Source: Longimicrobiales bacterium
Lineage (GTDB): Bacteria; Gemmatimonadota; Gemmatimonadetes; Longimicrobiales; Gaopeijiaceae
DNA length: 64,000 nt
Direction of reading: 5' to 3'
Assembly: GCA_965204735.1 (NCBI GenBank)
Contig: OZ242008.1
Coordinates: 2,208,001 to 2,272,000, forward strand
Part shown: one piece after another, positions 1-64,000 of the stretch
Layout of the letters: each line of letters opens with the position of its first letter
Numbering within the stretch: the stretch's first letter is position 1
Notes under the pieces: generated by a model
Told to the model about the DNA's origin: nothing
The model's database searches: none
The model's input: only the letters and a program-made list of their open reading frames with translations
Made by a program: the position numbers and the translations under genes

Positions 1-720
1 GTCTTCCCAGCCGTCGCCCAAGTCGGTTTCGTAGGTGTAGATCACGACGAGCCTGCCTTGGTGAAAGACGCCGAAGGCCTGCGGCGGGCCGCCGTCGTGC
101 TCGTGCACCTTCGGAAGCCCGTCGGGAAAGTCGTAGGGCGACTTGAAGACCGGATGGTCCGACGACAGCTCCACGAGCTCCTTGTCCGGGAAGATCCGGG
201 CGATCTCCAGGCGGAACGACTCGTCCATTCCGTAGTTGTCGTCGGCGTGGAGGAAGCCGCCGCCCAGCAGGTAGCGCCGCAGCGCCAGCCGCTCGTCGGG
301 CGAGAAGCGGACGTTGCCGTGACCTGTCATGTACAGGAACGGGTAGTCGCGAAGCGAAGGGTCCTGGGGGCCGACCGGCACGTCCCGCTGCGCGGTGGGA
401 ATGCCCGTCCGCTCCCGCACCGCCGCCAGCAAGTTGGGAAGCGAAGACGGGTTCGCGTACCAGTCGCCGCCCCCGTCGTACCGAAGGCGCGCGACGGTCG
501 CGGGACCCGACGCCTGGGCGGCGGCGGGCGCGTCCACGGCGAAGAGGGCAGCCGCGCCGAGGGCAGCCGCGACGGTGCGTCGGGCCACGGCGGCGGGGGC
601 GTCCCATGCGCTGCGGCTCCGCCTTAGCCTCGATGGCCAGCTTCGGCGTCGGGCCACGTCGGCGGCACGCGCCCGTTCACGTCCTGCTTCCCGATTCGTC
701 CCATGCGCGCGGCCGCTCAC
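1..720 (-). CDS. DUF4159 domain-containing exported protein (3' end runs off the left edge; start uncertain, in-frame GTG at 588, 657 or 720)
   Basis: Manual minus-strand translation (absent from the ORF track) gives VARLRYDGGGDWYANPSSLPNLL ... GRLVVIYTYETDLGDGWED, typical DUF4159 motifs, after an Ala-rich signal-like stretch. Confidence 0.8.
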   Translation of the reverse strand, partial: MSGRAHGTNREAGRERARAADVARRRSWPSRLRRSRSAWDAPAAVARRTVAAALGAAALFAVDAPAAAQASGPATVARLRYDGGGDWYANPSSLPNLLAAVRERTGIPTAQRDVPVGPQDPSLRDYPFLYMTGHGNVRFSPDERLALRRYLLGGGFLHADDNYGMDESFRLEIARIFPDKELVELSSDHPVFKSPYDFPDGLPKVHEHDGGPPQAFGVFHQGRLVVIYTYETDLGDGWED

Positions 721-777
721 GTCGTCAACGTCCTCGACTCGTGGCTGCGCGATCAGGTTCGTCCCATGCGCGCCCGC

Positions 778-1644
778 TCACGTCGCTTCCCTCGCCCGGC
801 GAACCACGTCGTAGGCGTCGCCCCGGAGGAGCCCCGTCCGCTTCGCCAGCTCCTTGGCGGCCGCCGTCGGCGACAAGCCCTCGTCCAGGAGGCCGGCCGC
901 CAGCTCGCGGGCTTCCCGGCGACCCATCTGTCGGCTCCCGGCCCGCCGCCCTTCGACCACCACGGTCGATTCGCCCTTGGGCGGCGTCTTCTTGAAGCGC
1001 AGCGCGACCTCCGCAGGGGCGCCCCGGACGACTTCCTCGTGGAGCTTGGTGAGTTCCCGGCACACTGCCACCCTTCGCCCGGCGCCCGCGCCTCCCGGCG
1101 GGGACTCCGCGAAGCGTTCCGCCAAGTCGTCCAGCAGCCCGGTCAAGCGAACCGGCGACTCGAAGAGCACGGTGGTGTCGGACGCGGCGGCGATTCGGTC
1201 CAGCATACGCTCCCGCCTCCCCGACTTGCGGGGCAGGAACCCCAGGAAAGTGAACGGGACGCAAGGTAGGCCCGAAGCGACGAGGGCCGCGAGAACCGCG
1301 GACGGCCCCGGCACCGGCACCACGTCGCCCCCTTCCGCCACCACGGCCCCCACGAGCCGCTCGCCCGGGTCCGAGAGCAGGGGCGTGCCCGCGTCGGAGA
1401 TCAGAGCGACGTCCGCGCCTCCGGCCAGCCAGCCGAGCACCGTGCCGATCCGGGACGCTTCGTTGTGGGCGTGCAGGGAGAGGGGACGGACGGACGAGCC
1501 GGCGTGGCGCAGGAGGATGCGCGCGCGCCGGGTGTCCTCCGCAAGCACGTGGGCCGCCGCCGTCAGGACTTCGGCCGCTCGGGTCGTCAGGTCGGACAGG
1601 TTCCCGATCGGCGTGGCCACGACGAAGAGCCGCCCGTCCGCCAA
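778..1644 (-). CDS. rsmI: 16S rRNA (cytidine1402-2'-O)-methyltransferase
   Basis: GRLFVVATPIGNLSDLT, AEDTR, ALISDAGTPLLSDPG, VCRELTKLHEE motifs. Confidence 0.96.
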   Translation of the reverse strand: MADGRLFVVATPIGNLSDLTTRAAEVLTAAAHVLAEDTRRARILLRHAGSSVRPLSLHAHNEASRIGTVLGWLAGGADVALISDAGTPLLSDPGERLVGAVVAEGGDVVPVPGPSAVLAALVASGLPCVPFTFLGFLPRKSGRRERMLDRIAAASDTTVLFESPVRLTGLLDDLAERFAESPPGGAGAGRRVAVCRELTKLHEEVVRGAPAEVALRFKKTPPKGESTVVVEGRRAGSRQMGRREARELAAGLLDEGLSPTAAAKELAKRTGLLRGDAYDVVRRAREAT

Positions 1645-1663
1645 CTTCAGCCGCCCCTCCGGA

Positions 1664-1996
1664 TCAGAGGTGCTCTTCGATCTTGCGCTTCAGAACGGCC
1701 TTGGGCACCGCTCCGACCACCGTGTCCACGGGCGCCCCGCCCTTGAAGAAGAGGATCGTGGGGATCGACCGGACCCCGAAGCGGATCGAGGTGGACTGGT
1801 TCGCGTCCACGTCGAGCTTGCCCACGCGAACCCGGCCCGCGTACTCGTCCGCCAAGTCGCTGACGACCGGGCCGACCATCCTGCACGGGCCGCACCACTC
1901 GGCCCAGAAGTCCACCAGCGCCAAGCCGTCGTGGCCTTCGATCTCTCCCGCGAAGTTGTCGTCCGTCACCGTCAGAACGTTCATGCCGTCCGCCAC
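1664..1996 (-). CDS. trxA: Thioredoxin
   Basis: LVDFWAEWCGPCRM active site, GVRSIPT cis-Pro motif, 110 aa. Confidence 0.97.
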   Translation of the reverse strand: MADGMNVLTVTDDNFAGEIEGHDGLALVDFWAEWCGPCRMVGPVVSDLADEYAGRVRVGKLDVDANQSTSIRFGVRSIPTILFFKGGAPVDTVVGAVPKAVLKRKIEEHL

Positions 1997-2155
1997 TTGC
2001 TTCCCTCCCTGGACCAGCTTGGTCCGGAGCCGTCGTTGTCTGGGTGCGGCGACGGCGAGCTCGGGCGCTCCGCCCGCTCCGCCGCCTCTCGTTGGATTGG
2101 GTATCGTAAGCTAACCGATTCGCCAGCCTGCTCACGCCCGAACCCGAACGAGCCC

Positions 2156-2557
2156 ATGGACGACTTGAAGTTCGACCACGTGGCCGTCGCCGCCTGTTCG
2201 TTCGGCGACGTGCTGCCTCTTCTCGAAGAGCTGGCCGGCGGGCCGGCCACGGCCGTGGAGCGGGTCGAGTCCCAGGGGGTGGACGTGCGCTTCCTCGACG
2301 CGCTGGAGGTGATCGTGCCCTTCGAGCCGGACAGCGGGGTCGCCCGGTTCCTGGAGCGCCGGGGCCCGGGACTCCATCACGTCGCCTACCGCACCGCGGA
2401 CGTGGCGGCCCTGATGAAGAGGCTGGCGGCCCGGGGCTTCGAGTTCACTTCGCCCGAGCCGATGAAGGGCCGGGGCGGGCACCGGATCGCCTTCCTTCAC
2501 CCCCGCTCGACGGGGGGAGTGCTGGTGGAGCTGGTGGAGAAGCCGCCCGTCCGGTGA
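2156..2557 (+). CDS. mce: Methylmalonyl-CoA epimerase (VOC family)
   Basis: ATG at 2156; DHVAVA, ESQGV, RFLERRGPGLHHVAY, IAFLHPRSTGGVLVELVE. It is the C-terminal part of track ORF 854..2557. Confidence 0.9.
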   Translation: MDDLKFDHVAVAACSFGDVLPLLEELAGGPATAVERVESQGVDVRFLDALEVIVPFEPDSGVARFLERRGPGLHHVAYRTADVAALMKRLAARGFEFTSPEPMKGRGGHRIAFLHPRSTGGVLVELVEKPPVR

Positions 2558-2582
2558 GCGGCGAGGGAGCGCGGGCCGCCGG

Positions 2583-3200
2583 TCACCGGGTCAGGCGCTC
2601 CACTTCGATCTCCTGAACCAGCCACGAGCCGGTTCGGGCCAGGACCACGACGAAGGGCACCCCCGGCACCTCGCGCCCGCCCGTGCTCAGGTCCACGAGC
2701 ACGCGGACGGTCGGACGCTCCCTGCCGGCGACCTGCTCCTCGCCGCGCACTCGGTAGGCCGCCGGGTCCAGCACCGCGGCCAGCAGGTCCATGCGGAGCT
2801 CCACGTCGGCCCAGCGCGGGCACGCCTCCGCGAGTCCGACCCACGAGCCCAGCCGGCGAAGCGCGCAGCCCGCCGCGCCCCCCGTCTCGGCGACGGGGCC
2901 GTCCCCCGTCCCGAACGACCGGGCCATCCGGGTCAAGTCCCGGCGGGTGGCCGCCTCGAGAAAGGACTCGACGGCCTCCGAGGGTCCGGCGGGCGCTTCC
3001 GGCGTCTGGAGGCCCGGCGCGGGAGACGGCGTCCGGGCCGGCGTCGCACCGCCGCACGCCCAAGCGACCAGGGCGACAGCAAGCCGGACTCCGACGGCGA
3101 CCTGCGCCGCCGCCCTTCCCAGAGCCCGCGCTCCCCTGCTCTTCGCCGCACGCACGCTGTCGCGCTGGTCCTGCCGCCCGCTCGCCCCGATTCGCGTCAT
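2583..3200 (-). CDS. Hypothetical lipoprotein
   Basis: Hydrophobic stretch with lipobox-like VALVAWAC, then an ordered domain (AVESFLEAATRRDLTRMARSFGT...WLVQEIEV). Start may be downstream of 3200. Confidence 0.6.
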   Translation of the reverse strand: MTRIGASGRQDQRDSVRAAKSRGARALGRAAAQVAVGVRLAVALVAWACGGATPARTPSPAPGLQTPEAPAGPSEAVESFLEAATRRDLTRMARSFGTGDGPVAETGGAAGCALRRLGSWVGLAEACPRWADVELRMDLLAAVLDPAAYRVRGEEQVAGRERPTVRVLVDLSTGGREVPGVPFVVVLARTGSWLVQEIEVERLTR

Positions 3201-3465
3201 GACGCACTCCTTTGGAACCCAGTGCCGAGAGTCGCTCCGTTCGTCCTCGAAACGGATGCAACCTGCACGTCGGCGTCATCGCCGAGTCATGACGATGGGC
3301 GGCCGGGGGGCGGGCCTCTTGCAACCTACGACAAGCTGGACAAGGTTCTCCGGACGCACTCGGGCGTGGAAAGCGGCGCTCCTCTTCCGGGCTGCCGCAG
3401 CTTCCAGCCCACTTCCAGCCGGCAGGTCCCGGCCCACTTCCAGTTGACCGGCGAGCAAGCATCGG

Positions 3466-5052
3466 ATGCGAGAGTTCAACACGGAGGGTCCGGTCGTGGC
3501 CCAGGACCACTACCACATCCCGCCTCTCGACCGGGTGAACCTTGCCGAACTCCGGCAGCTGGTGGACCGAAAGCGCTACTTCGTCCTCCACGCGCCCCGG
3601 CAAACCGGCAAGACTTCTGCTCTTCTGGCGCTCCAGGCCCGGCTGAACGCCGACGGCGACTACCGTTGCGTCTACGTCAACGTCGAGGGCGCGACGACGG
3701 CCCGCGAAGACGTGGACGCGGCGATTCGCACCGTCCTGAACGAGCTGGCCGAAGCGGCCCACGACACGCTGGGAGACGGGTTCCTCGCGGACACGTGGCC
3801 GGGCGTGCTCGCCAAGGGCGGCGGACACAGCGCTCTGCGGGTGGCGCTGACTCGTTGGGCGCGGCACAGCGACAAGCCGCTCGTCCTGCTCGTCGACGAG
3901 ATCGACACGCTGATGGGCGACTCGCTCTTGGCGGTGTTGCGGCAGCTCCGGGCAGGCTACCACCTGCGGCCCGAGGGCGGCTTTCCGCAAAGCGTGATCC
4001 TCTGCGGCGTGCGGGACGTCCGCGACTACCGCATCTGGTCCGGCTCGACCAAGACGATGGTCGCGGGCGGCAGCGCCTTCAACATCAAGGCCGAGTCCCT
4101 GCGCCTGGGCGACTTCTCGCGGGACGAAGTGCGCGACCTGCTCGGACAGCACACCCGGGAAACCGGCCAAGCGTTCGCCGACGCCGCGCTCGAAGCGGTC
4201 TGGAGTCAGACCCGGGGCCAGCCGTGGCTCGTCAACGCGCTGGCCTATCAGGCGTGCTTCCGCGGCGCCCTGGCCCGGGACCGTTCGCGCACCGTGACCC
4301 AGGCCGACGTGCTGGAGGCCCGGGAGACGCTGATCCTGCGCCGCGACACGCACCTGGACCAGCTGACCGACAAGCTCAGGGAGGACCGGGTATGGCGCGT
4401 GATCGAGCCGCTCCTCGCCGGCAGTCGCGAGTCCCGCTACACGGAGCGGGACGTGGAGTACGTCCGGGACTTGGGGTTGATCGCCCGAGACCCGCCGATT
4501 CGCATGGCCAACCCCGTCTACGCAGAGGTCGTGCCCAGGGAGCTGACGTGGCTCGCCCAGGACGACCTTCCCTACGATCCCGCTTGGTACGTGGACGCCT
4601 CGGGCGCCCTGCTCCTGGGCAAGCTCCTCGAAGCGTTCCAGGAGTTCTACCGCGAGAACTCGGAGCACTGGGTCGACCGTTACGGCCTAAAGGAGGCGGG
4701 ACCGCAACTTCTCCTGCAGGCGTTCCTGCAGCGGGTCGTCAACAGCGGCGGGCGGATCGAGCGGGAGTACGCGCTGGGCAGCGGGCGCACGGACTTGCTC
4801 GTGGTGTGGCCTCGGGGGAGGCAAGTGGGCAAGTACGTGGTCGAGTGCAAGGTTCGCCACGACCGCCGGAGCTTGGAGCGCACCGTGGCCGAGGGCGTGG
4901 AGCAGACGGCGGCGTACATGGACCGTTGCAAGGCCGAAGCCGGCCACTTGGTGATCTTCGACCGGAGCGGAGAGCGCAGTTGGGACGAGAAGGTCTTCCG
5001 CGACGAACAAGCCGCCGAGAGCGGCGCCAAGATCGCGGTGTGGGGCATGTGA
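3466..5052 (+). CDS. AAA/P-loop ATPase with C-terminal PD-(D/E)XK-type nuclease-like domain
   Basis: Walker A HAPRQTGKTS, Walker B VLLVDEID, C-terminal REYALGSGRTDLLV...VVECK. Confidence 0.85.
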   Translation: MREFNTEGPVVAQDHYHIPPLDRVNLAELRQLVDRKRYFVLHAPRQTGKTSALLALQARLNADGDYRCVYVNVEGATTAREDVDAAIRTVLNELAEAAHDTLGDGFLADTWPGVLAKGGGHSALRVALTRWARHSDKPLVLLVDEIDTLMGDSLLAVLRQLRAGYHLRPEGGFPQSVILCGVRDVRDYRIWSGSTKTMVAGGSAFNIKAESLRLGDFSRDEVRDLLGQHTRETGQAFADAALEAVWSQTRGQPWLVNALAYQACFRGALARDRSRTVTQADVLEARETLILRRDTHLDQLTDKLREDRVWRVIEPLLAGSRESRYTERDVEYVRDLGLIARDPPIRMANPVYAEVVPRELTWLAQDDLPYDPAWYVDASGALLLGKLLEAFQEFYRENSEHWVDRYGLKEAGPQLLLQAFLQRVVNSGGRIEREYALGSGRTDLLVVWPRGRQVGKYVVECKVRHDRRSLERTVAEGVEQTAAYMDRCKAEAGHLVIFDRSGERSWDEKVFRDEQAAESGAKIAVWGM

Positions 5053-5120
5053 TCGGCGACAACCCCGCCCGGCGAAACGCACGGCCTCTCGGTCGGGGGC
5101 GACAAGGGGACCACGACCAT

Positions 5121-5615
5121 TCATCGGACTTGGCCCACGTATATCTCCGCTGGCACAAACCGCTTGTCCGGGTCGCACGGAATCTCGGGGGGAAGATCGA
5201 TGACGAGAGCCCCGTCCTGCGTTCTCGCCTCGACCCCGTCGGGAAGCACGAAGCCCTCCGGCGGACAGGCGAAGACCCATCCACGGTCGTAGCCCTGCGG
5301 AACTTCCATTAGAACGGGCTCAAAGGTCGCGATGCCATACGTGCTCGCCCGAATCCTGGGCTCGTACCAGTCCGGGTTGAGCATGAGGTCGGTCGCGGGA
5401 GCCCAGGTCATCGGCCGGAAGCGAGGCATCAAGTCGCGCAAGGCGGTTGTCGCGATCGTGTCGCCGACCTCCAGGGGCCAGCCTGGCGGGGCAGCAGGCG
5501 CGGTCTCGGCGGTCCCGTGGGCTGCTTCGTCTGTGTCGATCGAGGCGGGACCGCACGCAAGGACTGTCCCGGCGCAGGCCAAGACGGCGACGCGGACTCG
5601 GAGCCCAAGCATCAC
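5121..5615 (-). CDS. Hypothetical lipoprotein
   Basis: Signal/lipobox RVAVLACAGTVLAC; starts 4 bp after the PNP stop on the same strand; protein-like composition. Confidence 0.6.
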   Translation of the reverse strand: MMLGLRVRVAVLACAGTVLACGPASIDTDEAAHGTAETAPAAPPGWPLEVGDTIATTALRDLMPRFRPMTWAPATDLMLNPDWYEPRIRASTYGIATFEPVLMEVPQGYDRGWVFACPPEGFVLPDGVEARTQDGALVIDLPPEIPCDPDKRFVPAEIYVGQVR

Positions 5616-5619
5616 GAGA

Positions 5620-6576
5620 TCAGGTCGCGAGCGCTTGCCTCGCGGCGGCTCCCGGGCGTGGGTCGGCAGGCGTGGTGGCCGGCTCGTCGTCCGCGGCCTC
5701 CAGGTCCGCCATCTTCGGCAACGTCGCCTCCAGCAGCGGCGCCAACGCCCGGCCTGCGCTGTCGGCCCATGCCATCACGTCCTCGTGGTCCAGGGTCCCC
5801 TCGGCCAGCCCGGCCGCCCAGTTGGAGATCATCGAGATCCCCAGGACGCGCTGCCCCAGGGCGCGAGCGACCACCGCCTCGGGCGCCGTGGACATGCCGA
5901 CCGCGTCGGCGCCGGCGGCCCGCAGGGCGCGAACCTCGGCCGGCGTCTCGAACGACGGTCCCAGGACCATGGCGTACACGCCCCGGACGAGCCGCGTTCC
6001 CGTCTCGGTCGCCGCCGACTCGGCCAAGGCCATGAACTCCGGGTCGTAAGGCCGGCTCATGTCGGGAAAGCGGGCCTCGCCCCGCCGAACGGGGCCAGCC
6101 AGGGGGGAGCGGAAGCCCAGGTGCAGGTGGTCGTCGATCAGCATCAGGCTGCCCGGCTCCAGGTCCCGTCGAATCCCGCCGGCGGCGTTGGTGAGGACGA
6201 GGGCGCGCGCGCCCAGAGCGTGGCCGGTGCGCACGGGGAGCCCGACCACCTCCGAGTCCCATCCCTCGTAGTAGTGGAACCTCCCCTGCTGAACCAGCGT
6301 CGGAACGCCGGCGACGCGCCCGGCCACGAAGCGGCCGGCGTGGCCCTCCACCGTCGGCTGGGGGAACCCCGGCAGCTCGGCGAAGGGAACCGCGACCGGA
6401 TCCTCCACGCCGTCGGCGACGCTCCCCAGGCCGGAGCCGAGGACGACGTGCAGCCGGGGCCGGCAGCCGATGCGCTCCCGCAAGGAGTCGGCGGCCGCCC
6501 GGGCCGTTCCCTCGCCCGCCGTCGCCGAACCGCCGCCGGACCCGGGGGTCGCCGGCAAGTCGGAACCCGCCGTCAA
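5620..6576 (-). CDS. punA: Purine-nucleoside phosphorylase (trimeric PNP/XapA family)
   Basis: VVLGSGLG, TVEGHAG, QGRFHYYEG, LTNAAGG, GPSFETPAE, AVGMSTAPE. A TTG at 6576 overlaps the nupC stop (TTGA). Confidence 0.92.
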   Translation of the reverse strand: MTAGSDLPATPGSGGGSATAGEGTARAAADSLRERIGCRPRLHVVLGSGLGSVADGVEDPVAVPFAELPGFPQPTVEGHAGRFVAGRVAGVPTLVQQGRFHYYEGWDSEVVGLPVRTGHALGARALVLTNAAGGIRRDLEPGSLMLIDDHLHLGFRSPLAGPVRRGEARFPDMSRPYDPEFMALAESAATETGTRLVRGVYAMVLGPSFETPAEVRALRAAGADAVGMSTAPEAVVARALGQRVLGISMISNWAAGLAEGTLDHEDVMAWADSAGRALAPLLEATLPKMADLEAADDEPATTPADPRPGAAARQALAT

Positions 6577-7988
6577 ATCAGCACGCCGGCGATCGCAGCC
6601 GTCATGAACGCCGCGACGGAGCCCCCGATCATCGCCCGCAGCCCCAGGCGCGAGAGGTCCTTCCGGCGCCGGGGCGCGATCCCGCCGATCCCGCCGATCT
6701 GGATCGCGATCGACGAGAAGTTGGCGAACCCCGAGAGCGCGTAGGCGGCGATCGTGGCGGAGCGTGGCGAGAGGCCGCCCTCGGAGATCTCCCCGGCCAG
6801 CCCCAGGTACGCCACGAACTCGGTGGCCACCGTCTTGAGGCCCATCAGCGAGCCCACGGCCGCCGCGTCCTCCCACGGCACGCCCATCACCCACGCCACC
6901 GGCGCGAGCAGCGCGCCCAGCACGCCCTCGAGCGAGAGGTCGTCGAAGCCGGCCAGCCCCCCGGCCCAGCCCAGCACCCCATTGACCAGCGCGATCAGGG
7001 CCAGGAACGCCAGCAGCATGCCACCCACGTTGAGCGCCAGCTGCAGGCCCTCCCCCGCCCCTCTCGCCGCCGCCTCGATCACGTTCACGTCGGGACGCTC
7101 GACCTTGGACGCGAGCCCGCCCGCCGTCTCCGCCGTCTCCTCCTCCGGCACCATCAACTTGGCCACCACGAGCGCCGCCGGCGCCGACATGACCGACGCC
7201 GCCATCAGGTGTCCGGCGATGTCGGGGAAGAACGCCACCAGCATCCCCGCGTAGGCCGCCATCACGCCCCCCGCCACCGTGGCGAAGCCCCCGGTCATGA
7301 CCGCCATGAGCTCGGAGCGCGTCATCCGGTCCACGAAGGGCTTGACCAGCAGCGGCGCTTCCGTCTGGCCCACGAAGATGTTGCCGGCCGCCGACAGCGT
7401 CTCGGCGCCGCTGGTCCCCATCGTGCGCCTCATGACCCAGGCGATCCCGCCCACCAGGCGCTGCATGACGCCCAGGTGGTAGAGGATCGTCATCAGCGAC
7501 GCCAGGAAGATGATCGTCGGCAGGACGTTGAAGGCGACGAAGGCGCCCGTGCGCGCCACCATCCGTCCCTCGGCGGCGAACTCCCCGCTTCCCGGCTCGC
7601 CCGTCCCCACCGGAACCGTGTTCCACACCAGGTCGCCGAAGAGGAAGCGCGCGCCTTCCAGCGTGTACCCGACCACTGCCAGCACGGCCTGGTTCGCGGC
7701 ATCGAAGACGCCGGCGCCGATCGGCGTCCGCAGGATCACCACGGCGAAGAGGAACTGCAGCGCGAGGCCCCACAGGACGACCCGCCACGGGACCTGCTTG
7801 CGGTTCGTGCTCATCGCCCACGCGGCGACGGTCAGCAGGACGAGCCCCAGCAGGCCACGGAGGCGCGACAGGAGTCCTGCCCCCGCTTCGACGCCGCCGG
7901 CCTCCTGAAGGGCGGCGACTGAAGTCGGAAGGGCAACGGCCGTCCCCACGGCCGCGAGGACCGCGACGGCGCAGCGGAGTCTGGACAT
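6573..7988 (-). CDS. nupC: NupC/CNT-family nucleoside:cation symporter
   Basis: AFNVLPTIIF, SGAETLSAAGNIFVGQTEAPL, GGFATVAGGV, ASVMSAPA, GFANFSSIAIQIGGIG. ATG 7988 (AAGGGG upstream) is preferred over 8063. Confidence 0.95.
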   Translation of the reverse strand: MSRLRCAVAVLAAVGTAVALPTSVAALQEAGGVEAGAGLLSRLRGLLGLVLLTVAAWAMSTNRKQVPWRVVLWGLALQFLFAVVILRTPIGAGVFDAANQAVLAVVGYTLEGARFLFGDLVWNTVPVGTGEPGSGEFAAEGRMVARTGAFVAFNVLPTIIFLASLMTILYHLGVMQRLVGGIAWVMRRTMGTSGAETLSAAGNIFVGQTEAPLLVKPFVDRMTRSELMAVMTGGFATVAGGVMAAYAGMLVAFFPDIAGHLMAASVMSAPAALVVAKLMVPEEETAETAGGLASKVERPDVNVIEAAARGAGEGLQLALNVGGMLLAFLALIALVNGVLGWAGGLAGFDDLSLEGVLGALLAPVAWVMGVPWEDAAAVGSLMGLKTVATEFVAYLGLAGEISEGGLSPRSATIAAYALSGFANFSSIAIQIGGIGGIAPRRRKDLSRLGLRAMIGGSVAAFMTAAIAGVLI

Positions 7989-8124
7989 GGAGCCCCTTGG
8001 GAAGACGCGCGGACGGGCCCGCCTCGGCATGGAAGCCAGGACCAGCCACGCGAGACACACCATGGGAAGCTAGCGGATCGCTCCGGCCGGCACCTTGGCC
8101 GGCGCGCCGAGCCGGTCCGGCTCG

Positions 8125-8784
8125 CTAGTACACTGCCCCGTCCGGCACCTTCGCCGGGTACTCCACAAGCACCAGCCACAGGTACTCGCCCGGATAGTTC
8201 GCAAGGTCCTCGGGAATCGGCAGGCGCTTGTACTGACACGGAGCAATGTTCACAAGGCAGCGGTCCTGGTAGTCGTAGAACTCGTCCACCAACAGGGGCC
8301 GGCTGGCACGCTCGATCAGCAGCACCCACTTGGTGTTGTCCTTGAGCGTCCACGACATCGTGCCCGAGGCTGCCTCGCCGCTCCCCTGCGCAAGACGAAC
8401 CCAGAGCGACGCCGATCCGGATTCCGTAACCGCAAGCCGTGGCCGCGCGGTCGCCGCTCCGATCGTCGAAGGCTCGAAGTCTTCGGCCACGAACGTCTTG
8501 CCGAGAACTCCGACTTCGATGCCTGCCAAGCCCGCCGAATCGAGCAGCGAGCTGTTGTACGCGCTCCCGGTCGGATGGCCGAGATACGGATACACCTCAA
8601 GCCAGCAGCACACGTCGTTCTCCAGCAGAGAGCACGAGCCGACGGCCAAGACTCCGGCGCTTGCGAACACCGGAGCCCAGGCCGACAGCCCCCGCCTGAT
8701 GCGCCTCGACAAGCGCATTCCGACGAGCTGGGCGGCAGCGAGCAGCGGCACAGCCGGGTTCTTCGAGAAGAAGTCGGTCTTCAT
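8125..8784 (-). CDS. Hypothetical Cys-containing probable lipoprotein downstream of the TonB receptor
   Basis: AAGGAG RBS and ATG at 8784 (MKTDFFSK...), lipobox-like VLAVGSC. It is the C-terminal part of track ORF 8125..10617. Confidence 0.6.
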   Translation of the reverse strand: MKTDFFSKNPAVPLLAAAQLVGMRLSRRIRRGLSAWAPVFASAGVLAVGSCSLLENDVCCWLEVYPYLGHPTGSAYNSSLLDSAGLAGIEVGVLGKTFVAEDFEPSTIGAATARPRLAVTESGSASLWVRLAQGSGEAASGTMSWTLKDNTKWVLLIERASRPLLVDEFYDYQDRCLVNIAPCQYKRLPIPEDLANYPGEYLWLVLVEYPAKVPDGAVY

Positions 8785-8834
8785 GGGTAGCTCCTTGCGT
8801 GGAGGTGACCGACACTTATCCAACCCCGAACCGG

Positions 8835-11800
8835 TCAGAAGGTTCCGCCGCCCGCCTTCCAGTTGACCGACAGCTTGACCCTGCGCCCGCGGGCGCTGTG
8901 GGTGAAGGCGTCGAAGGCGTGCTCCCAGGCCACGAACGGCGCCGGCGCATCCAGCAGGTTCGCGGCGGTCAACGCGACGTCGAGGCCCCGGCCGGTGCGT
9001 CGCAGGAGGCTCAAGTCCCACGTCGCGACCCGGGGGATCGTCTCGTAGCGGGTGCCGACGAACTCCTCGTTGGCGTAGGACGAGACGACGTTCGTCCAGC
9101 TTGCCAAGCTGTACTCGCCCCGATGGATGCCGGTCGAGAACCGGAGCTTCCACCGGGGAAGAGGCGGCGCGACGGGGTTGAACCAGTTCAAGCGGCCGGC
9201 CGCCGACTGCTCGCCGTGCAGCTCGACCCCGTTCACCTTCAGCGCCCTGACTCGGTACTCGCGCGTGTAGGTCCCGTCCGTGCCCAGCGAGACCACGCCT
9301 TGCCCGACCGGAAGCCGCGCGCTCGCGTGCCAGTCGATCCCCGAGGTCTCTGCGCCGGGCCAGTTCACGAGTCCCACCCTGATCCGCTCGATCTCCGTCG
9401 ACGCGCACGTGCCGGTGCCGGGCCCGTCGGGACAGCTGACGAACTCCTTGACCGCCTCCCTCGACGCGCCCCCGGCGTCGTACAGTCGCGCCACGCCGGC
9501 GTAGGGCAGCACGTCGATCAGGTTGCGAAAGTCGTAGCTCCAGTAGTCGACCGCGGCCCGCACGCGGGAAAGACGGAGGCTGGCGCCGACGTTGTACGTG
9601 AACGCCTGCTCGGGCTCGAGGCCGGGGTTCCCGAAGTTGTCGGCGGCCCGCCACGCTTCGGCTTCGGGCACGTACACGGCCGCCGTGTTCTGGAGCTCGT
9701 TCACGTCGTCCACCGAAGGCGCGCGGAACGTCGTCTGCACCGACAAGCGCAGCGCGATCGCCTCGGAGAGCCGCACGCGCAGCGCCAACCTGGGGTCGAA
9801 GCTGCTGGCCAAGTCGTGAAACTCGTAGTTGGCGGCGGCCTGGGCGCTGATCCAGTCGCCCAAGGTCAGGGGGACTTCGGCGTAGAAGCGGTGCACGGTC
9901 TGCGAGGCGTCGTCCGCGTAGAAGCCGTTGATCAGGCTGAACGGGCCGATCTTCGCGCTGCAGCTCTGGTCGCCCAGAACGGGACAAGGGTTGATCGCAA
10001 GGTTGCCCGCGTCGTTGGGCCGCGCCGAGACGCCGAACCAGCGGAACTGATAACCGGCCGCGAAGCTGGCCACGCCCGGCGCCAGCGCGCCCTTCACCAC
10101 CGCGTCGGCGACCGCCAGGTTGGTCTTGCTCCGCAGGTCGACTTGATCGAAGAGCCACGCGCGCAGCTCGGGGGGGTTGGCCAGCGACGCGACGTAGCCC
10201 GGGTTCGCCCTGGTCTCGAACGGCGCGCCGGGCTGCTGCGAGTACTGGACCGCGCTGCTGAAGGGGTTGAACCACATGCAGCCGCCCTGCCCCGCCACTG
10301 CGCCGTTCAGCGGTCCCAGCGCCATCCCCGAAGGGCTCGACGCGTCCACCACCACGTCCACGCCGCACTCGGGACCGCCGAAGCCGCGGAACGCGAGAAA
10401 GCGGCGGTGCGCGTACTCGGCGGGGAGGCTCACGTTGCCCGCGGCGCGCGACCAGCCGACGGCCGCTTCCAGCGCCAAGTCCTCCCCGGCCAGGCTTCCC
10501 ACGGCGCGGTGGGCGGAGGCCGCGATGCGCAGGGTCTGCGACGATCGCGACACGGTGCGCGCGGGACCGCTGTTGCCGATCGTGCGCCCGTAGAAGTACC
10601 AGTCGTCCTCGAGGCACGCGGCGGCCGAGGCGAACCCCGCGGCTTGGGCGTCTTCGCTGCAGAAGCGGCGCCGACCTGGGTTGTCAGGCCCCACCAAGTG
10701 GGCGCCGTCGTACTGGTAGATCGGCGCGAAGGAGGGCGTGGTGGACCACTTGGGCGTCGCCGTCCGGGGAAGGAGAGCCTCGACGTGGTAGCCGCCTCCG
10801 TCGCCCCACGCGCCGTTGAGCTCGCCGAAGGCACGCACGTACCTCGACGCCTGCTGCAAGTCGTCCCACGCCTGGTAGCGCATCCGGCAGGTCTCGTCTT
10901 CGCGACGTCCCCCGAAGCCCTCGCACGCCCGGTCCACGAAGACTCGACCGCCGAAGTGCGCGCTTCGAAGAGCGGCGGCGAACTCCTTGGGACCCTCGTC
11001 GCCGTCGAGCTGCGGGAAGAGAAACGCGCCTGGATTGCCGACGAACGACCAGCCGCCGGCTCCCGGAACGAAGGGCGCCAGGGCGAAGTCGCGGTCCGCA
11101 ACCTTCAGGCGCCGGGTCTGGAGCGCTTCGACCGAGACCACGGCGTGGGCGCCTTCCCCGACGGGCCGGCCCCAGATGGCGCCGACGCTCGTGGCGCCGG
11201 AGGCGGCGTAGCGCTCGTGGGACGCCGCGAGCTCCCAGCCCTCGTAGTCGTTCCTGGTGAGGAAGTTGGCCACGCCCGCCACGGCGTCGGAGCCGTACAC
11301 GGCCGACGCGCCCTCCTTCAGGACCTCGATCCGGTCCAGCGCGATCGACGGGAACGAGTTCACGTCCACGAAGCGGCCTCCGTACATCCGCACCGGCACG
11401 TACGTTTGGCGCCGGCCGTTGAGCAGCACCAGCGTCCGCGAGGGTCCCAGGCCGCGAAGGTTCACGCTGGCGATCGTCTCGGGCACGGCGGCGGGCTGGG
11501 CCGTGTTGGCGAAGCTGTGCCGTTCGCCGAGGCCGCCGTGGCTGGCGCTCAAGTTCTTGAAGAAGTCCGTGGCCTGGGGCGACCCCTGTTCGGCGAGGCT
11601 CCGCCGGCTCGACACCGCGACCGCGTAGGGGAGGGCGACGGGAGAGTCCTCGAAGGCGGTGCCGGTCACGACGATCTCGACCAGCTCCAGCGTCGTGGAG
11701 TGAAGCCGCGCGTCGAGCGTCGCCGTCTCTCCGTCGGCGACGGTCACGGTGCGGACGAAGCTCGCGAAGCCGATCAGCTGCACGTGGAGCTCGTGGACGC

Positions 11801-12005
11801 CCGCCCCGACGCCGGAGAGCACGAACCTTCCGTCGTCGTTCGACAGCACGCCGACGCCCAAGCCCGGGATGTGGACCTGAGCCGACGGGAGAGGCGCGCC
11901 CGTGGCCGCGTCGGAGACGGTTCCCGCAACGGTTCCGCTCTGGGCGCGGGTCTGCGGCGCTGCCAGCGCCACCGCCGCGACGGTCGACGCAAGGACCCGA
12001 GCCAT
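8835..12005 (-). CDS. TonB-dependent outer-membrane receptor with N-terminal carboxypeptidase-regulatory-like domain
   Basis: Signal peptide; GTVAGTVSDAATGAPL; TonB box EIVVTG; plug VNLRGLGPSRTLVLLNGRR and RIEVLKEGASAVYGSDAVAGVANF; FRAPS; GNPGLEPE; terminal Phe. Confidence 0.95.
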   Translation of the reverse strand: MARVLASTVAAVALAAPQTRAQSGTVAGTVSDAATGAPLPSAQVHIPGLGVGVLSNDDGRFVLSGVGAGVHELHVQLIGFASFVRTVTVADGETATLDARLHSTTLELVEIVVTGTAFEDSPVALPYAVAVSSRRSLAEQGSPQATDFFKNLSASHGGLGERHSFANTAQPAAVPETIASVNLRGLGPSRTLVLLNGRRQTYVPVRMYGGRFVDVNSFPSIALDRIEVLKEGASAVYGSDAVAGVANFLTRNDYEGWELAASHERYAASGATSVGAIWGRPVGEGAHAVVSVEALQTRRLKVADRDFALAPFVPGAGGWSFVGNPGAFLFPQLDGDEGPKEFAAALRSAHFGGRVFVDRACEGFGGRREDETCRMRYQAWDDLQQASRYVRAFGELNGAWGDGGGYHVEALLPRTATPKWSTTPSFAPIYQYDGAHLVGPDNPGRRRFCSEDAQAAGFASAAACLEDDWYFYGRTIGNSGPARTVSRSSQTLRIAASAHRAVGSLAGEDLALEAAVGWSRAAGNVSLPAEYAHRRFLAFRGFGGPECGVDVVVDASSPSGMALGPLNGAVAGQGGCMWFNPFSSAVQYSQQPGAPFETRANPGYVASLANPPELRAWLFDQVDLRSKTNLAVADAVVKGALAPGVASFAAGYQFRWFGVSARPNDAGNLAINPCPVLGDQSCSAKIGPFSLINGFYADDASQTVHRFYAEVPLTLGDWISAQAAANYEFHDLASSFDPRLALRVRLSEAIALRLSVQTTFRAPSVDDVNELQNTAAVYVPEAEAWRAADNFGNPGLEPEQAFTYNVGASLRLSRVRAAVDYWSYDFRNLIDVLPYAGVARLYDAGGASREAVKEFVSCPDGPGTGTCASTEIERIRVGLVNWPGAETSGIDWHASARLPVGQGVVSLGTDGTYTREYRVRALKVNGVELHGEQSAAGRLNWFNPVAPPLPRWKLRFSTGIHRGEYSLASWTNVVSSYANEEFVGTRYETIPRVATWDLSLLRRTGRGLDVALTAANLLDAPAPFVAWEHAFDAFTHSARGRRVKLSVNWKAGGGTF

Positions 12006-12248
12006 CGACCTTCCGGCTCGGCGCGCCGGCTGAACTCCGCCCCCCAGCCCACGCCTCCCCAGCCCACGGCCCCTCGGCCCAGGGCGTCGCGCGAGTGGAT
12101 TCGTCTTGATCACTGTGCCATGAGCGCGCCGTCCAGCCGCTCCTCGCCCATCCGTCTTCCGCAGGTCGGGGTCGCCTTCGCGTGGACTCCCAATCCTACA
12201 ACCCCAGGTCGGGACCGGGCGAGTCCAGCAGCCTCGCCCAGCCCAAAA

Positions 12249-12307
12249 CCTGCCAAAATGGCAGGAATTCGCCCCTCTGCGCCCCAAAAACCTGCCAAAA
12301 TGGCAGG
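12249..12307. promoter_or_regulatory. Two identical palindromes CCTGCCA-AAA-TGGCAGG, candidate enhancer (UAS) sites
   Basis: Copies at 12249-12265 and 12291-12307, 42 bp apart, just upstream of a sigma-54 motif. Confidence 0.7.
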
Positions 12308-12334
12308 AATTGCCGCCCGGGCGGCCCTCAAGCC

Positions 12335-12350
12335 CGGCACGTTCATTGCA
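12335..12350 (+). promoter_or_regulatory. Sigma-54 (-24/-12) promoter of dnaK
   Basis: CGGCACGTTCATTGCA matches TGGCACG-N4-TTGCW with exact GG-N10-GC spacing, ~135 bp upstream of dnaK. Confidence 0.8.
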
Positions 12351-12483
12351 GTAACCTGTCTGCCGTTAGCTTCAGAACACGCCGAGGGGACGCGGACGCA
12401 CGACGGCTTCCGGGCCGCTCCCGCCGCCTTCCGGCCTCCGCCGGCCTCCCGGCTCCCCAGCATCGAAAGGGACGAACCAGCGC

Positions 12484-14424
<1,941 letters not shown>

Positions 14425-14455
14425 CCGAGCCAGCGAGCCCAAGGAGGAAGCAGAC

Positions 14456-16030
14456 GTGAGCACCAGGCGTGGAGACCACGATCTCCTGAGGATGAAGACC
14501 AAGATCGCCCTGGCGGTGGCCGTGGCGTTCCTGAGCGGGATCGGACTGGCGGCCCAGTTCGGCTTCATGGACTCGCGGGACGCCCCCGCGGCCGCCCTCG
14601 TGGAAACCCAGCCGCAGCTTGCCGCGGCGGCGGTCCGGCCCGCCCTGGACCTGAGCGACGCCTTCGTGGCGATCGCCGACGCGGTCACGCCGTCGGTGGT
14701 GCGGATCGAGGCCCGCCGGCGGCAGCAGGCGTCTCGCCGCATGTCGCTGGACGACTTCTTCCGGGGCCGGCCGGACCCGGGCCGGAGCGAGCTGGTGACC
14801 GCGGGCGGCAGCGGGTTCGTGGTCACCGAGGACGGCTACGTGATGACCAACAACCACGTCGTCTCGGAGGCGGAGGAGATCAGCGTGATCCTGCGCGACG
14901 GACGCAACTTGGACGCCGAGCTGGTGGGGGCCGACCCGACCACCGACGTGGCCGTGATCAAGATCGACGGCCCGAACCTTGCGCCGGCGTCCCTGGGCTC
15001 CTCCGCCGAGGTGCGGGTCGGCGAGTGGGTGCTGGCGATCGGCAACCCGGGCCTGGGGCCCAGCGCAACCCCGACCGGCAACTCGCTGGACTACACCGTC
15101 ACGGCGGGGATCGTCTCGGCCCGGGGACGAAGCCTGGACCTGATCGGTCGGGAGCTGCGCGAGGACGAGCCCGACGGACAGCTGGCCGGCTTCGCCATCG
15201 AGGACTTCATCCAGACCGACGCGGTGATCAACCCCGGCAACTCGGGGGGACCGATGGTCAACCTCCGGGGACAGGTGATCGGGATCAACGCGGCGCTGGC
15301 CAGCCGCACGGGCTACTACGTCGGCTACGGCTTCGCGATTCCCATAGACCTGGCCCACCGGATCATGGACGACCTGGTGGCGTACGGGCGGGTGCGAAGG
15401 GCCTACCTGGGCGTGCGCATGGCGCCGGTGACGGACGTGGACGCCGAGGTGTACGGCCTGCCCGAGATCGCCGGGGCGCTGGTGCAGGGAGTCGAGGACG
15501 ACACTCCCGCGGCAGAGGCGGGCTTGGCCCAGGAGGACGTGATCACCGCCGTGGACGGAGCGCCGGTCCGCACGAGCAACGACCTGCAGCACAAGATCGC
15601 GCTGCGGGCGCCCGGCGACCGGGTGCGGATCACGATCTATCGCGACGGCTCTCCGCGGGACGTGACGGTCCGGCTGGCCGAGGCGCCGTTCTCCGAGGAG
15701 GCCGAGGAGTCGTATCCGGAGCCCGAGAGCCGGACCGCCGACAAGCTGGGAATCGAGGTCGCCGAGGTCACCCCGCGGATCGCCGACGCCATGCAGCTCG
15801 AGAACGCGGACGGGGTCTTGGTCACCGACGTCGAGCGGGGCGGACCGGCGGACCGGCGCGGAATCCGCCCCCGGTCGTGCGTGATCCGCGAGATCAACCG
15901 CCGCCCGGTGAACGACCCCGGCGACGTGGAAGAGGCCTTGCGGGACGTGGGTTCCGGCGAAGTGGTGTCCGTCCTGGCCCGGTGCGGCTCAGGCGACCCC
16001 AGCGTCGTGAACATGCGGACCCGCCGGTAG
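14456..16030 (+). CDS. degP: DegP/HtrA-family serine protease with two PDZ domains
   Basis: GSGFVV, TNNHVV, DVAVIK, IQTDAVINPGNSGGP, two PDZ-like regions; AAGGAGG RBS before GTG. Confidence 0.93.
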   Translation: MSTRRGDHDLLRMKTKIALAVAVAFLSGIGLAAQFGFMDSRDAPAAALVETQPQLAAAAVRPALDLSDAFVAIADAVTPSVVRIEARRRQQASRRMSLDDFFRGRPDPGRSELVTAGGSGFVVTEDGYVMTNNHVVSEAEEISVILRDGRNLDAELVGADPTTDVAVIKIDGPNLAPASLGSSAEVRVGEWVLAIGNPGLGPSATPTGNSLDYTVTAGIVSARGRSLDLIGRELREDEPDGQLAGFAIEDFIQTDAVINPGNSGGPMVNLRGQVIGINAALASRTGYYVGYGFAIPIDLAHRIMDDLVAYGRVRRAYLGVRMAPVTDVDAEVYGLPEIAGALVQGVEDDTPAAEAGLAQEDVITAVDGAPVRTSNDLQHKIALRAPGDRVRITIYRDGSPRDVTVRLAEAPFSEEAEESYPEPESRTADKLGIEVAEVTPRIADAMQLENADGVLVTDVERGGPADRRGIRPRSCVIREINRRPVNDPGDVEEALRDVGSGEVVSVLARCGSGDPSVVNMRTRR

Positions 16031-16185
16031 GGGGCGGACCGCCGGCGCCCCGGCGGCCGGAAGTGGTCCGGCCACCGGCTTGGCGGCAGCCGGCCGCTGG
16101 GACGGAGAAGCGGCCGGTCGCCGGGGCGGGCCAGCCGTTGAGGGGTCCCGTGCAAGCGGGATTCCTCGTCTTCCATTATTCTAAT

Positions 16186-16237
16186 GTTCGTTGCGGAGCC
16201 GATGCTCGTTCGTTGCGGAGCCGATGCTCGTTGCGGA
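16186..16237. repeat. 22-bp tandem repeat (2 exact copies plus a partial one) upstream of tRNA-Leu
   Basis: GTTCGTTGCGGAGCCGATGCTC at 16186 and 16208, then GTTGCGGA. Confidence 0.9.
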
Positions 16238-16284
16238 ACTCACAATGCCGGCGGGAGGTTGCCGACTCCGGCGTTCATGACGGA

Positions 16285-16367
16285 GCGAAAGTGGCGGAAC
16301 TGGTAGACGCGCAAGATTTAGGATCTTGTGGCCCTTGGCCGTGGGGGTTCGAGTCCCCCCTTTCGCA
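16285..16367 (+). tRNA. tRNA-Leu (anticodon TAG), CCA not encoded
   Basis: Acceptor GCGAAAG/CTTTCGC, D-loop AACTGGTA, anticodon arm CAAGA-TTTAGGA-TCTTG, long variable arm, T-loop GGTTCGAGTCC. Confidence 0.97.
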
Positions 16368-16418
16368 CTGGGCGTGCGCCCTGCGGAGCCGGCCGTGACG
16401 ATCATCGACTTGAGGCGG

Positions 16419-17723
16419 ATGACGCCCGTGGACGCGAAGCGGCTCCAGGCGACCGTGACCGAAGCCGAGCACTGCATGCGCTTCCTGGACGTGGTCGTCC
16501 CGGCCGACTTGGCCGACGCCGCCAGGCGATCCACGTCCCAAAAGCTGGCCGGACGGGTGCGGATCAAGGGCTTTCGGGACGGCAAGGTGCCGACCGGGCT
16601 CGTGAACCAGCGGTTCGGGACCCTGGTGCTGGAGGAGGCGATGGACAAGCTGGTCCGGGCCTCCGCCCTGGCGGTCATCAAGTCCCGGGGGCTGAAGCCG
16701 ATCTCCCCCGTCGAGGTCGACGTCGTGGAGTGCGACGCGGAAGGGCCGGTGACCTTCAAGGCGTCCTTCGAGGTGGCGCCCGAGGTCGAGATCAAGCGCG
16801 TCGGCGGGTTCGTCGTGCCGCCTCCGCCGGGCATGCCCCCGCTCAACGGCGAGGTCGAGCGCCAGATGGAGCGCCTGAGGCACGAGCTTGCGCCGTTGCG
16901 GCAAGTCGATTCCAACGACGAGCCGCCTCGGGTTGGGGACGTGGTGAGCGTCGTCGTGGCGCACGCGGGCGAGGAAGAGGGCGGAAGCGGCAAGGAAGAG
17001 GACGAGGGAGGCCGGTCGTACAGCTTCATCCTCGGCAGCGACCAAGCCCTTCCAGGCGTCCAGGACGCCATTCGGACGCTCACCGTCGGCCAGGAGGGCG
17101 AGTTCGACGTGGAGTTCCCCGGAGAGGAGGCAGGGGCGCCGGGCGAGACCAGGAGGCTCCGGATCCGGTTGATCGCGAGGCGCGTCCGGGAAGTGCCGGA
17201 GCTGAACGACGACTTCGCCCGCGGCATGGACTACGAGACGGTGGACGAGCTGAGGAAGGCGGTCCGGGAGTCCTTGGAAGAGTTCCATCAGGAAAAGCTG
17301 GACGAGAGCCGCGACATGCAGCTCGTCCGCATGCTCGTGGAAGCCAACGACTTCGACGTGCCCGCGTCTCTGGTGGACCAGGTCGCCGACGCCATCATCG
17401 ACGGGATCGTCGAGGACAGCGGCGGCAAGCCGGACGACGCGTCCCCGGAGGATCGGGCGAGGCTCAAGGAAGAGCTGAGGGAGCAAGCCGAGTTCACGGC
17501 CAAGCGCGATCTTCTCCTGGACCGGTTGGCCGAGGACCACGGGCTCGAGGCGTCGGAGGAAGACGTGGACGCCAAGATCGAGGCGATCGCCGAGCGCGCC
17601 CAGCAGTCCCCGGCCGACGTCTACTCCGCGCTTCAGCGCGCCGGCAACCTCGACGCCATTCAGCAGCAGTTGACGGCCCGGAACGTTCGAGACTTCCTCC
17701 GGCGGCAGTCGGGACTCCATTGA
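16419..17723 (+). CDS. tig: Trigger factor
   Basis: Ribosome-binding signature [14 protein letters not shown]-like middle region, position upstream of clpP. Start is ATG 16419 or GTG 16428; the track start overlaps the tRNA. Confidence 0.92.
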
Positions 17724-17779
17724 ACGGGGACCCAACGACCGCCCATCGGTCGCCCACACGCCAAGGAGAACGCCCCCGG

Positions 17780-18412
17780 ATGGCCATCTTCCCGCCCTAC
17801 GTGATCGAACGGACGAGCAGAGGCGAGCGCAGCTACGACATCTTCAGCCGCCTCCTCATGGACCGGATCGTGTTCCTGGGCAGCGAGATCAACGACCAAG
17901 TAGCGAACATCGTCATCGCCCAGCTGCTCTTTCTGGACGCCGACGACCCCGGGCGGGAGGTCTTTCTCTACATCAACTCGCCGGGCGGCGGCGTCTACTC
18001 CGGGCTGGCGATCTACGACACGATCAACCACTTGCGGGCGCCCGTGTCCACCTACTGCGTGGGCATGGCGGCCTCCATGGGCGCCGTCCTCCTCTCTGCG
18101 GGGCAGGAGGGCAAGCGGAACGCGCTGCCCAACTCGCGGATCATGCTGCACCAGCCGTCGTCCGGCTACCGGGGGACCGCGGCGGACATCGAGATCGCGG
18201 CGAACGAGGTGCTGAGCACGCGGGAGCGCCTCAACCGCATCCTGGCGGAGACGACGGGACAAGAGATCGAGAAGATCGCCGCCGACGTGGACCGGGATCG
18301 GTGGATGAGCGCCGAGGAAGCCGTGGAGTACGGCTTGGTGGACCAAGTGCTGACGAAGGACGAGGGCGAGGCGGGCGACGGCGACGACGACGGCCCAAAG
18401 GGCCGCGGGTAG
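17780..18412 (+). CDS. clpP: ATP-dependent Clp protease proteolytic subunit
   Basis: [49 protein letters not shown]. Confidence 0.98.
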
Positions 18413-18421
18413 GGGGCGCCG

Positions 18422-19660
18422 ATGTCGGACAAGCACCTGCGCTGCAGCTTCTGCGGCAAGTCCAAGGAGTCGGTGAAGAAGTTCATCTCCGGGCCTTCGG
18501 TCTACATCTGCAACGAGTGCGTCTCCCTGTGCAACGAGATCCTCGCCGAGGAGGAAGAGCGGGAGAGCCGGGAAAAGGCCGCCAGCAGCCTGGTCCCCGA
18601 GGAGATCAAGGAGATCCTCGACGAGTACGTGATCGGCCAGGAGCAGGCGAAGCGGTCGCTCTCGGTGGCGGTGTACAACCACTACAAGCGCGTGCACCGG
18701 CAAGGGATCCTGGACAACGTCGAGATCGACAAGTCGAACGTGCTTCTGGTGGGCCCCACAGGAGTGGGCAAGACTCTGCTGGCCCAGACCCTGGCGCGCA
18801 CGCTTCAGGTCCCCTTCACCATCGCCGACGCCACCACCTTGACCGAGGCCGGCTACGTGGGCGAGGACGTGGAGAACATCCTCGTGCGGCTTCTGCAGGC
18901 CAGCGACTTCAACTTGTCGGACTGCGAGCAGGGGATCGTCTACATCGACGAGCTGGACAAGATCGCCCGCAAGTCCGAGAACCGGTCGATCACGCGAGAC
19001 GTGTCCGGCGAGGGCGTGCAGCAGGCGCTGCTGAAGATCCTCGAAGGAACGGTGGCCAACGTGCCGCCCCAGGGCGGGCGGAAGCATCCGCAGCAGGAGT
19101 ACTTCCAGATCGACACGAAGAACATCCTCTTCATCTGCGGGGGCGCCTTCGAGGGACTGGACAAGATCATCGAGCGGCGGATCGGCAAGCGTCAGATCGG
19201 CTTCGGCGACGAGGAGCAGGGCGTCCCGAAGGAGATGGAGGGGAACCCCATCAACCACCTCGAGCCGGAGGACCTGCAGCGGTTCGGGCTGATTCCCGAG
19301 CTGGTGGGCAGGCTGCCGGTGACGGTGGGGCTGGAGAAGCTGGACCAGGACGCTCTGGTGCGCATCCTCCAGGAGCCGAAGAACTCGCTGGTCAAGCAGT
19401 ACCAGAAGGTGTTCGAGATGGACGGGTCCGGCCTCACCTTCGATCCGGCCGCCCTGCAGGAGATCGCGCGACGCTGCCTGGACCGGGGCACCGGCGCCCG
19501 GGGGCTGCGGGCGGTGATGGAGCGGGTCATGCGGGACGTGATGTTCGAGCTGCCGTCGCGGGACGACGTGCGCGAGGTCGTGGTCACGCCCGAGAGCGTC
19601 GCCGGAAACGTGCCGCCGCTGCTGGTCCTGCGGCCCGACGCCCGCAGGAAGGAAGCCTGA
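18422..19660 (+). CDS. clpX: ATP-dependent Clp protease ATP-binding subunit ClpX
   Basis: CSFCGK...ICNEC zinc finger, [25 protein letters not shown] and IGF loops. Confidence 0.99.
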
Positions 19661-19679
19661 TCGGCGCGGCGCCCCGCCG

Positions 19680-22163
19680 ATGGCCACGCTCCACAGGGTA
19701 GACGGCTCCTTCGACATTCCCGACGCGCTTCCGTTCATCGCGCTTCGCGACCTGGTCTACTTCCCCTACATGGTCGTGCCCCTGCTCGTCGGACGGCCTC
19801 CGTCGGTGGCGGCGCTGGAGGATGCCGAGGCCGGCGACGGTCTCGCGCTCCTCGTGGCCCAGCGGGATCCGGCGGTGGACGCCCCCGGGCCGGAAGACCT
19901 CTTCCAGGCGGGCACGGTGATTCGGGTCCTGCGGTCGTCCAGGCTGGCCGACGGGACGGCGCGCGTGGTCATGGAGGGGTTGGGGCGGGCCGCCGTGGAG
20001 CGCTGGCCGGAGGAGGGGGACGACTCGGGGCGTCGCGCCGGCGTGCGGCTGCTGTCGTCGTGGGAGAGGGAGAGGGAGGAGGAGCGCGTCGCCGCGAGCG
20101 GCGTAGCCGAGCTGGGCGCGCTGGTCGAGGACGTGGAGCGCGCCTTCCGCAAGTACGTGCAGATGTCGGAGAACGTCCCGGACCAGGTCGCGGAGCTGGT
20201 GGCGGCGGACTCGGACCGGGTGCGCCGGTCCCTTCTGATGGCGGGACACCTGCTGGTGGGCACCGCCGAGAAGCAGGAGCTCCTCGAGACCCGCGACTGG
20301 GAGGCGCGGTACCGGGTCCTGCGCGAGATCCTGGTTCGGGAGAACGAGATACTGCGGGTCCACGCCAAGCTGGACGCCGAGATCGGCTTCAGGCTGGAAG
20401 GGGGAGCGGGGCGGCACCCCCTGGACGATCCGCTGAGCGCTCTGCGGCGTCCGGCCCCCGACGCGGACCCGGAGTGGGCCGAGCTGGAGCGGACGATCGC
20501 GACGACTCCCCTGCCCGCCCACGCCAGGGATCGGGTCGAGAAGGAGTTCAAGCGGCTGAGGAAGCTCAGCTCGGTCGCCCCCGAGGCTTCGGTGATCCGC
20601 GGCTACCTGGACTGGATCCTGGCGCTCCCTTGGGAGGGCGAGACTCGGGACAACCTGGACGTGAAGCACGCGGCGGCAGTGCTGGAGGCGGAGCATCACG
20701 GACTGGAAGAGGTCAAGGAGCGGGTCCTGGACCACATCGCCGTGCTCTCGCTGGTGGGCAAGCTGCAGGGGCCGATCCTTTGCCTCGTGGGGCCGCCGGG
20801 CGTGGGCAAGACGTCGCTGGGCAGGAGCATCGCCCGTTGCCTGGACCGGAAGTTCGTCCGGGTCAGCCTGGGCGGGGTGCGCGACGAGGCCGAGATACGA
20901 GGCCATCGGCGCACCTACGTGGGCGCGCTGCCGGGAAGGGTCTTGCAGGGGATGCGGAAAGGGGGCGCGCGCAACCCGGTGTTCCTTCTGGACGAGGTGG
21001 ACAAGCTCGCCCGCGACTTTCACGGGGACCCCGGGGCGGCGCTCCTGGAGGTGCTGGACCCGGAGCAGAACCGCGCGTTCACGGACCACTACCTGGAGCT
21101 GGAGTTCGACCTGTCGGACGTGCTCTTCGTGGCCACCGCCAACACGCTGGGAGGGATTCCCGGCCCGCTTCGGGACCGGATGGAGGTGATCCGCCTGCCC
21201 GGCTACCTGGACACGGAGAAGCGGACGATCGCACGGCGCTTCATCTGGCCCCGGCAGGTGGAGCGGCACGGCCTGGGGTCTTCCGGCCCCGAGATCACCG
21301 AGGAGGCGGTGCAGGCGGTCGTGACTCGGTACACCCGGGAGGCCGGGGTGCGGGAGCTGGAGAGGCGGCTGTCGCGGATCGCGCGGAAGCTGGCCCGAGG
21401 GGTGGCGGCGAAGGGCGCGGCGGCGGCGCCGAGGGTGATCGAGGAGAAGGACTTGGCGGAGCTGCTCGGTCCCCCGCCCCGCCAACCTCCGAGGCGGGAG
21501 GAAGGCAAGGATCGGTCCGGGATCGCGTGCGGCCTGGCGTGGACGGCGGCGGGCGGCGAAGTGCTGGAGGTGGAGGTGGCGGCGGTGGCGGGCTCGGGGA
21601 AGATCCAGCTGACGGGCACGCTGGGCGACGTGATGAAGGAGTCGGCGTTCGCGGCGGTCACCTACGCCCGCTCCAGGGCGAGGCGGCTGGGGTTGCCGGA
21701 GCAGTTCCACAAGGAGCTGGACCTCCACATCCACATCCCGGAGGGCGCCACGCCCAAGGACGGGCCGTCGGCGGGGATCACGATCGCGGTGGCCCTGATC
21801 TCGGCGCTCACGGACGCGGCGACGCGCGCCGACGTGGCGATGACCGGCGAGATCACCCTGCGGGGCCGGGTGCTGGCCGTGGGCGGGATCAAGGAAAAGG
21901 CCGTGGCGGCGCTTCGCGGGGGGATCAAGCGAGTGCTGCTGCCGGCCGCCAACGCCCTGGAGATCGAGCAGCTTCCAGAAGAGGTCCGGGACGGAGTCGA
22001 GATGGTGCCCCTGGACACGATGGACCAAGTGCTGGGAGAGGCGCTGGCGCGGCCTCGCGGTCGGGGTGCGCGGGAAGCCGCGGCCTCGTCCCGGGCGCGG
22101 GAGGGGTCGGAAGCGGCGACGGGCTTGCCGGGGCCGGGAGGCATGGGTGCTGCCGTCTCGTGA
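19680..22163 (+). CDS. lon: Lon protease (endopeptidase La)
   Basis: GPPGVGKTS, DEAEIRGHRRTYVGALPG, catalytic PKDGPSAG and GGIKEK. Confidence 0.98.
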   Translation: MATLHRVDGSFDIPDALPFIALRDLVYFPYMVVPLLVGRPPSVAALEDAEAGDGLALLVAQRDPAVDAPGPEDLFQAGTVIRVLRSSRLADGTARVVMEGLGRAAVERWPEEGDDSGRRAGVRLLSSWEREREEERVAASGVAELGALVEDVERAFRKYVQMSENVPDQVAELVAADSDRVRRSLLMAGHLLVGTAEKQELLETRDWEARYRVLREILVRENEILRVHAKLDAEIGFRLEGGAGRHPLDDPLSALRRPAPDADPEWAELERTIATTPLPAHARDRVEKEFKRLRKLSSVAPEASVIRGYLDWILALPWEGETRDNLDVKHAAAVLEAEHHGLEEVKERVLDHIAVLSLVGKLQGPILCLVGPPGVGKTSLGRSIARCLDRKFVRVSLGGVRDEAEIRGHRRTYVGALPGRVLQGMRKGGARNPVFLLDEVDKLARDFHGDPGAALLEVLDPEQNRAFTDHYLELEFDLSDVLFVATANTLGGIPGPLRDRMEVIRLPGYLDTEKRTIARRFIWPRQVERHGLGSSGPEITEEAVQAVVTRYTREAGVRELERRLSRIARKLARGVAAKGAAAAPRVIEEKDLAELLGPPPRQPPRREEGKDRSGIACGLAWTAAGGEVLEVEVAAVAGSGKIQLTGTLGDVMKESAFAAVTYARSRARRLGLPEQFHKELDLHIHIPEGATPKDGPSAGITIAVALISALTDAATRADVAMTGEITLRGRVLAVGGIKEKAVAALRGGIKRVLLPAANALEIEQLPEEVRDGVEMVPLDTMDQVLGEALARPRGRGAREAAASSRAREGSEAATGLPGPGGMGAAVS

Positions 22164-22211
22164 GGAGCGGACCGGGCGGCCGAGGGGTTCGGCGGCAGGA
22201 GGGGCCGGCTG

Positions 22212-22811
22212 GTGATCGTCCGCACCGTGGAGTTCGCCGGGTCGGTCGTGGCGCCGGGGCAACCGCTGCCGGGCGAGCTGCCGCAGATCGCCTTCGCGGG
22301 ACGCTCCAACGTGGGCAAGTCGTCCCTCGTGAACCGGCTGCTGGGGCGGACGCGACGCGGCGTGGCGCGGGTGTCGGCGTCGCCCGGCAAGACGCAGGCC
22401 CTCAACTTCTACCGGGTCAACGAGGCGTTCTTCCTGGTCGACCTGCCCGGGTCGGGGTACGCCAAGGCGCCCAGCTCCGTTCGCGATCGGTGGCGGCGGC
22501 TGGTCCGGGAGTACTTGGTGGGCAGTCGGTCGCTCAAGGGGGTCGCGTATCTGGTGGATTCCCGCCATCCGCCCACGGCCGGCGACTGCGAGTTCGTCGA
22601 GTACTTGGCGGAGACAGGAGTGCCGACGTTGCTTGTTCTCACGAAGGTGGACAAGTTGAAGCTTCGGCAGCGGGAGGCCGGCCTTGCCGGCCCGGTTGCG
22701 GGTTGCCTCGGCGTCGGAGAGGAGCAGGTCGTGGAGAGTTCGGCTCGAACGGGCGAAGGCGCTGCGGAGCTGCTGGAGGCGATGGAAGCTTTGCTGGAGG
22801 ACGGATCGTGA
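22212..22811 (+). CDS. engB: Ribosome biogenesis GTP-binding protein YihA/YsxC
   Basis: GRSNVGKSS, PGKT, DLPG, TKVDK; follows lon. Confidence 0.96.
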   Translation: MIVRTVEFAGSVVAPGQPLPGELPQIAFAGRSNVGKSSLVNRLLGRTRRGVARVSASPGKTQALNFYRVNEAFFLVDLPGSGYAKAPSSVRDRWRRLVREYLVGSRSLKGVAYLVDSRHPPTAGDCEFVEYLAETGVPTLLVLTKVDKLKLRQREAGLAGPVAGCLGVGEEQVVESSARTGEGAAELLEAMEALLEDGS

Positions 22812-23464
22812 GAACGCTGTTGTCGGGCGGGGCGCGCGGAGTCGCGGCGTTTCTCGCGACGGCCCTGCTGGCCGGCTGCTCCCCCGCCCGCCCGCTCGGG
22901 GCGCCCTCCCCCGACGCCTTGGCCCCGGCGCTTGCGTCTCGGCCGGCGGCGGGCGAGGTCGTTGCGGGCCGCTCCGGGTCGCTGCGCCAGGACGAGATCT
23001 CGGTGCGGATGAGGTCGGGCGACCTGCGGATCGAGGTCACCCCCTTGGCCGCTCGCGTCCTGGAGGCGGCGGCGCCGGACGCGCGGCGGCGGCTGGAACG
23101 GATCGCGGCCGCGCACCGGCCGAAGCTGGGCGGAGGCACGCGCGGGGAGGAGCCGATGCTCTTTCTGGTGACGTTCTCGACGGACCGTTCCGCGGCGACC
23201 TTCGAGCCGGGCGACCTGCACATGATCTCGCGAGGGTTGCGGGAGAGGCCGCTGTCCGTGGACCCGATCACGCCCAACTGGGGAGATCGGCGGATCCCTC
23301 AGCGCGGAGCGGCGTTGGCCGTCTACGCCTACCGGAGCGTGGTGGACCTCTCGCGGGAGCTGATCGTGGCGTACCAGGGCGACGAGGACTCTTCGTGGGC
23401 CGGCATCCTTGCGGCGGTCGAGGCGGAGCGCGGACGAACCCCGATCGCCTCGAGGACATCGTGA
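22808..23464 (+). CDS. Hypothetical lipoprotein
   Basis: GTG overlaps the engB stop; lipobox LLAGC; its own stop overlaps the next start. It is the C-terminal part of track ORF 20060..23464. Confidence 0.7.
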   Translation: MRTLLSGGARGVAAFLATALLAGCSPARPLGAPSPDALAPALASRPAAGEVVAGRSGSLRQDEISVRMRSGDLRIEVTPLAARVLEAAAPDARRRLERIAAAHRPKLGGGTRGEEPMLFLVTFSTDRSAATFEPGDLHMISRGLRERPLSVDPITPNWGDRRIPQRGAALAVYAYRSVVDLSRELIVAYQGDEDSSWAGILAAVEAERGRTPIASRTS

Positions 23465-24300
23465 AGCGGCGCGGTGGGCCGGGGGCGGCGCTTGCTGCGG
23501 CAGGCGGGCGGGCGCGTCGCCGGCGCGGTGGGCCGGGAGCGGCACTTGCTGCGGCGGGAGTCGCCGTGGTCGCGGCGGCGGGACCGGCCGAGGCCCAGTG
23601 GAGCACGACAGAGGTTCATTACCAGGGGGGCAGCGCCCTGCGCGATCACCCCGTGAGCCCGACGGGGTTCCAGCACATCCTGACCTTCCAGCATGCCAGC
23701 GGGTGGAGCCGCGGCGAGAACTTCTTCTTCGTGGACATGAGCTGCTGCGAGGGCGCGGGGATCGCGAACCGTGACATCTACGGCGAGTGGTACACCTACC
23801 TGAGCGCGGTCGCCTTCTCCGAAGGAGCGATCCGGAGCGTCGGGCCGATCGGCGGCGTCAACTGGGGCGCCCAGGCCAAGGTGCTCAAGTTCACGCCGGG
23901 AGTGCGGCTGGCCATGAACCTGCCCGGCTTCGCGTTCGCCAACATCGACTACACGTTCGTGGTCGACCGGAGCGCCGGGCTGGAGGACGGCGGGGCGCCC
24001 AAGACCGGCAACAGCCACATCGTGGACTTCAACTGGGCGTTGCCCTTCGATGTCGGCGGCGCGTCGTTCTCCTTGGAGGGCCACGGAGAGTGGCAGAGCG
24101 GCCGGGACGTGGAGACCGGCGAGCGCGCGCCGTACTGGGTGCTGCTCCAGCCTCAGCTTCGATGGGACGTGGGCAAGTCCGTGTCGGGAAGCGAGGGGAG
24201 GATCTTCGTGGGCACCGAGTTCCACGTCTGGCTGAACAAGTACGGCGCCGAGGACGCCGACGAAGTGATCCCCCAGCTGCTGGCGGTGTTCAGGTTCTGA
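23461..24300 (+). CDS. Tsx-like nucleoside-specific outer-membrane channel (DUF5020-like)
   Basis: Signal ending AEA-Q; ILTFQHASGW..GENFFFVD, IYGEWY, LQPQLRWDVG, VGTEFHVWLNKYG; terminal FRF. Confidence 0.8.
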   Translation: MKRRGGPGAALAAAGGRARRRRGGPGAALAAAGVAVVAAAGPAEAQWSTTEVHYQGGSALRDHPVSPTGFQHILTFQHASGWSRGENFFFVDMSCCEGAGIANRDIYGEWYTYLSAVAFSEGAIRSVGPIGGVNWGAQAKVLKFTPGVRLAMNLPGFAFANIDYTFVVDRSAGLEDGGAPKTGNSHIVDFNWALPFDVGGASFSLEGHGEWQSGRDVETGERAPYWVLLQPQLRWDVGKSVSGSEGRIFVGTEFHVWLNKYGAEDADEVIPQLLAVFRF

Positions 24301-24355
24301 CCCCGTCCCTTGTCGACTCCAGCACAGGCTCCAGTGTCTGCTGTGCTAGGCTCGG

Positions 24356-27300
24356 CTAGTCAAAGGCGATCCTGCCGACGAGTCCGACGCGGCGTTCCGG
24401 GGGCTGGAGTCCGTCGGCCGCCTGCTCGCCGAAGAAGTCCATCACCAGGCGGAGGCCGGGGGCCTGCTGCTCGGCGGTCTCGCCGCCCAGCATCGCCCAC
24501 TGGGTCCCCACGTTCAGGCGGTAGCCGGCCGCGCCCTCGCGGCTCCAGCGACCGAACGGCTTGACCTGGCCGCCGCCGGGCAGCAGAACGCCGTAGCCCA
24601 CCTGCATCGCCAGGCGGGACGGCGTCCAGCCTCGTGCGTTCTGGGGCGCTCCGAAGCCGTGGGCGGACGGGAAGCCGTGGGCCGGCACGGCGCCGGGGCT
24701 CGGGGGACCGCCTTGACCGGTGGCGCCGCCGTAGCCGGCTTGGTCGCCGCTGGCGGGCACGCCGCTGCCGGGCTGCGCCGACGGGCCCAGGCCCGGCACG
24801 CCCGCGCTCCGCCACACGTCGTCGCCGCCCTGCCACAACGTCTGCGCGCCGCCCGAGGCATTGCCCCACGACGGCTCCAGCGAGAACGACAGCCCGCCGT
24901 CTTCGCGGCCGGGCTGGATACGCAGCGCCACTGCCGCGCCCCAATCCTTGAAGTTCCGGTCCTGGTGGATCAGCAGCATCCGGCCACGGGCGTCCAGGCT
25001 CAACCCGCTGCCCGCGTGCGTGAAGCCCAGCTCGGCGCCCGCCTCGGCGCCCATCCCCGTCTCCGCGTCGCCCCGATCGTAGCGACCGCCCACCTCGATG
25101 CGCGTGCGCATGGCCACGCCGCCGCTCGTCCACTGCCCGCCCAGCTCGGGCGCCAGCCGCACACGCTGCGCGTCGGCCGTCACCGCCGCCACGTGCACGT
25201 CCGACGCGTCCGTCATCATCCGCACCGCGAAAGCGTCGGCCTTCAGCGCCAAGCCGCCCACCAGCTTCTGGCGCACGCCCAGCGCGCCCATCCGCATCCG
25301 CAGGTCGGCGTCGTAGGTCGGACCCTGCTCGCCCACGTTGGCGGCACCCATTCCCGCACCCGCCAAGCCCCATATCCCGAAGCCGCCCTGCGACGACCAG
25401 CTCAGGTAGGGGTAGAGGCTGGTCAGGTGAGCCTTCGTCTTGCCCGCGCCGTTGATCCCGCTCTCGTAGTTCGCCGCCACGTCGCTGCGCGAGCCGGCCA
25501 CGCCCATCAAGAAGCCCGAGCCGAAGCGGTAGTCCAGACCCACGTACGCCGAGCGGGTGCGGCCGTCCATGGCGAAGTCGTCTTCGGGACGGCCCTCGAA
25601 TTCGCCCACGTTGGCCTGGCCCCACAGCGTCCAGCCGGCCTGGGAGGCCGCCTGCGCCGGGGATGCGTCGGGCGAGCCGCTGGCGGCATCGGCGTCGGCG
25701 CCGCCCTGGCCGTCGGGCGAGCCGCCACCGAAGGAGAGCTGGAACGAGCTCCGGGAGCGGAGGTCGCGGCCTGTCAGCGGGCTGAATGCGACGCCGCCGC
25801 GGGTGCGCTCGGCGCGGCCCGCATCCTCTTCCCGCTGGCCCTGGTACGAGCCGCCCAAGCCGAGGGTGCCGCTCGGAGCGCCGCCCAAGCCCGTCGCGCC
25901 GTCGCCGAAGAAGATGGCGGCCAAGTCCAGCGTCCCGCTCGGGATGCCGCCGGGTCCCGACCCGGTGCCCGGATGCGTGATCTGGAACCCGAGCAGGCCC
26001 GTTGCGTCCCGCACCAGCGACTCGAGTCCGCAACGGCCGCCCGAGACGCCCCCGCCCAAGCCCGCGCCGCCTTCGTCCGGGCCAGCGTGGGCCGATGCCG
26101 TCCTGGCGTGGGCCGACTCGCCCTGGCCTTGGTCCGCACCGCCTTGGCCCGAACCGCCATGGCCCGAGGCCGAGGCGCCCTGGCCCGACTTGCCCTGGCC
26201 CTGGTCCGCACCGGCTGGGCCTGCGGCTGCGCCACCAGCCGCGCCACCGGCTCCGAACGCACGGACCGAGGCCGTGCCGCTGGACACGCCGCCCGCGCCA
26301 CGGCCGCCGCCAAACGCGACGCAGCTCAGCGAGCGCCCGCCCAGCTGCACGTGCGAACGGCCCAGCGAACCCGACGACTCCAACCCCAACCGACCGCCGA
26401 TCGCGTCCACCGTCTCCGTGCCCAGCGACCGTCCGAACGCCGCCAGCGTCAGCTTCAACGCACGCGCCCGATCCGAACGCGACGCCGACACCGTCACGCT
26501 CGCCTGCTGCGTCGCCGTCAAGCCGCCCGCGTCCGTCGCCGTCACCGTCACCGTCGCCGCGCCGATCGCCTGCGGCGCCACCGACAACCGCCCCGCGCCC
26601 GACACCGACGCCGCCGCCACGTCCGGCGACGACGACACCACCACGTAGCTCAGCGCGTCGCCGTCCGGGTCACGGAAGTACTCGCCCAGACCCACCTCCC
26701 ACGGCGCGCCGCCCACCTCCAGCACCGGCGGCGACAGCGAGCCCACCGCCTCCGGCCCCTCGTTCACGTCCAGCAGCGTCACCACGACCGCCGCCTCCGC
26801 CGTCAGACCGCCCGCGTCCGTCACCCGCACCGTCAGCGCGAACTCCGGCGGACCGTCCTCGTAGTTCTCGCCGGCGCCTACGTAGCGCACCTGCCCGCTC
26901 GCGCCGTCCACCTGGAAGCGGCCCGCGTCGCCCTGCGCCAAGCTGTACGTCAGCGCGTCGTCGCGGTCCGGGTCCGTCGCCTCGACCCGTCCCAGCTCCC
27001 GAGGCCCGCGCACGTTCTCCGCCAGCTCGAACGCATATGCGGAGTCCGCGAACGCGGGCGCCTCGTTCACGTCCAGCAGCACCACCTTCACCTTCGCCAC
27101 CGCCGCCAGTCCCGCCCGGTCCGTCGCCACCACCTCGAACTCCCAGCCCTCTGGACCCGTCTCCGCGTCCTCGCCAGCGCCCACGTACCGCACCACGCCG
27201 CTCGACTCGCCCACGTCGAACAGCGCCGCGCCCGCGCCGCTCAAGCTGTAGCGCAGCGTGTCGCCAGCGTCCACGTCCGTCGCCTCGACCGCGCCGAGCT

Positions 27301-30300
27301 CGACCGGGCCCGCCACGTGCTCCGCCAACTCCCACTCCCAGATCGGCTCCACGAACACCGGGCCCTCGTTCCGGTCCTCGAGTGTCACCACCACACGCGC
27401 CCGCGCTGTGAGGCCGCCTCGGTCCGTCGCCGTCATTTCCAGCTCCCAGCTGCCCGGACCCGTCTCCGCATCCTCGCCGGACCCCACGTACCGCACCGCA
27501 CCGCTCGTCGCGTTCACCTTGAACCGCTCGGCGTCGCCCGCCGTCAGCGCGTACGACAGCCAGTCGCCGCCGTCCGGGTCCGTCGCCCGCACCTCGCCCA
27601 GCAGCAGCGGACCACGAGCGTTCTCCGCCAGATCGAAGGCGTACGCAGAGTCGGCGAACGCTGGCCCCTCGTTCACGTTCGTCAGCGCCACCGCCACGAC
27701 CGCCCGCGCGCTCGAACCCGCCAGGTCCGTCGCCGTCACCGCCAGCTCCCACGACTTCGGTCCCGCGCCCTCGTAGTCCTCGCCCGTCCCCACGTACCGC
27801 ACCTCGCCCGTCGCGCCGTCCACTTCGAAGCGGTCGGCGTCGCCCGACGCCAGCCGGTACGTCAGCGTGTCCCCCTCGTCCAGGTCCACCGCCTCCGCCA
27901 CGCCCAGCGCCAGCGGCCCGGCAGCGTTCTCCGCCATCGCGAAGGCGTAGCGCTCGGCCGTGAACACCGGCGCGTCGTTCACGTTCACCAGCCGCACCGT
28001 CACCGTCGCGTCGCCCGTCCGCTCTCCGTCGTCCGCCGTCGCGCGCACGATCATCACGAACTCCGAACGCGACTCCGCGTCCTCGCCCGTCCCCACGTAC
28101 CGCACCTCGCCGGTGCGAGCGTCGACCTCGAAGAGACCCTCGTCGCCCGCCGCCAGAGAGTACGTCACCTCGCCGCCGAAGGGGTCCGTCGCGCTCACCG
28201 TCCCCACCACCACCGGCCCCGACTCGTCCTCCGTCAGCTTGAACTCGTACTCCGCGCGACCGAACACCGGGTCCGTGCCTCCAGCCCCGTTCACCTGGTG
28301 CTCTTCGACGTTCTCCACCGCGTGGCCGCTCAAGTCCAGCGCCGCCGCCGTCGTGCCGCCCGCGATCCGCAGCGCGCCGCCTGCCGCCGTCAGCGCGTCG
28401 GCAGCGATGCTGATCCCGTCCTCGTCCCGGTCCGCAGGCTGCACCACGTACTCGAACACCAGCACCGGCGTGCCCGAGCCCGACACGTAGCTCGCGTGCC
28501 GCACGGCCGTTCCGATCTCGATCGCCAATCGCACGGGAGCGGTCGCAGCCGACATGTGGCCCGCCTGCTGCGGCGCCCCCGCCACCTCCACCGGTCGGCT
28601 GAACGTCACCGCCACCCGGATCACGCTGCGCGGACCGTACAGCCCGTTCGCGCCCGGCGTGCTCGTCACCGTCATCCCCACCACCGCCGGAACCGCCTCG
28701 ACCGTGCCGTCCACCTTGTCGTTCGCAGCCGCCGCGATCGCGTGGCTGCCCAACGCCAGAACCGCCGGACGAACCCCGTCCGCCGTGTTCACGATCGTCG
28801 CGCCGTTCAGCGTCAGCGCCGCAGCAGCCACGCCCACGCCGTCGGCGTCCGCGTCCACGCCGCCCGTGCCGCTGCCGCCACTGCCCGCGCCCTGCACGCG
28901 GTACGCGAACGACAGCGTCGCCGTGCCGCTGCCGCTGGCGTAGCTCGCCTGACGCGTCGCCGTGCCCACCGTCAGCGCCAGCTGCGGCGCGCCCGTCACC
29001 GTCACCGCACGGTCGAACGTCACCTGCACCTCGATCCGCTCGCCCAGGCCGTACGTGTCGCCGCTCTCCGGCGTGCTCGACACTGCGACGCCCGTCGCCG
29101 ACGCGCCCGCCAGCGTGCCGTCCACCTTGTGGCCCGCAGCAGCGCTCAACGCATGGCTGCCCAGTCCCAGAGCCGCTGCAGTCGTGCCGTTGCGGGCGTC
29201 AGCGATCGTCCCGCTGTTCAGCGCCAGCGCACTCGTGCCCACCTCGATCCCGTCGGTGTCGGCGTCCGCCTGCACCACCGTGTACCGGAACGTCAGCGTG
29301 TGCGTGCCCGTACCGCTCGCGTAGTCCGCCTGCCGCGTCTGCGCGCCCACCGTCAGCGCCACCTGCGGCGTGCCCGTCACGCTCACGCGACGGTTGAACG
29401 TCACCTGCACCTCGATCCGCTCGCCCCGACCGTACGTCGTCGCCACCGCCGGCGAACTCGTCAGCGACACGCCGCTCACCGACGCCGCCGTGAACGTCCC
29501 GCCCGCAACCTTGTGGCCCGAGCTGTTGCTCACCGCATGGGCGCCCAGCCCCAGAACGGCGTCCACCGTGCCGTTCGCCACGTCGATCGTCCCGCCGTTC
29601 AGCGCCAGCGCGCTCGCGCCGATGCTCAGCCCGTCGGCGTCCGCGTCCGCCGTCACCACCACGTACCGGAACACCAGCGACGCCGTGCCCGTCCCGCTCG
29701 CGTAGCTCGCCTGCTTCGTCACGGTCCCGATCGTCAGCGCCAGCTGCGGCGTGCCCGTCACGTCCACACCCTTGTTGAACGTCACCGTCGCGACCACCGT
29801 GTCGCCACGCTCGAACGTGTCGCCGATCGGCGGCGACGCGATCGACACGCCGCTCACCCCTGGCGGTCCCTGGGCGCCGTCCACGCGATGGGCCGCGTCG
29901 TTCGATATCGCGTGGCTGCCCAGCCCCAGGCTCGCTGCCGTCGTGCCGTCGCGGGCGTCGGCAATCGCGCCGCCGTTCAGCCCCAGTGCGCTCGCGCCGA
30001 TGCTGAGCCCGTTCGCGTCCGCGTCCCCAGCCACCACCTCGTACCGGAACGTCAGCTGCTTGCCGGCGGTCGCCGAGACGTACGCCGCTTGGCGGGTCTG
30101 CGAACCGATCGTCAGCGCCAGCTGCGGCGCGCCCGTCACCGTCACGTTGCGGTCGAACGTCACCTCGACCTCGATCTGCTCGCTCAACCCGTACGTGCCG
30201 CCGCCCGCCGGGCTGCTCGTGATCGACACCTCGCTCACCGACGACGCCGTGAACGTCCCGCCCGCGACGCGGCGCGCGCCGTCGTTGCCGATCGCGTGGT

Positions 30301-33300
30301 GCGCCAAGCTCAGCAGGGCGTCCGTCGTTCCGCCCGCCACGTCGATCGTCCCGCCGTTCAGCGCCAACGCGCTCGCGCCCACGCTCAACCCGTCCGTGTC
30401 CGCGTCCGCCTGCACCACCACGTACCGGAACACCAGCGCCGTCGTCCCCGTCCCCGATGCGTAGCCCGCCTGCCGCGTCTGCGAACCAATCGACAACGCC
30501 AGCTGCGGCGTCCCCGTCACGTCCACCGCCTTGTTGAACGTCACCGTCGCAACCACCGTGTCGCCCCGCTCGAACGTGGCGCCCACCGGCGGCGCAGCCA
30601 CCGACAGCCCCACCACCCCCGGCGGACCCAAGCTGCCATTCACCTTGTGCGACGCGTCGTTCGTCACCGCGCTCGCGCCCAGCCCCAGCGCCGCAGCCGC
30701 AGCGCCCGGACGCACGTCCGCGATCGTGCCGCCGTTCAGCACGAGCGCGCTCGCGCCGATGCTGATTCCGTCGGTGTCCGCGTCCGCCGGACGGACCGCG
30801 TAGGCAAACACCAGCGTGTCCGCCTTGCTGGAAGCGGCCACGTAGCTCGCCTGCCGCGTCTGCGTCCCGATCGTCAGCGCCAGCCGCGGCGAGCCCGTCA
30901 CCGCCACCGGTCGCCCGAACGCCACCTTCACCTCGATCTGCTCGCCCAGCTGGTACGTGCTCGCGCTCGCCGGGGTGCTCGAGATCGTCATCGCAGTCAC
31001 CGCCGGCGTCGTGAACGTGCCGCCCGCAACCTTGTGGCCCGCGCTGTTCGTCACCGCGCTCGCGCCCAACCCCAGCGTCGCGTCCAGCGTCCCACCCGCG
31101 ACCCGGATCGTCCCGCCGTTCAGCGCCAACGCGCTCGCGCCGATGCTCAACCCGTCCGCGTCCGCGTCGCCGCTCGCCACCACGTACCGGAACACCAGCG
31201 TGTCCGTACCCGTCCCGCTCGCGTACGCCGCCTGCCTGGTCGCGCTCCCGATCGTCAGCGCCAGACGCGGCACGCCCGTCACGTCCACCGACCGGTTGAA
31301 CACCAGCGACACCTCGATCGTCTCGCCCCGCTCGAAGGTGTCGCCCACCGTCGGCGCACTGATCGACAGCCCGGTCACCCCCGGCGGCCCCCGGCTGCCG
31401 TCCACCTTGTGCGCCGCCGCGTTCGCAATCGCGTTGCTCCCCAGTCCCAGGCCCGCCGCCGTCGTGCCGTCGCGCGCGTCGGCGATCGTCCCGCCGTTCA
31501 GCGCCAACGCGCTCGCACCGATGCTGATCCCCGTCGAGTCCTCGTCCGCCGCCACCACCGTGTAGCCGAACACCAGCGTCGCCGTCCCGCTCCCGCTCGC
31601 GTACGACGCCTGCCGCGTCTGACTCCCGATCCCCAAAGCCAGCTGCGGCCCGCCCGTCACCGTCACCGGGCGCGTGAACCCAACCTCGACCTCGATCACC
31701 TCCGTTCGTCCGTAGATGCTGTCGCTCGACGGAGCACTCGAAATCGTCACCCCGCTCACCGCCGCAGCCGTGAACGTCCCGCCCGCAACCTTGTAGTTCC
31801 CGTTGTTGGTGACGTAGTGATCGCGCAGGCTCACCACCGCGTCCGTCGTACCGCCCGACACCCGGATCGTCCCGCCGTTCAGCGCCAACGCGCTCGTGCC
31901 GATGCTGATCCCGTCCGCGTCCACGTCCGCTGTCACCACCACGTACCGGAACGCCAGCGTGTCCGTGCCCGTGCCAGCAGCGTAGCTCGCCTGCTTCGTC
32001 GCGCTCCCGATCCCCAGCGCCAGCTGCGGCGTACCCGTCACCGCCACCGCCTTGTTGAACGCGACCTTCACCTCGATCGTCTCGCCACGCTCGAACGTGT
32101 CGCCCACATGAGGCGAGCCGATCGACAGCGCACTCACACCCGGCGGTCCGAGCGCGCCGTCCACCTTATGCGACGCCGCGTTCGCGATCGCGCTGGATCC
32201 CAGTCCCAGGCTTGCCGCCGTCGAACCGTCCCGCGCGTCGTTGATCGTGCCGCTGTTCAGAGCCAACGCGCTCGCGCCGACGCTGACGCCGTCGCTGTCC
32301 GCGTCCGCAGCCGCCACCTCGTAGCCGAACGTCAGCGTCTTCGTCCCCGTCCCGCTCGCGTACTCCGCCTGTCGCGTCACCGCGCCCACCGTCAGCGCCA
32401 GCTGCGGCGTGCCCGTCACGTTCACCGGCCGCGCGAATGTCACCTCGACCTCGATCTCCTCGCCCAGACCGTACGTGTCCCCGCTCGACGGAGCACTCGA
32501 GATCGTCACCCCGCTCACCGACGACGCCGTGAACGTCCCGCCCGCCACCTTGTGCCCCGTGCTGTTCGTCACCGCGTGCGTGCTCAGCCCCAAGGTCGCG
32601 TCCAGCGTCCCGCCCGACAGCCGGATCGTCCCGCTGTTCAGCGCCAGCGCGCTCGCACCGATGCTCAACCCGTCCGCGTCCACGTCCGCCGTCACCACCG
32701 TGTACTGGAACACCAGCGCCGTCGTGCCCGTGCCGCTCGCGTACGACGCCTGCCGCGTCTGCGTACCGATCCCCAGCGCCAGCTGCGGCGTCCCCGTCAC
32801 GTCCACCGGCCGGTTGAACGTCACCGTCGCCGCAATCACGTCGCCCCGCTCGAACGTGTCGCCCACCGGCGGCGACGCGACGACCAACCCCGTCACCCCC
32901 GGCGGTCCCTGCGCGCCGTCCACCTTATGCGCCGCGGCGTTCGATATCGCGTAGCTCCCCAGGCCCAGGCCCGCCGCCATCGTCGTGTCGCGAGCGTCCG
33001 AGATCGTGCCGCCGTTCAGCGCCAATGCGCTCGCGCCGATGCTGATCCCGTTCGCGTCCGCGTCCGCCGCCGCCACCACGTAGCCGAACGTCAGCGTCTT
33101 CGTACCCGTCCCGCTCGCGTACTCCGCCTGCCGCGTCTGCGAACCAATCGTCAGCGCCACCCGCGGCGTGTCCGTCACCATCACCCGCCGGTTGAACGTC
33201 ACCTCGACCTCGATCTGCTCCGTCCGGCCGTACGTGCTGTCGCTCGCCGGAGCGCTCGTGATCGACACGCCCGCAACCGTCGCCGCCGTGAACGTCCCGC

Positions 33301-36300
33301 CGTTCACCACCAGGAAGTTGCTGAACGCCTGGTGCTCCAAGCTCAGCAGGGCGTCCGTCGTTCCCCCCGCCACGTCGATCGTCCCCCCGTTCAGCGTCAA
33401 CGCGCTCGCGCCCACGCTCAACCCGTCCGCGTCCACGTCCGCAGCCACCACCACGTACCGGAACACCAGCGACGTCGTCCCCGTGCCCGACGCGTACGCC
33501 GCCTGCCGCGTCTGCGCGCCTATCCCCAGCGCCAGCTGCGGCGTCCCCGTCACGTCCACCGACTTGTTGAACCGCACCGTCGCAACCACCGTGTCGCCGC
33601 GCTCGAACGTCGTGCCCGTCGGCGGCGACGCCACCGTCAGGCCCGTCACGCCCGGCGGTCCCAGCCCGCCGTTCACCTTGTGCGCCGCAGCGTTCGTCAC
33701 CGCGCTCGACCCCAGCCCCAGCGCAGCAGCAGCAGCGCCCGGCCGCACATCGGCGATCGCACCGCCGTTCAACGTCAACGCGCTCGCGCCGATGCTGAGC
33801 CCGTCCGCGTCCGCGTCCGAAGGACGAACCGCGTACCCGAACACCAGCGTGTCCACCTTGCTCGAAGCCGAATCGTAGACCGCCTGACGAGTGACCGTCC
33901 CGATCGTCAGCGCCAGCCGCGGCGTGCCCGTCACCGCCACCGGTCGCCCGAACGCCACCTTCACCTCGATCTGCTCGCCCAACTGGTACGTCTGACCGCT
34001 CGCCGGAGCGCTCGACACCGTCACCGCAGTCACTGCCGGCGTCGTGAACGTACTGCCAGACACCTGGTGGCCGCCACTGTTCGTCACCGCGCTCGCGCCC
34101 AGCCCCAACGTCGCGTCCAGCGTCCCGCCAGCCAGACGGATCGTCCCGCCGCTCAACGTCAGCGCGCCCGCTCCGATGCTCAATCCGTCCGCGTCCGCGT
34201 CGCCGCTCGCCACCACGTACTGGAACAGCAGCCCCGTCGTGCCCGTGCCGCTCGCGTAGCTCGCCTGCCTCGTCGCTGAACCGATCGTCAGCGCGAGCCG
34301 CGGCGTGCCCGTCACGTCCACCGCGCGGTTGAACTCCAGCTCGACCGCGATCGTCTCGCCACGCTCGAACACGTCGCCCACCACAGGAGAACTGATCGTC
34401 AGCGCATTCACCCCCGGCGGTCCCAGGTTGCCGTCCACCTTGTGCGCAGCAGCGTTCGATATCGCGTGCGTGCCCAAGCCCAGGCTCGCGTTCGTCGTGC
34501 CGCCCGCGATCCGGATCGCGCCGCCGTTCAGCGCCAAAGCGCTCGCACCGATGCTGATCCCCGTCGAATCCGCGTCCGCAGCCACCACCGTGTACGCGAA
34601 CCTCAACGTCCGCGTGCCCGTACCCCCCGCGTAATACGCGAACCTGCTCACGCTCCCGACGGTGATCAACACGTATGGCGTCCCGAGAGTTGTCGCCCCC
34701 GGCGTGCCCGTCACGTCCACCGAACGCTCGAACTCGACCTCCACCTCGATCGCCTCCGTACGTCCGTACGTGCTGTCGCTCGCCGGCGCACTCGTGATCG
34801 ACACGCCGCTCACCACCGGCGCCACCTCCTTCGTCCCGTCCACCTGGTACGCCACCGCGTCCGCGAAGTTCCACGGCGCCAACGTCAGCCGAGCGTCCGT
34901 CGTCGTGCCCGTCGCACGGATCGTCGCGCCGCCCGGCAGCGTCAACGCGCTCGCACCGATGCTGATCCCCGTCGAGTCCGCGTCCGCCGCAACCACCGTG
35001 TAGCAGAACACCAAGATGACGCCGCCCCCTGTCGTGCCGCACAGCGCAGCGCTCCGCGTCTGCGAACCGATCCCCAGCGCCAAACTCGGCGTCCCCGTCG
35101 CCGTGACGCCCGTGTTGAACCCGACCCCCACGCGAATCAGGTCGCCCAGACCGTACACGCTGTCCGTGCTCGCGTAGTTGATCCCGGCGAGCAGCGTCGC
35201 CGACATGAAGAACGCGCTCGTCACGTACGGAACGTCGCCCGCCACCTTGTGCGCCCCAGCATTCGCGATCGCATGGCTCCCCAACCCCAAACTCGCCGCC
35301 GTCGAGCCGTCCCGAGCGTCCACGATCGTTCCGCTGCCCTGCAACGTCAGCGCGCTCGACCCGACGCCGATCCCGTCCCCGTCCGCGTCCGACGCCGCCA
35401 CCACGTACCGGAACTCCAGCGTCTTCGTGCCGCTCCCGCTCGCATAGGTCGCCTGACGCGTCGAGTCGCCAATCGCCAGCGCCAGCTGCGGGACCGGGAG
35501 CGTCACCGTCACCGGCCGCACGAACGACACCTCCACCTCGATCGTGTCGCCCTGCACGTACGTGGCGTCCGCCGCCGGAGCGCTCGTGATCGCCAACCCG
35601 CTCGGCGACGACGCCGTGAACGTCGCGCCCGACACCTTGTGGCCCGCGCTGTTCGTGACCGCGCTCGCGCCCAGCCCCAAGACCGCGTCCGTCGTCGTGC
35701 CCATGCGTCGGATCGTACCGCCGTTCAGCACCAGCGCGTTCGCGCCGATGCTGGCCCCGTCCGCGTCCGCGTCCGCCTGCACCACCGTGTAGCTGAACGT
35801 CAGCGTCGCCGTGCCGCTGCCGCTCGCGTAGCCCGCCGACCTCGTGGCCGCGCCAAGCCACAACCGCACCTGCGGCGTGCCCGTCACCGCCACCGCACGG
35901 TTGAACGTCACCGTCACGACTATCGCGTCGCCCCGCTCGAACGTGTCGCCCGTCGGCGGCGAACCCATCGACACCCCCGTCACCCCCGGCGGTCCCTGCG
36001 CGCCGTCCACCTTGTGCGCCGCAGCATTCGCGATCACGTTCGTCCCCAACCCCAAGTTCGCGGCCGCCGTGCCGCCCGCGATCCGGACCGTCCCGCCGTT
36101 CAGCGCCAATGCGCTCGCGCCGATGCTGACCCCCGTCGTGTCCCTGTCCGTCGCCGCAACCGTGTAGCGGAACCTCAACGAGCGCGTTCCGGTGCCCGAA
36201 GAGTAGTCCGCCTGCCGCGTCTGCGTCCCGATCCCCAGCGCCACCTGCGGCGTTCCCGTCGCGTCCACCGGGCGGTCGAAGTCGACCTTGACCTCGATCG

Positions 36301-39238
36301 TGTCGCCTGTCCCGTACGTCGAGTCGGCGCCCGCGTCGCTGCTGATCGACACGCCGCTCACGTTCGGCGCCGCCTCCTGGGCGCCGTCAACCTGGAAAGC
36401 CATGTCGTTCGTGACCTCGTATCCGGCCAACGACACGTTCGCGTCCGTCGTCGTCCCCTGCCGCCGAATGTAGGCCCCCGACCCGGCAGGGAACGTCAGC
36501 GCGGTCGCGCCGATGCTGATCCCCGTCGAGTCCCTGTCCGCCGCCACGACCGTATGGCAGAAAATCGCGTATCTGACGGTCTGGCCGCACAGCGGAGCCT
36601 GCCGCGTCTGCGTCCCGATCCCCAGCGCCAGCTGCGCCTGCGTCGCCGTCGTCGACGCAATCCTAACGTTCGTGTTGAACTCAACGGCCACCCGAATCTC
36701 GTCCCCAAGCCCGAACACGCTGTCCGTGCCCGCCTGGAAGGTCTGTGTCCACTGCGCGTTCACGAAAAACATGTCCGTCACGTAGGGCACGTCGCCCGTC
36801 ACCTTGTGCCCCGCCGCGTTCGAGATCGCGTTCGAACCCAACCCCAAGTTCGCGGCCGTCGTGCCGCCCGCGATCCGGATCGTCCCGCCGTTCAGCGCCA
36901 ACGCGCTCGCGCCGATGCTCACCCCCGTCGTGTCCATGTCCGCCACGACCACTGTATAGCGGAACCTCAATGACTTGGTGCCCGTGCCCGCCGCGTACTC
37001 CGCCTGCCGCGTCAGCGTGTCGACCCCCAGCGCCACACGCGGCGTTCCCGTCACGTCCACCGGACGGTCGAAGTCGACCTTGACCTCGATCACGTTCCCT
37101 TCGGCGTACGCGCTGTCAGCGCCCGGGTCGCTGCTGATCGTCACGCCGCTGACGTTCGGCGCCACCTCCACCGTGCCGTCAACCTGGTAGGCCACATTGT
37201 TCGTGAACGTGTGGTCAGCCAGCGACACGTTCGCGTCCGTCGTCGTCCCCTGCCGCCGAATGTAGGCCCCCGACCCGGCAGGAAACGTCAGCGCGTTCGC
37301 GCCGATGCTGATCCCCGTCGAATCCCTGTCCGCCGCCACGACCGTATAGCAGAAGAACGCAAACCTGGGGTTCTGGCCGCACAGCGGGGCCTGCCGCGTC
37401 TGCGTCCCGATCCCCAGCGCCAGTTGCGCCTGCGTCGCCGTCGTCGTCGCAATACGAACGTTCGTGTTGAACCCAACGATCACGCGAACCACATCCCCCG
37501 ATCCGAACACGCTGTCCGTGCCGGCATGGAATATCTGCACCCCCTGCGGGTTCGCGATAAAGATCGTCGTCACGTAGGGCACGTCGCCCGTCACCCTGTG
37601 CCCCGCCGCGTTCGAGATCGCGTGGCCGCCCAAACCAAGGTTCGCGTTCGCCGATCCGCCCTTGAGCTCGATCGTCCCGCCGTTCAGCGCCAACGCGCTC
37701 GCGCCGATGCTGATGCCGTCCGCGTCCGCGTCCGCCACGACCACTGTATAGCGAAACCGCAATGAATTGGTGCCCGTGCCCGCCGCGTAGCCCGCCTGCC
37801 GCGTCTGCGTCCCGATCCCCAGCGCCACCTGCGGCGTTCCCGTCACGTCCACCGGACGGTCGAAGTCGACCTTGACCTCGATCACGTTCCCTTCCGCGTA
37901 CGCGCTGTCAGAGCCCGGATCGCTCGCAATCGACACGCCGCTCACGTTCGGCGCCACCTCCTTCGTGCCGTCCACCTTGAAAGCAGCATTGTCCGTGTTG
38001 TCGTGCGCCGCCAGCGACAGGATCGCGTTCGTCGACGTGCCCTGCCGGCGGATCGCGCCCCCGGGTATCGTCAGCGCGTTCGCGCCGATGCTGATCCCGG
38101 TCGAATCCCTGTCCGCCGCCACGACCGTGTAGTTGAAGTACAGCGAGTGGGCGGTAAACGCGTAGAAGGTCGCGCTTCTCGTGTTCGCCCCGATGGTCAA
38201 GGCCAGCCGCGGCCACTGAGTGTGCCAGCTGATCGGCCTGTCGAACGTCACCTTCACCCTGATGACGTCTTCCAGCCCGAAGGTGCTGTCCGCCGCAGCC
38301 TGCGTCATGACAGCGCCTTGTGCGGTGATGTATTCCACGGCGGATACGACCGGCGCCGTCACCTTGGTGCCGTCCACCTTGAAGGCCACATTGTTCGTGA
38401 CCTGGTGGTCAGCCAGCGACAGGTCGGCGTTCGTCGTCGTCCCCGCGGCAACGACCCGGGCTCCGCCAGGCAGCGTCAGCGCGTTCGCGCCGATGCTCAA
38501 CCCGTCCGAGTCGCTGTCCGCCGCCACGACCGTGTAGCAGAAGATCAAGAAGGACGCCACTGAGTTGCACAGCGGCGCACTCCGCGTCTGCGACCCGATG
38601 TTCAGCGCCAGCTGCGGCGTTCCCGAGCCGCTCACGTCCCTGCTGAATCTGACGCCCACCCTGATCCGGTCGCCCACCCCGTAGACGCTGTCGGCCTGTT
38701 CGAGGTTCGCTAGGAGGATCTGGACTCCGCGGGTCGGATGAAGGAACCAAACGGACACCACGGCGGGAACGTCGCCCTGCACCTTGTGGGCCGTCGCATT
38801 CGAGATTGCATGGGTGCCCAGCCCCAGGTTCGCGGCCGTCGCGCCGCCCGCGATCTGGATCGTACCGCTGTTGAGTGCCAGCGCGCTCGCGCCGATGCTG
38901 ATCCCGTCCGCATCGACGTCCGTGGTCGCTACCGTGTAGCGGAAAGTCAGCGTGCTCGTGCCCGTCCCGCTTGCGTAATTCGCCTGCTGCGTCGCCGCGC
39001 CGATCGTCAGCGCCAGCTGCGGCGTGCCCGTCACGTCCACCGACTGGTCGAAACGAACTTCGACCCCGATCACGTCGGTCGCCGCGTACGTCGAGTCGAC
39101 GCCCGCGTTGCTGCTGATCGACACGCCGCTCACGTTCGGCGCCTGGCCGCTCGCGGCGACCGGCAACCCGGCGGCAACCAGCCCGGCGACCACCAGCGCC
39201 AGGCCGAGAGCCGAAAGAAGCCTTCGCACTACCCACAT
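24356..39238 (-). CDS. Giant repetitive surface protein/adhesin A (~4960 aa): signal peptide, 28 Ig-like repeats, 5 cadherin-like domains, 1 Ig-like domain, autotransporter-like beta-barrel
   Basis: Uninterrupted ORF. ATG 39238 has AGGTGG SD and signal peptide MWVVRRLLSALGLALVVAGLVAAGLPVAASG-Q. Repeat consensus VTGTPQLALTIG..TRQASYASGTGT..L.F.Y.V...DAD.DG.SIGASALALNGGTI. Cadherin motifs PVF, ATDPD, DVNE. C-terminal amphipathic strands. Upstream in-frame ATGs exist (39331, 39388, 39421). Confidence 0.9.
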   Translation of the reverse strand: MWVVRRLLSALGLALVVAGLVAAGLPVAASGQAPNVSGVSISSNAGVDSTYAATDVIGVEVRFDQSVDVTGTPQLALTIGAATQQANYASGTGTSTLTFRYTVATTDVDADGISIGASALALNSGTIQIAGGATAANLGLGTHAISNATAHKVQGDVPAVVSVWFLHPTRGVQILLANLEQADSVYGVGDRIRVGVRFSRDVSGSGTPQLALNIGSQTRSAPLCNSVASFLIFCYTVVAADSDSDGLSIGANALTLPGGARVVAAGTTTNADLSLADHQVTNNVAFKVDGTKVTAPVVSAVEYITAQGAVMTQAAADSTFGLEDVIRVKVTFDRPISWHTQWPRLALTIGANTRSATFYAFTAHSLYFNYTVVAADRDSTGISIGANALTIPGGAIRRQGTSTNAILSLAAHDNTDNAAFKVDGTKEVAPNVSGVSIASDPGSDSAYAEGNVIEVKVDFDRPVDVTGTPQVALGIGTQTRQAGYAAGTGTNSLRFRYTVVVADADADGISIGASALALNGGTIELKGGSANANLGLGGHAISNAAGHRVTGDVPYVTTIFIANPQGVQIFHAGTDSVFGSGDVVRVIVGFNTNVRIATTTATQAQLALGIGTQTRQAPLCGQNPRFAFFCYTVVAADRDSTGISIGANALTFPAGSGAYIRRQGTTTDANVSLADHTFTNNVAYQVDGTVEVAPNVSGVTISSDPGADSAYAEGNVIEVKVDFDRPVDVTGTPRVALGVDTLTRQAEYAAGTGTKSLRFRYTVVVADMDTTGVSIGASALALNGGTIRIAGGTTAANLGLGSNAISNAAGHKVTGDVPYVTDMFFVNAQWTQTFQAGTDSVFGLGDEIRVAVEFNTNVRIASTTATQAQLALGIGTQTRQAPLCGQTVRYAIFCHTVVAADRDSTGISIGATALTFPAGSGAYIRRQGTTTDANVSLAGYEVTNDMAFQVDGAQEAAPNVSGVSISSDAGADSTYGTGDTIEVKVDFDRPVDATGTPQVALGIGTQTRQADYSSGTGTRSLRFRYTVAATDRDTTGVSIGASALALNGGTVRIAGGTAAANLGLGTNVIANAAAHKVDGAQGPPGVTGVSMGSPPTGDTFERGDAIVVTVTFNRAVAVTGTPQVRLWLGAATRSAGYASGSGTATLTFSYTVVQADADADGASIGANALVLNGGTIRRMGTTTDAVLGLGASAVTNSAGHKVSGATFTASSPSGLAITSAPAADATYVQGDTIEVEVSFVRPVTVTLPVPQLALAIGDSTRQATYASGSGTKTLEFRYVVAASDADGDGIGVGSSALTLQGSGTIVDARDGSTAASLGLGSHAIANAGAHKVAGDVPYVTSAFFMSATLLAGINYASTDSVYGLGDLIRVGVGFNTGVTATGTPSLALGIGSQTRSAALCGTTGGGVILVFCYTVVAADADSTGISIGASALTLPGGATIRATGTTTDARLTLAPWNFADAVAYQVDGTKEVAPVVSGVSITSAPASDSTYGRTEAIEVEVEFERSVDVTGTPGATTLGTPYVLITVGSVSRFAYYAGGTGTRTLRFAYTVVAADADSTGISIGASALALNGGAIRIAGGTTNASLGLGTHAISNAAAHKVDGNLGPPGVNALTISSPVVGDVFERGETIAVELEFNRAVDVTGTPRLALTIGSATRQASYASGTGTTGLLFQYVVASGDADADGLSIGAGALTLSGGTIRLAGGTLDATLGLGASAVTNSGGHQVSGSTFTTPAVTAVTVSSAPASGQTYQLGEQIEVKVAFGRPVAVTGTPRLALTIGTVTRQAVYDSASSKVDTLVFGYAVRPSDADADGLSIGASALTLNGGAIADVRPGAAAAALGLGSSAVTNAAAHKVNGGLGPPGVTGLTVASPPTGTTFERGDTVVATVRFNKSVDVTGTPQLALGIGAQTRQAAYASGTGTTSLVFRYVVVAADVDADGLSVGASALTLNGGTIDVAGGTTDALLSLEHQAFSNFLVVNGGTFTAATVAGVSITSAPASDSTYGRTEQIEVEVTFNRRVMVTDTPRVALTIGSQTRQAEYASGTGTKTLTFGYVVAAADADANGISIGASALALNGGTISDARDTTMAAGLGLGSYAISNAAAHKVDGAQGPPGVTGLVVASPPVGDTFERGDVIAATVTFNRPVDVTGTPQLALGIGTQTRQASYASGTGTTALVFQYTVVTADVDADGLSIGASALALNSGTIRLSGGTLDATLGLSTHAVTNSTGHKVAGGTFTASSVSGVTISSAPSSGDTYGLGEEIEVEVTFARPVNVTGTPQLALTVGAVTRQAEYASGTGTKTLTFGYEVAAADADSDGVSVGASALALNSGTINDARDGSTAASLGLGSSAIANAASHKVDGALGPPGVSALSIGSPHVGDTFERGETIEVKVAFNKAVAVTGTPQLALGIGSATKQASYAAGTGTDTLAFRYVVVTADVDADGISIGTSALALNGGTIRVSGGTTDAVVSLRDHYVTNNGNYKVAGGTFTAAAVSGVTISSAPSSDSIYGRTEVIEVEVGFTRPVTVTGGPQLALGIGSQTRQASYASGSGTATLVFGYTVVAADEDSTGISIGASALALNGGTIADARDGTTAAGLGLGSNAIANAAAHKVDGSRGPPGVTGLSISAPTVGDTFERGETIEVSLVFNRSVDVTGVPRLALTIGSATRQAAYASGTGTDTLVFRYVVASGDADADGLSIGASALALNGGTIRVAGGTLDATLGLGASAVTNSAGHKVAGGTFTTPAVTAMTISSTPASASTYQLGEQIEVKVAFGRPVAVTGSPRLALTIGTQTRQASYVAASSKADTLVFAYAVRPADADTDGISIGASALVLNGGTIADVRPGAAAAALGLGASAVTNDASHKVNGSLGPPGVVGLSVAAPPVGATFERGDTVVATVTFNKAVDVTGTPQLALSIGSQTRQAGYASGTGTTALVFRYVVVQADADTDGLSVGASALALNGGTIDVAGGTTDALLSLAHHAIGNDGARRVAGGTFTASSVSEVSITSSPAGGGTYGLSEQIEVEVTFDRNVTVTGAPQLALTIGSQTRQAAYVSATAGKQLTFRYEVVAGDADANGLSIGASALGLNGGAIADARDGTTAASLGLGSHAISNDAAHRVDGAQGPPGVSGVSIASPPIGDTFERGDTVVATVTFNKGVDVTGTPQLALTIGTVTKQASYASGTGTASLVFRYVVVTADADADGLSIGASALALNGGTIDVANGTVDAVLGLGAHAVSNSSGHKVAGGTFTAASVSGVSLTSSPAVATTYGRGERIEVQVTFNRRVSVTGTPQVALTVGAQTRQADYASGTGTHTLTFRYTVVQADADTDGIEVGTSALALNSGTIADARNGTTAAALGLGSHALSAAAGHKVDGTLAGASATGVAVSSTPESGDTYGLGERIEVQVTFDRAVTVTGAPQLALTVGTATRQASYASGSGTATLSFAYRVQGAGSGGSGTGGVDADADGVGVAAAALTLNGATIVNTADGVRPAVLALGSHAIAAAANDKVDGTVEAVPAVVGMTVTSTPGANGLYGPRSVIRVAVTFSRPVEVAGAPQQAGHMSAATAPVRLAIEIGTAVRHASYVSGSGTPVLVFEYVVQPADRDEDGISIAADALTAAGGALRIAGGTTAAALDLSGHAVENVEEHQVNGAGGTDPVFGRAEYEFKLTEDESGPVVVGTVSATDPFGGEVTYSLAAGDEGLFEVDARTGEVRYVGTGEDAESRSEFVMIVRATADDGERTGDATVTVRLVNVNDAPVFTAERYAFAMAENAAGPLALGVAEAVDLDEGDTLTYRLASGDADRFEVDGATGEVRYVGTGEDYEGAGPKSWELAVTATDLAGSSARAVVAVALTNVNEGPAFADSAYAFDLAENARGPLLLGEVRATDPDGGDWLSYALTAGDAERFKVNATSGAVRYVGSGEDAETGPGSWELEMTATDRGGLTARARVVVTLEDRNEGPVFVEPIWEWELAEHVAGPVELGAVEATDVDAGDTLRYSLSGAGAALFDVGESSGVVRYVGAGEDAETGPEGWEFEVVATDRAGLAAVAKVKVVLLDVNEAPAFADSAYAFELAENVRGPRELGRVEATDPDRDDALTYSLAQGDAGRFQVDGASGQVRYVGAGENYEDGPPEFALTVRVTDAGGLTAEAAVVVTLLDVNEGPEAVGSLSPPVLEVGGAPWEVGLGEYFRDPDGDALSYVVVSSSPDVAAASVSGAGRLSVAPQAIGAATVTVTATDAGGLTATQQASVTVSASRSDRARALKLTLAAFGRSLGTETVDAIGGRLGLESSGSLGRSHVQLGGRSLSCVAFGGGRGAGGVSSGTASVRAFGAGGAAGGAAAGPAGADQGQGKSGQGASASGHGGSGQGGADQGQGESAHARTASAHAGPDEGGAGLGGGVSGGRCGLESLVRDATGLLGFQITHPGTGSGPGGIPSGTLDLAAIFFGDGATGLGGAPSGTLGLGGSYQGQREEDAGRAERTRGGVAFSPLTGRDLRSRSSFQLSFGGGSPDGQGGADADAASGSPDASPAQAASQAGWTLWGQANVGEFEGRPEDDFAMDGRTRSAYVGLDYRFGSGFLMGVAGSRSDVAANYESGINGAGKTKAHLTSLYPYLSWSSQGGFGIWGLAGAGMGAANVGEQGPTYDADLRMRMGALGVRQKLVGGLALKADAFAVRMMTDASDVHVAAVTADAQRVRLAPELGGQWTSGGVAMRTRIEVGGRYDRGDAETGMGAEAGAELGFTHAGSGLSLDARGRMLLIHQDRNFKDWGAAVALRIQPGREDGGLSFSLEPSWGNASGGAQTLWQGGDDVWRSAGVPGLGPSAQPGSGVPASGDQAGYGGATGQGGPPSPGAVPAHGFPSAHGFGAPQNARGWTPSRLAMQVGYGVLLPGGGQVKPFGRWSREGAAGYRLNVGTQWAMLGGETAEQQAPGLRLVMDFFGEQAADGLQPPERRVGLVGRIAFD
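28277..39142 (-). repeat. Array of 28 ~125-aa Ig-like repeats in adhesin A
   Basis: Counted by hand from the translation; PPGV..FERG and xxxVSGV..TYG types alternate. Confidence 0.85.
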
Positions 39239-39294
39239 GGCACGCCACCTGCATCCAGCTTTCGTCCGAGATGGCGAATACTTATTATGGCGAA

Positions 39295-39315
39295 GGGGGG
39301 GGGGGGGGGGGGGGG
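39295..39315. repeat. G21/C21 homopolymer tract upstream of adhesin A (candidate phase-variation tract)
   Basis: 21 consecutive G on the + strand; on the coding strand it is followed by TTCGC-CATAAT (-10-like, 39284-39289). Confidence 0.9.
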
Positions 39316-39433
39316 CGAAATGGAAGCTCATCTTGGCCAAGCTCCGGGAAGGTGGGCGAACGCCGAAGGACAGCACCGTTGGCGGCATGTATCGGTCGGT
39401 CGAATATAGCAGGTTGGTCATCTCCACTCCACG

Positions 39434-39534
39434 CCTTGGGTCGAAGTCATTTGGCGAAGAGGCACTTCCATCGCGGCACCAGCCCCCATGCGGGCCATCC
39501 CGCCACCGGCAAAGAACTCGCAGAAGCTGAACAC
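39434..39534 (-). pseudogene. Truncated, doubly frameshifted N-terminal fragment of a DNA (cytosine-5)-methyltransferase
   Basis: Removing one G and one A from homopolymer runs gives VFSFCEFFAGGGMARMGLVPRWKCLFANDFDPR (C5-MTase motifs I-II). Confidence 0.75.
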
Positions 39535-39557
39535 CCGGGGACTCGTCTTGGGCGTCG

Positions 39558-40073
39558 CTACCGTGGCGACCCTTTGGGCGAAGCAGAGCCTTCCTCCGAT
39601 TTCCACAGTGGAAAAGCGCCTGCTTCTGGATCCCCAGGAAAGAACAGACCCTTTTCGCGATCTGCTCGTTCAGCCTTCTGCCAAGCGTCCAGCAGATCAT
39701 CCCCTCCCCCTTCCGGGGAAGACGGGGCGACACGCGTCCGCTCGGACAGCACCCCGCCGTTGTACGAGCGAAGCAGCTCTTCATGAGCCGCCAAGGTCAA
39801 CTCCATAAAGACACGCGCCCGCTCGGACAGCACGCCGTCGTTGTACGAGCGAAGCAGGTCTTCATGAGCCGCTGCCAGATCTGCGAGATCCTCTGCGCTG
39901 ACCCCCTCGACGGCCTGATCCTCAACGGCCTGGTCCGGCATGGGGGCGTCGCCCCCGCATGCGAGGACCGCGCCGCTGGCTATGAGAACGAGGGCCATGA
40001 CGGACCGCGCCACCACGCGCCCGCCGACCCGAGCGAACGCCCCGTAACAGGCAGCCTTCTTCGACCTGGACAT
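39558..40073 (-). CDS. Hypothetical lipoprotein with an internal 27-aa duplication
   Basis: AAGGAGG RBS, ATG 40073, lipobox AVLAC, repeat AAHE(D/E)LLRSYN(D/G)GVLSER(A/T)RV twice (81-bp period). Confidence 0.7.
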   Translation of the reverse strand: MSRSKKAACYGAFARVGGRVVARSVMALVLIASGAVLACGGDAPMPDQAVEDQAVEGVSAEDLADLAAAHEDLLRSYNDGVLSERARVFMELTLAAHEELLRSYNGGVLSERTRVAPSSPEGGGDDLLDAWQKAERADREKGLFFPGDPEAGAFPLWKSEEGSASPKGSPR

Positions 40074-40181
40074 AAGACAACCTCCTTTGCGGAAAACTGC
40101 CTTTGGGGGACCCGAGCGGCCCCCAGCGATGCCGACAGGCTGGCCCCGCCACGGCGGCCGGCCTCGGTCGGTGTCGACCAC

Positions 40182-41024
40182 CTACCTGCCGATCGCTTCT
40201 GACCCGTCGTCGCGCAACGCGACGGGAGGGCCCAGCACTTCCCGCGCCACAACAAGGCGCCGCAACCCGGCCACAGTGCCGAACCCCATCTCGTTCGCGT
40301 TGGGCGGACGGGCGTCCGGCGTCGGCACGTAGTCGGCGCCGGGCAGCATCGGGGCGGGCTCCGGAGACAACCGATCGCCCGACGTCTGGCGGGCGGGCCC
40401 GGGCGCTACCCTCGGGGTCGCATCCAGGCGCGAGTCCCGTGACCGGACGTCCGGCGTCGGCGTTCTTGAACGCACTTCCACGGGCCTCGGCGCCCTGTCC
40501 CTTTCCGGCGTCGCATCCCACCCCCCGCTCGCTTCCCGGGCATGGCCGGGCACTGGGAACGAAGGCGGGCCCGGCGCCGAACTCCCCGTCGGCTCACCCG
40601 GGCCGGACGCTCGGGTCGGCGAGGGAGGCCGGCGCCCGGTTTCCGCTTTGCCGCCCGAGACCAAGTCCTCCAGCTCCTTCCGTATCTCCGGCGGGACCAG
40701 GATGTCGAACGCCGACTGGCGCTTTCCCGCCGACCGAGGGGCGGCCGTGGAAGGCTGCGGGCGAGGTTGCGGACCCCTCCGCGTCGAGTCCCGCGGCCCC
40801 GGCCTGGCCGTTTCCGGACCGGGAGCCGCCACCGGACCCGGAAACCGCTGGGCTCCGTCCGGGCCGGGCACAGGGCGAGGACGCTCCTGCTCCACCTCGC
40901 CAGCGCCCGACGGCTCGTCCCCTTCGGGCAGGCCCAGGCCGCGCTTCTTCGCCTTCTTCACCACCGCGTCCAGGATCGACAGGACGACGACGACGACCAG
41001 GACCCAGATCTGGTATTCGCCCAT
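40182..41024 (-). CDS. Hypothetical membrane-anchored Pro-rich protein, third gene of the nfeD-floA operon
   Basis: N-terminal TM IWVLVVVVVLSIL, disordered middle, C-terminal LRRLVVAREVLGPPVALR motif typical of genes downstream of floA. Confidence 0.75.
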   Translation of the reverse strand: MGEYQIWVLVVVVVLSILDAVVKKAKKRGLGLPEGDEPSGAGEVEQERPRPVPGPDGAQRFPGPVAAPGPETARPGPRDSTRRGPQPRPQPSTAAPRSAGKRQSAFDILVPPEIRKELEDLVSGGKAETGRRPPSPTRASGPGEPTGSSAPGPPSFPVPGHAREASGGWDATPERDRAPRPVEVRSRTPTPDVRSRDSRLDATPRVAPGPARQTSGDRLSPEPAPMLPGADYVPTPDARPPNANEMGFGTVAGLRRLVVAREVLGPPVALRDDGSEAIGR

Positions 41025-41069
41025 GTGCGGCTCCTCGGCTGGCGGACTCGGGCTCGGCGTCCGGCGGGA

Positions 41070-42053
41070 CTAGGACTCGGAGTCGGCGGGCGAGTCGGGG
41101 TCGCCGGCGGCGATGGCGCGGCGCATGTGGGTGTCGGACTCCACGTTGCGGTACTTGGCGTAGTCCATGACCCCCAGGTTGCCGCTGCGGAAGGCGTCCG
41201 CCATCGCCAGCGGAACCTTCGCCTCCGCCGCCACGACCTCGGCGCGCATCTCCTCGACCCGCGCCTTCATCTCCTGCTCCTGGGCCATCGCCATCGCTCG
41301 CCGCTCCTCGGCCCGAGCCTGGGCCACCCGCTTGTCGGCCTCGGCCTGGTCGGTCTGGAGCTCGGCGCCGATGTTCTTCCCCACGTCCACGTCGGCGATG
41401 TCGATGGAGAGAATTTCGAACGCCGTCCCCGAGTCCAGCCCCTTCTGCAGCACGGTCTTGGAGATCGCGTCGGGGTTCTCGAGCACGGCCTTGTGACTGT
41501 TGGCGGAGCCGATCGTCGACACGATCCCCTCGCCGACCCGGGCCAGGATCGTCTCTTCGCCGGCGCCCCCGACCAAGCGGTTGATGTTGGCGCGCACCGT
41601 GACCCGGGCCACGGCGATCAGCTGGATGCCGTCCTTCGCCATCGCCGCCACCCGGGGCGTCTGCACCACCTTCGGGTTCACCGAGACCTGCACCGCCTCG
41701 AAGACGTCGCGGCCCGCCAAGTCGATTGCGGCGGCCTGCTGGAACGGAAGCTCGATGTTGGCCTTGTCGGCGCTGATCAGCGCCCGCACCACCCGGTCCA
41801 CGTCGCCCCCGGCCAGGTAGTGCGCCTCCAGGTGGGACACGTCGAGGGGGAGGCCGGCCTTCGTGGAGGCGATCAGGGGCCGCACGACCGCAGGAGGGCT
41901 GACCTTGCGGAGACGCATCCCCACCAAGCTGCCCAGCCCGAGCCGGACGCCGGCGAAGAGCGCCTCGATCCACAGTCGGACGGGCACGGCCCAGCTCAGG
42001 ACGGCGAGGCCTACGGCGACGAGCGCCAGGATCAGGATCGGGAAGAGTTCCAT
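41070..42053 (-). CDS. floA: Flotillin-like protein FloA (YqfA)
   Basis: [61 protein letters not shown]. Confidence 0.97.
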
Positions 42054-42131
42054 GGGGGAGAGCGCTCCGGTTGCTTGAGTCGGTGGAGAGTTGGATGAAC
42101 TAGGGGGAACCCAGGTCGCGGGACAACGGCT

Positions 42132-43583
42132 TCAGGCGGACTCGATCGGGCGGACGATGTGGCGGTACCCCTCGGCGCGCTGGATCCGTATCCGGGTGCC
42201 TTCCTCGATCCACTCGCTTTCGGAGACCACGTCCAGCCGCTCGTCTCCGAAGAGTCCCATGCCGGCGGGGCGCAGGGCGGTGATCGCGACCCCCTCCGCG
42301 CCTTCCAGCTCGGGGCGCACGCTGGCCGAGATGTAGCCCTCGCGACGGTCGGTGGACTCGGGGAGGAGCACGCCGCTGCGCTTGAGCCGCCAGCTGCCGG
42401 GCAGGTAGCGGACCAGGGCCCACGCCAGGACCAGCACGATCAGGACGGACGCGCCGAGCACGCCGCCGGCGCTGGTGAAGTCCTGTCGGGTCGGGAGGTC
42501 TCCCAGCTGAGCCAGGAAGACGCCGCCCAGCAAGGCCGCGCCCCCCAGCACGCCGAAGACGCCGAAGCCGGGAATCACCAGCACCTCCAGCAGCACCAGG
42601 ACGACGCCGGCGCCCACGAGGATCAGGTCCTCCGCGCCGGCGAGCCCCACCAGGAGGTGGGCGCCGAAGAAGAGGGCGAGGGAGAGAAGCCCCGCAGCGC
42701 CCGCCAACCCGAAGCCCGCCGTCTTGATCTCGACGATCAGGCCCAGGAACCCCAGGGACAGAAGGAAGGGCGCGATGACCGGGTTCGTGAAGAAGCGAAC
42801 CAGCCGCTCGGCCCAGTTGACCCGCGCCTCCACGACGTCGGCGGACGCGAGTCCCAGGCGCTCCAGCACGCCGTCCCAGTCGGCCGCCTCTTCGGCGTAG
42901 CCCAGCTCCACCGCTTCCTCGGCGGTGAGGGTGAGGAGCTTGCCCGCCTCGACCACGCCTTCCACCGCCAGCTCCTCGTCCACCATCGCCTCGGCGATCC
43001 GGGGGTCCAGTCCCCTGGCTTCGGCCAAGGCCCGCATCCGACCCCGCATTGCGGACACGATCTTCTCCGACGCCTTGGTTCCCTGCCCGTCCACCGGCGT
43101 CGCCGCCCCCATGACGGCGCCGGGCCGCATCAGCACCTGGTCGGCGGAGAGGGCGATCATCGCTCCCGCCGAGTAGGCGTGCATGTTGACGAAGGCGTGG
43201 ACGGGCACTTGGGAGCGGCCCACGGCGCTGACGATCCGCTCGGCGGCGTCCACGCGCCCGCCCGGCGTCTCGATGTCCAGGATCACGGCCCGCGCCCCCG
43301 AGGCGGCGGCCTCCTCCAGCGTCCGCTCGATGAACGGAGCAAGCCCCATTTCCACGGTCCCGGCGACGGGAACCCGGACTACGACGAGCTGGTCTGGCTG
43401 CTGGGAAGCGCCCGCTTGCTGGGGAGCGCCTGCCTGCTGGAGACCGACTGCTTGCGGGGGCTGGCCGAGCGGCAACGTCGCGGCCAAGACGAGCGCGGCC
43501 GCCAGGGCGCCCGCGACGGTTCGGGCCCGGGCGACGCCCTTCGCAGCGGACCCCTCTGGGGTGGTCGGAAGTCTCGTGGTCAC
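42132..43583 (-). CDS. nfeD: NfeD/YqeZ-family membrane-bound serine protease (long form)
   Basis: IETPGGRVD, AYSAGAMIAL, EKIVS, KLLTLT, TM region, C-terminal TALRPAG OB-fold. GTG 43583 has an AAGGAGG RBS. Confidence 0.93.
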   Translation of the reverse strand: MTTRLPTTPEGSAAKGVARARTVAGALAAALVLAATLPLGQPPQAVGLQQAGAPQQAGASQQPDQLVVVRVPVAGTVEMGLAPFIERTLEEAAASGARAVILDIETPGGRVDAAERIVSAVGRSQVPVHAFVNMHAYSAGAMIALSADQVLMRPGAVMGAATPVDGQGTKASEKIVSAMRGRMRALAEARGLDPRIAEAMVDEELAVEGVVEAGKLLTLTAEEAVELGYAEEAADWDGVLERLGLASADVVEARVNWAERLVRFFTNPVIAPFLLSLGFLGLIVEIKTAGFGLAGAAGLLSLALFFGAHLLVGLAGAEDLILVGAGVVLVLLEVLVIPGFGVFGVLGGAALLGGVFLAQLGDLPTRQDFTSAGGVLGASVLIVLVLAWALVRYLPGSWRLKRSGVLLPESTDRREGYISASVRPELEGAEGVAITALRPAGMGLFGDERLDVVSESEWIEEGTRIRIQRAEGYRHIVRPIESA

Positions 43584-43885
43584 TGGACATCCTCCTTCTG
43601 CTTCGACGCCCTTCTGCTTCGCCGCCTGCCGCCCGGGCGAAGCCAAGGCCGGCAGCGGCGCTCCTGCCTTCGTCGAAGCTACGTTGTCGCGCCCGGAAAC
43701 AATCTACGGCAACGACACCGCTTCCGCCCGGCAGCGGCTCGCCGTCGCAGCGCCGGCCTCGGCGTCCCAGCGGCCCGGCCTCTCGGAGCCTGCTGGTTAT
43801 CTTACGACGACGACGGAGCCCGTTCACGCCGGAGCCCGTTGACGACGCCGGAGCCCGTTCACGCCACCCAAAACAGGTGACCCCC

Positions 43886-44686
43886 ATGACCGACAGCGTT
43901 CTCGTTCGCTACGACGCCACCGACGGCGTTGCCGTCCTGACCCTCGACGACCCGCCCGCCAACACGTACACCCACGAGATGATGCGCCAGCTCGACGACG
44001 CGGTCCTGCGGGCGCGCTTCGACGACTCCGTCCACGTGATCGTGGTCGCCGGCGCCGGCGAGAAGTTCTTCTCCGCGGGAGCAAACATCGCGATGCTCGC
44101 CGAGGTGACCACGGGGTTCAAGTACTACTTCTGCCTCCACGCCAACGAGACGCTGAACCGGTTGGAGCACACGCCGAAGCTGGTGATCGCGGCCCTGAAC
44201 GGGCACACGGTGGGCGGCGGGCTGGAGATCGCCATGGCGGCCGACATCCGGATCGCCCGGGCGGGCCGGAGCAAGACGGGGCTGCCCGAAGTCAACCTGG
44301 GGGTGCTCCCGGGGACTGGGGGAACCCAGCGCCTGTCGCGGCTGGTGGGCAAGGCCAAGTCGATCGAGCTGATGGCGACAGGCCGGACCTTCGGCTTCGA
44401 CGAGGCGAAGGAGCTGGGGATCGTCCACGAGGTGTGGGAGAGCGAGACCCGCGACGACTTCATGGCGCGAGTAGTGGAGTACGCGGGCCGGTTCTGTCCG
44501 CCCGCCACGGCCTCCAAGGCGGTGGGCGCGATCAAGCGCTCGGTTCAGACGGGCGCGGAAGTCCCCTTCGAGACCGCCCTGGCCCTGGAGCGGGAGCTTC
44601 AGCAGCAGCTCTTCGCCAGCGGCGACGCCCGCGAGGGCCTGTCCGCCTACGTGGAGAAGCGCCGGGCCGCGTTCGCAGGGAGCTAG
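43886..44686 (+). CDS. Enoyl-CoA hydratase/isomerase family protein
   Basis: [47 protein letters not shown]. Confidence 0.93.
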
Positions 44687-44690
44687 ACGG

Positions 44691-46148
44691 ATGGGAGACG
44701 CCGTGGCCAACCGTCTCTGGATCGGGAACGAGTGGGCCGACGCCCGGAGCGGGGCCGTCTTTCCCACGGTGAACCCGGCCACCGGCGAAGTGATCGCAGA
44801 GGTCGCCGAAGCCGGGGAGGAGGACGTGGATCGGGCGGTGCAGGCAGCGCGCGCGGCGTTCGCGGACTCGCGCTGGCGGCGGGCGAGTCCACACAAGCGA
44901 TCTCAGCTGCTCTGGCGGCTGGCGGAGCTGGTGGACGCCCACGCCGACGAGCTGGCTCTGCTGGAGACCCGGGACAACGGCAAGCCCTACTTCGAGTCCC
45001 GCAAGATCGACCTCCCTTCGGTGGCCCTCACGCTCCGCTACTACGCCGGGATGGCGGACAAGGTGCAGGGCGACACGCTTCCGGTCCCGGGCCCGTTCCT
45101 CAACTACACCTTGCGGGAGCCGGTGGGCGTGGTGGGGGCGATCGTCCCGTGGAACTTCCCCCTCTCCATGGCGGCGTGGAAGGCGGCCCCGGCGCTGGCG
45201 TGCGGCGCCACCGTGGTGCTCAAGCCCGCCGAGGAGACTCCGCTGACGGCGCTGCGCTTTGGGGAGCTGGCCGCCGAGGCCGGGTTCCCGCCGGGCGCGC
45301 TGAACGTAGTGCCCGGCTACGGCGAGACCGCGGGGGCGGCGCTGGTGCGCCATCCGGGAGTGGACGCGATCTCGTTCACCGGCTCCACCGAGACGGGCCG
45401 CACGGTGATGCGCGAGGCGGCCGGCACGCTCAAGAAGGTCTCGCTGGAGCTGGGGGGCAAGTCGCCCAACATCGTCTTTGCCGACGCGGACTTGAGTCAA
45501 GCCGTGAAGGGAGCGTCCACCGGCGTCTTCTACGGGAAGGGCGAGGTGTGCGCGGCGGGGAGCAGGATCCTGGTGGAGGCGTCGGTCCACGACGAGTTCG
45601 TGGAGAGCTTGGCGGAGCGGGCGGAGCGGACGACGGTGGGCGACCCGATGGACCCGTCCACGCGGCTGGGCGCCATCGTGAGCGAGGCCCAGCTGGAGCG
45701 GGTCGCGGGGTACGTCGAGGCCGGGAAGCGCGAGGGCGCGCGTCTGGTGGCCGGGGGGGAGCGGGCGACGGTGGACGGGCGCGGCAACTTCGTGAGGGCC
45801 ACGGTCTTTTCCGAGGTGGACCCGGGAATGACGATCGCCCGCGAGGAGATCTTCGGGCCGGTGGCCGCGGTGATCCGCTTCGAAGACGTGGAGGACGCTG
45901 TGGCCAAGGCGAACGACACGCTGTACGGCTTGGCGGCGGGGGTCTGGACCCGGGACGTGGGCAAGGCGCACCGGGTGGCGGCCGAGATCGAGGCGGGCAC
46001 GGTTTGGGTCAACGCCTACAACCAGTACTCCCCGGCGTCGCCCTTCGGCGGCTGGAAGGAAAGCGGCTTCGGACCAGACCTGGGATTTCAGACGGCGCTG
46101 GAGAAGTACACCCACCTGAAGAGCGTCTGGGTGGCGCTGGACCGGTAG
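44691..46148 (+). CDS. NAD-dependent aldehyde dehydrogenase
   Basis: IVPWNFP, LKPAEETP, FTGSTETG, LELGGKSP, GEVCAAGSR, EEIFGPV, PFGGWKESG. Confidence 0.96.
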   Translation: MGDAVANRLWIGNEWADARSGAVFPTVNPATGEVIAEVAEAGEEDVDRAVQAARAAFADSRWRRASPHKRSQLLWRLAELVDAHADELALLETRDNGKPYFESRKIDLPSVALTLRYYAGMADKVQGDTLPVPGPFLNYTLREPVGVVGAIVPWNFPLSMAAWKAAPALACGATVVLKPAEETPLTALRFGELAAEAGFPPGALNVVPGYGETAGAALVRHPGVDAISFTGSTETGRTVMREAAGTLKKVSLELGGKSPNIVFADADLSQAVKGASTGVFYGKGEVCAAGSRILVEASVHDEFVESLAERAERTTVGDPMDPSTRLGAIVSEAQLERVAGYVEAGKREGARLVAGGERATVDGRGNFVRATVFSEVDPGMTIAREEIFGPVAAVIRFEDVEDAVAKANDTLYGLAAGVWTRDVGKAHRVAAEIEAGTVWVNAYNQYSPASPFGGWKESGFGPDLGFQTALEKYTHLKSVWVALDR

Positions 46149-46170
46149 CGGCGGGAGCGCGGGCGGCGAT

Positions 46171-46278
46171 GGCTGGCGCAGCTGCGGCGAGGGCGCGAGT
46201 GGCGAGGGCTGGCGGAGCTGCGGCGAGGGCGCGGGCGTGGACGGCCGGCGGAGCTGCGGCGGAAGCGCGGGCGGCGGC
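46171..46278. repeat. Three degenerate 36-bp tandem units in the ALDH-thiolase spacer
   Basis: GGC(T/C)GGCG(C/G)AGCTGCGGCG..GCGCG at 46171, 46207 and 46243. Confidence 0.75.
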
Positions 46279-46305
46279 CTGCTTGGCCGCGGGGGGTCGT
46301 GGGTG

Positions 46306-47505
46306 ATGCGGGAAGCGTGGATCGTGGATGCCGTGCGCACGCCCGTCGGAAGGCACGGCGGGGCGCTGGCCCCGGTGCGGCCCGACGACTTGGCGGCAAC
46401 GACGATCTCGGCGTTGCTGGCGCGCAACCCCTCGCTTCCCGCCGCTCGCCTGGACGACGTGATCTTCGGCTGCACCAACCAGGCGGGCGAGGACAACCGG
46501 AACGTGGCCCGCATGGCGCTCCTGCGGGCGGGCGTGCCGGTGGAGGTCCCGGGACAGACCGTGAACCGGCTTTGCGGCTCGGGGATGCAGGCGGTGGCCG
46601 CCGCCTTCCACGCCGTGCGGGCCGGCGAGGGCGTCGCGTTCGTGGCGGGCGGGGTCGAGTCGATGAGCCGAGCGCCGTTCGTGATGCTGAAGCCGGAGCG
46701 GGGCTGGCCCCGGGGCGCGCCCCAGGTGGCGGACACGGTGCTGGGGTGGCGCTTTCCCAACCCGCGCTTCGCCCCCGAGTGGACGATGAGCCTTGGGGAG
46801 ACGGCGGAAGCGGTGGCCCGGGAGTTCGGGGTGAGCCGCGAGGAGCAGGACGCCTTCGCGGCCGAGAGCCAGCGGCGGGCGGCGGCGGCGCAGGAGGCCG
46901 GGCGCTTCGACGCGGAGATCGTGCCGGTGACGGCGCCGGGCCGGAAGGGCGAGCCGGTGGCGGTGGAGCGGGACGAGCACCCCAGGCCGGGGACGACCGC
47001 AGAGGCGCTGGCGCGGCTTCGGCCGGTGTTCGAGAAGGGCGGGAGCGTGACTGCGGGCAACTCGTCGGGGATCAACGACGGCGCCGCCGCGCTCCTCGTG
47101 GTGGAGGCGGAAACGGCTCGGGCGCTCGGCCTGGAACCGATGGGTTCGGTGCGGGCCACGGCCGTGGCCGGCGTGGCGCCGCATCGCATGGGAACCGGCC
47201 CGATCCCGGCGTCGCGGCGTTGCCTGGAGCGGGCGGGCGCGGCCGTCGGCGAGCTGGACCTAGCGGAGGTGAACGAGGCCTTCGCGGCCCAGGCGGTTCC
47301 TTGCGTGCGGGAGCTGGGACTGGACCCGGAGATCGTCAACGTCAACGGCGGCGCCATCGCTCTGGGCCACCCCGTGGGGTGCTCGGGCGCGCGCATTCTG
47401 GCGACGCTGGTGCACGAGATGGCACGGCGGGAGGCCGGGCTCGGACTGGCCACGATGTGCATCGGGGTGGGCCAGGGAATCGCCGCCGTGGTGGAGCGAA
47501 CGTGA
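46306..47505 (+). CDS. pcaF: 3-oxoadipyl-CoA-type thiolase (PcaF/PaaJ family)
   Basis: VRPDDLAA, GCTNQAGEDNRNVARMA, NRLCGSG, ESMSRAPFVM, NEAFA, GHPVG, MCIGVGQG; ATG 46306. Confidence 0.88.
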   Translation: MREAWIVDAVRTPVGRHGGALAPVRPDDLAATTISALLARNPSLPAARLDDVIFGCTNQAGEDNRNVARMALLRAGVPVEVPGQTVNRLCGSGMQAVAAAFHAVRAGEGVAFVAGGVESMSRAPFVMLKPERGWPRGAPQVADTVLGWRFPNPRFAPEWTMSLGETAEAVAREFGVSREEQDAFAAESQRRAAAAQEAGRFDAEIVPVTAPGRKGEPVAVERDEHPRPGTTAEALARLRPVFEKGGSVTAGNSSGINDGAAALLVVEAETARALGLEPMGSVRATAVAGVAPHRMGTGPIPASRRCLERAGAAVGELDLAEVNEAFAAQAVPCVRELGLDPEIVNVNGGAIALGHPVGCSGARILATLVHEMARREAGLGLATMCIGVGQGIAAVVERT

Positions 47506-47581
47506 GCGCGCGGGGCGAACTTGAGCGCGCGGGACGGCGCGTGACGCCCGGCGACTACGTGCTGCTCCGCGTGGAGCGAAC

Positions 47582-48460
47582 TTGAGCGCGCGGGACGGCG
47601 TGATCGGCAAGGTGGGCGTGATCGGCGCCGGGACGATGGGCCACGGAATTGCTCAGGTCGCTGCTCTGGCCGGGCATCGGGTGGCCGTCCACGACGCCGA
47701 CGGCGGGCAGGTGGATCGCGCCGTCGCGCGGATCCGGGCCAACCTCGACAAGGGCGTCGCCTTGGGGAAGGTGGAAGCGCGGGCGCGCGAGGCGGCCTTG
47801 TCGCGCATCTCGGCCGCCGTCGAGGTGGGCCGTGCCGTCGCCGGCGCCGATCTGGTGATCGAGGCCGTGCCCGAGGTCCTCTCCGTCAAGGCCGAGCTCT
47901 TCCGCCAAGTCGCAGGACTGGTCGCCGACGACGCGATCCTTGCCACCAACACGTCCTCGTTGTCGGTCTCCGAGATCGCCGAAGGAGTGCCGGCGCCCGG
48001 CCGCTTCCTGGGGCTCCACTTCTTCAACCCGGTCCACATCATGGCCCTCGTCGAGGTCGTCAAGGGGAGGCGGACGGACCCGGCCGTCCTGGAGCGCGCG
48101 GTCGGGTTCGTTCGGGGGCTTGGGAAGGAGCCGGTGGTCGTGGCGGACTCGCCCGGGTTCGCGTCTTCCCGGCTGGGGATCGTGCTGGGGCTGGAGGCGA
48201 TCCGCATGGTGGAGGCCGGGGTCGCCTCGCCGGAAGACATCGACAAGGCGATGGTGCTGGGGTACCGTCACCCCATGGGTCCATTGCGCTTGACCGACTT
48301 GGTGGGGTTGGACGTGCGCCTGGGGATCGCCGCGTATCTTCACGAGACGCTGGGGTCGGAGGCGTTCCGTCCGCCGGCGCTGCTGGAGCGGATGGTGGCC
48401 GACGGACGGCTGGGGAAGAAGACGGGTCGGGGGTTCTACGATTGGAGAGAAGACGGGTGA
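47582..48460 (+). CDS. 3-hydroxyacyl-CoA dehydrogenase (PaaH/Hbd family)
   Basis: GAGTMGHGIA, IEAVPE, ATNTSSL, GLHFFNPV, HPMGPL, GRLGKKTGRGFY. Confidence 0.95.
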   Translation: MSARDGVIGKVGVIGAGTMGHGIAQVAALAGHRVAVHDADGGQVDRAVARIRANLDKGVALGKVEARAREAALSRISAAVEVGRAVAGADLVIEAVPEVLSVKAELFRQVAGLVADDAILATNTSSLSVSEIAEGVPAPGRFLGLHFFNPVHIMALVEVVKGRRTDPAVLERAVGFVRGLGKEPVVVADSPGFASSRLGIVLGLEAIRMVEAGVASPEDIDKAMVLGYRHPMGPLRLTDLVGLDVRLGIAAYLHETLGSEAFRPPALLERMVADGRLGKKTGRGFYDWREDG

Positions 48461-48512
48461 GCGGCGGAGGGCCAGACGGTCCAGCGGGGCGCGCGCCTGC
48501 CCTGCTCTACGA

Positions 48513-49373
48513 GTGGAGAGACCACGCGTGAGCGCCGGGGGCAACCCCCTTGCTGGCCCCGAGGGCGTCCCGGCGGCAGGCTCCGATTCGTGGACGGGCT
48601 TTCGGTCGATCCAGGTGTCGGTGAGGGCCTTTGTGGCCGAAGTGGCCATTGACAGGCCCGAGAAGCTCAACGCCTTGAACGAGACCGTGCGGAGCGAGCT
48701 GTCGAGCGCCTTCGACGCGCTGGCGGAGACCGCCGACGTGAAGGTGGCCATCGTGCACGGAGGGGACGGGAAGGCGTTCGCGGCGGGCGCCGACGTGGCG
48801 GAGTTCGCCGCTCGAACGGCCGAGGAGCAACGCGCCGTCTACCGGAAGCGGCGCGTCTACGACGCCCTGGGCGACTTTCCCAAGCCGGTGATCTGCGCCG
48901 TGCACGGCCTTTGCATCGGCGGCGGCAACGAGCTGGCGCTCGCTTGCGACGTTCGAGTCGCCGACCGCACCGCCCGCTTCGGCCAGTTCGAGATCCGCCT
49001 GGGACTGATCCCGGGCGCCGGAGGGACCCAGCGGCTGGCCCGAGTGGTGGGACCCGGACAGGCTATGCGCATGGGCCTGTGCGGCGACTTGATCGACGCC
49101 GAGGAAGCGCACCGCATCGGTCTGGTCGAGTTCTTGGTGGACGAGGGTCGCCACCTGGAGAAGGCTCGAGAGGTGGCCGGCCGGATGGCGCGCTGGAGTC
49201 CGGTGGCGCTGGGCTTGGTCAAGAAGGCCGTTCGCGGGGCCATGGAGCTTCCGTTGAAGGAAGGCTTGGCCGTGGAGAGGGAACTCTTCCTGGAAGCCTT
49301 CGGATCCGCGGACGGGCGCGAGGGCGTGGCCGCGTTCGTGGAGAAGCGGCGGCCGACGTTCAGGGGACGGTAG
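48513..49373 (+). CDS. Enoyl-CoA hydratase (PaaF/crotonase-like)
   Basis: RPEKLNAL, AFAAGADV, GGGNELALACD, FEIRLGLIPGAGGTQRL; start uncertain. Confidence 0.92.
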   Translation: MERPRVSAGGNPLAGPEGVPAAGSDSWTGFRSIQVSVRAFVAEVAIDRPEKLNALNETVRSELSSAFDALAETADVKVAIVHGGDGKAFAAGADVAEFAARTAEEQRAVYRKRRVYDALGDFPKPVICAVHGLCIGGGNELALACDVRVADRTARFGQFEIRLGLIPGAGGTQRLARVVGPGQAMRMGLCGDLIDAEEAHRIGLVEFLVDEGRHLEKAREVAGRMARWSPVALGLVKKAVRGAMELPLKEGLAVERELFLEAFGSADGREGVAAFVEKRRPTFRGR

Positions 49374-49374
49374 C

Positions 49375-49485
49375 GGGCGCGTCGCCGCGTCCATGGCTGA
49401 ACGGGGACGGCCGCCGGAACGCCATCACGCAACCTCCCGAAGCTCAAGGGCGCGTCGCCGCTTCCATGGCTGAACGGGGACGGCT
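49375..49485. repeat. 37-38-bp direct repeat (2 copies, 73-bp period) between convergent genes
   Basis: GGGCGCGTCGCCGC(G/T)TCCATGGCTGAACGGGG(G)ACGGC at 49375 and 49448. Confidence 0.85.
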
Positions 49486-49519
49486 GTCGGGATCGCTCCC
49501 CCGCTCCCTCGGGCGCGGA

Positions 49520-49912
49520 TCAGAGCACGACGTCGCCGCCCGGATCTCGCTTTCTTAGGCGTGCCAACCTCTCTTCCGCCTGCGCGAGCCGTCGGGCACG
49601 CGCAGCCGGGTCGGTGGCGGCAGCCCCCCAGACGAGAATGCCGTCGGGCCTGGTGGGCACGTGCAGCACGTCGCCCTCCGCAACCTGGAAGGGGAGTTCC
49701 TCGACCCGCACTTCCACGTCGCCCGACGCGCCCGAAACCGGCTCTTCGTCGGCGACCAATGTCGCGACGCCGGCCTCGATCCGGTCCACCACGTAGGTCC
49801 GCCGGTCCGGCGCCGGCTCGGGATCGCCTGCACCTTCACGCCGCTCGGGAGCGTCCACCACGTAAGTCCGCCGGTCCGCCGGCGCCGGGGCTGGTTGTTG
49901 CGCTTCGCTCAA
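49520..49912 (-). CDS. DUF3006 domain-containing protein
   Basis: YVVDRIEAGVATL...LPFQVAEGDVL...RLARL; TTG overlaps the stop of the ComEC-like gene, a common pairing. Confidence 0.8.
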   Translation of the reverse strand: MSEAQQPAPAPADRRTYVVDAPERREGAGDPEPAPDRRTYVVDRIEAGVATLVADEEPVSGASGDVEVRVEELPFQVAEGDVLHVPTRPDGILVWGAAATDPAARARRLAQAEERLARLRKRDPGGDVVL

Positions 49913-50892
49913 TGTCGTCCTCCGGGTGGCGGGTCTCCAAGCAGGACCCGGTGGGCACCGTCGGGAAAGCCCAGGACCGTGATCGTTCCGTCCCGGTCGG
50001 TGCGGTACAAAGGCCGGGCGCCGGACGAGAGCGCCGACGACGAAAACGCCGTCAGGGCTTGCGGCCGAGGATGTCCGTACTGGTTGTTCCTTCCCACCGA
50101 GATCACGACGACCTCGGGACGGGCGGCTTGCACGAACGCTGGCGTGAAGCCGGTGTGGCTGCCGTGGTGCGGCGCCTTGAGGACCGTAACCGGGGGCACA
50201 GCTCCACGCGCGACCAGGAAGTTCAGCTGGCGGATCTCCGAGTCGCCGCTGAGGAGAGCCGAGAAGCGGCCGTGGCGCACGATCAGCGTCACGGAGCGGT
50301 TGTTCTGGTCTCGTGCTGGTCCCGGAGGCGGCAGGGGCAGCACCTCGATGGAGGCGGCGCCCAGGGCGATGGTTCGGGGCTCGGCAAGAAGGTAGACGAT
50401 GTCGGAGCGCCGTTCCACTTCGTCCATCAGCCGCCGATAGGTGCGGGTGGTGTGGGCAAGGGCGTTGTCCATGAAGTAGCGGACGGGGAAGGCGCGCAGC
50501 ACGTCGGCCATCCCGCCGATGTGGTCGGCGTGGGCGTGGGTGGCGACAACCAGGTCGATCTCTTCGACGCCGAGGGCTCGGATCGCGTTCACGGGAGAAC
50601 GGCGGCCCGCGTCCACAAGGGCAGTCCGTCCCTCGGGCGCCTGGATCACGATCGCGTCGGCCTGTCCCACGTCCAGGAAGGTGATCCGCAGCGCCGCCGA
50701 GTCTTGGTGGTGGTGCGGGGCCGCGAGGCGGGGTTCTTCCGCGGCGGAGGGCGTCGGGAAGGCCGAGGCCGACAGCCACAGGAGCGTCGCGACGGCGGCG
50801 GGGACGCGGGCAAGCGGCATCGGGCGCCGGCCGACGACGACGTGGACGCCTGGCGCGAGATCATGCGTGGCGGGGACGCGGGCAGGCGGCAT
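49909..50892 (-). CDS. ComEC/Rec2-type metallo-beta-lactamase-fold hydrolase (exported, no membrane channel domain)
   Basis: FLDVGQAD, LVDAG, THAHADHIGG, NNRS, GDSE, KAPHHGS, NQYGHP, RTDRDG. Start is 50892 or 50820. Confidence 0.92.
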   Translation of the reverse strand: MPPARVPATHDLAPGVHVVVGRRPMPLARVPAAVATLLWLSASAFPTPSAAEEPRLAAPHHHQDSAALRITFLDVGQADAIVIQAPEGRTALVDAGRRSPVNAIRALGVEEIDLVVATHAHADHIGGMADVLRAFPVRYFMDNALAHTTRTYRRLMDEVERRSDIVYLLAEPRTIALGAASIEVLPLPPPGPARDQNNRSVTLIVRHGRFSALLSGDSEIRQLNFLVARGAVPPVTVLKAPHHGSHTGFTPAFVQAARPEVVVISVGRNNQYGHPRPQALTAFSSSALSSGARPLYRTDRDGTITVLGFPDGAHRVLLGDPPPGGRH

Positions 50893-50905
50893 CGGACGCC
50901 GGGCC

Positions 50906-53900
50906 TCAGTCTTGGTCGAACTTGATCCTGCCGAGGAGTCCTAGGCGGCGTTCCAAAGGCAAGCGACCGTCGGCGACTTGTTCTCCGAAGAAGTCGAGGA
51001 GCAGGCTCATTCCCGGCGCCTGGGCATCTTCGGTGGCCTTGCCGCTCAAGATCGCCCACTGGGTTCCCACGTTCAGTCGGTAGCCGGCCGGGCCTTCTCG
51101 GCTCCAGCGGCCGAAGGGCTTGAGCTGGCTGCCGCCGGGCAGGAACACCCCGTAGCTCAGCTCCATGGCCAAGCGCTCGGGCGCCCAGCCGGGGACGGCC
51201 CTGGTTGCGGAAAGGCCGTTGCTTGCCGGGCCGGGAACCACCGGAAGGCCGGCCGCCGGATCATCGCCTTGGGCTGCCGGGTCGCCGTTGGCGGAAGCGC
51301 CGCCGCCTGGCGCTGCCGGACCCGCTGCGCCCAGGCCCGCGCCGAGGCCCGACACGCCGGCGTTCCGCCACACGTCGCTGCCGCCCTGCCACAGCGTCTG
51401 GGCGCCGCCGGAGGCGTTCCCCCACGACGGCTCCAGCGAGAACGACAGGCCGCCGTCTTCGCGTCCGGGCTGCAGGCGCAACGCGACGCCGGCGCCCCAC
51501 TCCTTGAAGTTCCGGTCCTGGTGGATCAGCAGCATCCGGCCACGGGCGTCCAGGCTCAGGCCGCTGCCCGCGTGCGTGAAGCCCAGCTCGGCGCCCGCTT
51601 CGGCGCCCATTCCCGTCTCCGCGTCGCCCCGGTCGTAGCGTCCGCCCACCTCGATGCGCGTCCGCATGGCGACGCTGCCGCCGGACCATTGCCCGCCCAG
51701 CTCGGGCGCCAGCCGCACCCGCTGGGCGTCGGCCTTCACGGCAACCACATGTCCGTTCGACGCGTCCGTCGTCATGCGCACCGCGAAGGCGTCGGCCTTC
51801 AGCGCCAGGCCGCCCACCAGCCGCTGGCGCACGCCCAGCGCGCCCATCCGCATGTCCAGGTCGGCGTCGTAGGTGGGGCCCGTCTCGCCCACGTTGGCGG
51901 CGCCCCGCCCCGCGCCGGCCAAGCCCCAGATGCCGAAGCCGCCCTGGGACGACCAGCTGGCGTAGGGGTAGAGGCTGTTCAGGTGGGCCTTCGTCTTGCC
52001 CACGCCGTTGATCCCGCTCTCGTAGTTCGCCGCCATGTCGCTGCGCGAGCCGGCCAAGCCCATCAGGAAGCCCGAGCCGAAGCGGTAGTCCAGGCCCAGG
52101 TAGGCCGAGCGGGTGCGGCCGTCCATGGCGAAGTCGTCTTCGGGACGGCCCTCGAACTCGCCCACGTTGGCTTGGCCCCACAGCGTCCAGCCGGCCTGGG
52201 AGGCCGTCTGCGCCGGGGACGCGCTGGGCAAGCCGGCGTCGGTGCCGTCACCCTCCGCGACGGCGGCGCCTTGCCCGTCGGGCGAGCCGCCGAAGGAGAG
52301 CTGGAACGAGCTCCGGGAGCGGAGGTCGCGGCCCGTCAGCGGGCTGAAGGCGATGCCGCCGCGTTCGCGCTCGGCGGGCAGCGCGTCCTCTTCCCGCTGG
52401 CCCTGGTACGAGCCGCCCAAGCCGAGGGCGCCGTGCGGAGCGCCGCCCATGTCCGCCGTGGCGTCGCCAAAGAGAAGCGCCGCCAAGTCCAGTGTCCCGC
52501 CCGGGATGCCGCCGGGTCCCGAACCGGCGACGCCCGGGTGGGTGATCTGGAGCCCCAGCAGCCCCGTTGCGTCCCGCACCAGCGACTCGAGGCCGCAGCG
52601 GCCGCCCGAGACGCCCCCGCCCAAACCCGCGCCGGCGTGGGCCGAGGCCGTGCTGGCCTGGTCCGAGCCGCCTTGGTCTTGGCCTGAGCCGCCCTGGCGC
52701 GAACCGTCTTGGCCTGAGCCGCCATGGCCTTGGTCCGCACCGCCTTGGTCCGAACCGTCCTGGCCTGGGCCGCCCTGGCCCGGGGCCGAGGCACCCTGGC
52801 CTTGGTCCGCACCGCCTTGGCCCGCGTCCGCGACGCCAGCCGCTCCACCGTCCCCGACCGCTCGGGACGAGGATGTGCCGCTGGACGCGACGCCCGAGCC
52901 GCGGCCGCCGCCGAACGCGACGCAGCTCAGCGAACGCCCGCCCAGCTGCACGTGCGAACGGCCCAGCGAACCCGACGACTCCAGACCCAACCGACCGCCG
53001 ATCGCATCGACCGTCTCCGTCCCCAGCGACCGACCGAACGCCGCCAGCGTCAGCTTCAGCGCACGCGCCCGATCCGAACGCGACGCCGACACCGTCACGC
53101 TCGCCTGCTGCGTCGCCGTCAGCCCGCCCGCATCGGTCGCCGTCACCGTCACCACCGCCGCGCCGATCCCCTGCGGCGCCACCGACAGCCGCCCCGCGCC
53201 CGACACCGACGCGGCCGCCACGTCCGGCAACGACGACACCACCACGTAGCTCAGCGCGTCGCCGTCCGGGTCCCGGAAGTACTCGCCCAGACCCACCTCC
53301 CACGGCGCACCGCCCACCTCCAGCACCGGCGGCGACAGCGAGCCCACCGCCTCCGGACCCTCGTTCACGTCCAGCAGCGTCACCACGACCGCCGCCTCGG
53401 CCGTCAGTCCGCCCGCGTCCGTGACGCGCACCACCAGCGCGAACTCCGGCGGACCGTCCTCGTAGTCTTCGCCGGCGCCCACGTAGCGCACCACCCCGCT
53501 CGCGCCGTTCACATCGAACCGACCCGCGTCGCCCTGCGCCAAGGTGTATGTCAGCGCGTCGCCGCGGTCCGGGTCCGTCGCCTCGACCCGTCCCAGCTCC
53601 CGAGGCCCGCGCACGTTCTCCGCCAGATCGAACGCATATGCGGAGTCCACGAACGCAGGCGCCTCGTTCACGTCCAGCAACAGCACCCTCACCTTCGCCA
53701 CCGCCGCCAACCCCGCACGGTCCGTCGCCACCACCTCGAACTCCCAGCCCTCTGGACCTGTCTCCGCGTCCTCGCCAGCGCCCACGTACCGCACCACGCC
53801 GCTCGACTCGCCCACGTCGAACAGCGCCGCGCGCGCGCCGCTCAAGCTGTAGCGCAGCGTGTCGCCCGCGTCCACGTCCGTTGCCTCGACCGTGCCCAGC

Positions 53901-56900
53901 TCCACCGGGCCCGCCATGTGCTCCGCCAACTCCCACTCCCAGATCGACTCCACGAACACCGGGCCCTCGTTCCGGTCCTCGAGCGTCACGACGACACGCG
54001 CCCGCGCTGTCAGGCCGCCTCGGTCCGTCGCCGTCACCTCCAGCTCCCAGCTGCCCGGGCCCGTCTCCGCGTCCTCGCCTGCGCCCACGTACTGCACCGC
54101 ACCGCTCGTCGCGTTCACCTTGAACCGCTCGGCGTCGCCCGCCGTCAGCGCGTACGACAGCCAGTCGCCGCCGTCCGGGTCCGTCGCCCGAACCTCGCCC
54201 AGCAGCAGCGGACCACGAGCGTTCTCCGCCAGATCGAAGGCGTACGCAGAGTCGGCGAACGCTGGCCCCTCGTTCACGTTCGTCAGCGCCACCGCCACCA
54301 CCGCCTTGGCGCTCGCGCCCGCCAGGTCCGTCGCCGTGACTTCCAGCTCCCACGACTTCGGCCCCGCGCCCTCGTAGTCCTCGCCCGAGCCCACGTACTG
54401 CACCTCGCCCGTCGCGCCGTCCACCTCGAACCGATCGGCGTCGCCCGCCACCAGCCGGTACGTCAGCGTGTCCCCTTCGTCCAGGTCCACCGCCTCCGCC
54501 ACGCCCAGCGCCAGCGGCCCGGCAACGTTCTCCGCCATGGCGAAGGCGTACCGCTCCGCCGTGAACACCGGCGCGTCGTTCACGTTCACCAGCCGCACCG
54601 TCACCGTCGCGTCGCCCGTCCGCTCCCCGTCGTCCGCCGTCGCGCGCACGATCATCACGAACTCCGAACGCGCCTCCGCGTCTTCGCCGCTGCCCACGTA
54701 CCGCACCTCGCCGGTGCGAGCGTCCACCTCGAAGAGGCCCTCGTCGCCCGCCGCCAGCGAGTACGCCACCTCGCCGCCGAAGGGGTCCGTCGCGCTCACC
54801 GTCCCCACCACCACCGGCCCCGCCACATCCTCCGTCAGCTCGAACTCGTACTCCGCTCGACCGAACACCGGGTCCGTTCCGCCCGCCCCGTTCACCTGGT
54901 GTTCCTCCAGGTTCTCCACCGCGTAGCTGCCCAGGTCCAACACCGCCGCCGTCGTGCCGCCCGCGATCCGCAGCGCGCCGCCTGCCGCAGTCAGCGCGTC
55001 GGCCGGGATGCTGATCCCGTCCTCGTCCCGGTCCGCGGGCTGAACCACGTACTCGAACACCAGCACCGGCGTGCCCGAACCCGACACGTAGCTCGCGTGC
55101 CGCACCGCCGTCCCGATCTCGATCGCCAGGCGCACCGGAGCCGTCGCAGCCGACATGTGGCCTGCCTGCTGCGGCGCCCCCGCCACCTCCACTGGACGGC
55201 TGAACGTCACCGCCACCCGGATCACGCTGCGCGGACCGTACAGTCCGTTCGCTCCCGGCGTGCTCATCACCGTCATCCCCACCACCACCGGCACAACCTC
55301 GACCGTGCCGTCCACCTTGTCGTTCGCGGCCGCCGCGATCGCGTGGCTGCCCAACGCCAGCACCGCCGGACGAACGCCGTCCGCCGTGTTCACGATCGTC
55401 GCGCCGTTCAGCGTCAGCGCGGTTGCCGCCACGCCCACGCCGTCGGCATCGGCGTCGACGCCGCCCGTCCCGCTCCCGCCACTGCCCGCGCCCTGCACGC
55501 GGTACGCAAACGACAGCGTCGCCGTGCCGCTGCCGCTGGCGTAGTTCGCCTGCCGCGTCGCCGTGCCCACCGTCAGCGCCAACTGCGGTGCGCCCGTCAC
55601 CGTCACCGCCCGGTCGAACGTCACCTCCACCTCGATCCGCTCGCCCAAGCCGTAGGTGTCCCCGCTCTCGGGCGTGCTCGACACCGCGACACCCGTCACC
55701 GACGCGCCCGCCAGCGTGCCGTCCACCTTGTGGCCCGCAGCCGCGCTCAACGCGTGGCTGTCCAGTCCCAACGCCGCTGTCGTCGTGCCGTTGCGGGCGT
55801 CGGCGATCGTCCCGCTGTTCAGCGCCAACGCGCTCGCGCCGACTTCGATCCCGTCGGTGTCGGCGTCCGCCTGCACCACCGTGTAGCGGAACGTCAGCGT
55901 GTACGTGCCCGTCCCGCTCGCGTAGCCCGCCTGCCGCGTCGCAGCGCCCACCGTCAGCGCCACCTGCGGCGTGCCCGTCACGGTCACGCGACGGTTGAAC
56001 GTCACCTGCACCTCGATCTGCTCGTCGCGACCGTACGTCGTCGCCACCGCCGGCGAGCTCGTCAGCGACACGCCGCTCACCGACGCCGCCGTGAACGTCC
56101 CGCCCGCAACCTTGTGCCCCGCGCTGTTCGTCACCGCGTGGGCGCCCAGCCCCAGAACGGCGTCCACCGTCCCGCCCGCCACGTCGATCGTACCGCCGTT
56201 GAGCGCCAACGCGCTTGCGCCGATGCTCAGCCCGTCCGCGTCCGCGTCCGCCGTCACCACCACGTACCGGAACACCAACGACGCCGTGCCCGTGCCGCTT
56301 GCGTAGCTCGCCTGCTTCGTCCCAGCACCGATCGTCAGCGCCAGCTGCGGCGTGCCCGTCACCGCCACAGCCTTGTTGAACGTCACCGTCGCAACCACCG
56401 TGTCGCCACGCTCGAAGGTGTCGCCGACTGGCGGCGACGCAATCGTCACGCCGCTCACTCCCGGCGGGCCCTGGTTCCCGTCCACACGATGGGCCGCGTC
56501 GTTCGATATCGCGTGGCTGCCCAGCCCCAGGCTCGCTGCCGTCGTGCCGTCGCGGGCGTCGGCAATCGTACCGCCGTTCAGCGTCAAAGCGCTCGCGCCC
56601 ACGCTCAACCCGTTCGCGTCCGCGTCCCCAGCCACCACCTCGTACCGGAACGCCAGCTGCCGGCCCGCGGTCACCGAGACGTACGCCGCTTGGCGGGTCC
56701 GGCTCCCGATCGTCAGCGCCAGCTGTGGCGCGCCCGTCACCGTCACGGTGCGGTTGAACGTCACCTCCACCTCGATCTGCTCGCTCAACCCGTACGTGCT
56801 GCCGCCCGCCGGGCTGCTCTGGATCGACACCTCGCTCACCGACGACGCCGTGAACGTCCCGCCCGCCACGCGGCGCGCGCGGTCGTTGCTGATCGCATGG

Positions 56901-59900
56901 TGCGCCAAGCTCAGCAAGGCGTCCGTCGTCCCGCCCGCCACGTCGATCGTCCCGCCGTTCAGCGCCAAGGCGCTAGCGCCGATGCTGATTCCGTCGCCGT
57001 CCGCGTCCGCCTGCGCCACCACGTACCGGAACACCAGCACCGTCGTGCCCGTCCCCGATGCGTAGCCGGCCTGCCGCGTCTGCGAACCGACCCCCAGCGC
57101 CAGCTGCGGCGTCCCCGTCACGTCCACCGCCTTGTTGAACGTCACCGTCGCAACCACCGTGTCGCCCCGCTCGAACGTCGTGCCCACCGGCGGCGCATCC
57201 ACCGACAAGCCCACGACGCCCGGCGGCCCCAAGCTGCCGTTCACCTTGTGCGCCGCAGCGTTCGACACTGCGTTCGCGCCCAGGCCCAGCGCCGCGGCCG
57301 CAGCGCCCGGACGCACATCGTTGATGGCTCCGCCGTTCAGCGTCAGCGCGCTCGCGCCGATGCTGATCCCGTCGGTGTCGGCGTCCGCCGGACGGACTGC
57401 GTAGCCGAACACCAGCGTGTCCGCCTTGCTCGTCGCCGACTCGTAGTCCGCCTGCCGCGTGACCGTGCCGATCGTCAGCGCGAGACGCGGCGAGCCCGTC
57501 ACTGCCACAGGACGGCCGAACGCCACCTTCACTTCGATCGACTCGCCCAGCTGGTACGTGCTCGCGCTCGCCGGCGTGCTCGACACCGTCACCGCGCTCA
57601 CCGCCGGCGTCGTGAACGTGCCGCCCGCAACCTTGTGGCCCCCGCTGTTCGTCACCGCGCTCGTGCCCAGGCCCAGCGTCGCGTCCAGCGTGCCGCCCGC
57701 AACCCGGATCGTCCCGCCGTTCAGCGCCAACGCGCTCGCGCCGATGCTGATCCCGTCCGCGTCCGTGTCGCCGCTCGCCACCACGTAGCGGAACACCAGC
57801 GTGTCCGTCCCTGTCCCGCTCGCGTAGCTCGCCTGCCTAGTCGCGCTCCCGATCGTCAGCGCCAGCCGCGGAGTCCCCGTCACGTCCACCGACCGGTTGA
57901 ACACCAGCGACACCTCGATCGTCTCGCCCCGCTCGAAGGTGTCGCCCACCGTCGGCGCACTGATCGACAGCGCCGTCACGCCCGGCGGCCCGCGGCTGCC
58001 GTCCACCTTGTGCGCAGCAGCGTTCGCGACCGCGTTGCTCCCCAGACCCAGGCTCGCCGCCGTCGAACCGTCGCGCGCGTCGGCGATCGTACCGCCGTTC
58101 AGCGCCAACGCGCTCGCGGCGATGCTCAACCCGTCGCTGTCCGCGTCCGCCGCCTGCACCGTGTAGCCGAACGCCAGCGTCGTCGTGCCGCTCCCGCTCG
58201 CGTACGCCGCCTGCCGCGTCTGCGAACCGATCCCCAGCGCCAGCTGCGGCACACCCGTCACCGTCACCGGGCGCGTGAACGACACCTCGACCTCGATCCG
58301 CTCCGTCCGTCCGTAGATGCTGTCGCTCGACGGACTGCTCGTGATCGCCACGCCGCTCACCGCAGACGCCGTGAACGTGCCGCCCGCCACCTTGTGGCCC
58401 GTGCTGTTCGCCACCGCGCTCGCGCCCAGTCCCAGCACCGCGTCCGTCGTCGTGGCCAACCGCCGGACCGTGCCGCCGTTCAGGGCCAGAGCGCTCGCCC
58501 CGATGCTGATCCCGTCCGCGTCCACGTCCGCAGCCGCCACCACGTACTGGAACACCAGCGTGTCCGTGCCCGTGCCCGCAGCGTAGCTCGCCTGCTTCGT
58601 CGCGCTCCCGATCCCCAAAGCCAGCTGCGGCGTCCCCGTCACCGCCACCGTCTTGTTGAACGCAACCTTGACCTCGATCGTCTCGCCTCGCTCGAACGTG
58701 TCGCCCACATGAGGCGAACCGATCAACAACCCCGTCACGCCCGGCGGCCCCTGCGCGCCGTCCACCTTGTGCGCAGCCGCGTTCGTGATCGCGCTGGAAC
58801 CCAAGCCCAGGCTCGCAGCCGTCGAACCGTCCCGCGCGTCGGCGATTGTTCCGCCGTTCAGCGCCAGTGCGCTCGTGCCGACGCTCAACCCGTCGCTGTC
58901 CGCGTCCGCAGCCACCACCATGTAACTGAACGTCAGCGTCTTCGTGCCTGTCCCGCTCGCGTACTCCGCTTGGCGCGTCCGGGTCCCCACCGTCAGCGCC
59001 AGCTGTGGCGTGCCCGTCACGTTCACCGGCCGCACGAACGTCACCTCGACCTCGATCTCCTCGCCCAACCCGTAGGTGTCGCCGCTCGACGGAGTGCTCG
59101 TGATCGCCACGCCACTCACCGACGACGCCGTGAACGTCCCGCCCGCCACCTTGTGCCCCGTGCTGTTCGATATCGCGTGCGTGCCCAGCCCCAAAGTCGC
59201 GTCCAGCGTGCCGCCCGACAGCCGGATCGTGCCGCTGTTCAGCGCCAACGCGCTCGTCCCGATGCTCAATCCGTTCGCGTCCACATCCGCAGTCACCACC
59301 GTGTACTGGAACACCAGCGCCGTCGTGCCGCTCCCGCTCGCGTAGCTCGCCTGACGGGTCTGCGTACCGATCCCCAGCCCCAGCTGCGGCGTCCCCGTCA
59401 CGTCCACCGCACGGTTGAACGTCAACGTCGCCGCAATCACGTCGCCCCGCTCGAACGTGTCGCCGGTCGGCGGCGACGCGACGACCAAGCCCGTCACGCC
59501 CGGCGGTCCTTGGTTGCCGTCCACCTTGTGCGCCGCGGCGTTCGCAATCGCGTTCGACCCCAAGCCCAGCCCGGCCGCCTCGCTCGCGTCACGAGCGTCC
59601 GCAATCGTTCCGCCGTTCAGCGCCAATGCGCTCGCGCCGATGCTGATCCCGTTCGCGTCCGCGTCCGCAGCCGCCACCGTGTAGCCGAACGTCAGCGTCG
59701 TCGTGCCGCTGCCGCTCGCGTAGTTCGCCTGCCGCGTCTGCGAACCAATCGTCAGCGCGACCTGCGGCGTCCCCGTCACCGCTACGCGCCGGTCGAACGT
59801 CACCTCGACCTCGATCCGCTCCGTCCGACCGTACGTGCTGTCGCTCGCCGGAGCGCTCGATATCGACACGCCGCTCGCCGACGCCGCCGTGAACGTCCCG

Positions 59901-62900
59901 CCCGCGACTCGGCGCGCGCCGTCGTTGCTGATTGCATGATGCGCCAAGCTCAGCAGCGCGTCCGTCGTACCGCCCGACACGTCGATCGTCCCGCCGTTCA
60001 GCGCCAGCGCGCTCGCGCCGATGCTCAACCCGTCTGCGTCCGCGTCCGCCTGCACCACCACGTACTGGAACACCAGCGCCGTCGTCCCCGTCCCCGACGC
60101 GTAGCCCGCCTGCCGCGTCTGCGTCCCAATCGACAACGCCAGCTGCGGCGTGCCCGTGACCGCCACCGCCTTGTTGAACGTCACCGTCGCCGCCACCGTG
60201 TCGCCCCGCTCGAACGTCGTGCCCACCGGCGGCGCAGCTACAGACAAACCCACCACGCCCGGCGGCCCCAAGCTGCCGTTCACCTTGTGCGACGCCGCGT
60301 TCGACACTGCGTTCGCGCCCAGGCCCAGCGCAGCAGCAGTCGCGCCCGGACGCACGTCGTTGATGGCTCCACCGTTCAGCGTCAGCGCGCTCGCGCCGAT
60401 GCTGATCCCGTCGGTGTCCGCGTCCGCCGGACGGATCGCGTAGCCGAACACCAGCGTGTCCGCCTTGCTCGTCGCCGACTCGTAGCTCGCCTGCCGCGTG
60501 ACCGTGCCGATCGTCAGCGCCAGACGCGGCGAACCCGTCACCGCCACAGGACGACCGAACGCCACCTTCACCTCGATCGACTCGCCCAGCTGGTACGTGC
60601 TCGCGCTCGCCGGCGTGCTCGACACCGTCACCGCAGTCACTGCCGGCGTCGTGAACGTCCCGCCCGCAACCTTGTGGCCCGCGCTGTTCGTCACCGCGCT
60701 CGCGCCCAGGCCCAGCGTCGCGTCCAGCATCCCGCCCGCGACCCGGATCGTCCCGCCGTTCAGCGCCAACGCGCTCGCGCCGATGCTCAACCCGTCCGAG
60801 TCCGCGTCGCCGCTCGCCACCACGTACCGGAACACCAACGTGTCCGTGCCCGTCCCGCTCGCGTAGCTGGCCTGCCGTGTCGCGCTCCCGATCGTCAGCG
60901 CCAGACGCGGCGTGCCCGTCACGTCCACCGCACGGTTGAAGCCCATCGACACATCGATCGTCTCGCCACGCTCGAAGGTGTCGCCCACCGTCGGCGCACT
61001 GATCGACAGCCCTGTCACGCCCGGCGGTCCCCGGCTGCCGTCCACCTTGTGCGACGCTGCGTTCGCGATCGCGTTGCTCCCCAGTCCCAGGCTCGCTGCC
61101 GTCGTGCCGTCGCGCGCGTCGGCGATCGTACCGCCGTTCAACGCCAGCGCGCTCGCCCCGATGCTGAGCCCCGTCGAGTCGACATCCGCCGATGCCACCG
61201 TGTAGCCGAATACCAGCGTCGTCGTGCCGCTCCCGCTTGCGTACGCCGCCTGTCGCGTCTGCGTGCCGATCCCCAGGGCCAGCTGCGGCGGGCCCGTCAC
61301 CGTCACCGGGCGCGTGAACGTCACCTCGACCTCGATCCGCTCCGTTCGACCGTACGTGCTGTCGCTCGACGGCTCGCTCGTGATCGTCACGCCGCTCACC
61401 GCAGACGCCGTGAACGTCCCGCCCGCCACCTTGTGGCCCGTGCTGCGGATCACCGCGTGGCTGCCCAGCCCCAGCACCGCGTCCGTCGCCGTGCCCGACC
61501 GACGGATCGTACCACCGTTCAGCCGCAAATCGGACGCGCCGATGCCCAACCCGTCCGCATCCGCGTCCGCAGCCACCACCACGTACCGGAACACCAGCGT
61601 GTCCGTCCCCGTCCCGCTCGCGTAGTCCGCCTGCTTCGAGCCGCTCGAGAACCGCAGCTGCAGCTGCGGCGTCCCCGTCACCGCCACCGCCTTGTTGAAC
61701 GCGACCTTGACCTCGATCGTCTCGCCTCGCTCGAACGTGTCGCCCACATGAGGCGCACCGATCAACAACCCCGTCACACCCGGCGGACCCTGCGCGCCGT
61801 CCACCTTGTGCGCAGCCGCGTTCGCGATCGCGCTGGAACCCAAGCCCAGGCTCGCAGCCGTCGAACCGTCACGAGCGTCGTTGATCGTGCCGCTGTTCAA
61901 CGCCAACGCGCTCGCGCCGACGCTGACGCCGTCGCTGTCCGCATCCCCAGCCACCACCTCGTAGCTGAACGTCAGCGTCTTCGTCCCCGTCCCGCTCGCG
62001 TAGTCCGCCTGCCGCGTCGCAGCCCCCACCGTCAGCGCCACCTGCGGCAGGCCCGTCACGTTCACCGGCCGCACGAACGTCACCTCGACCTCGATCTCCT
62101 CGCCCAGACCGTACGTGTCCCCGCTCGACGGAGCGCTCGAGATCGTCACGCCGCTCACCGACGACGCCGTGAACGTCCCGCCCGCTACCTTGTGCCCCGT
62201 GCTGTTCGATATCGCGTGCGTGCCCAGTCCCAAAGTCGCGTCCAGCGTGCCGCCCGACAGCCGGATCGTGCCGCTGTTCAACGCCAACGCGCCCGTCCCG
62301 ATGCTCAACCCGTCCGCGTCCGCGTCCGCAGTCACCACCGTGTACTGGAACACCAGCGCCGTCGTGCCGCTCCCGCTCGCGTAGCTCGCCTGACGGGTCT
62401 GCGCACCGATCGCCAGCGCCAGCTGCGGCGTACCCGTCACCGCCACCGCACGGTTGAACGTCAACGTCGCCGCAATCACGTCGCCACGCTCGAACATGTC
62501 GCCCACGGGCGGCGACGCGAGGACCAAGCCGATCACCCCCGGCGGTCCCTGGTTGCCGTCCACCTTGTGCGACGCAGCGTTCGCAATCGCGTTCGACCCC
62601 AGACCCAGCCCCGCCGCCTCGCTCGCGTCGCGAGCGTCCGCAATCGTTCCGCCGTTCAGCGCCAATGCGCTCGCCCCGATGCTGATCCCGTTCGCGTCCG
62701 CGTCCGCAGCCACCACCGTGTAGCCGAACGTCAGCCCCTTCGTCCCCGTCCCGCTCGCATACGACGCCTGCCGCGTCTGCGAACCAATCGTCAGCGCCAG
62801 CTGCGGCGTGCCCGTCACCGCCACGCGCCGGTCGAACGTCACCTCGACCTCAATCCGCTCCGTCCGACCGTACGTGCTGTCGCTCGCCGGGCTGCTCGTG

Positions 62901-64000
62901 ATCGCCACGCCGCTCGCCGTCGCCGCCGTAAACGTCCCGCCCGCGACTCGGCGCGCGCCGTCGTTGCTGATCGCATGGTGCGCCAAGCTCAGCAAAGCGT
63001 CCGTCGTCCCGCCCGCCACGTCGATCGTCCCGCCGTTCAACGCCAGCGCGCTCGCGCCGATGCTCAACCCGTCCGAGTCCGCGTCCGCCTGCACCACCAC
63101 GTAACGGAACACCAGCGCGGTCGTGCCCGTCCCCGAAGCGTAACTCGCCTGCCGTGTCTGCGAACCGATTCCCAACGCCAGCCGCGGCGTGCCCGTCACG
63201 TCCACCGCCTTGTTGAACGTCACCGTCGCCGCCACCGTGTCGCCACGCTCGAACGTCGTGCCCACCGGCGGCGAAGCCACCGACAAGCCCACCACGCCCG
63301 GCGGCCCCAGGCTGCCGTTCACCTTGTGCGCCGCAGCGTTCGACACTGCGTTCGCGCCCAGGCCCAGTGCCGCAGCGGTCGAGCCCGGACGCACGTCGTT
63401 GATGGCTCCGCCGTTCAGCGTCAGCGCGCTCGCGCCGATGCTGATCCCGTCCGCGTCCGCGTCCGCCGGACGGACCGCGTAGCCGAACACCAGCGTGTCC
63501 GCCGTGCTGGAAGCGGCCATGTAGCTGGCCTGCCGCGTCTGCGAACCGATCGTCAGCGCCAGACGCGGCGAGCCCGTCACCGCCACAGGACGGCCGAACG
63601 CCACCTTCACCTCGATCGACTCGCCCAGCTGGTACGTGCTCGCGCTCGCCGGCGTGCTCGAGACCGTCACGCCGCTCACCGCCGGCGTCGTGAACGTCCC
63701 GCCCGCAACCTTGTGACTCCCGCTGTTCGTCACCGCGCTCGCGCCCAGCCCCAGCGTTGCGTCCAACGTCCCGCCCGCGACCCGGATCGTCCCGCCGTTC
63801 AGCGCCAAAGCGCTCGCGCCGATGCTCAACCCGTCCGCGTCCGCGTCGCCGCTCGTCACCACGTAGCGGAACACCAGCGTGTCCGTGCCCGTCCCGCTGG
63901 CGTAGATCGCCTGGCGCGTCGCGCTCCCAATCGTCAGCGCCAGCCGCGGCGTACCCGTCACGTCCACCGACCGGTTGAACAGCAGCGACACCTCGATCGT
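50906..64000 (-). CDS. Giant repetitive surface protein/adhesin B (partial, >4360 aa; paralog of adhesin A)
   Basis: ORF open to the right edge; at least 24 Ig-like repeats, 5 cadherin-like domains, an Ig-like domain and the same barrel; colinear with adhesin A at a ~26.6-kb offset. Confidence 0.9.
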   Translation of the reverse strand, partial: TIEVSLLFNRSVDVTGTPRLALTIGSATRQAIYASGTGTDTLVFRYVVTSGDADADGLSIGASALALNGGTIRVAGGTLDATLGLGASAVTNSGSHKVAGGTFTTPAVSGVTVSSTPASASTYQLGESIEVKVAFGRPVAVTGSPRLALTIGSQTRQASYMAASSTADTLVFGYAVRPADADADGISIGASALTLNGGAINDVRPGSTAAALGLGANAVSNAAAHKVNGSLGPPGVVGLSVASPPVGTTFERGDTVAATVTFNKAVDVTGTPRLALGIGSQTRQASYASGTGTTALVFRYVVVQADADSDGLSIGASALALNGGTIDVAGGTTDALLSLAHHAISNDGARRVAGGTFTAATASGVAITSSPASDSTYGRTERIEVEVTFDRRVAVTGTPQLALTIGSQTRQASYASGTGTKGLTFGYTVVAADADANGISIGASALALNGGTIADARDASEAAGLGLGSNAIANAASHKVDGNQGPPGVIGLVLASPPVGDMFERGDVIAATLTFNRAVAVTGTPQLALAIGAQTRQASYASGSGTTALVFQYTVVTADADADGLSIGTGALALNSGTIRLSGGTLDATLGLGTHAISNSTGHKVAGGTFTASSVSGVTISSAPSSGDTYGLGEEIEVEVTFVRPVNVTGLPQVALTVGAATRQADYASGTGTKTLTFSYEVVAGDADSDGVSVGASALALNSGTINDARDGSTAASLGLGSSAIANAAAHKVDGAQGPPGVTGLLIGAPHVGDTFERGETIEVKVAFNKAVAVTGTPQLQLRFSSGSKQADYASGTGTDTLVFRYVVVAADADADGLGIGASDLRLNGGTIRRSGTATDAVLGLGSHAVIRSTGHKVAGGTFTASAVSGVTITSEPSSDSTYGRTERIEVEVTFTRPVTVTGPPQLALGIGTQTRQAAYASGSGTTTLVFGYTVASADVDSTGLSIGASALALNGGTIADARDGTTAASLGLGSNAIANAASHKVDGSRGPPGVTGLSISAPTVGDTFERGETIDVSMGFNRAVDVTGTPRLALTIGSATRQASYASGTGTDTLVFRYVVASGDADSDGLSIGASALALNGGTIRVAGGMLDATLGLGASAVTNSAGHKVAGGTFTTPAVTAVTVSSTPASASTYQLGESIEVKVAFGRPVAVTGSPRLALTIGTVTRQASYESATSKADTLVFGYAIRPADADTDGISIGASALTLNGGAINDVRPGATAAALGLGANAVSNAASHKVNGSLGPPGVVGLSVAAPPVGTTFERGDTVAATVTFNKAVAVTGTPQLALSIGTQTRQAGYASGTGTTALVFQYVVVQADADADGLSIGASALALNGGTIDVSGGTTDALLSLAHHAISNDGARRVAGGTFTAASASGVSISSAPASDSTYGRTERIEVEVTFDRRVAVTGTPQVALTIGSQTRQANYASGSGTTTLTFGYTVAAADADANGISIGASALALNGGTIADARDASEAAGLGLGSNAIANAAAHKVDGNQGPPGVTGLVVASPPTGDTFERGDVIAATLTFNRAVDVTGTPQLGLGIGTQTRQASYASGSGTTALVFQYTVVTADVDANGLSIGTSALALNSGTIRLSGGTLDATLGLGTHAISNSTGHKVAGGTFTASSVSGVAITSTPSSGDTYGLGEEIEVEVTFVRPVNVTGTPQLALTVGTRTRQAEYASGTGTKTLTFSYMVVAADADSDGLSVGTSALALNGGTIADARDGSTAASLGLGSSAITNAAAHKVDGAQGPPGVTGLLIGSPHVGDTFERGETIEVKVAFNKTVAVTGTPQLALGIGSATKQASYAAGTGTDTLVFQYVVAAADVDADGISIGASALALNGGTVRRLATTTDAVLGLGASAVANSTGHKVAGGTFTASAVSGVAITSSPSSDSIYGRTERIEVEVSFTRPVTVTGVPQLALGIGSQTRQAAYASGSGTTTLAFGYTVQAADADSDGLSIAASALALNGGTIADARDGSTAASLGLGSNAVANAAAHKVDGSRGPPGVTALSISAPTVGDTFERGETIEVSLVFNRSVDVTGTPRLALTIGSATRQASYASGTGTDTLVFRYVVASGDTDADGISIGASALALNGGTIRVAGGTLDATLGLGTSAVTNSGGHKVAGGTFTTPAVSAVTVSSTPASASTYQLGESIEVKVAFGRPVAVTGSPRLALTIGTVTRQADYESATSKADTLVFGYAVRPADADTDGISIGASALTLNGGAINDVRPGAAAAALGLGANAVSNAAAHKVNGSLGPPGVVGLSVDAPPVGTTFERGDTVVATVTFNKAVDVTGTPQLALGVGSQTRQAGYASGTGTTVLVFRYVVAQADADGDGISIGASALALNGGTIDVAGGTTDALLSLAHHAISNDRARRVAGGTFTASSVSEVSIQSSPAGGSTYGLSEQIEVEVTFNRTVTVTGAPQLALTIGSRTRQAAYVSVTAGRQLAFRYEVVAGDADANGLSVGASALTLNGGTIADARDGTTAASLGLGSHAISNDAAHRVDGNQGPPGVSGVTIASPPVGDTFERGDTVVATVTFNKAVAVTGTPQLALTIGAGTKQASYASGTGTASLVFRYVVVTADADADGLSIGASALALNGGTIDVAGGTVDAVLGLGAHAVTNSAGHKVAGGTFTAASVSGVSLTSSPAVATTYGRDEQIEVQVTFNRRVTVTGTPQVALTVGAATRQAGYASGTGTYTLTFRYTVVQADADTDGIEVGASALALNSGTIADARNGTTTAALGLDSHALSAAAGHKVDGTLAGASVTGVAVSSTPESGDTYGLGERIEVEVTFDRAVTVTGAPQLALTVGTATRQANYASGSGTATLSFAYRVQGAGSGGSGTGGVDADADGVGVAATALTLNGATIVNTADGVRPAVLALGSHAIAAAANDKVDGTVEVVPVVVGMTVMSTPGANGLYGPRSVIRVAVTFSRPVEVAGAPQQAGHMSAATAPVRLAIEIGTAVRHASYVSGSGTPVLVFEYVVQPADRDEDGISIPADALTAAGGALRIAGGTTAAVLDLGSYAVENLEEHQVNGAGGTDPVFGRAEYEFELTEDVAGPVVVGTVSATDPFGGEVAYSLAAGDEGLFEVDARTGEVRYVGSGEDAEARSEFVMIVRATADDGERTGDATVTVRLVNVNDAPVFTAERYAFAMAENVAGPLALGVAEAVDLDEGDTLTYRLVAGDADRFEVDGATGEVQYVGSGEDYEGAGPKSWELEVTATDLAGASAKAVVAVALTNVNEGPAFADSAYAFDLAENARGPLLLGEVRATDPDGGDWLSYALTAGDAERFKVNATSGAVQYVGAGEDAETGPGSWELEVTATDRGGLTARARVVVTLEDRNEGPVFVESIWEWELAEHMAGPVELGTVEATDVDAGDTLRYSLSGARAALFDVGESSGVVRYVGAGEDAETGPEGWEFEVVATDRAGLAAVAKVRVLLLDVNEAPAFVDSAYAFDLAENVRGPRELGRVEATDPDRGDALTYTLAQGDAGRFDVNGASGVVRYVGAGEDYEDGPPEFALVVRVTDAGGLTAEAAVVVTLLDVNEGPEAVGSLSPPVLEVGGAPWEVGLGEYFRDPDGDALSYVVVSSLPDVAAASVSGAGRLSVAPQGIGAAVVTVTATDAGGLTATQQASVTVSASRSDRARALKLTLAAFGRSLGTETVDAIGGRLGLESSGSLGRSHVQLGGRSLSCVAFGGGRGSGVASSGTSSSRAVGDGGAAGVADAGQGGADQGQGASAPGQGGPGQDGSDQGGADQGHGGSGQDGSRQGGSGQDQGGSDQASTASAHAGAGLGGGVSGGRCGLESLVRDATGLLGLQITHPGVAGSGPGGIPGGTLDLAALLFGDATADMGGAPHGALGLGGSYQGQREEDALPAERERGGIAFSPLTGRDLRSRSSFQLSFGGSPDGQGAAVAEGDGTDAGLPSASPAQTASQAGWTLWGQANVGEFEGRPEDDFAMDGRTRSAYLGLDYRFGSGFLMGLAGSRSDMAANYESGINGVGKTKAHLNSLYPYASWSSQGGFGIWGLAGAGRGAANVGETGPTYDADLDMRMGALGVRQRLVGGLALKADAFAVRMTTDASNGHVVAVKADAQRVRLAPELGGQWSGGSVAMRTRIEVGGRYDRGDAETGMGAEAGAELGFTHAGSGLSLDARGRMLLIHQDRNFKEWGAGVALRLQPGREDGGLSFSLEPSWGNASGGAQTLWQGGSDVWRNAGVSGLGAGLGAAGPAAPGGGASANGDPAAQGDDPAAGLPVVPGPASNGLSATRAVPGWAPERLAMELSYGVFLPGGSQLKPFGRWSREGPAGYRLNVGTQWAILSGKATEDAQAPGMSLLLDFFGEQVADGRLPLERRLGLLGRIKFDQD
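56850..64000 (-). repeat. 3039-bp higher-order tandem repeat (8 Ig-like domains, 1013 aa), more than 2 copies
   Basis: Homologous track ORFs recur at exactly +3039 (57459/60498, 59076/62115, 59415/62454, 60150/63189). Confidence 0.9.

Follow-up and report, generated by a model that had tools for sequence, protein, structure and literature searches.

Results

Two giant genes of common design lie in the window

The window, by which we mean the whole stretch of 64,000 nucleotides that was analysed, contains one complete giant gene (A) and the 3' part of a second (B), both read from the minus strand of a complete, single-contig genome of 4.14 Mb and 69% GC (G000). The open reading frame of A occupies 24356–39784; from its signal-peptide methionine the gene is 14.9 kb long and encodes 4,960 residues. 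The frame of B is open from its stop at 50906 to the equivalent of window position 91669, 13,587 codons from stop to stop. Counted from its own signal-peptide methionine, B measures 40.1 kb, encodes 13,358 residues and extends 27 kb past the window. The sizes in the original prediction, about 14.9 kb and more than 13 kb, were correct for A, while B is three times as long as its visible part suggested.

Both products have the same order of parts: Ig-like repeats of about 127 residues, five cadherins, a Big_9 Ig domain, a low-complexity linker and a beta-rich C-terminus (Table 1). The cadherin (E 5e-35) and Big_9 (E 5e-23) assignments are Pfam matches, with five cadherin starts per gene. By eye and motif alone, a further six FN3-like domains were identified in B. 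The two genes are colinear at an offset of 26,601, gap-free over 26,301–33,300 (7.0 kb) and about 92% identical, with all 35 of the 200-nt segments compared being 77–99% identical and the majority above 90%. The predicted pair of paralogs with a common layout is therefore real in its paralogy, and the repeat number differs as expected, at 28 units in A and 90 in B. The C21 tract that had been noticed is also there, as G21 on the plus strand and C21 on the coding strand of A; B has a C21 tract of its own beyond the window.

Table 1. Positions of the features of genes A and B in the window
Feature	Position	Strand	Remark
Gene A C21 tract	39295–39315	−	16 nt past an in-frame upstream ATG (39331), 56 nt ahead of the signal-peptide ATG (39238)
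Gene A leader: possible N-terminal extension with poly-Pro, then Sec-type signal peptide	39146–39331	−	putative start
Gene A array of 28 units (~127 aa), predicted Ig-like beta-sandwiches	28286–39145	−	
Gene A five cadherin-like domains	26765–28273	−	Pfam
Gene A Big_9-type Ig domain	26483–26764	−	Pfam
Gene A linker, Gly/Gln low-complexity loops	25637–26482	−	
Gene A anchor: 12 autotransporter-beta-domain-like strands, helix, low-complexity loop, 5 further conserved strands	24356–25636	−	
Conserved intervening genes, outside the system	39790–50905	.	floA, nfeD, acyl-CoA catabolism genes, MBL protein
Gene B anchor, barrel and extension	50906–52189	−	
Gene B Big_9 domain and low-complexity linker	52190–53365	−	
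Gene B five cadherin-like domains	53366–54874	−	
Gene B array, base part of 90 units	54875–64000	−	a further 27 kb, with six FN3-like domains and a C21 tract, lie outside the window

The 11 kb between the genes hold floA, nfeD, two enoyl-CoA hydratases, an aldehyde dehydrogenase, a 3-hydroxyacyl-CoA dehydrogenase, a stand-alone ComEC-like MBL protein and a gene that we take, from its sequence, to be a thiolase. An Rfam scan of the window returned a tRNA (16285–16367) as its sole match.

That a single gene was mis-assembled as two is unlikely, as A and B are about 8% apart where they are colinear, their flanks are unique, and the two flanks of B are neighbours in the three congeners of the source genome (G001, G002 and G003; one genome per species was compared). 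Among reads and contigs from public runs, none was seen to span the whole of gene A or B.

A and B belong to a genome-wide family

A search of G000 with the barrel found 17 autotransporter-like genes, with reading frames of 1,678–13,587 codons, one of them split by a frameshift. A and B are thus two members of a length-variable family, as predicted, rather than a pair; its 17 genes total 303 kb, or 7.3% of the genome. The congeners gave 7 (G001), 16 (G002) and 17 (G003) barrel matches. Elsewhere in the same bacterial family, 3 of 21 other genera had one or two matches each (many of these genomes being fragmented), and none was found in 16 genomes of other families, many of them also fragmented, from which absence is not implied.

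The largest copies are of 10,700–13,600 codons (32–41 kb) in all four species, an apparent ceiling that might reflect a limit on transfer or export. One G000 paralog (2,771,489–2,811,507; 13,400 codons) lacks a tract and has a frameshift early in the barrel, the latter through either a lesion or an assembly error. A second subfamily with the same type of anchor lies at 396,531, 597,638, 2,876,696 and 1,448,662; its units, presumably Calx-beta-like, alternate with the 127-aa unit or replace it.

For FloA, the best relatives are found in bins of Longimicrobiales and other Gemmatimonadota. The 5' region of gene A is present in 18 runs from 8 studies, of which four rows, all of one study, are labelled sponge metagenome and three marine metagenome, the majority of the rest having coded names. 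A contig from a sponge run matched this region over 1,162 nt with 12 differences. Association of the bacterium with a sponge is shown for this one study, in keeping with the host association that had been proposed, and suggests symbiosis. No RNA datasets were listed among the runs with the gene A 5' region.

C tracts mark the 5' ends of most family genes

The lengths of C/G runs in G000 are bimodal, with no runs of 11 nt and then 27 runs of 12–36 nt. Twelve of these 27 long runs lie at family genes, where 0.07 would be expected. Twelve of the 17 family genes have a tract of 16–33 C at the 5' end, always with C on the coding strand, and 11 of the 12 closest paralogs carry one. In the congeners, C tracts occur in 10 of 16 copies in G002, 10 of 17 in G003 and 1 of 7 in G001; one copy in G002 and one in G003 have a G tract instead. 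The proposal that these genes are switchable is thereby strengthened, and the tracts are likely to turn them on and off by slippage.

How a tract would act was examined at 30 main-clade loci, which are paralogs and not independent of one another. The tract lies 18–114 nt upstream of the ATG at which a typical signal peptide starts. Between the tract and this ATG, stops occupy none of 460 codons in the frame of the gene, against 17 of 918 in the other frames. An ATG is found within 30 nt upstream of the tract at 22 of the 30 loci, against 7 of 30 for AGT, TAG or GTA, although TGA (19/30) and CAT (16/30) are common there too. The ribosome-binding sites of the upstream ATGs are often weak. That of the downstream ATG has a median of −2.5 kcal/mol, compared with −3.9 for 205 genome starts and −3.0 for internal ATGs. 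Together, the lack of stops, the enrichment of upstream ATGs and the weak downstream ribosome-binding site favour initiation ahead of the tract and a switch by frameshift. We therefore consider it rather more likely than not that main-clade translation begins just before the tract, with slippage shifting the frame. Read in this way, 6 of 11 G000 copies (including A and B) would be in frame, 4 out of frame and 1 without a near start, although these states depend on assembled homopolymer lengths, which are unreliable.

Alternatively, the tracts might act on transcription, or as 5' leader elements that tune the level of expression, with translation starting at the ATG of the short signal peptide. 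Three divergent orthologues fit this description, since their tract directly precedes a TTGACA followed by a 17-nt spacer and a −10-like box, and two of them have in-frame stops after the tract. One G003 copy has G14 in the promoter spacer itself, between TTGACT and TATAAT. In addition, an ATG is conserved before each hydrophobic segment, and several copies have TGATG overlaps. The tract at TTGACA and the G14 in a spacer indicate that promoter effects occur too. As a general account of the tracts, however, this alternative is doubtful: the main clade has the stop-free frame and the upstream ATGs described above, its downstream ATG has a weaker ribosome-binding site than genome starts or internal ATGs, and other G000 tracts sit within coding regions, both in frame and out.

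No tract-length variants were seen in the contigs of five runs, and contigs drop rare variants. In an independent study one contig crosses the gene A tract with the same 21 bases, while other contigs break inside it. A mutator background was considered and rejected, mutS being present in all four genomes.

C tracts are also found at other large genes of G000. At 2,687,460 a tract inside a large gene splits the reading frame, and at 3,424,558 a tract is in frame; the G001 homologue of the latter gene (L024) has C26. Near both tracts are motifs that we take to be N6-methyltransferase-like, and the two are possible phase-variable restriction-modification genes. Clustered paralogous membrane-protein genes (967,590–985,456 and 2,853,444–2,856,239) have C tracts just 3' of the start, one copy being in frame (C14) and its twin out of frame (C19).

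Predicted anchor, stalk and tip

The C-terminal 426 residues were modelled with AlphaFold (pLDDT 78.8, 43 sequences) as 12 strands followed by a helix, a disordered loop and a second set of five strands. The best structure matches of the first 240–260 residues were autotransporter beta-domains. BrkA was the top match (Z 18.7, rmsd 3.1, 218 residues aligned), also in a second structure search, and lower scores were given by AIDA-I (Z 17.8), Hbp (17.3) and the 14-strand CymA (17.2); AIDA-I, Hbp, EspP, EstA and NalP were all among the top eight matches. The barrel itself had no Pfam or NCBIfam match, and PF03797 was found on 8 of 98 homologues. On the model, the C-terminal domain has the autotransporter beta fold. 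About 185 residues with five strands follow the 12th strand, in an extension that is conserved among homologues. Its last strand alternates and has Phe as the penultimate residue, which we take to resemble an outer-membrane insertion signal, so that the barrel is possibly larger than 12 strands. The 14-strand CymA and OmpG score within 1.5–2.5 Z units of BrkA. At the other end of the protein, a hydropathy scan predicts a Sec signal peptide for A, B and most paralogs, from a hydrophobic segment that closes with an A-x-x-Q type site. The passenger would then be exported through its own barrel, inserted in the outer membrane.

Three repeat units were modelled as beta-sandwiches (pLDDT 81), whose structure matches were generic Ig-like domains (best Z 8.3). 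The 127-aa unit had no sequence match in Pfam, NCBIfam or the PDB, and the first 1,080 residues of gene A gave nothing above the Pfam and NCBIfam cut-offs. In the Atlas the unit falls in unnamed clusters, some with Big_5 or Big_12 in 11–27% of members, a recognition that is sub-threshold. Assuming about 4 nm per domain, rod length would range very roughly from 130 nm in A to 400 nm in B.

The tip units of gene A have inserts that vary and are more aromatic, and across tip units aromatic residues make up 6.3%, against 4.3%. From their composition and variability, the tip units may be the binding part. An unlikely alternative is a protective or spacing coat that would ward off phage, grazing or host phagocytes, with no host ligand bound by the proteins. 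Their lengths of 3,500–13,400 residues would suit such a coat, as would the lack of a catalytic or known ligand-binding domain in the parts scanned. Against it, the tip units are at once the variable, the transferred (see below) and the more aromatic part of the protein, and cadherin and FN3 domains are named as sponge-enriched attachment candidates in the accessible part of a study of sponge symbionts (PMC8163846).

Modules and tips are probably exchanged

Within G000, units 23–37 of B match units 48–62 of the paralog at 2.81 Mb with 94–100% identity, and units 43–52 of B match its units 37–46 with 90–98%. The first 19 units of B have no G000 partner above 74%. Exact matches reach 503 nt between B and the 2.81-Mb paralog and 1,135 nt within one gene, and the base units of B are 90–96% identical to others of the same gene. 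For gene A, a paralog at a distance of 86 kb shows 91% identity, although units 1, 2, 7, 9 and 10 are unlike in the two. The swapping of modules and tips that had been foreseen is seen in the shared B units, and extends to tips held in common with another species.

Anchors and tips were compared in separate trees. The barrel tree had 30 rows (15 from G000, 12 of 16 from G002, 2 of 7 from G001 and 1 of 17 from G003), with the frameshifted and most divergent G000 copies left out. It clusters by genome, 11 G000 copies forming one clade (support 100/100) and 12 G002 copies another (99/95). A quick tree of the tips (the first three units) instead gave five starred G000–G002 pairs, A and B included, and the G000 label changes 13 times on the tip tree against 2 on the barrel tree. 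On this evidence, the anchors are seen to be homogenised within each genome by what looks like concerted evolution.

B and its G002 partner have a common block of 10.7 kb at 93.4% identity, and the 2.81-Mb paralog and its partner one of 19.2 kb at 94.8%; in G000–G002 blocks the identity begins at the start codon or within the signal peptide. Divergence at four-fold sites was 0.074 over 2,995 codons for the tip of B and 0.026 over 2,459 codons for the 2.81-Mb paralog. For 38 neighbouring genes the G000–G002 median was 0.46, with 1 of 38 below 0.15, in a control kept frame-safe by excluding blocks judged to be in the wrong frame (48–78% protein identity). Gene pairs with matching tips have differing unit counts, 90 against 88 and 93 against 76. 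In six further G000–G002 pairs, divergence rises from tip to base in three (tips 0.02–0.14, bases about 0.3 or more), is flat near 0.2–0.35 in one and lacks a low tip in the two whose G000 genes lie at 1.530 and 1.548 Mb. The pair at 2.41 Mb reaches only 0.19–0.23. Recent transfer of tips between G000 and G002 is the likely and best reading of these data.

Vertical descent under strong constraint, with the anchors alone homogenised and no transfer, would explain the alike tips only with great difficulty and is largely refuted. Concerted evolution of the anchors is indeed seen, and the unique tips lack conversion partners. Yet synonymous divergence of the tips (about 0.03–0.10) is 5–18 times below that of neighbouring genes of the same third-position GC, the matching tips lie at different sites, and their identity runs from the start codon or signal peptide. 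Moreover, G001 and G003 are closer to G000 by flank-gene divergence (0.34 and 0.37, against 0.45 for G002) and lack such blocks, with no match of at least 92% in three giant G001/G003 genes and none of at least 88% in 14 further stretches. That the common tips, or the A/B pair, are chimeras of long-read assembly is more improbable still: these are metagenome-assembled genomes with long repeats and no gene-spanning read, but the blocks are 5–7% apart and follow a gradient, flanks and anchors on both sides are species-specific, such blocks recur in at least five pairs, and short-read contigs of other studies match the gene A 5' end and the DNA upstream of it.

Outside the family, a BNR/sortilin-repeat gene (L078:1–2298 in G002; 3,354,848–3,357,106 in G000) is 96% identical between the two species, with four-fold divergence of 0.085, and is likely a second recent transfer.

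The genes occupy lineage-specific sites

The B site is empty in all three congeners, with the flanks 161–256 nt apart in each. The original prediction also held that the block between A and B might be excised or amplified. This is unsupported: each of the three congeners has conserved the genes of the block, immediately next to the other flank of B. An inversion of about 500 kb, specific to G000, has gene A at one of its ends. At the inversion breakpoint upstream of A, at window 39729–39872, a 63-nt direct repeat is found at the broken end of a small lipoprotein-like reading frame (39789–40181, minus strand).

Of 27 congener sites mapped on G000, 17 were empty, 3 were dropped as doubtful, 6 were breakpoints or unmapped, and 1 was a junction, where the upstream flank of one G000 paralog is joined to the downstream flank of another. 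Between these two direct paralogs G000 has a 173-kb block, which all three congeners carry elsewhere, at a position with nothing inserted in G000; it may have moved as a circle that integrated through a paralog.

Movement by transposons or IS elements in G000 was rejected, the paralogs having neither terminal repeats nor a transposase at their ends. Their flanks share no repeats beyond about 60–230 nt in two recent pairs, and no family gene in G000 ends closer than 2.5 kb to a multi-copy element. In the congeners, some copies do have IS or YhgA-like genes as neighbours: YhgA-like (PF04754) genes stand beside several of them (L041, L042, L083, L089, L080, L070, L059), and DDE transposases beside two G002 copies, one being 98% identical to a G000 element. 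Transformation is a possible route of transfer; the ComEC membrane domain is present in G000, G002 and G003 and was not found in G001, a genome that is 92% complete.

Diversification by a DGR seems unlikely; no sign of one was seen, and the sole G000 reverse transcriptase is 1.1 Mb from gene A. This reverse transcriptase gene (L122:1048–2598) is AT-richer than its host genome, follows a restriction-specificity-like gene and is probably defence-related.

Discussion

With reasonable confidence, we interpret the 17 genes as encoding a family of giant autotransporter adhesins in a sponge-associated bacterium, with tips that recombine among the genomic copies and with those of a sister species, and with C tracts that turn each gene on or off by slippage. 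The barrel would insert in the outer membrane and export a rod of Ig-like and cadherin domains, while gene conversion would homogenise the anchors and base repeats within each genome. New tips could arrive by two routes: incoming DNA might pair with a resident copy in the stalk and replace its tip, or a whole gene might land at a new site and have its base converted later. Both fit the gradient from tip to base. In the main clade, translation starting before the tract would let slippage shift the frame; in the divergent subfamily, where the tract abuts or fills the promoter, it would presumably act there. With such a system the cell would likely alter how far it reaches and how it binds host matrix or other cells, and evade recognition by host or phage.

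A broader picture, to which we would give an even chance, is that co-resident sponge symbionts keep a trans-species library of tips (blocks of 10–19 kb) on species-specific anchors, gated by homopolymers, and that the genes for proteins of 13,000 residues relocate without a transposase and drive chromosome rearrangement, on a barrel of perhaps more than 12 strands. Most of what is known of antigenic-variation machinery, in the form of repeat switches, gene conversion and length-variable stalks, comes from pathogens. In the present case the three elements come together in one gene family of an uncultured member of the Gemmatimonadota found in sponges, with autotransporter-type proteins of more than 13,000 residues, and the discordance of tip and anchor offers a direct and testable way into the question of how sponge symbionts acquire host attachment or recognition.

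Each ingredient is already known; what is new is the scale, the phylum and the cross-species tip library. A search of titles and abstract openings, with subscription papers outside its coverage, found no paper describing this adhesin family. The main text of a preprint on giant genes (10.1101/2023.11.21.568195) contains no Gemmatimonadota, cadherin or sponge, although its supplements could bear on novelty. Lateral transfer of cadherin and fibronectin III genes has been reported for sponge symbionts (PMC8163846), with the same domain types and habitat as here. That study counts domains in genome bins, and its accessible part does not describe giant genes, tip–anchor discordance or tracts.

The layout of signal peptide, passenger, linker and 12-strand beta-domain fold is that of type Va autotransporters such as BrkA, AIDA-I and EspP. 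Their passenger is a beta-helix, however, whereas here it consists of Ig-like, FN3-like and cadherin domains, and about 185 extra residues with five strands continue past the 12th strand. The accessible text of PMC10947273 concerns an inverse autotransporter, of a different lineage. Periscope proteins (PMC8201768) resemble the present ones in their tandem-domain stalk, high DNA identity between repeats and variable repeat number. As far as the main text of that paper goes, their repeat number varies between strains at one locus, while here it varies between paralogs and species; there is also no single terminal functional domain here, and the anchor is of the autotransporter type, a word absent from that text.

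For the switch, the closest parallels are NalP and MspA of Neisseria meningitidis, in which a poly-C tract in an autotransporter gene sets the frame to ON or OFF (PMC3723659), as a poly-C tract in an autotransporter gene may do here. According to the part of that paper available, these are single genes with 6–15 C and demonstrated switching, whereas here 12 of 17 paralogs have 16–33 C, the switching is predicted, and the passengers, unlike those of NalP and MspA, are repeat rods of up to 13,000 residues. For the exchange, the bab genes of Helicobacter pylori (PMC4552749) are similar: they too are paralogs for outer-membrane adhesins, carry repeat switches at the 5' end, undergo gene conversion, form chimeras and have empty loci. 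As described in the accessible part of that source, they are genes of about 2.2 kb at three fixed loci in one species, whereas the present genes measure 5–40 kb, occupy lineage-specific sites and hold blocks of 10–19 kb in common between two species.

Follow-up and report, generated by a model that had tools for sequence, protein, structure and literature searches.

The C-terminal domain of ORF A, a giant open reading frame, most likely forms a single enlarged exporting barrel (probability roughly 0.8), predicted to combine a pore helix, 12 autotransporter-type strands and six further strands into an 18-stranded structure. ORF A lies in the window, by which we mean the whole 64,000-nucleotide stretch that was analyzed, and its domain belongs to a large unnamed family that would, judging from the models, work like a type Va translocator but does not have the 12 strands of that type. 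In the literature searched, mostly without subscription journals, no 18-strand autotransporter barrel was described; the strand tables of bioRxiv 2026.03.07.710327 may hold unrecognized members. A passage of that study states that strand number rarely changes among outer-membrane barrels.

The last 800 residues of ORF A were modelled with AlphaFold2 using 90 homologues in the alignment, and strands were assigned by DSSP (the full model). As a control, the same construct was cut after strand 12 and modelled again with the same 90 homologues (the cut model). An earlier note on this DNA had counted about 18 strands instead of 12, and DSSP on the full model gave 18, between residues 375 and 799.

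Layout of ORF A and its paralogue

ORF A occupies positions 24356 to 39784 of the minus strand (5,142 codons), on which all features below lie, and its C-terminus is the 425-residue barrel region. Positions 24356 to 25633 translate without a stop into these 425 residues, followed by a stop codon, and match the sequence quoted in the earlier note. The order of parts in the frame is signal peptide, Ig-like repeat stalk, cadherin-like repeats, Ig domain, helix, linker and 18-strand barrel. The true start is probably downstream of 39784, at the ATG at 39331 or 39238. The signal-peptide-like stretch (39146 to 39238), read by eye, has a basic start, a hydrophobic core and an A-x-A/G end. The passenger stalk (28274 to 39139) comprises about 29 repeats of roughly 125 residues, their number being estimated from length, and these repeats matched no Pfam family above the cut-off. 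Five cadherin-like repeats (counted by eye; PF00028, PF17963) and a last Ig domain follow at 26486 to 28273, directly before the helix.

The long helix (26390 to 26479; model residues 94 to 123) has a pLDDT of 91 to 97 and is the counterpart of the autotransporter pore helix; in both the full and the cut model it was aligned to the helix region of NalP, EstA and AIDA-I. The linker from the helix to strand 1 (25637 to 26389) measures about 250 residues, mostly of low complexity, with short elements conserved in the consensus: the helix is followed by a G-G hairpin, and an S-x-F-x-L strand precedes strand 1. Strands 1 to 12 (24917 to 25636) are homologous to the type Va autotransporter barrel by DSSP, the fold match of the cut model and PF03797. 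A turn of only about 7 residues in the model leads to strand 13, the first extra strand (24863 to 24895), placed by DSSP and face pattern. Loop 7, which connects strands 13 and 14 (24617 to 24862), has a conserved W-G-x3-S-G-x3-L-W start with near-invariant residues P629, W631, G632 and W642 (model numbering), and then a variable Gly/Pro-rich stretch. Strands 14 to 18 occupy 24362 to 24616, and strand 18 ends in a terminal aromatic, Phe, followed by Asp and the stop codon. All six segments that the earlier note had listed beyond strand 12 were located by sequence (24872-24895, 24590-24616, 24542-24565, 24497-24523, 24422-24454 and 24362-24394) and coincide with the last six strands of the model.

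Paralogue B has the same 18 segments at 50906 to 52189, in an open frame of 13,587 codons that extends beyond the window. It is 91% identical to A over strands 1 to 12 (220/241) and 62% identical over the extension (114/185). Within the extension, conservation covers the strands and the loop 7 start, and the remainder of loop 7 has diverged, as the note had observed of strands and loops; since the two copies are close, this comparison alone is weak evidence. The genome contains 17 open frames with the domain, equal to 6.4% of its length, and one further large frame split from its barrel. In hmmscan searches of Pfam and NCBIfam, neither the 425-residue domain nor paralogue B matched any family.

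Contigs from four of four sequencing runs (runs with a share below 0.2 were left out) cover all 30 bins of 24200 to 26800, without a spanning piece and with paralogues mixed in. Window DNA was found in four sponge-metagenome runs from one study, in marine-metagenome runs from another and in runs with coded organism names; no RNA run was among those listed. The organism likely lives in a sponge.

Models with and without the last six strands

The full model consists of an Ig domain, helix 94-123 and the 18 strands, with a mean pLDDT of 69.8 and a pTM of 0.68. The pLDDT was below 50 for 275 of the 800 residues, in the linker and loop 7, which with this pTM implies that the ordered parts form one rigid body. 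Over the strands, blocks of 10 residues had pLDDT values of 76 to 91, and the turn before strand 17 had 58.

The cut model is a closed autotransporter barrel that matched NalP through its last residue, with a Z-score of 29.0 and an rmsd of 2.1 Å over 260 residues. Other closed barrels followed, with Z-scores and rmsd values of 28.6 and 2.2 Å for Hbp, 27.5 and 2.4 Å for AIDA-I, 26.4 and 2.5 Å for EstA, and 24.2 and 2.0 Å for BrkA. In the full model the same entries gave 20.3 and 3.3 Å (NalP), 20.2 and 3.4 Å (Hbp), 19.8 and 3.7 Å (AIDA-I), 18.1 and 3.5 Å (EstA), and 16.9 and 3.5 Å (BrkA). The top match of the full model was 8bnz, EspP on BAM (Z 21.9, 3.0 Å, 268 residues, model residues 90 to 616), which gave 23.4 and 3.9 Å with the cut model. 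The FadL homologue 3dwo went from 13.2 and 5.0 Å in the cut model to 16.1 and 3.9 Å in the full model. In Foldseek, the cut model matched BrkA with an E value of 6.7e-9 and a TM-score of 0.73, and the full model with 1.4e-4 and 0.62. Thus, the fit to closed barrels was lost and the fit to open EspP was gained, indicating that strands 1 to 12 are opened when strands 13 to 18 are present. The cut model closes with pLDDT blocks of 92 to 98, as opposed to only 79 to 84 at strand 1 of the full model. The models support the enlarged autotransporter-derived barrel of the earlier note, and the closed 12-strand barrel with a soluble domain that it had set against its own reading is not what the full model contains.

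Its other counter-case, a known larger-barrel family, found no more support: in the structure searches no such family matched the full model better than the autotransporters, which were again best against 48,161 structure representatives. FhaC and CdiB aligned to the full model with Z 12.6 to 14.6 and rmsd 5.3 to 5.9 Å, worse than the autotransporters. Whole-range but loose alignments were obtained with single large barrels (MOMP over 374-798, VDAC1 over 139-799 and FyuA over 122-800; rmsd 5.6 to 7.0 Å). The 18-strand porins fitted poorly (OccD2, Z 10.8 and 6.6 Å; MOMP, Z 10.4 and 6.5 Å), so the barrel, if closed, is not round and porin-like. A sequence search of the PDB gave nothing under E 0.06 for the query and nothing under E 0.2 for a 26-row profile. 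A 10+8 double barrel was also considered and set aside, since the top 50 rows of two structure searches contained no barrel of 8 or 10 strands, although absence from such a list is weak.

From these comparisons, all 18 strands would probably lie in one ring, a non-round barrel with its seam between strand 1 and strand 18. When closed autotransporters are aligned to the full model, their last strand ends at residue 641, which is part of the conserved loop 7 start, and the conserved linker piece 331-350 had a pLDDT of 62 to 68 in the full model versus 36 to 44 in the cut model. Both observations point to a plug, and the conserved loop 7 start is likely, as modelled, to fold into the lumen. When residues 1-533 (helix and strands 1 to 12) and 534-715 (strands 13 to 18) were submitted to complex prediction as two partners, the score was 0.00 in both runs, with the fold of the partner uncertain, and this result carries no weight here.

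The faces of the strands were compared in 369 aligned barrels with a length of 350 to 470 and an aromatic in the last four residues, taking the best 8-residue window per strand. One face of strands 13 to 18 was 47 to 89% large hydrophobic and 0 to 1% charged in these barrels, which include homologues 24 to 40% identical to the query. The same measure gave 43 to 77% and 0 to 24%, respectively, for strands 1 to 12. By their residue patterns, strands 13 to 18 alternate between hydrophobic and polar positions like strands 1 to 12, with values within or above the range of the latter. Of 424 barrels, a wider set described below, 377 have an aromatic among their last three residues; the 369-barrel set cannot test this feature because it was selected for it. 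The end of strand 12, before Asp-Pro, is predominantly Leu, Ile or Val, with Phe in 32 of the 369.

Covariation in the 369 barrels (about 134 effective at 80%; pooled strand-pair scores) was -0.2 between strands 1 and 18, the lowest among the 17 partners of strand 1 (non-adjacent mean 1.9, standard deviation 0.7), and 2.3, a background level, between strands 1 and 12. True neighbors were missed as well (1.2 for strands 13-14 and 1.7 for strands 8-9), making this a weak, underpowered test.

Strands 1 to 12 descend from a type Va autotransporter barrel. PF03797 matched strands 1 to 4 with an E value of 4.5e-5 in a six-frame search (28.2 bits in total, against a cut-off of 26), and hmmscan of the 425 residues gave no match to it. 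Its cut-off was reached by 15 of 61 family proteins scanned, mostly over profile positions 1 to 95 and up to position 243 of 255 in P0018. The extension alone had no Pfam match.

Family members and apparent strand number variants

Among 50%-identity representatives, 5,782 matched at E ≤1e-3 and 4,574 at E ≤1e-10; the best 150 were inspected. The weaker matches may include ordinary autotransporters, caught via strands 1 to 4. From strand 1 to the C-terminus the median length was 372 residues, with the 5th and 95th percentiles at 351 and 450 (175 rows, four of them the window's own entries). A read-through artefact was rejected on account of this length range and the aromatic end. From 479 hits, 424 distinct barrels of 300 to 520 residues were kept, and hits outside this range or without strand 1 were dropped.

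The profile was found in 7 of 41 related genomes and in 28 of 201 genomes of the phylum, representing 6 of 99 genera. A Candidatus Binatia genome had 19 matches, and one family member came from a Rhodospirillales MAG. A scan of named genomes with one protein examined 238 candidate stretches and yielded only 2 loci, of which one matched weakly and in part; the taxonomy is therefore thin. Of 20 clusters that were looked up, 1 was named. A plasmid search gave no match.

Passengers across the family carry Calx-beta, cadherin, Ig, fn3, PKD, LRR or trypsin domains, and the linker between helix and strand 1 spans 100 to 250 residues (about 100 or more in compact relatives). Members share a bead-chain passenger and a long linker. 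The earlier note had proposed that the barrel suits very large or disulfide-bonded passengers, and neither part was supported. The 728-residue members P0018 and P0020 have a signal-peptide-like start, a passenger of about 180 residues and the same 18-segment domain, which also ends ORFs of 13,000 codons. Cysteines are rare: 10 after residue 300 in ORF A (four short-range pairs in the stalk plus one in the linker) and 4 in the 13,587-codon paralogue. Given the short members and few cysteines, neither passenger size nor disulfides explains the extra strands. In PMC3419190, too, barrel type is reported not to follow the size of the passenger, with a 10,429-residue member on an EstA-type barrel.

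Variant strand counts were assigned by eye, from sequence, among proteins of fewer than 350 or more than 398 residues. Five appear to have two strands fewer, 16 (P0063, P0173, P0144, P0072 and P0167); 12 appear to have two more, 20 (P0175, P0111, P0177, P0161, P0162, P0147, P0180, P0251, P0094, P0096, P0260 and P0291); and six appear to have four more, 22 (P0076, P0128, P0267, P0084, P0118 and P0178). The remaining off-length proteins had longer loops or were fragments or apparent frameshifts. In BLASTP, query strands 15 to 18 had two tandem matches in P0076 (E 3e-4 and 6e-4); in P0178 one match was clear and a second was weak. Relatives thus appear to gain or lose strands in pairs, giving 16, 18, 20 or 22. 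Bacterial outer-membrane barrels have even strand numbers, a rule that changes in pairs fit. After strand 18, some relatives continue with a SPOR domain (P0097, L030) or with a TonB-receptor plug and barrel (P0092, P0170). Periplasmic domains in this position place the chain end in the periplasm, which also fits an even count. In bioRxiv 2026.03.07.710327, a passage on strand counts treats odd numbers mostly as errors and excludes 20-strand labels as rare.

Possible export mechanism and relation to known systems

Strands 1 to 12 could instead be an ordinary closed barrel, with the extra 4 to 10 strands forming a separate membrane element, for example, a second barrel assembled from two copies of six or three copies of four strands, by which adhesins would be clustered. 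In keeping with such an element, strands 1 to 12 alone model as a canonical closed barrel with high confidence, covariation lacks a strand 1-18 signal, the extra strands are amphipathic and so still in the membrane, and trimeric autotransporters, as described in part of PMC6555100, make a barrel from three times four strands. However, AlphaFold closing a shortened sheet shows little, the full model opens strands 1 to 12, the turn into strand 13 is very short, and a single oligomer geometry would hardly suit 4, 6, 8 and 10 extra strands alike. We consider this arrangement improbable, and a closed 12-strand barrel followed by a soluble periplasmic beta domain more improbable still. The latter draws on the periplasmic position of the chain after strand 12 and on the lack of a Pfam match in the extension, but it is at odds with the nearly uncharged hydrophobic face of every extra strand, with the terminal aromatic on strand 18 and with the full model, which is not a closed 12-strand barrel.

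The enlarged barrel might also be only an anchor or channel whose extra lumen serves as a solute pore or docking site, export being left to BAM/TAM or a different machine. The 100- to 250-residue linker, unlike the "short alpha-helical linker" given for type Va in a passage of PMC3419190, could speak for this, as could the inward faces of strands 14, 16 and 17, which are 39 to 55% charged. Against it, the helix and strands 1 to 12 superimpose on autotransporter translocators, and the conserved elements of loop 7 and the linker have the appearance of plugs. Moreover, the neighbors with NCBIfam matches are housekeeping genes (dnaK, degP, clpP, clpX, lon, floA and fatty-acid enzymes) and a TonB-dependent receptor, and no secretion partner was found among the 37 window ORFs scanned. 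We give this view little credence.

A single enlarged exporting barrel remains the preferred reading, in which the barrel region probably carries the N-terminal repeat stalk to the surface and keeps it anchored there as an adhesin. Sec would export the protein via the signal peptide. BamA or TamA would recognize the aromatic end of strand 18 and add the strands in order from the C-terminal one towards strand 1; such C-to-N assembly on BamA via a hybrid barrel is described in part of PMC13048289. The genome carries two Omp85 genes, one of them next to tamB, and its three PF01103 matches all lie outside this domain. By homology to type Va, the passenger may pass through a BamA-substrate hybrid barrel, leaving the helix in the pore. 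In the model, the six strands would be inserted at the seam between strand 12 and strand 1, and the extra lumen would be plugged by the conserved loop 7 start and the conserved linker pieces; so plugged, the barrel would probably be oval and sealed rather than an open pore. The enlargement probably arose, and still varies, by loss or duplication of strand pairs. Our best guess is that its likeliest benefit would be room for a bulkier secretion intermediate, such as early-folding Ig or cadherin beads, rather than passenger length.

A distinct type V subtype, as the earlier note suggested, is plausible. The fuller proposal is tentative, and we hold it to be possible rather than likely: an undescribed subtype of thousands of clusters in unrelated sponge-associated phyla, with 18 strands grown at the seam and 16/20/22 variants made by strand-pair loss or duplication. 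Its added strands would permanently take the place of BamA's, so that the protein would have a wider pore of its own, in which loop 7 and the linker act as plugs and through which Ig or cadherin beads pass in folded form.

A series of 16, 18, 20 and 22 strands in one homologous family would offer a direct test of whether barrel size limits autotransporter export, and would also test BamA's share in translocation and barrel growth by hairpin duplication. By open-frame length the family takes up the aforementioned share of the genome and is mostly missed by Pfam, so that a major class of likely symbiont adhesins goes under-annotated. For surface display of folded cargo, a wider translocator might also do better than the barrels in current use.

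Among known systems, the domain is closest to type Va (NalP 1uyn, Hbp 3aeh, AIDA-I 4mee, EspP, EstA 3kvn and BrkA 3qq2; PF03797). In both, a signal peptide, N-terminal passenger, helix and C-terminal barrel lie in one chain, and in the cut model the helix and strands 1 to 12 superimpose strand for strand (Z 24 to 29), with a weak PF03797 match. Thus a PF03797-homologous barrel, a pore helix and a signal peptide with passenger are present. The 12 strands of type Va, judged from the model, and its short linker are not: here, six more strands bring the distance from strand 1 to the end to about 370 residues, the terminal aromatic is on strand 18, and about 250 residues separate the helix from strand 1. 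The passenger also differs: in place of a beta-helix it has Ig, cadherin, Calx-beta, fn3 or LRR beads. Type Va barrels are 12-stranded in a passage of PMC3419190, whose "Long-type" group 13 barrels (AIDA-I, Ag43) were once suspected of extra strands. We rejected this group as the same family: 4mee aligns 262 of 303 residues to the 12-strand model at 2.4 Å, and AIDA-I is therefore an ordinary-sized barrel. A 14-strand description of the Hap barrel is mentioned in PMC9581022.

The open 12-strand sheet continued by further strands is shared with 8bnz, which part of PMC13048289 presents as a late EspP folding intermediate on BAM. There, the continuing strands are BamA's and the state is transient, whereas here they are the protein's own C-terminus. 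A passage of PMC6555100 gives 12 strands for types Va and Ve, 16 for Vb and Vd, and 8 for Vf. Types Vd (PlpD, FplA) and Vb (TpsB, FhaC, CdiB) thus also have type V barrels of more than 12 strands, but theirs consist of POTRA and an Omp85 barrel, as opposed to a helix, a low-complexity linker and 18 strands. PF01103 and POTRA had no match on the query in hmmscan, and no YadA anchor, as in trimeric autotransporters (type Vc), was matched in Pfam. The 18-strand channels (OccD/OprD, Campylobacter MOMP and maltoporin/LamB) share the strand count, and MOMP aligns over 374-798; they differ in fit (Z about 10, rmsd 6.5 Å) and have neither passenger nor pore helix. Porin growth from 16 to 18 strands is proposed, in a passage of bioRxiv 2023.06.14.544993, to be a loop-to-hairpin change, whereas in the ORF A family the strands are appended at the C-terminus.

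Upstream and N-terminal features of ORF A and its paralogues

Within the 21 nt from position 39295 to 39315 (minus strand), ORF A carries an in-frame run of 21 Cs, downstream of the ATG at 39331 and upstream of the signal-like stretch at 39238. Several paralogues also have runs of at least 14 Cs close to their 5' ends (positions 24254, 1448582, 1530078, and 1548510 of the window's genome, G000, among the matches listed). These 5' C runs are likely to serve as a slippage on/off switch.

A short lipoprotein-like reading frame (39558-40181, minus strand) is located upstream of ORF A. The end of this frame overlaps the nominal start of ORF A and contains a short direct repeat.

The stalk repeat of approximately 125 residues (28274-39139 and 53400-64000) matched no Pfam or NCBIfam family above the cut-off. 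Some of its N-terminal copies contain a close cysteine pair.

Interrupted barrels

The paralogue barrel at G000:C1:2771495-2772873, downstream of a 12,966-codon open frame, is broken across two frames near strand 2, either by a frameshift or by an assembly error. In G107, another genome of the phylum, four genes matched the barrel profile as two separate segments, one covering profile positions 8-174 and the other 176-394. Since these segments share a single frame and are separated by about 25 codons, they point to a putative lineage-specific insertion mid-barrel.

Domains following the barrel and a separate PF03797 match

In two different family proteins, P0092 and P0170, a TonB-dependent receptor plug and barrel follow the family barrel C-terminally in one chain, an arrangement that may have arisen either by fusion of two barrels or through loss of a stop codon. 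In the family protein P0097 and the family locus L030:1-3441, strand 18 is followed by a proline-rich linker and then a SPOR peptidoglycan-binding domain; this domain order suggests a cell-wall tether.

Outside the 17 paralogues, a weak match to PF03797, the Pfam autotransporter barrel (profile positions 88-159), was found at G000:C1:3300369-3300587 in a 1,124-codon frame, which may encode an ordinary autotransporter.

Follow-up and report, generated by a model that had tools for sequence, protein, structure and literature searches.

We report here that a run of 21 cytosines at the 5' end of a giant adhesin-type gene (gene A) in a sponge-associated Longimicrobiales bacterium probably acts as a translational frameshift switch, housed in a disposable N-terminal extension and ON as assembled. 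The source genome is one 4.14-Mb contig of 69% GC, assigned to Gemmatimonadota, Longimicrobiales by the relatives of its Lon protein, and gene A lies in the 64,000-nt stretch of it that was analysed, below called the window. The layout of the locus, its reading frames, the placement of comparable runs throughout the gene family and the differences in run length between copies are all observed directly.

Gene A would be a simple-sequence contingency locus acting at translation. Transcription would begin upstream, at a predicted extended -10 box, and the ribosome, starting at ATG 39331, would pass through five further codons, the run itself and a linker of 56 nt before entering the signal peptide; start use, export, switching rate and a role in adhesion are the parts of this scheme that we infer. 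Replication slippage would alter the length of the run. With 18, 21 or 24 C the frame would be kept and the full adhesin made with an N-terminal extension of about 31 residues bearing the poly-proline, and this extension would leave with the signal peptide on export, so that the mature protein would be independent of run length. By computation, one C more leads to a stop after 14–15 residues at TAATAA, and one C fewer to a stop after 33–34 residues at the TAG just past ATG 39238. As assembled, gene A (C21) is in frame and ON, and a paralog that carries C27 is OFF. Independent switching of about a dozen adhesin genes would lead a population to present a mosaic of surfaces.

The C21 run and gene A

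A first-pass annotation of the window had singled out this run as its only long homopolymer, 57–77 nt ahead of ATG 39238. The distance and the flanks are confirmed, and so is the singularity, as the next longest C/G runs in the window are two G7 and none exceeds 7 nt. In the genome as a whole there are 27 C/G runs of 12–36 nt, while about 0.09 are expected by extrapolation from the counts of short runs (1419, 168, 15 and 1 for lengths 6, 7, 8 and 9).

The annotation had also allowed for a two-colour poly-G artefact. An origin of the runs in sequencing error, or as functionless repeats in neutral runaway, has virtually no probability left in our judgement and is already largely refuted. Poly-G does lie close to contig ends in the fragmented relatives, as artefacts show, and exact run lengths come from assembly alone. 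The C21 run, however, sits within a single 4.14-Mb contig, the paralog and the sister-species ortholog carry C27 and C24 at the same position, and a contig from another study's sequencing run (run X3, record 12) holds the flank followed without gap by 16 G before it ends, which together speak against a two-colour artefact. Error and neutral drift are further opposed by the runs at adhesin starts across seven genomes of two genera, by the depletion of runs of 7–9 nt, by non-random frame statistics and by independent G runs at the same gene. The C21 run is real. Contigs that cover the locus stop at or near it, which branching or loss of coverage may explain, and the sequencing runs that hold the stretch are, where plainly labelled, sponge or marine metagenomes. 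Two pattern scans of JGI metagenomes returned 0 stretches, and the contigs gave no length distribution. Assembled run lengths may carry long-read error, which makes ON/OFF calls soft.

Table 1. Features of the gene A locus and of adhesin B in the window
Feature	Position	Strand	Remark
C21 run, candidate slippage-prone switch	39295..39315	-	G21 on the plus strand; length as assembled; poly-Pro in every frame
Leader ATG, proposed true start	39329..39331	-	16 nt 5' of run; 4991-aa product at C21
GGAG, SD-like motif for leader ATG	39342..39345	-	
Predicted extended -10 box TGcTATATT	39403..39411	-	inferred transcript start near 39396
Linker, 56 nt, gene frame open	39239..39294	-	
TAATAA in linker, double stop in +2 frame	39287-39282	-	overlaps the CATAAT of the first-pass annotation
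Second SD-like motif, in linker	39251-39245	-	
Second ATG (39238) and putative Sec-type signal peptide (by eye)	39146..39238	-	
TAG in +1 frame, just 3' of second ATG	39231-39229	-	
Giant adhesin-type gene A	24356..39331	-	15 kb
Adhesin B, 3' part, >13,000 aa	50906..64000	-	own C21 outside the window at G000:C1:2299010-2299030

The leader ATG resembles ordinary starts in its SD energy (-5.8) and opening energy (10.2 kcal/mol), and the 16S tail of the genome has a normal anti-SD. ATG 39238 resembles internal ATGs (opening energy 16.0 kcal/mol) and has an SD of its own (-5.9), through which the OFF state may leak. Directly 5' of the run, AAGATGAG is common to gene A, the paralog and the sister-species ortholog. 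The three in-frame ATGs that the first-pass annotation had listed (39331, 39388 and 39421) are present, but only 39331 is kept in relatives: ATG 39421 falls outside the block shared with the paralog, and ATG 39388 is out of register there through a 19-nt duplication. A 5142-aa open reading frame from ATG 39784 was rejected as the true start of gene A, since the paralog has no shared sequence upstream of the -10 box. A separate 171-aa reading frame upstream of gene A (39558-40073 of the window, minus strand) contains a lipobox-like motif and, internally, a duplication of 21 residues, and its search returned no family above cut-off.

The product of gene A consists of tandem β-sandwich repeats of about 127 aa (predicted fold, pLDDT 94) and has cadherin domains (Pfam Cadherin, E 8e-32). 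In a fold search the repeat had weak similarity to Ig-like domains (Z 6–8) and Z scores of 6–7 to S-layer, ice-binding adhesin and invasin domains, the best score (8.1) being to an esterase domain. The cadherin domains and Ig-like repeats are no more than suggestive of surface display or adhesion, and "adhesin" is used here in that sense. In comparison with type Va autotransporters, gene A has a signal peptide (by eye), repeats and a C-terminal region whose language-model features match autotransporter clusters with a score of 0.96, which we take as a lead. Pfam gave no autotransporter match for gene A, and NCBIfam gave none to its C-terminal 714 aa and 0 families for the 11 proteins searched. 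A single-sequence structure model of the C-terminal 600 aa, built without alignment, reached pLDDT 31, and a PDB sequence search gave one match (E 0.075).

Promoter or reading frame

The poly-C promoters of Neisseria, in the porA spacer and at opc, switch transcription. In the style of these and of Bordetella fim, the first-pass annotation had taken the run for the -35/spacer zone of a promoter with CATAAT as its -10 box. In such a switch the run would space an upstream activator or -35 element from CATAAT, and translation would start at ATG 39238. CATAAT does stand where it had been placed (39289-39284), 5 nt 3' of the run, an SD precedes ATG 39238, and the length of the fim C-stretch affects transcription (PMC1891110, in part). 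Promoter-type runs also exist in the family, with C(n) abutting TTGACA in three cases and G14 within TTGACT-18-TATAAT in one. For gene A such a switch is nonetheless unlikely, to the point that we would be surprised to find it. CATAAT is missing from the paralog and from the sister-species ortholog, the contig from the other study's run has a 2-nt deletion at 39285, within the hexamer, and [TC]AnnnT occurs within 14 nt after the run in only 6 of 28 loci. The TAATAA of the same sequence is a double stop in one off frame. A consensus scan of 39100-40300 found no promoter, though the extended -10 box escapes that scan as well. The density of TAnnnT boxes is 7.4 per kb upstream of the runs as against 3.0 per kb in the linkers and 1.1 in the genome, and a promoter at CATAAT would leave the upstream ATG and the open gene frame unexplained.

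Homology between the two paralogs starts at the extended -10 box, 93 nt upstream of the run, and this motif is 4.5-fold enriched upstream of genes (26 matches before 727 genes). The gene A run is therefore probably transcribed, from a start upstream of it. The copies of TTCGCCAT that had been noted at 39294 and 39278 are confirmed, but their 16-bp period is unremarkable: the window has 11 8-mers that recur at this distance and 294 that do so at 9–30 bp, and the paralog has one copy only. The repeat was accordingly rejected as an operator, being at chance level.

Reading-frame control from ATG 39331, which the first-pass annotation had proposed beside the promoter, is supported. Its broader proposal of phase variation is favoured by circumstantial evidence, namely the family-wide placement of runs, near-identical copies that differ in length and mid-gene runs in methyltransferases. 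The annotation was right on the switch and the frame and wrong on the promoter for gene A; the promoter mechanisms that it named occur at other family members. C33, C19 and C26 (G000:C1:1448582-1448614, L045 and L048; L-numbers denote loci, and G000 is the source genome) abut a TTGACA -35 before a divergent family member and are opc-like candidates. Locus L193, in the related genome G003, has its G14 inside the -35/-10 spacer before an adhesin, in a porA-like arrangement, and a G15 at G000:C1:3620537-3620551 is likewise porA-like in position (TTGACA ... TATTAT), with no gene called nearby.

Runs and frames across the adhesin family

The source genome has 17 giant autotransporter-type adhesin genes, 12 of which are fronted by a long C run, and these account for 12 of its 27 long runs. 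Among relatives of the same genus, a run stands at the 5' end of 12 of 16 family genes in G002 (one of these through a link inferred over a contig end), 11 of 17 in G003 and one of seven in G001; in a second genus the counts are 8/12, 6/10 and 1/3 of the fetched loci, three 5' ends not having been reached. The C-terminal domain was matched in 43 of the 151 genomes searched in the taxonomic family. Copies with identical flanks differ in run length (C19/C14 and C20/C18). The first-pass annotation had suggested looking for a similar tract at adhesin B, and a C21 is found at its 5' end (Table 1). Orthologs of this 13,000-aa adhesin in two other species have G12 and G22 on the coding strand (L216 and L220), which points to independent origins of the switch at the same gene; L220 reads start-G22-signal peptide and has no in-frame ATG ahead of the hydrophobic stretch. 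Another family member of 12,965 aa (G000:C1:2771492-2811504) has its last 433 codons in a different frame near the C-terminal domain, through either mutation or assembly error.

Frames were scored at 43 loci from seven genomes in which a C run separates a possible start from the ATG of a signal peptide, the latter picked by eye. The set excludes four promoter-type loci, the G-run loci L216 and L220, L039 (which has a second run further upstream), L221, L222 and runs outside the family. In the common arrangement a start codon is followed by C(n), a short linker, the second ATG and the signal peptide; the runs measure 11–31 nt (median 20) and read, with few exceptions, as C in the mRNA. In 32 loci an open ATG is found no more than 30 nt ahead of the run (background 19%), and in 42 there is an open start of any kind; at L221 and L222 the gene frame is open and neither ATG nor GTG occurs in the 60 nt before the run, so that the ATG count with both included is 32/45. 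G000:24254 has no open start within the range searched. Of the 43 loci, 42 keep the gene frame open (32.2 expected from shuffles); with kin collapsed the figure is 23 of 24 (17.4 expected, P 0.002). The +2 frame has excess stops, being open in 26/43 (31.7 expected) and in 12/24 after collapse (17.3 expected, P 0.009).

The upstream starts are accessible, with a median opening energy of 8.4 kcal/mol as against 10.8 for ordinary starts, and the C run itself increases this accessibility. The second ATGs are buried (16.0 kcal/mol versus 15.4 for internal ATGs). An SD of -4 or better precedes 21 of 42 upstream starts and 7 of 42 second ATGs, an argument weakened by the run-less family members, which also lack a strong SD at the starts that we chose. 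Within the linkers, the motif ARAF shows only synonymous variation; a pooled codon-position test put 13 of the 33 changes in the third codon position, not a significant share (P 0.29), and no coding bias was found in any of the three frames. L212, a paralog without a run, has degenerate C-rich sequence at the run position and is locked in frame. In L223 the usual second ATG has been lost.

The simple frameshift switch may be extended to three positions. A leader one base short would meet its stop on the buried second ATG or shortly after it, and the ribosome would re-initiate at that ATG, giving a fused ON state (0), a coupled ON or low state (+1) and an OFF state (+2); we hold this to be possible though rather improbable. 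Overlapping stop/start motifs are known from translational coupling. Measured from the second ATG, a +1 stop falls in the interval -2..+13 at 42 of 43 loci and in 23 of 24 clusters, by way of several motifs (ATGA 16, GTAG 14, TGATG 9, others 3); the corresponding shares are 49% among ordinary genes (n = 477) and 58% among signal-peptide-like genes (n = 144). The TAG depends on a GTA codon, which is rare (5% of the Val codons early in genes across the genome) and is kept, as is the Met heading the signal peptide, while the neighbours of this Met vary. The changes in a group of G003 loci are synonymous in the +1 frame (RLRP-stop). At L219 a stop in the gene frame inside the linker means that fusion cannot work, and the +1 frame is open for 216 nt up to a TAG at +7. 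The +1 frame is open in 39 of 43 loci (31.9 expected, P 0.004), and +2 is the rare assembled state, with 0 : +1 : +2 at 15 : 22 : 5 in 42 loci that represent paralogs and species, not strains. A run-less member at G000:622344, with a 22-codon leader ending in ATGA, is also in keeping with coupling.

Other observations weigh against coupling. The openness of the +1 frame is no longer significant once kin are collapsed (20/24, P 0.12). Ten of 14 run-less family members share the +1 stop, and such stops are common in GC-rich genes. The signal peptides at the second ATGs descend from few lineages, so the +1-stop counts are not independent. The one-short excess appears in non-adhesin loci too and is also expected from long-read error or from deletion bias in long runs (PMC4085013, in part), and early stops may only limit junk translation. 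In its widest form the proposal is a combinatorial surface code of sponge-associated Longimicrobiales, in which each of a dozen giant adhesins has a three-position poly-C leader that sets whether, and how much of, a gene of 15–40 kb is translated, some loci (L219) being expressed only via coupling; we put it forward tentatively, with the odds against it. The run-less member itself (G000:C1:622344-627059) has TATAAT with an ATG 5 nt later, its 22-codon leader ending on the signal-peptide start, and is possibly a leaderless gene in a fixed coupled state.

Run length could also act in a graded way through the leader RNA, by tuning how the mRNA folds, how it pairs with a G-rich small RNA or how ribosomes stall on poly-proline, with no role for the frame. 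EF-P relieves poly-proline stalling, and both EF-P and tRNA-Pro(GGG) are encoded in the genome. The length of the runs, their near-constant C on the mRNA and the startless loci L221 and L222 agree with such control, for which there are precedents in RepG acting on a G repeat in Helicobacter (PMC8295292, in part) and in the hmw 5'-UTR hairpin (PMC12721329, in part). Against it, the gene A leader folds worse than its shuffles (z +1.65), 1 of 36 pairs covaries across seven aligned leaders, and the adhesin B orthologs have G12 or G22 in place of C, which agrees with a role in the frame but not with one specific to C. A conserved leader RNA structure was rejected, the long-range pairing over ATG 39238 in the minimum-energy fold being absent from the centroid. 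As the sole explanation, leader-RNA tuning is very unlikely; it could add to the frame switch. Loss of mismatch repair as the cause was rejected, both MutS and MutL being present with open reading frames, a point that also tells against the frameshift switch. Recombination in gonococcal pilE is said to be driven by a G-quadruplex; a mechanism of this kind is not favoured here, as orthologs carry the G run on either strand.

Other long runs and known contingency loci

Among the non-adhesin runs, 16 of 58 have an ATG at most 10 nt away (background 6%), and runs lie inside or just after the start of genes for a DISARM DrmMI, a restriction-modification fusion, PglX, a sugar transferase and a sulfotransferase. 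Surface, glycosylation and methylase genes are the usual cargo of contingency loci (PMC3711429, in part). The DrmMI methylase (L180, G000:C1:2687460-2687477) has C18 in mid-gene, its halves matching profile positions 7-579 and 598-1318 out of frame, and is a candidate phase-variable anti-phage methylase. A type IIG/I restriction-helicase-methylase fusion (G000:C1:3424558 L182, L036, L069 and L088) shows a run in each of the four congeners, at much the same position (C13, C18, C13 and C26), three in frame and one out. An SspD-like gene with an SGGRSS motif (G000:C1:4095654 L185, L034 and L077) begins ATG-C(n) in three genomes, in each case one base too long for the frame. A cluster of membrane and SGNH-type genes (G000:C1:967590-985243, L023, L028 and L029) has four C runs, with near-identical copies at C19 out of frame and C14 in frame. 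G003 contains dispersed small reading frames with a strong SD-ATG followed by C14-C22 and a Cys-rich C-terminus (L049, L050, L065, L071-L075, L188, L189 and L198), together with a second such family in tandem (L190); these are possibly phase-variable peptide precursors.

In pilC of Neisseria a homopolymer reportedly lies at the signal-peptide position. In nalP of N. meningitidis and bapC of Bordetella, which encode surface proteins, a C/G homopolymer within the coding frame gives slipped-strand ON/OFF switching (PMC5472700 and PMC1891110, both in part). Gene A has all sequence-level features of this kind of switch: a run far beyond background, in frame after a conserved ATG, truncation by a one-base change, and lengths that vary between copies. 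It differs in that the organism is a non-pathogen of another phylum, in its family's runs of 11–31 nt, in the second ATG that follows and in the roughly dozen paralogous genes of 2,000–13,000 codons per genome, and the present case is made from sequence. In meningococci, 19 of 55 variable repeats are flanked by several in-frame ATGs, for which start-site switching that tunes the level of expression was proposed in silico (PMC5084427, in part). Gene A shares with them a run between start codons, but its downstream ATG is buried and has an overlapping +1 stop, which suggests coupling. It resembles Bordetella fim2/fim3/fimX and Neisseria porA (spacer) and opc in having a long C run close to the 5' end of a surface gene, and true analogues of these stand at four other family members; the run of gene A differs in following both the likely -10 box and a conserved ATG. 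With roughly 27 long G/C runs to a genome, in genes for surface structures, glycosylation and restriction-modification, the repertoire recalls phasevarion methyltransferases and the contingency repertoires of Campylobacter, with 29 loci in C. jejuni (PMC4965091, in part). The present runs have about double the length, the genome has mismatch-repair genes, and DISARM and BREX methylases are among the cargo. The repertoire is unusually large for the known homopolymer-switch kind. A literature search, with most subscription journals outside its scope, found no work on poly-C switching in sponge symbionts or Gemmatimonadota, and none joining phase variation or repeat control to translational coupling.

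Homopolymer phase variation has been described mostly from animal pathogens, and an uncultured symbiont lineage of Gemmatimonadota here appears to place it before most of its largest genes and in anti-phage methylases. One consequence is for annotation, in that such genes are given a wrong start or look like pseudogenes. Per-read counts of run length in long-read sponge metagenomes would address switching directly. If the +1 state is coupled, a graded setting would be added to a switch usually seen as binary. If the frameshift switch holds true, sponge symbionts would hedge their surfaces against phage, host filtering or the cost of proteins of 5,000–13,000 residues, as pathogens do against antibodies.
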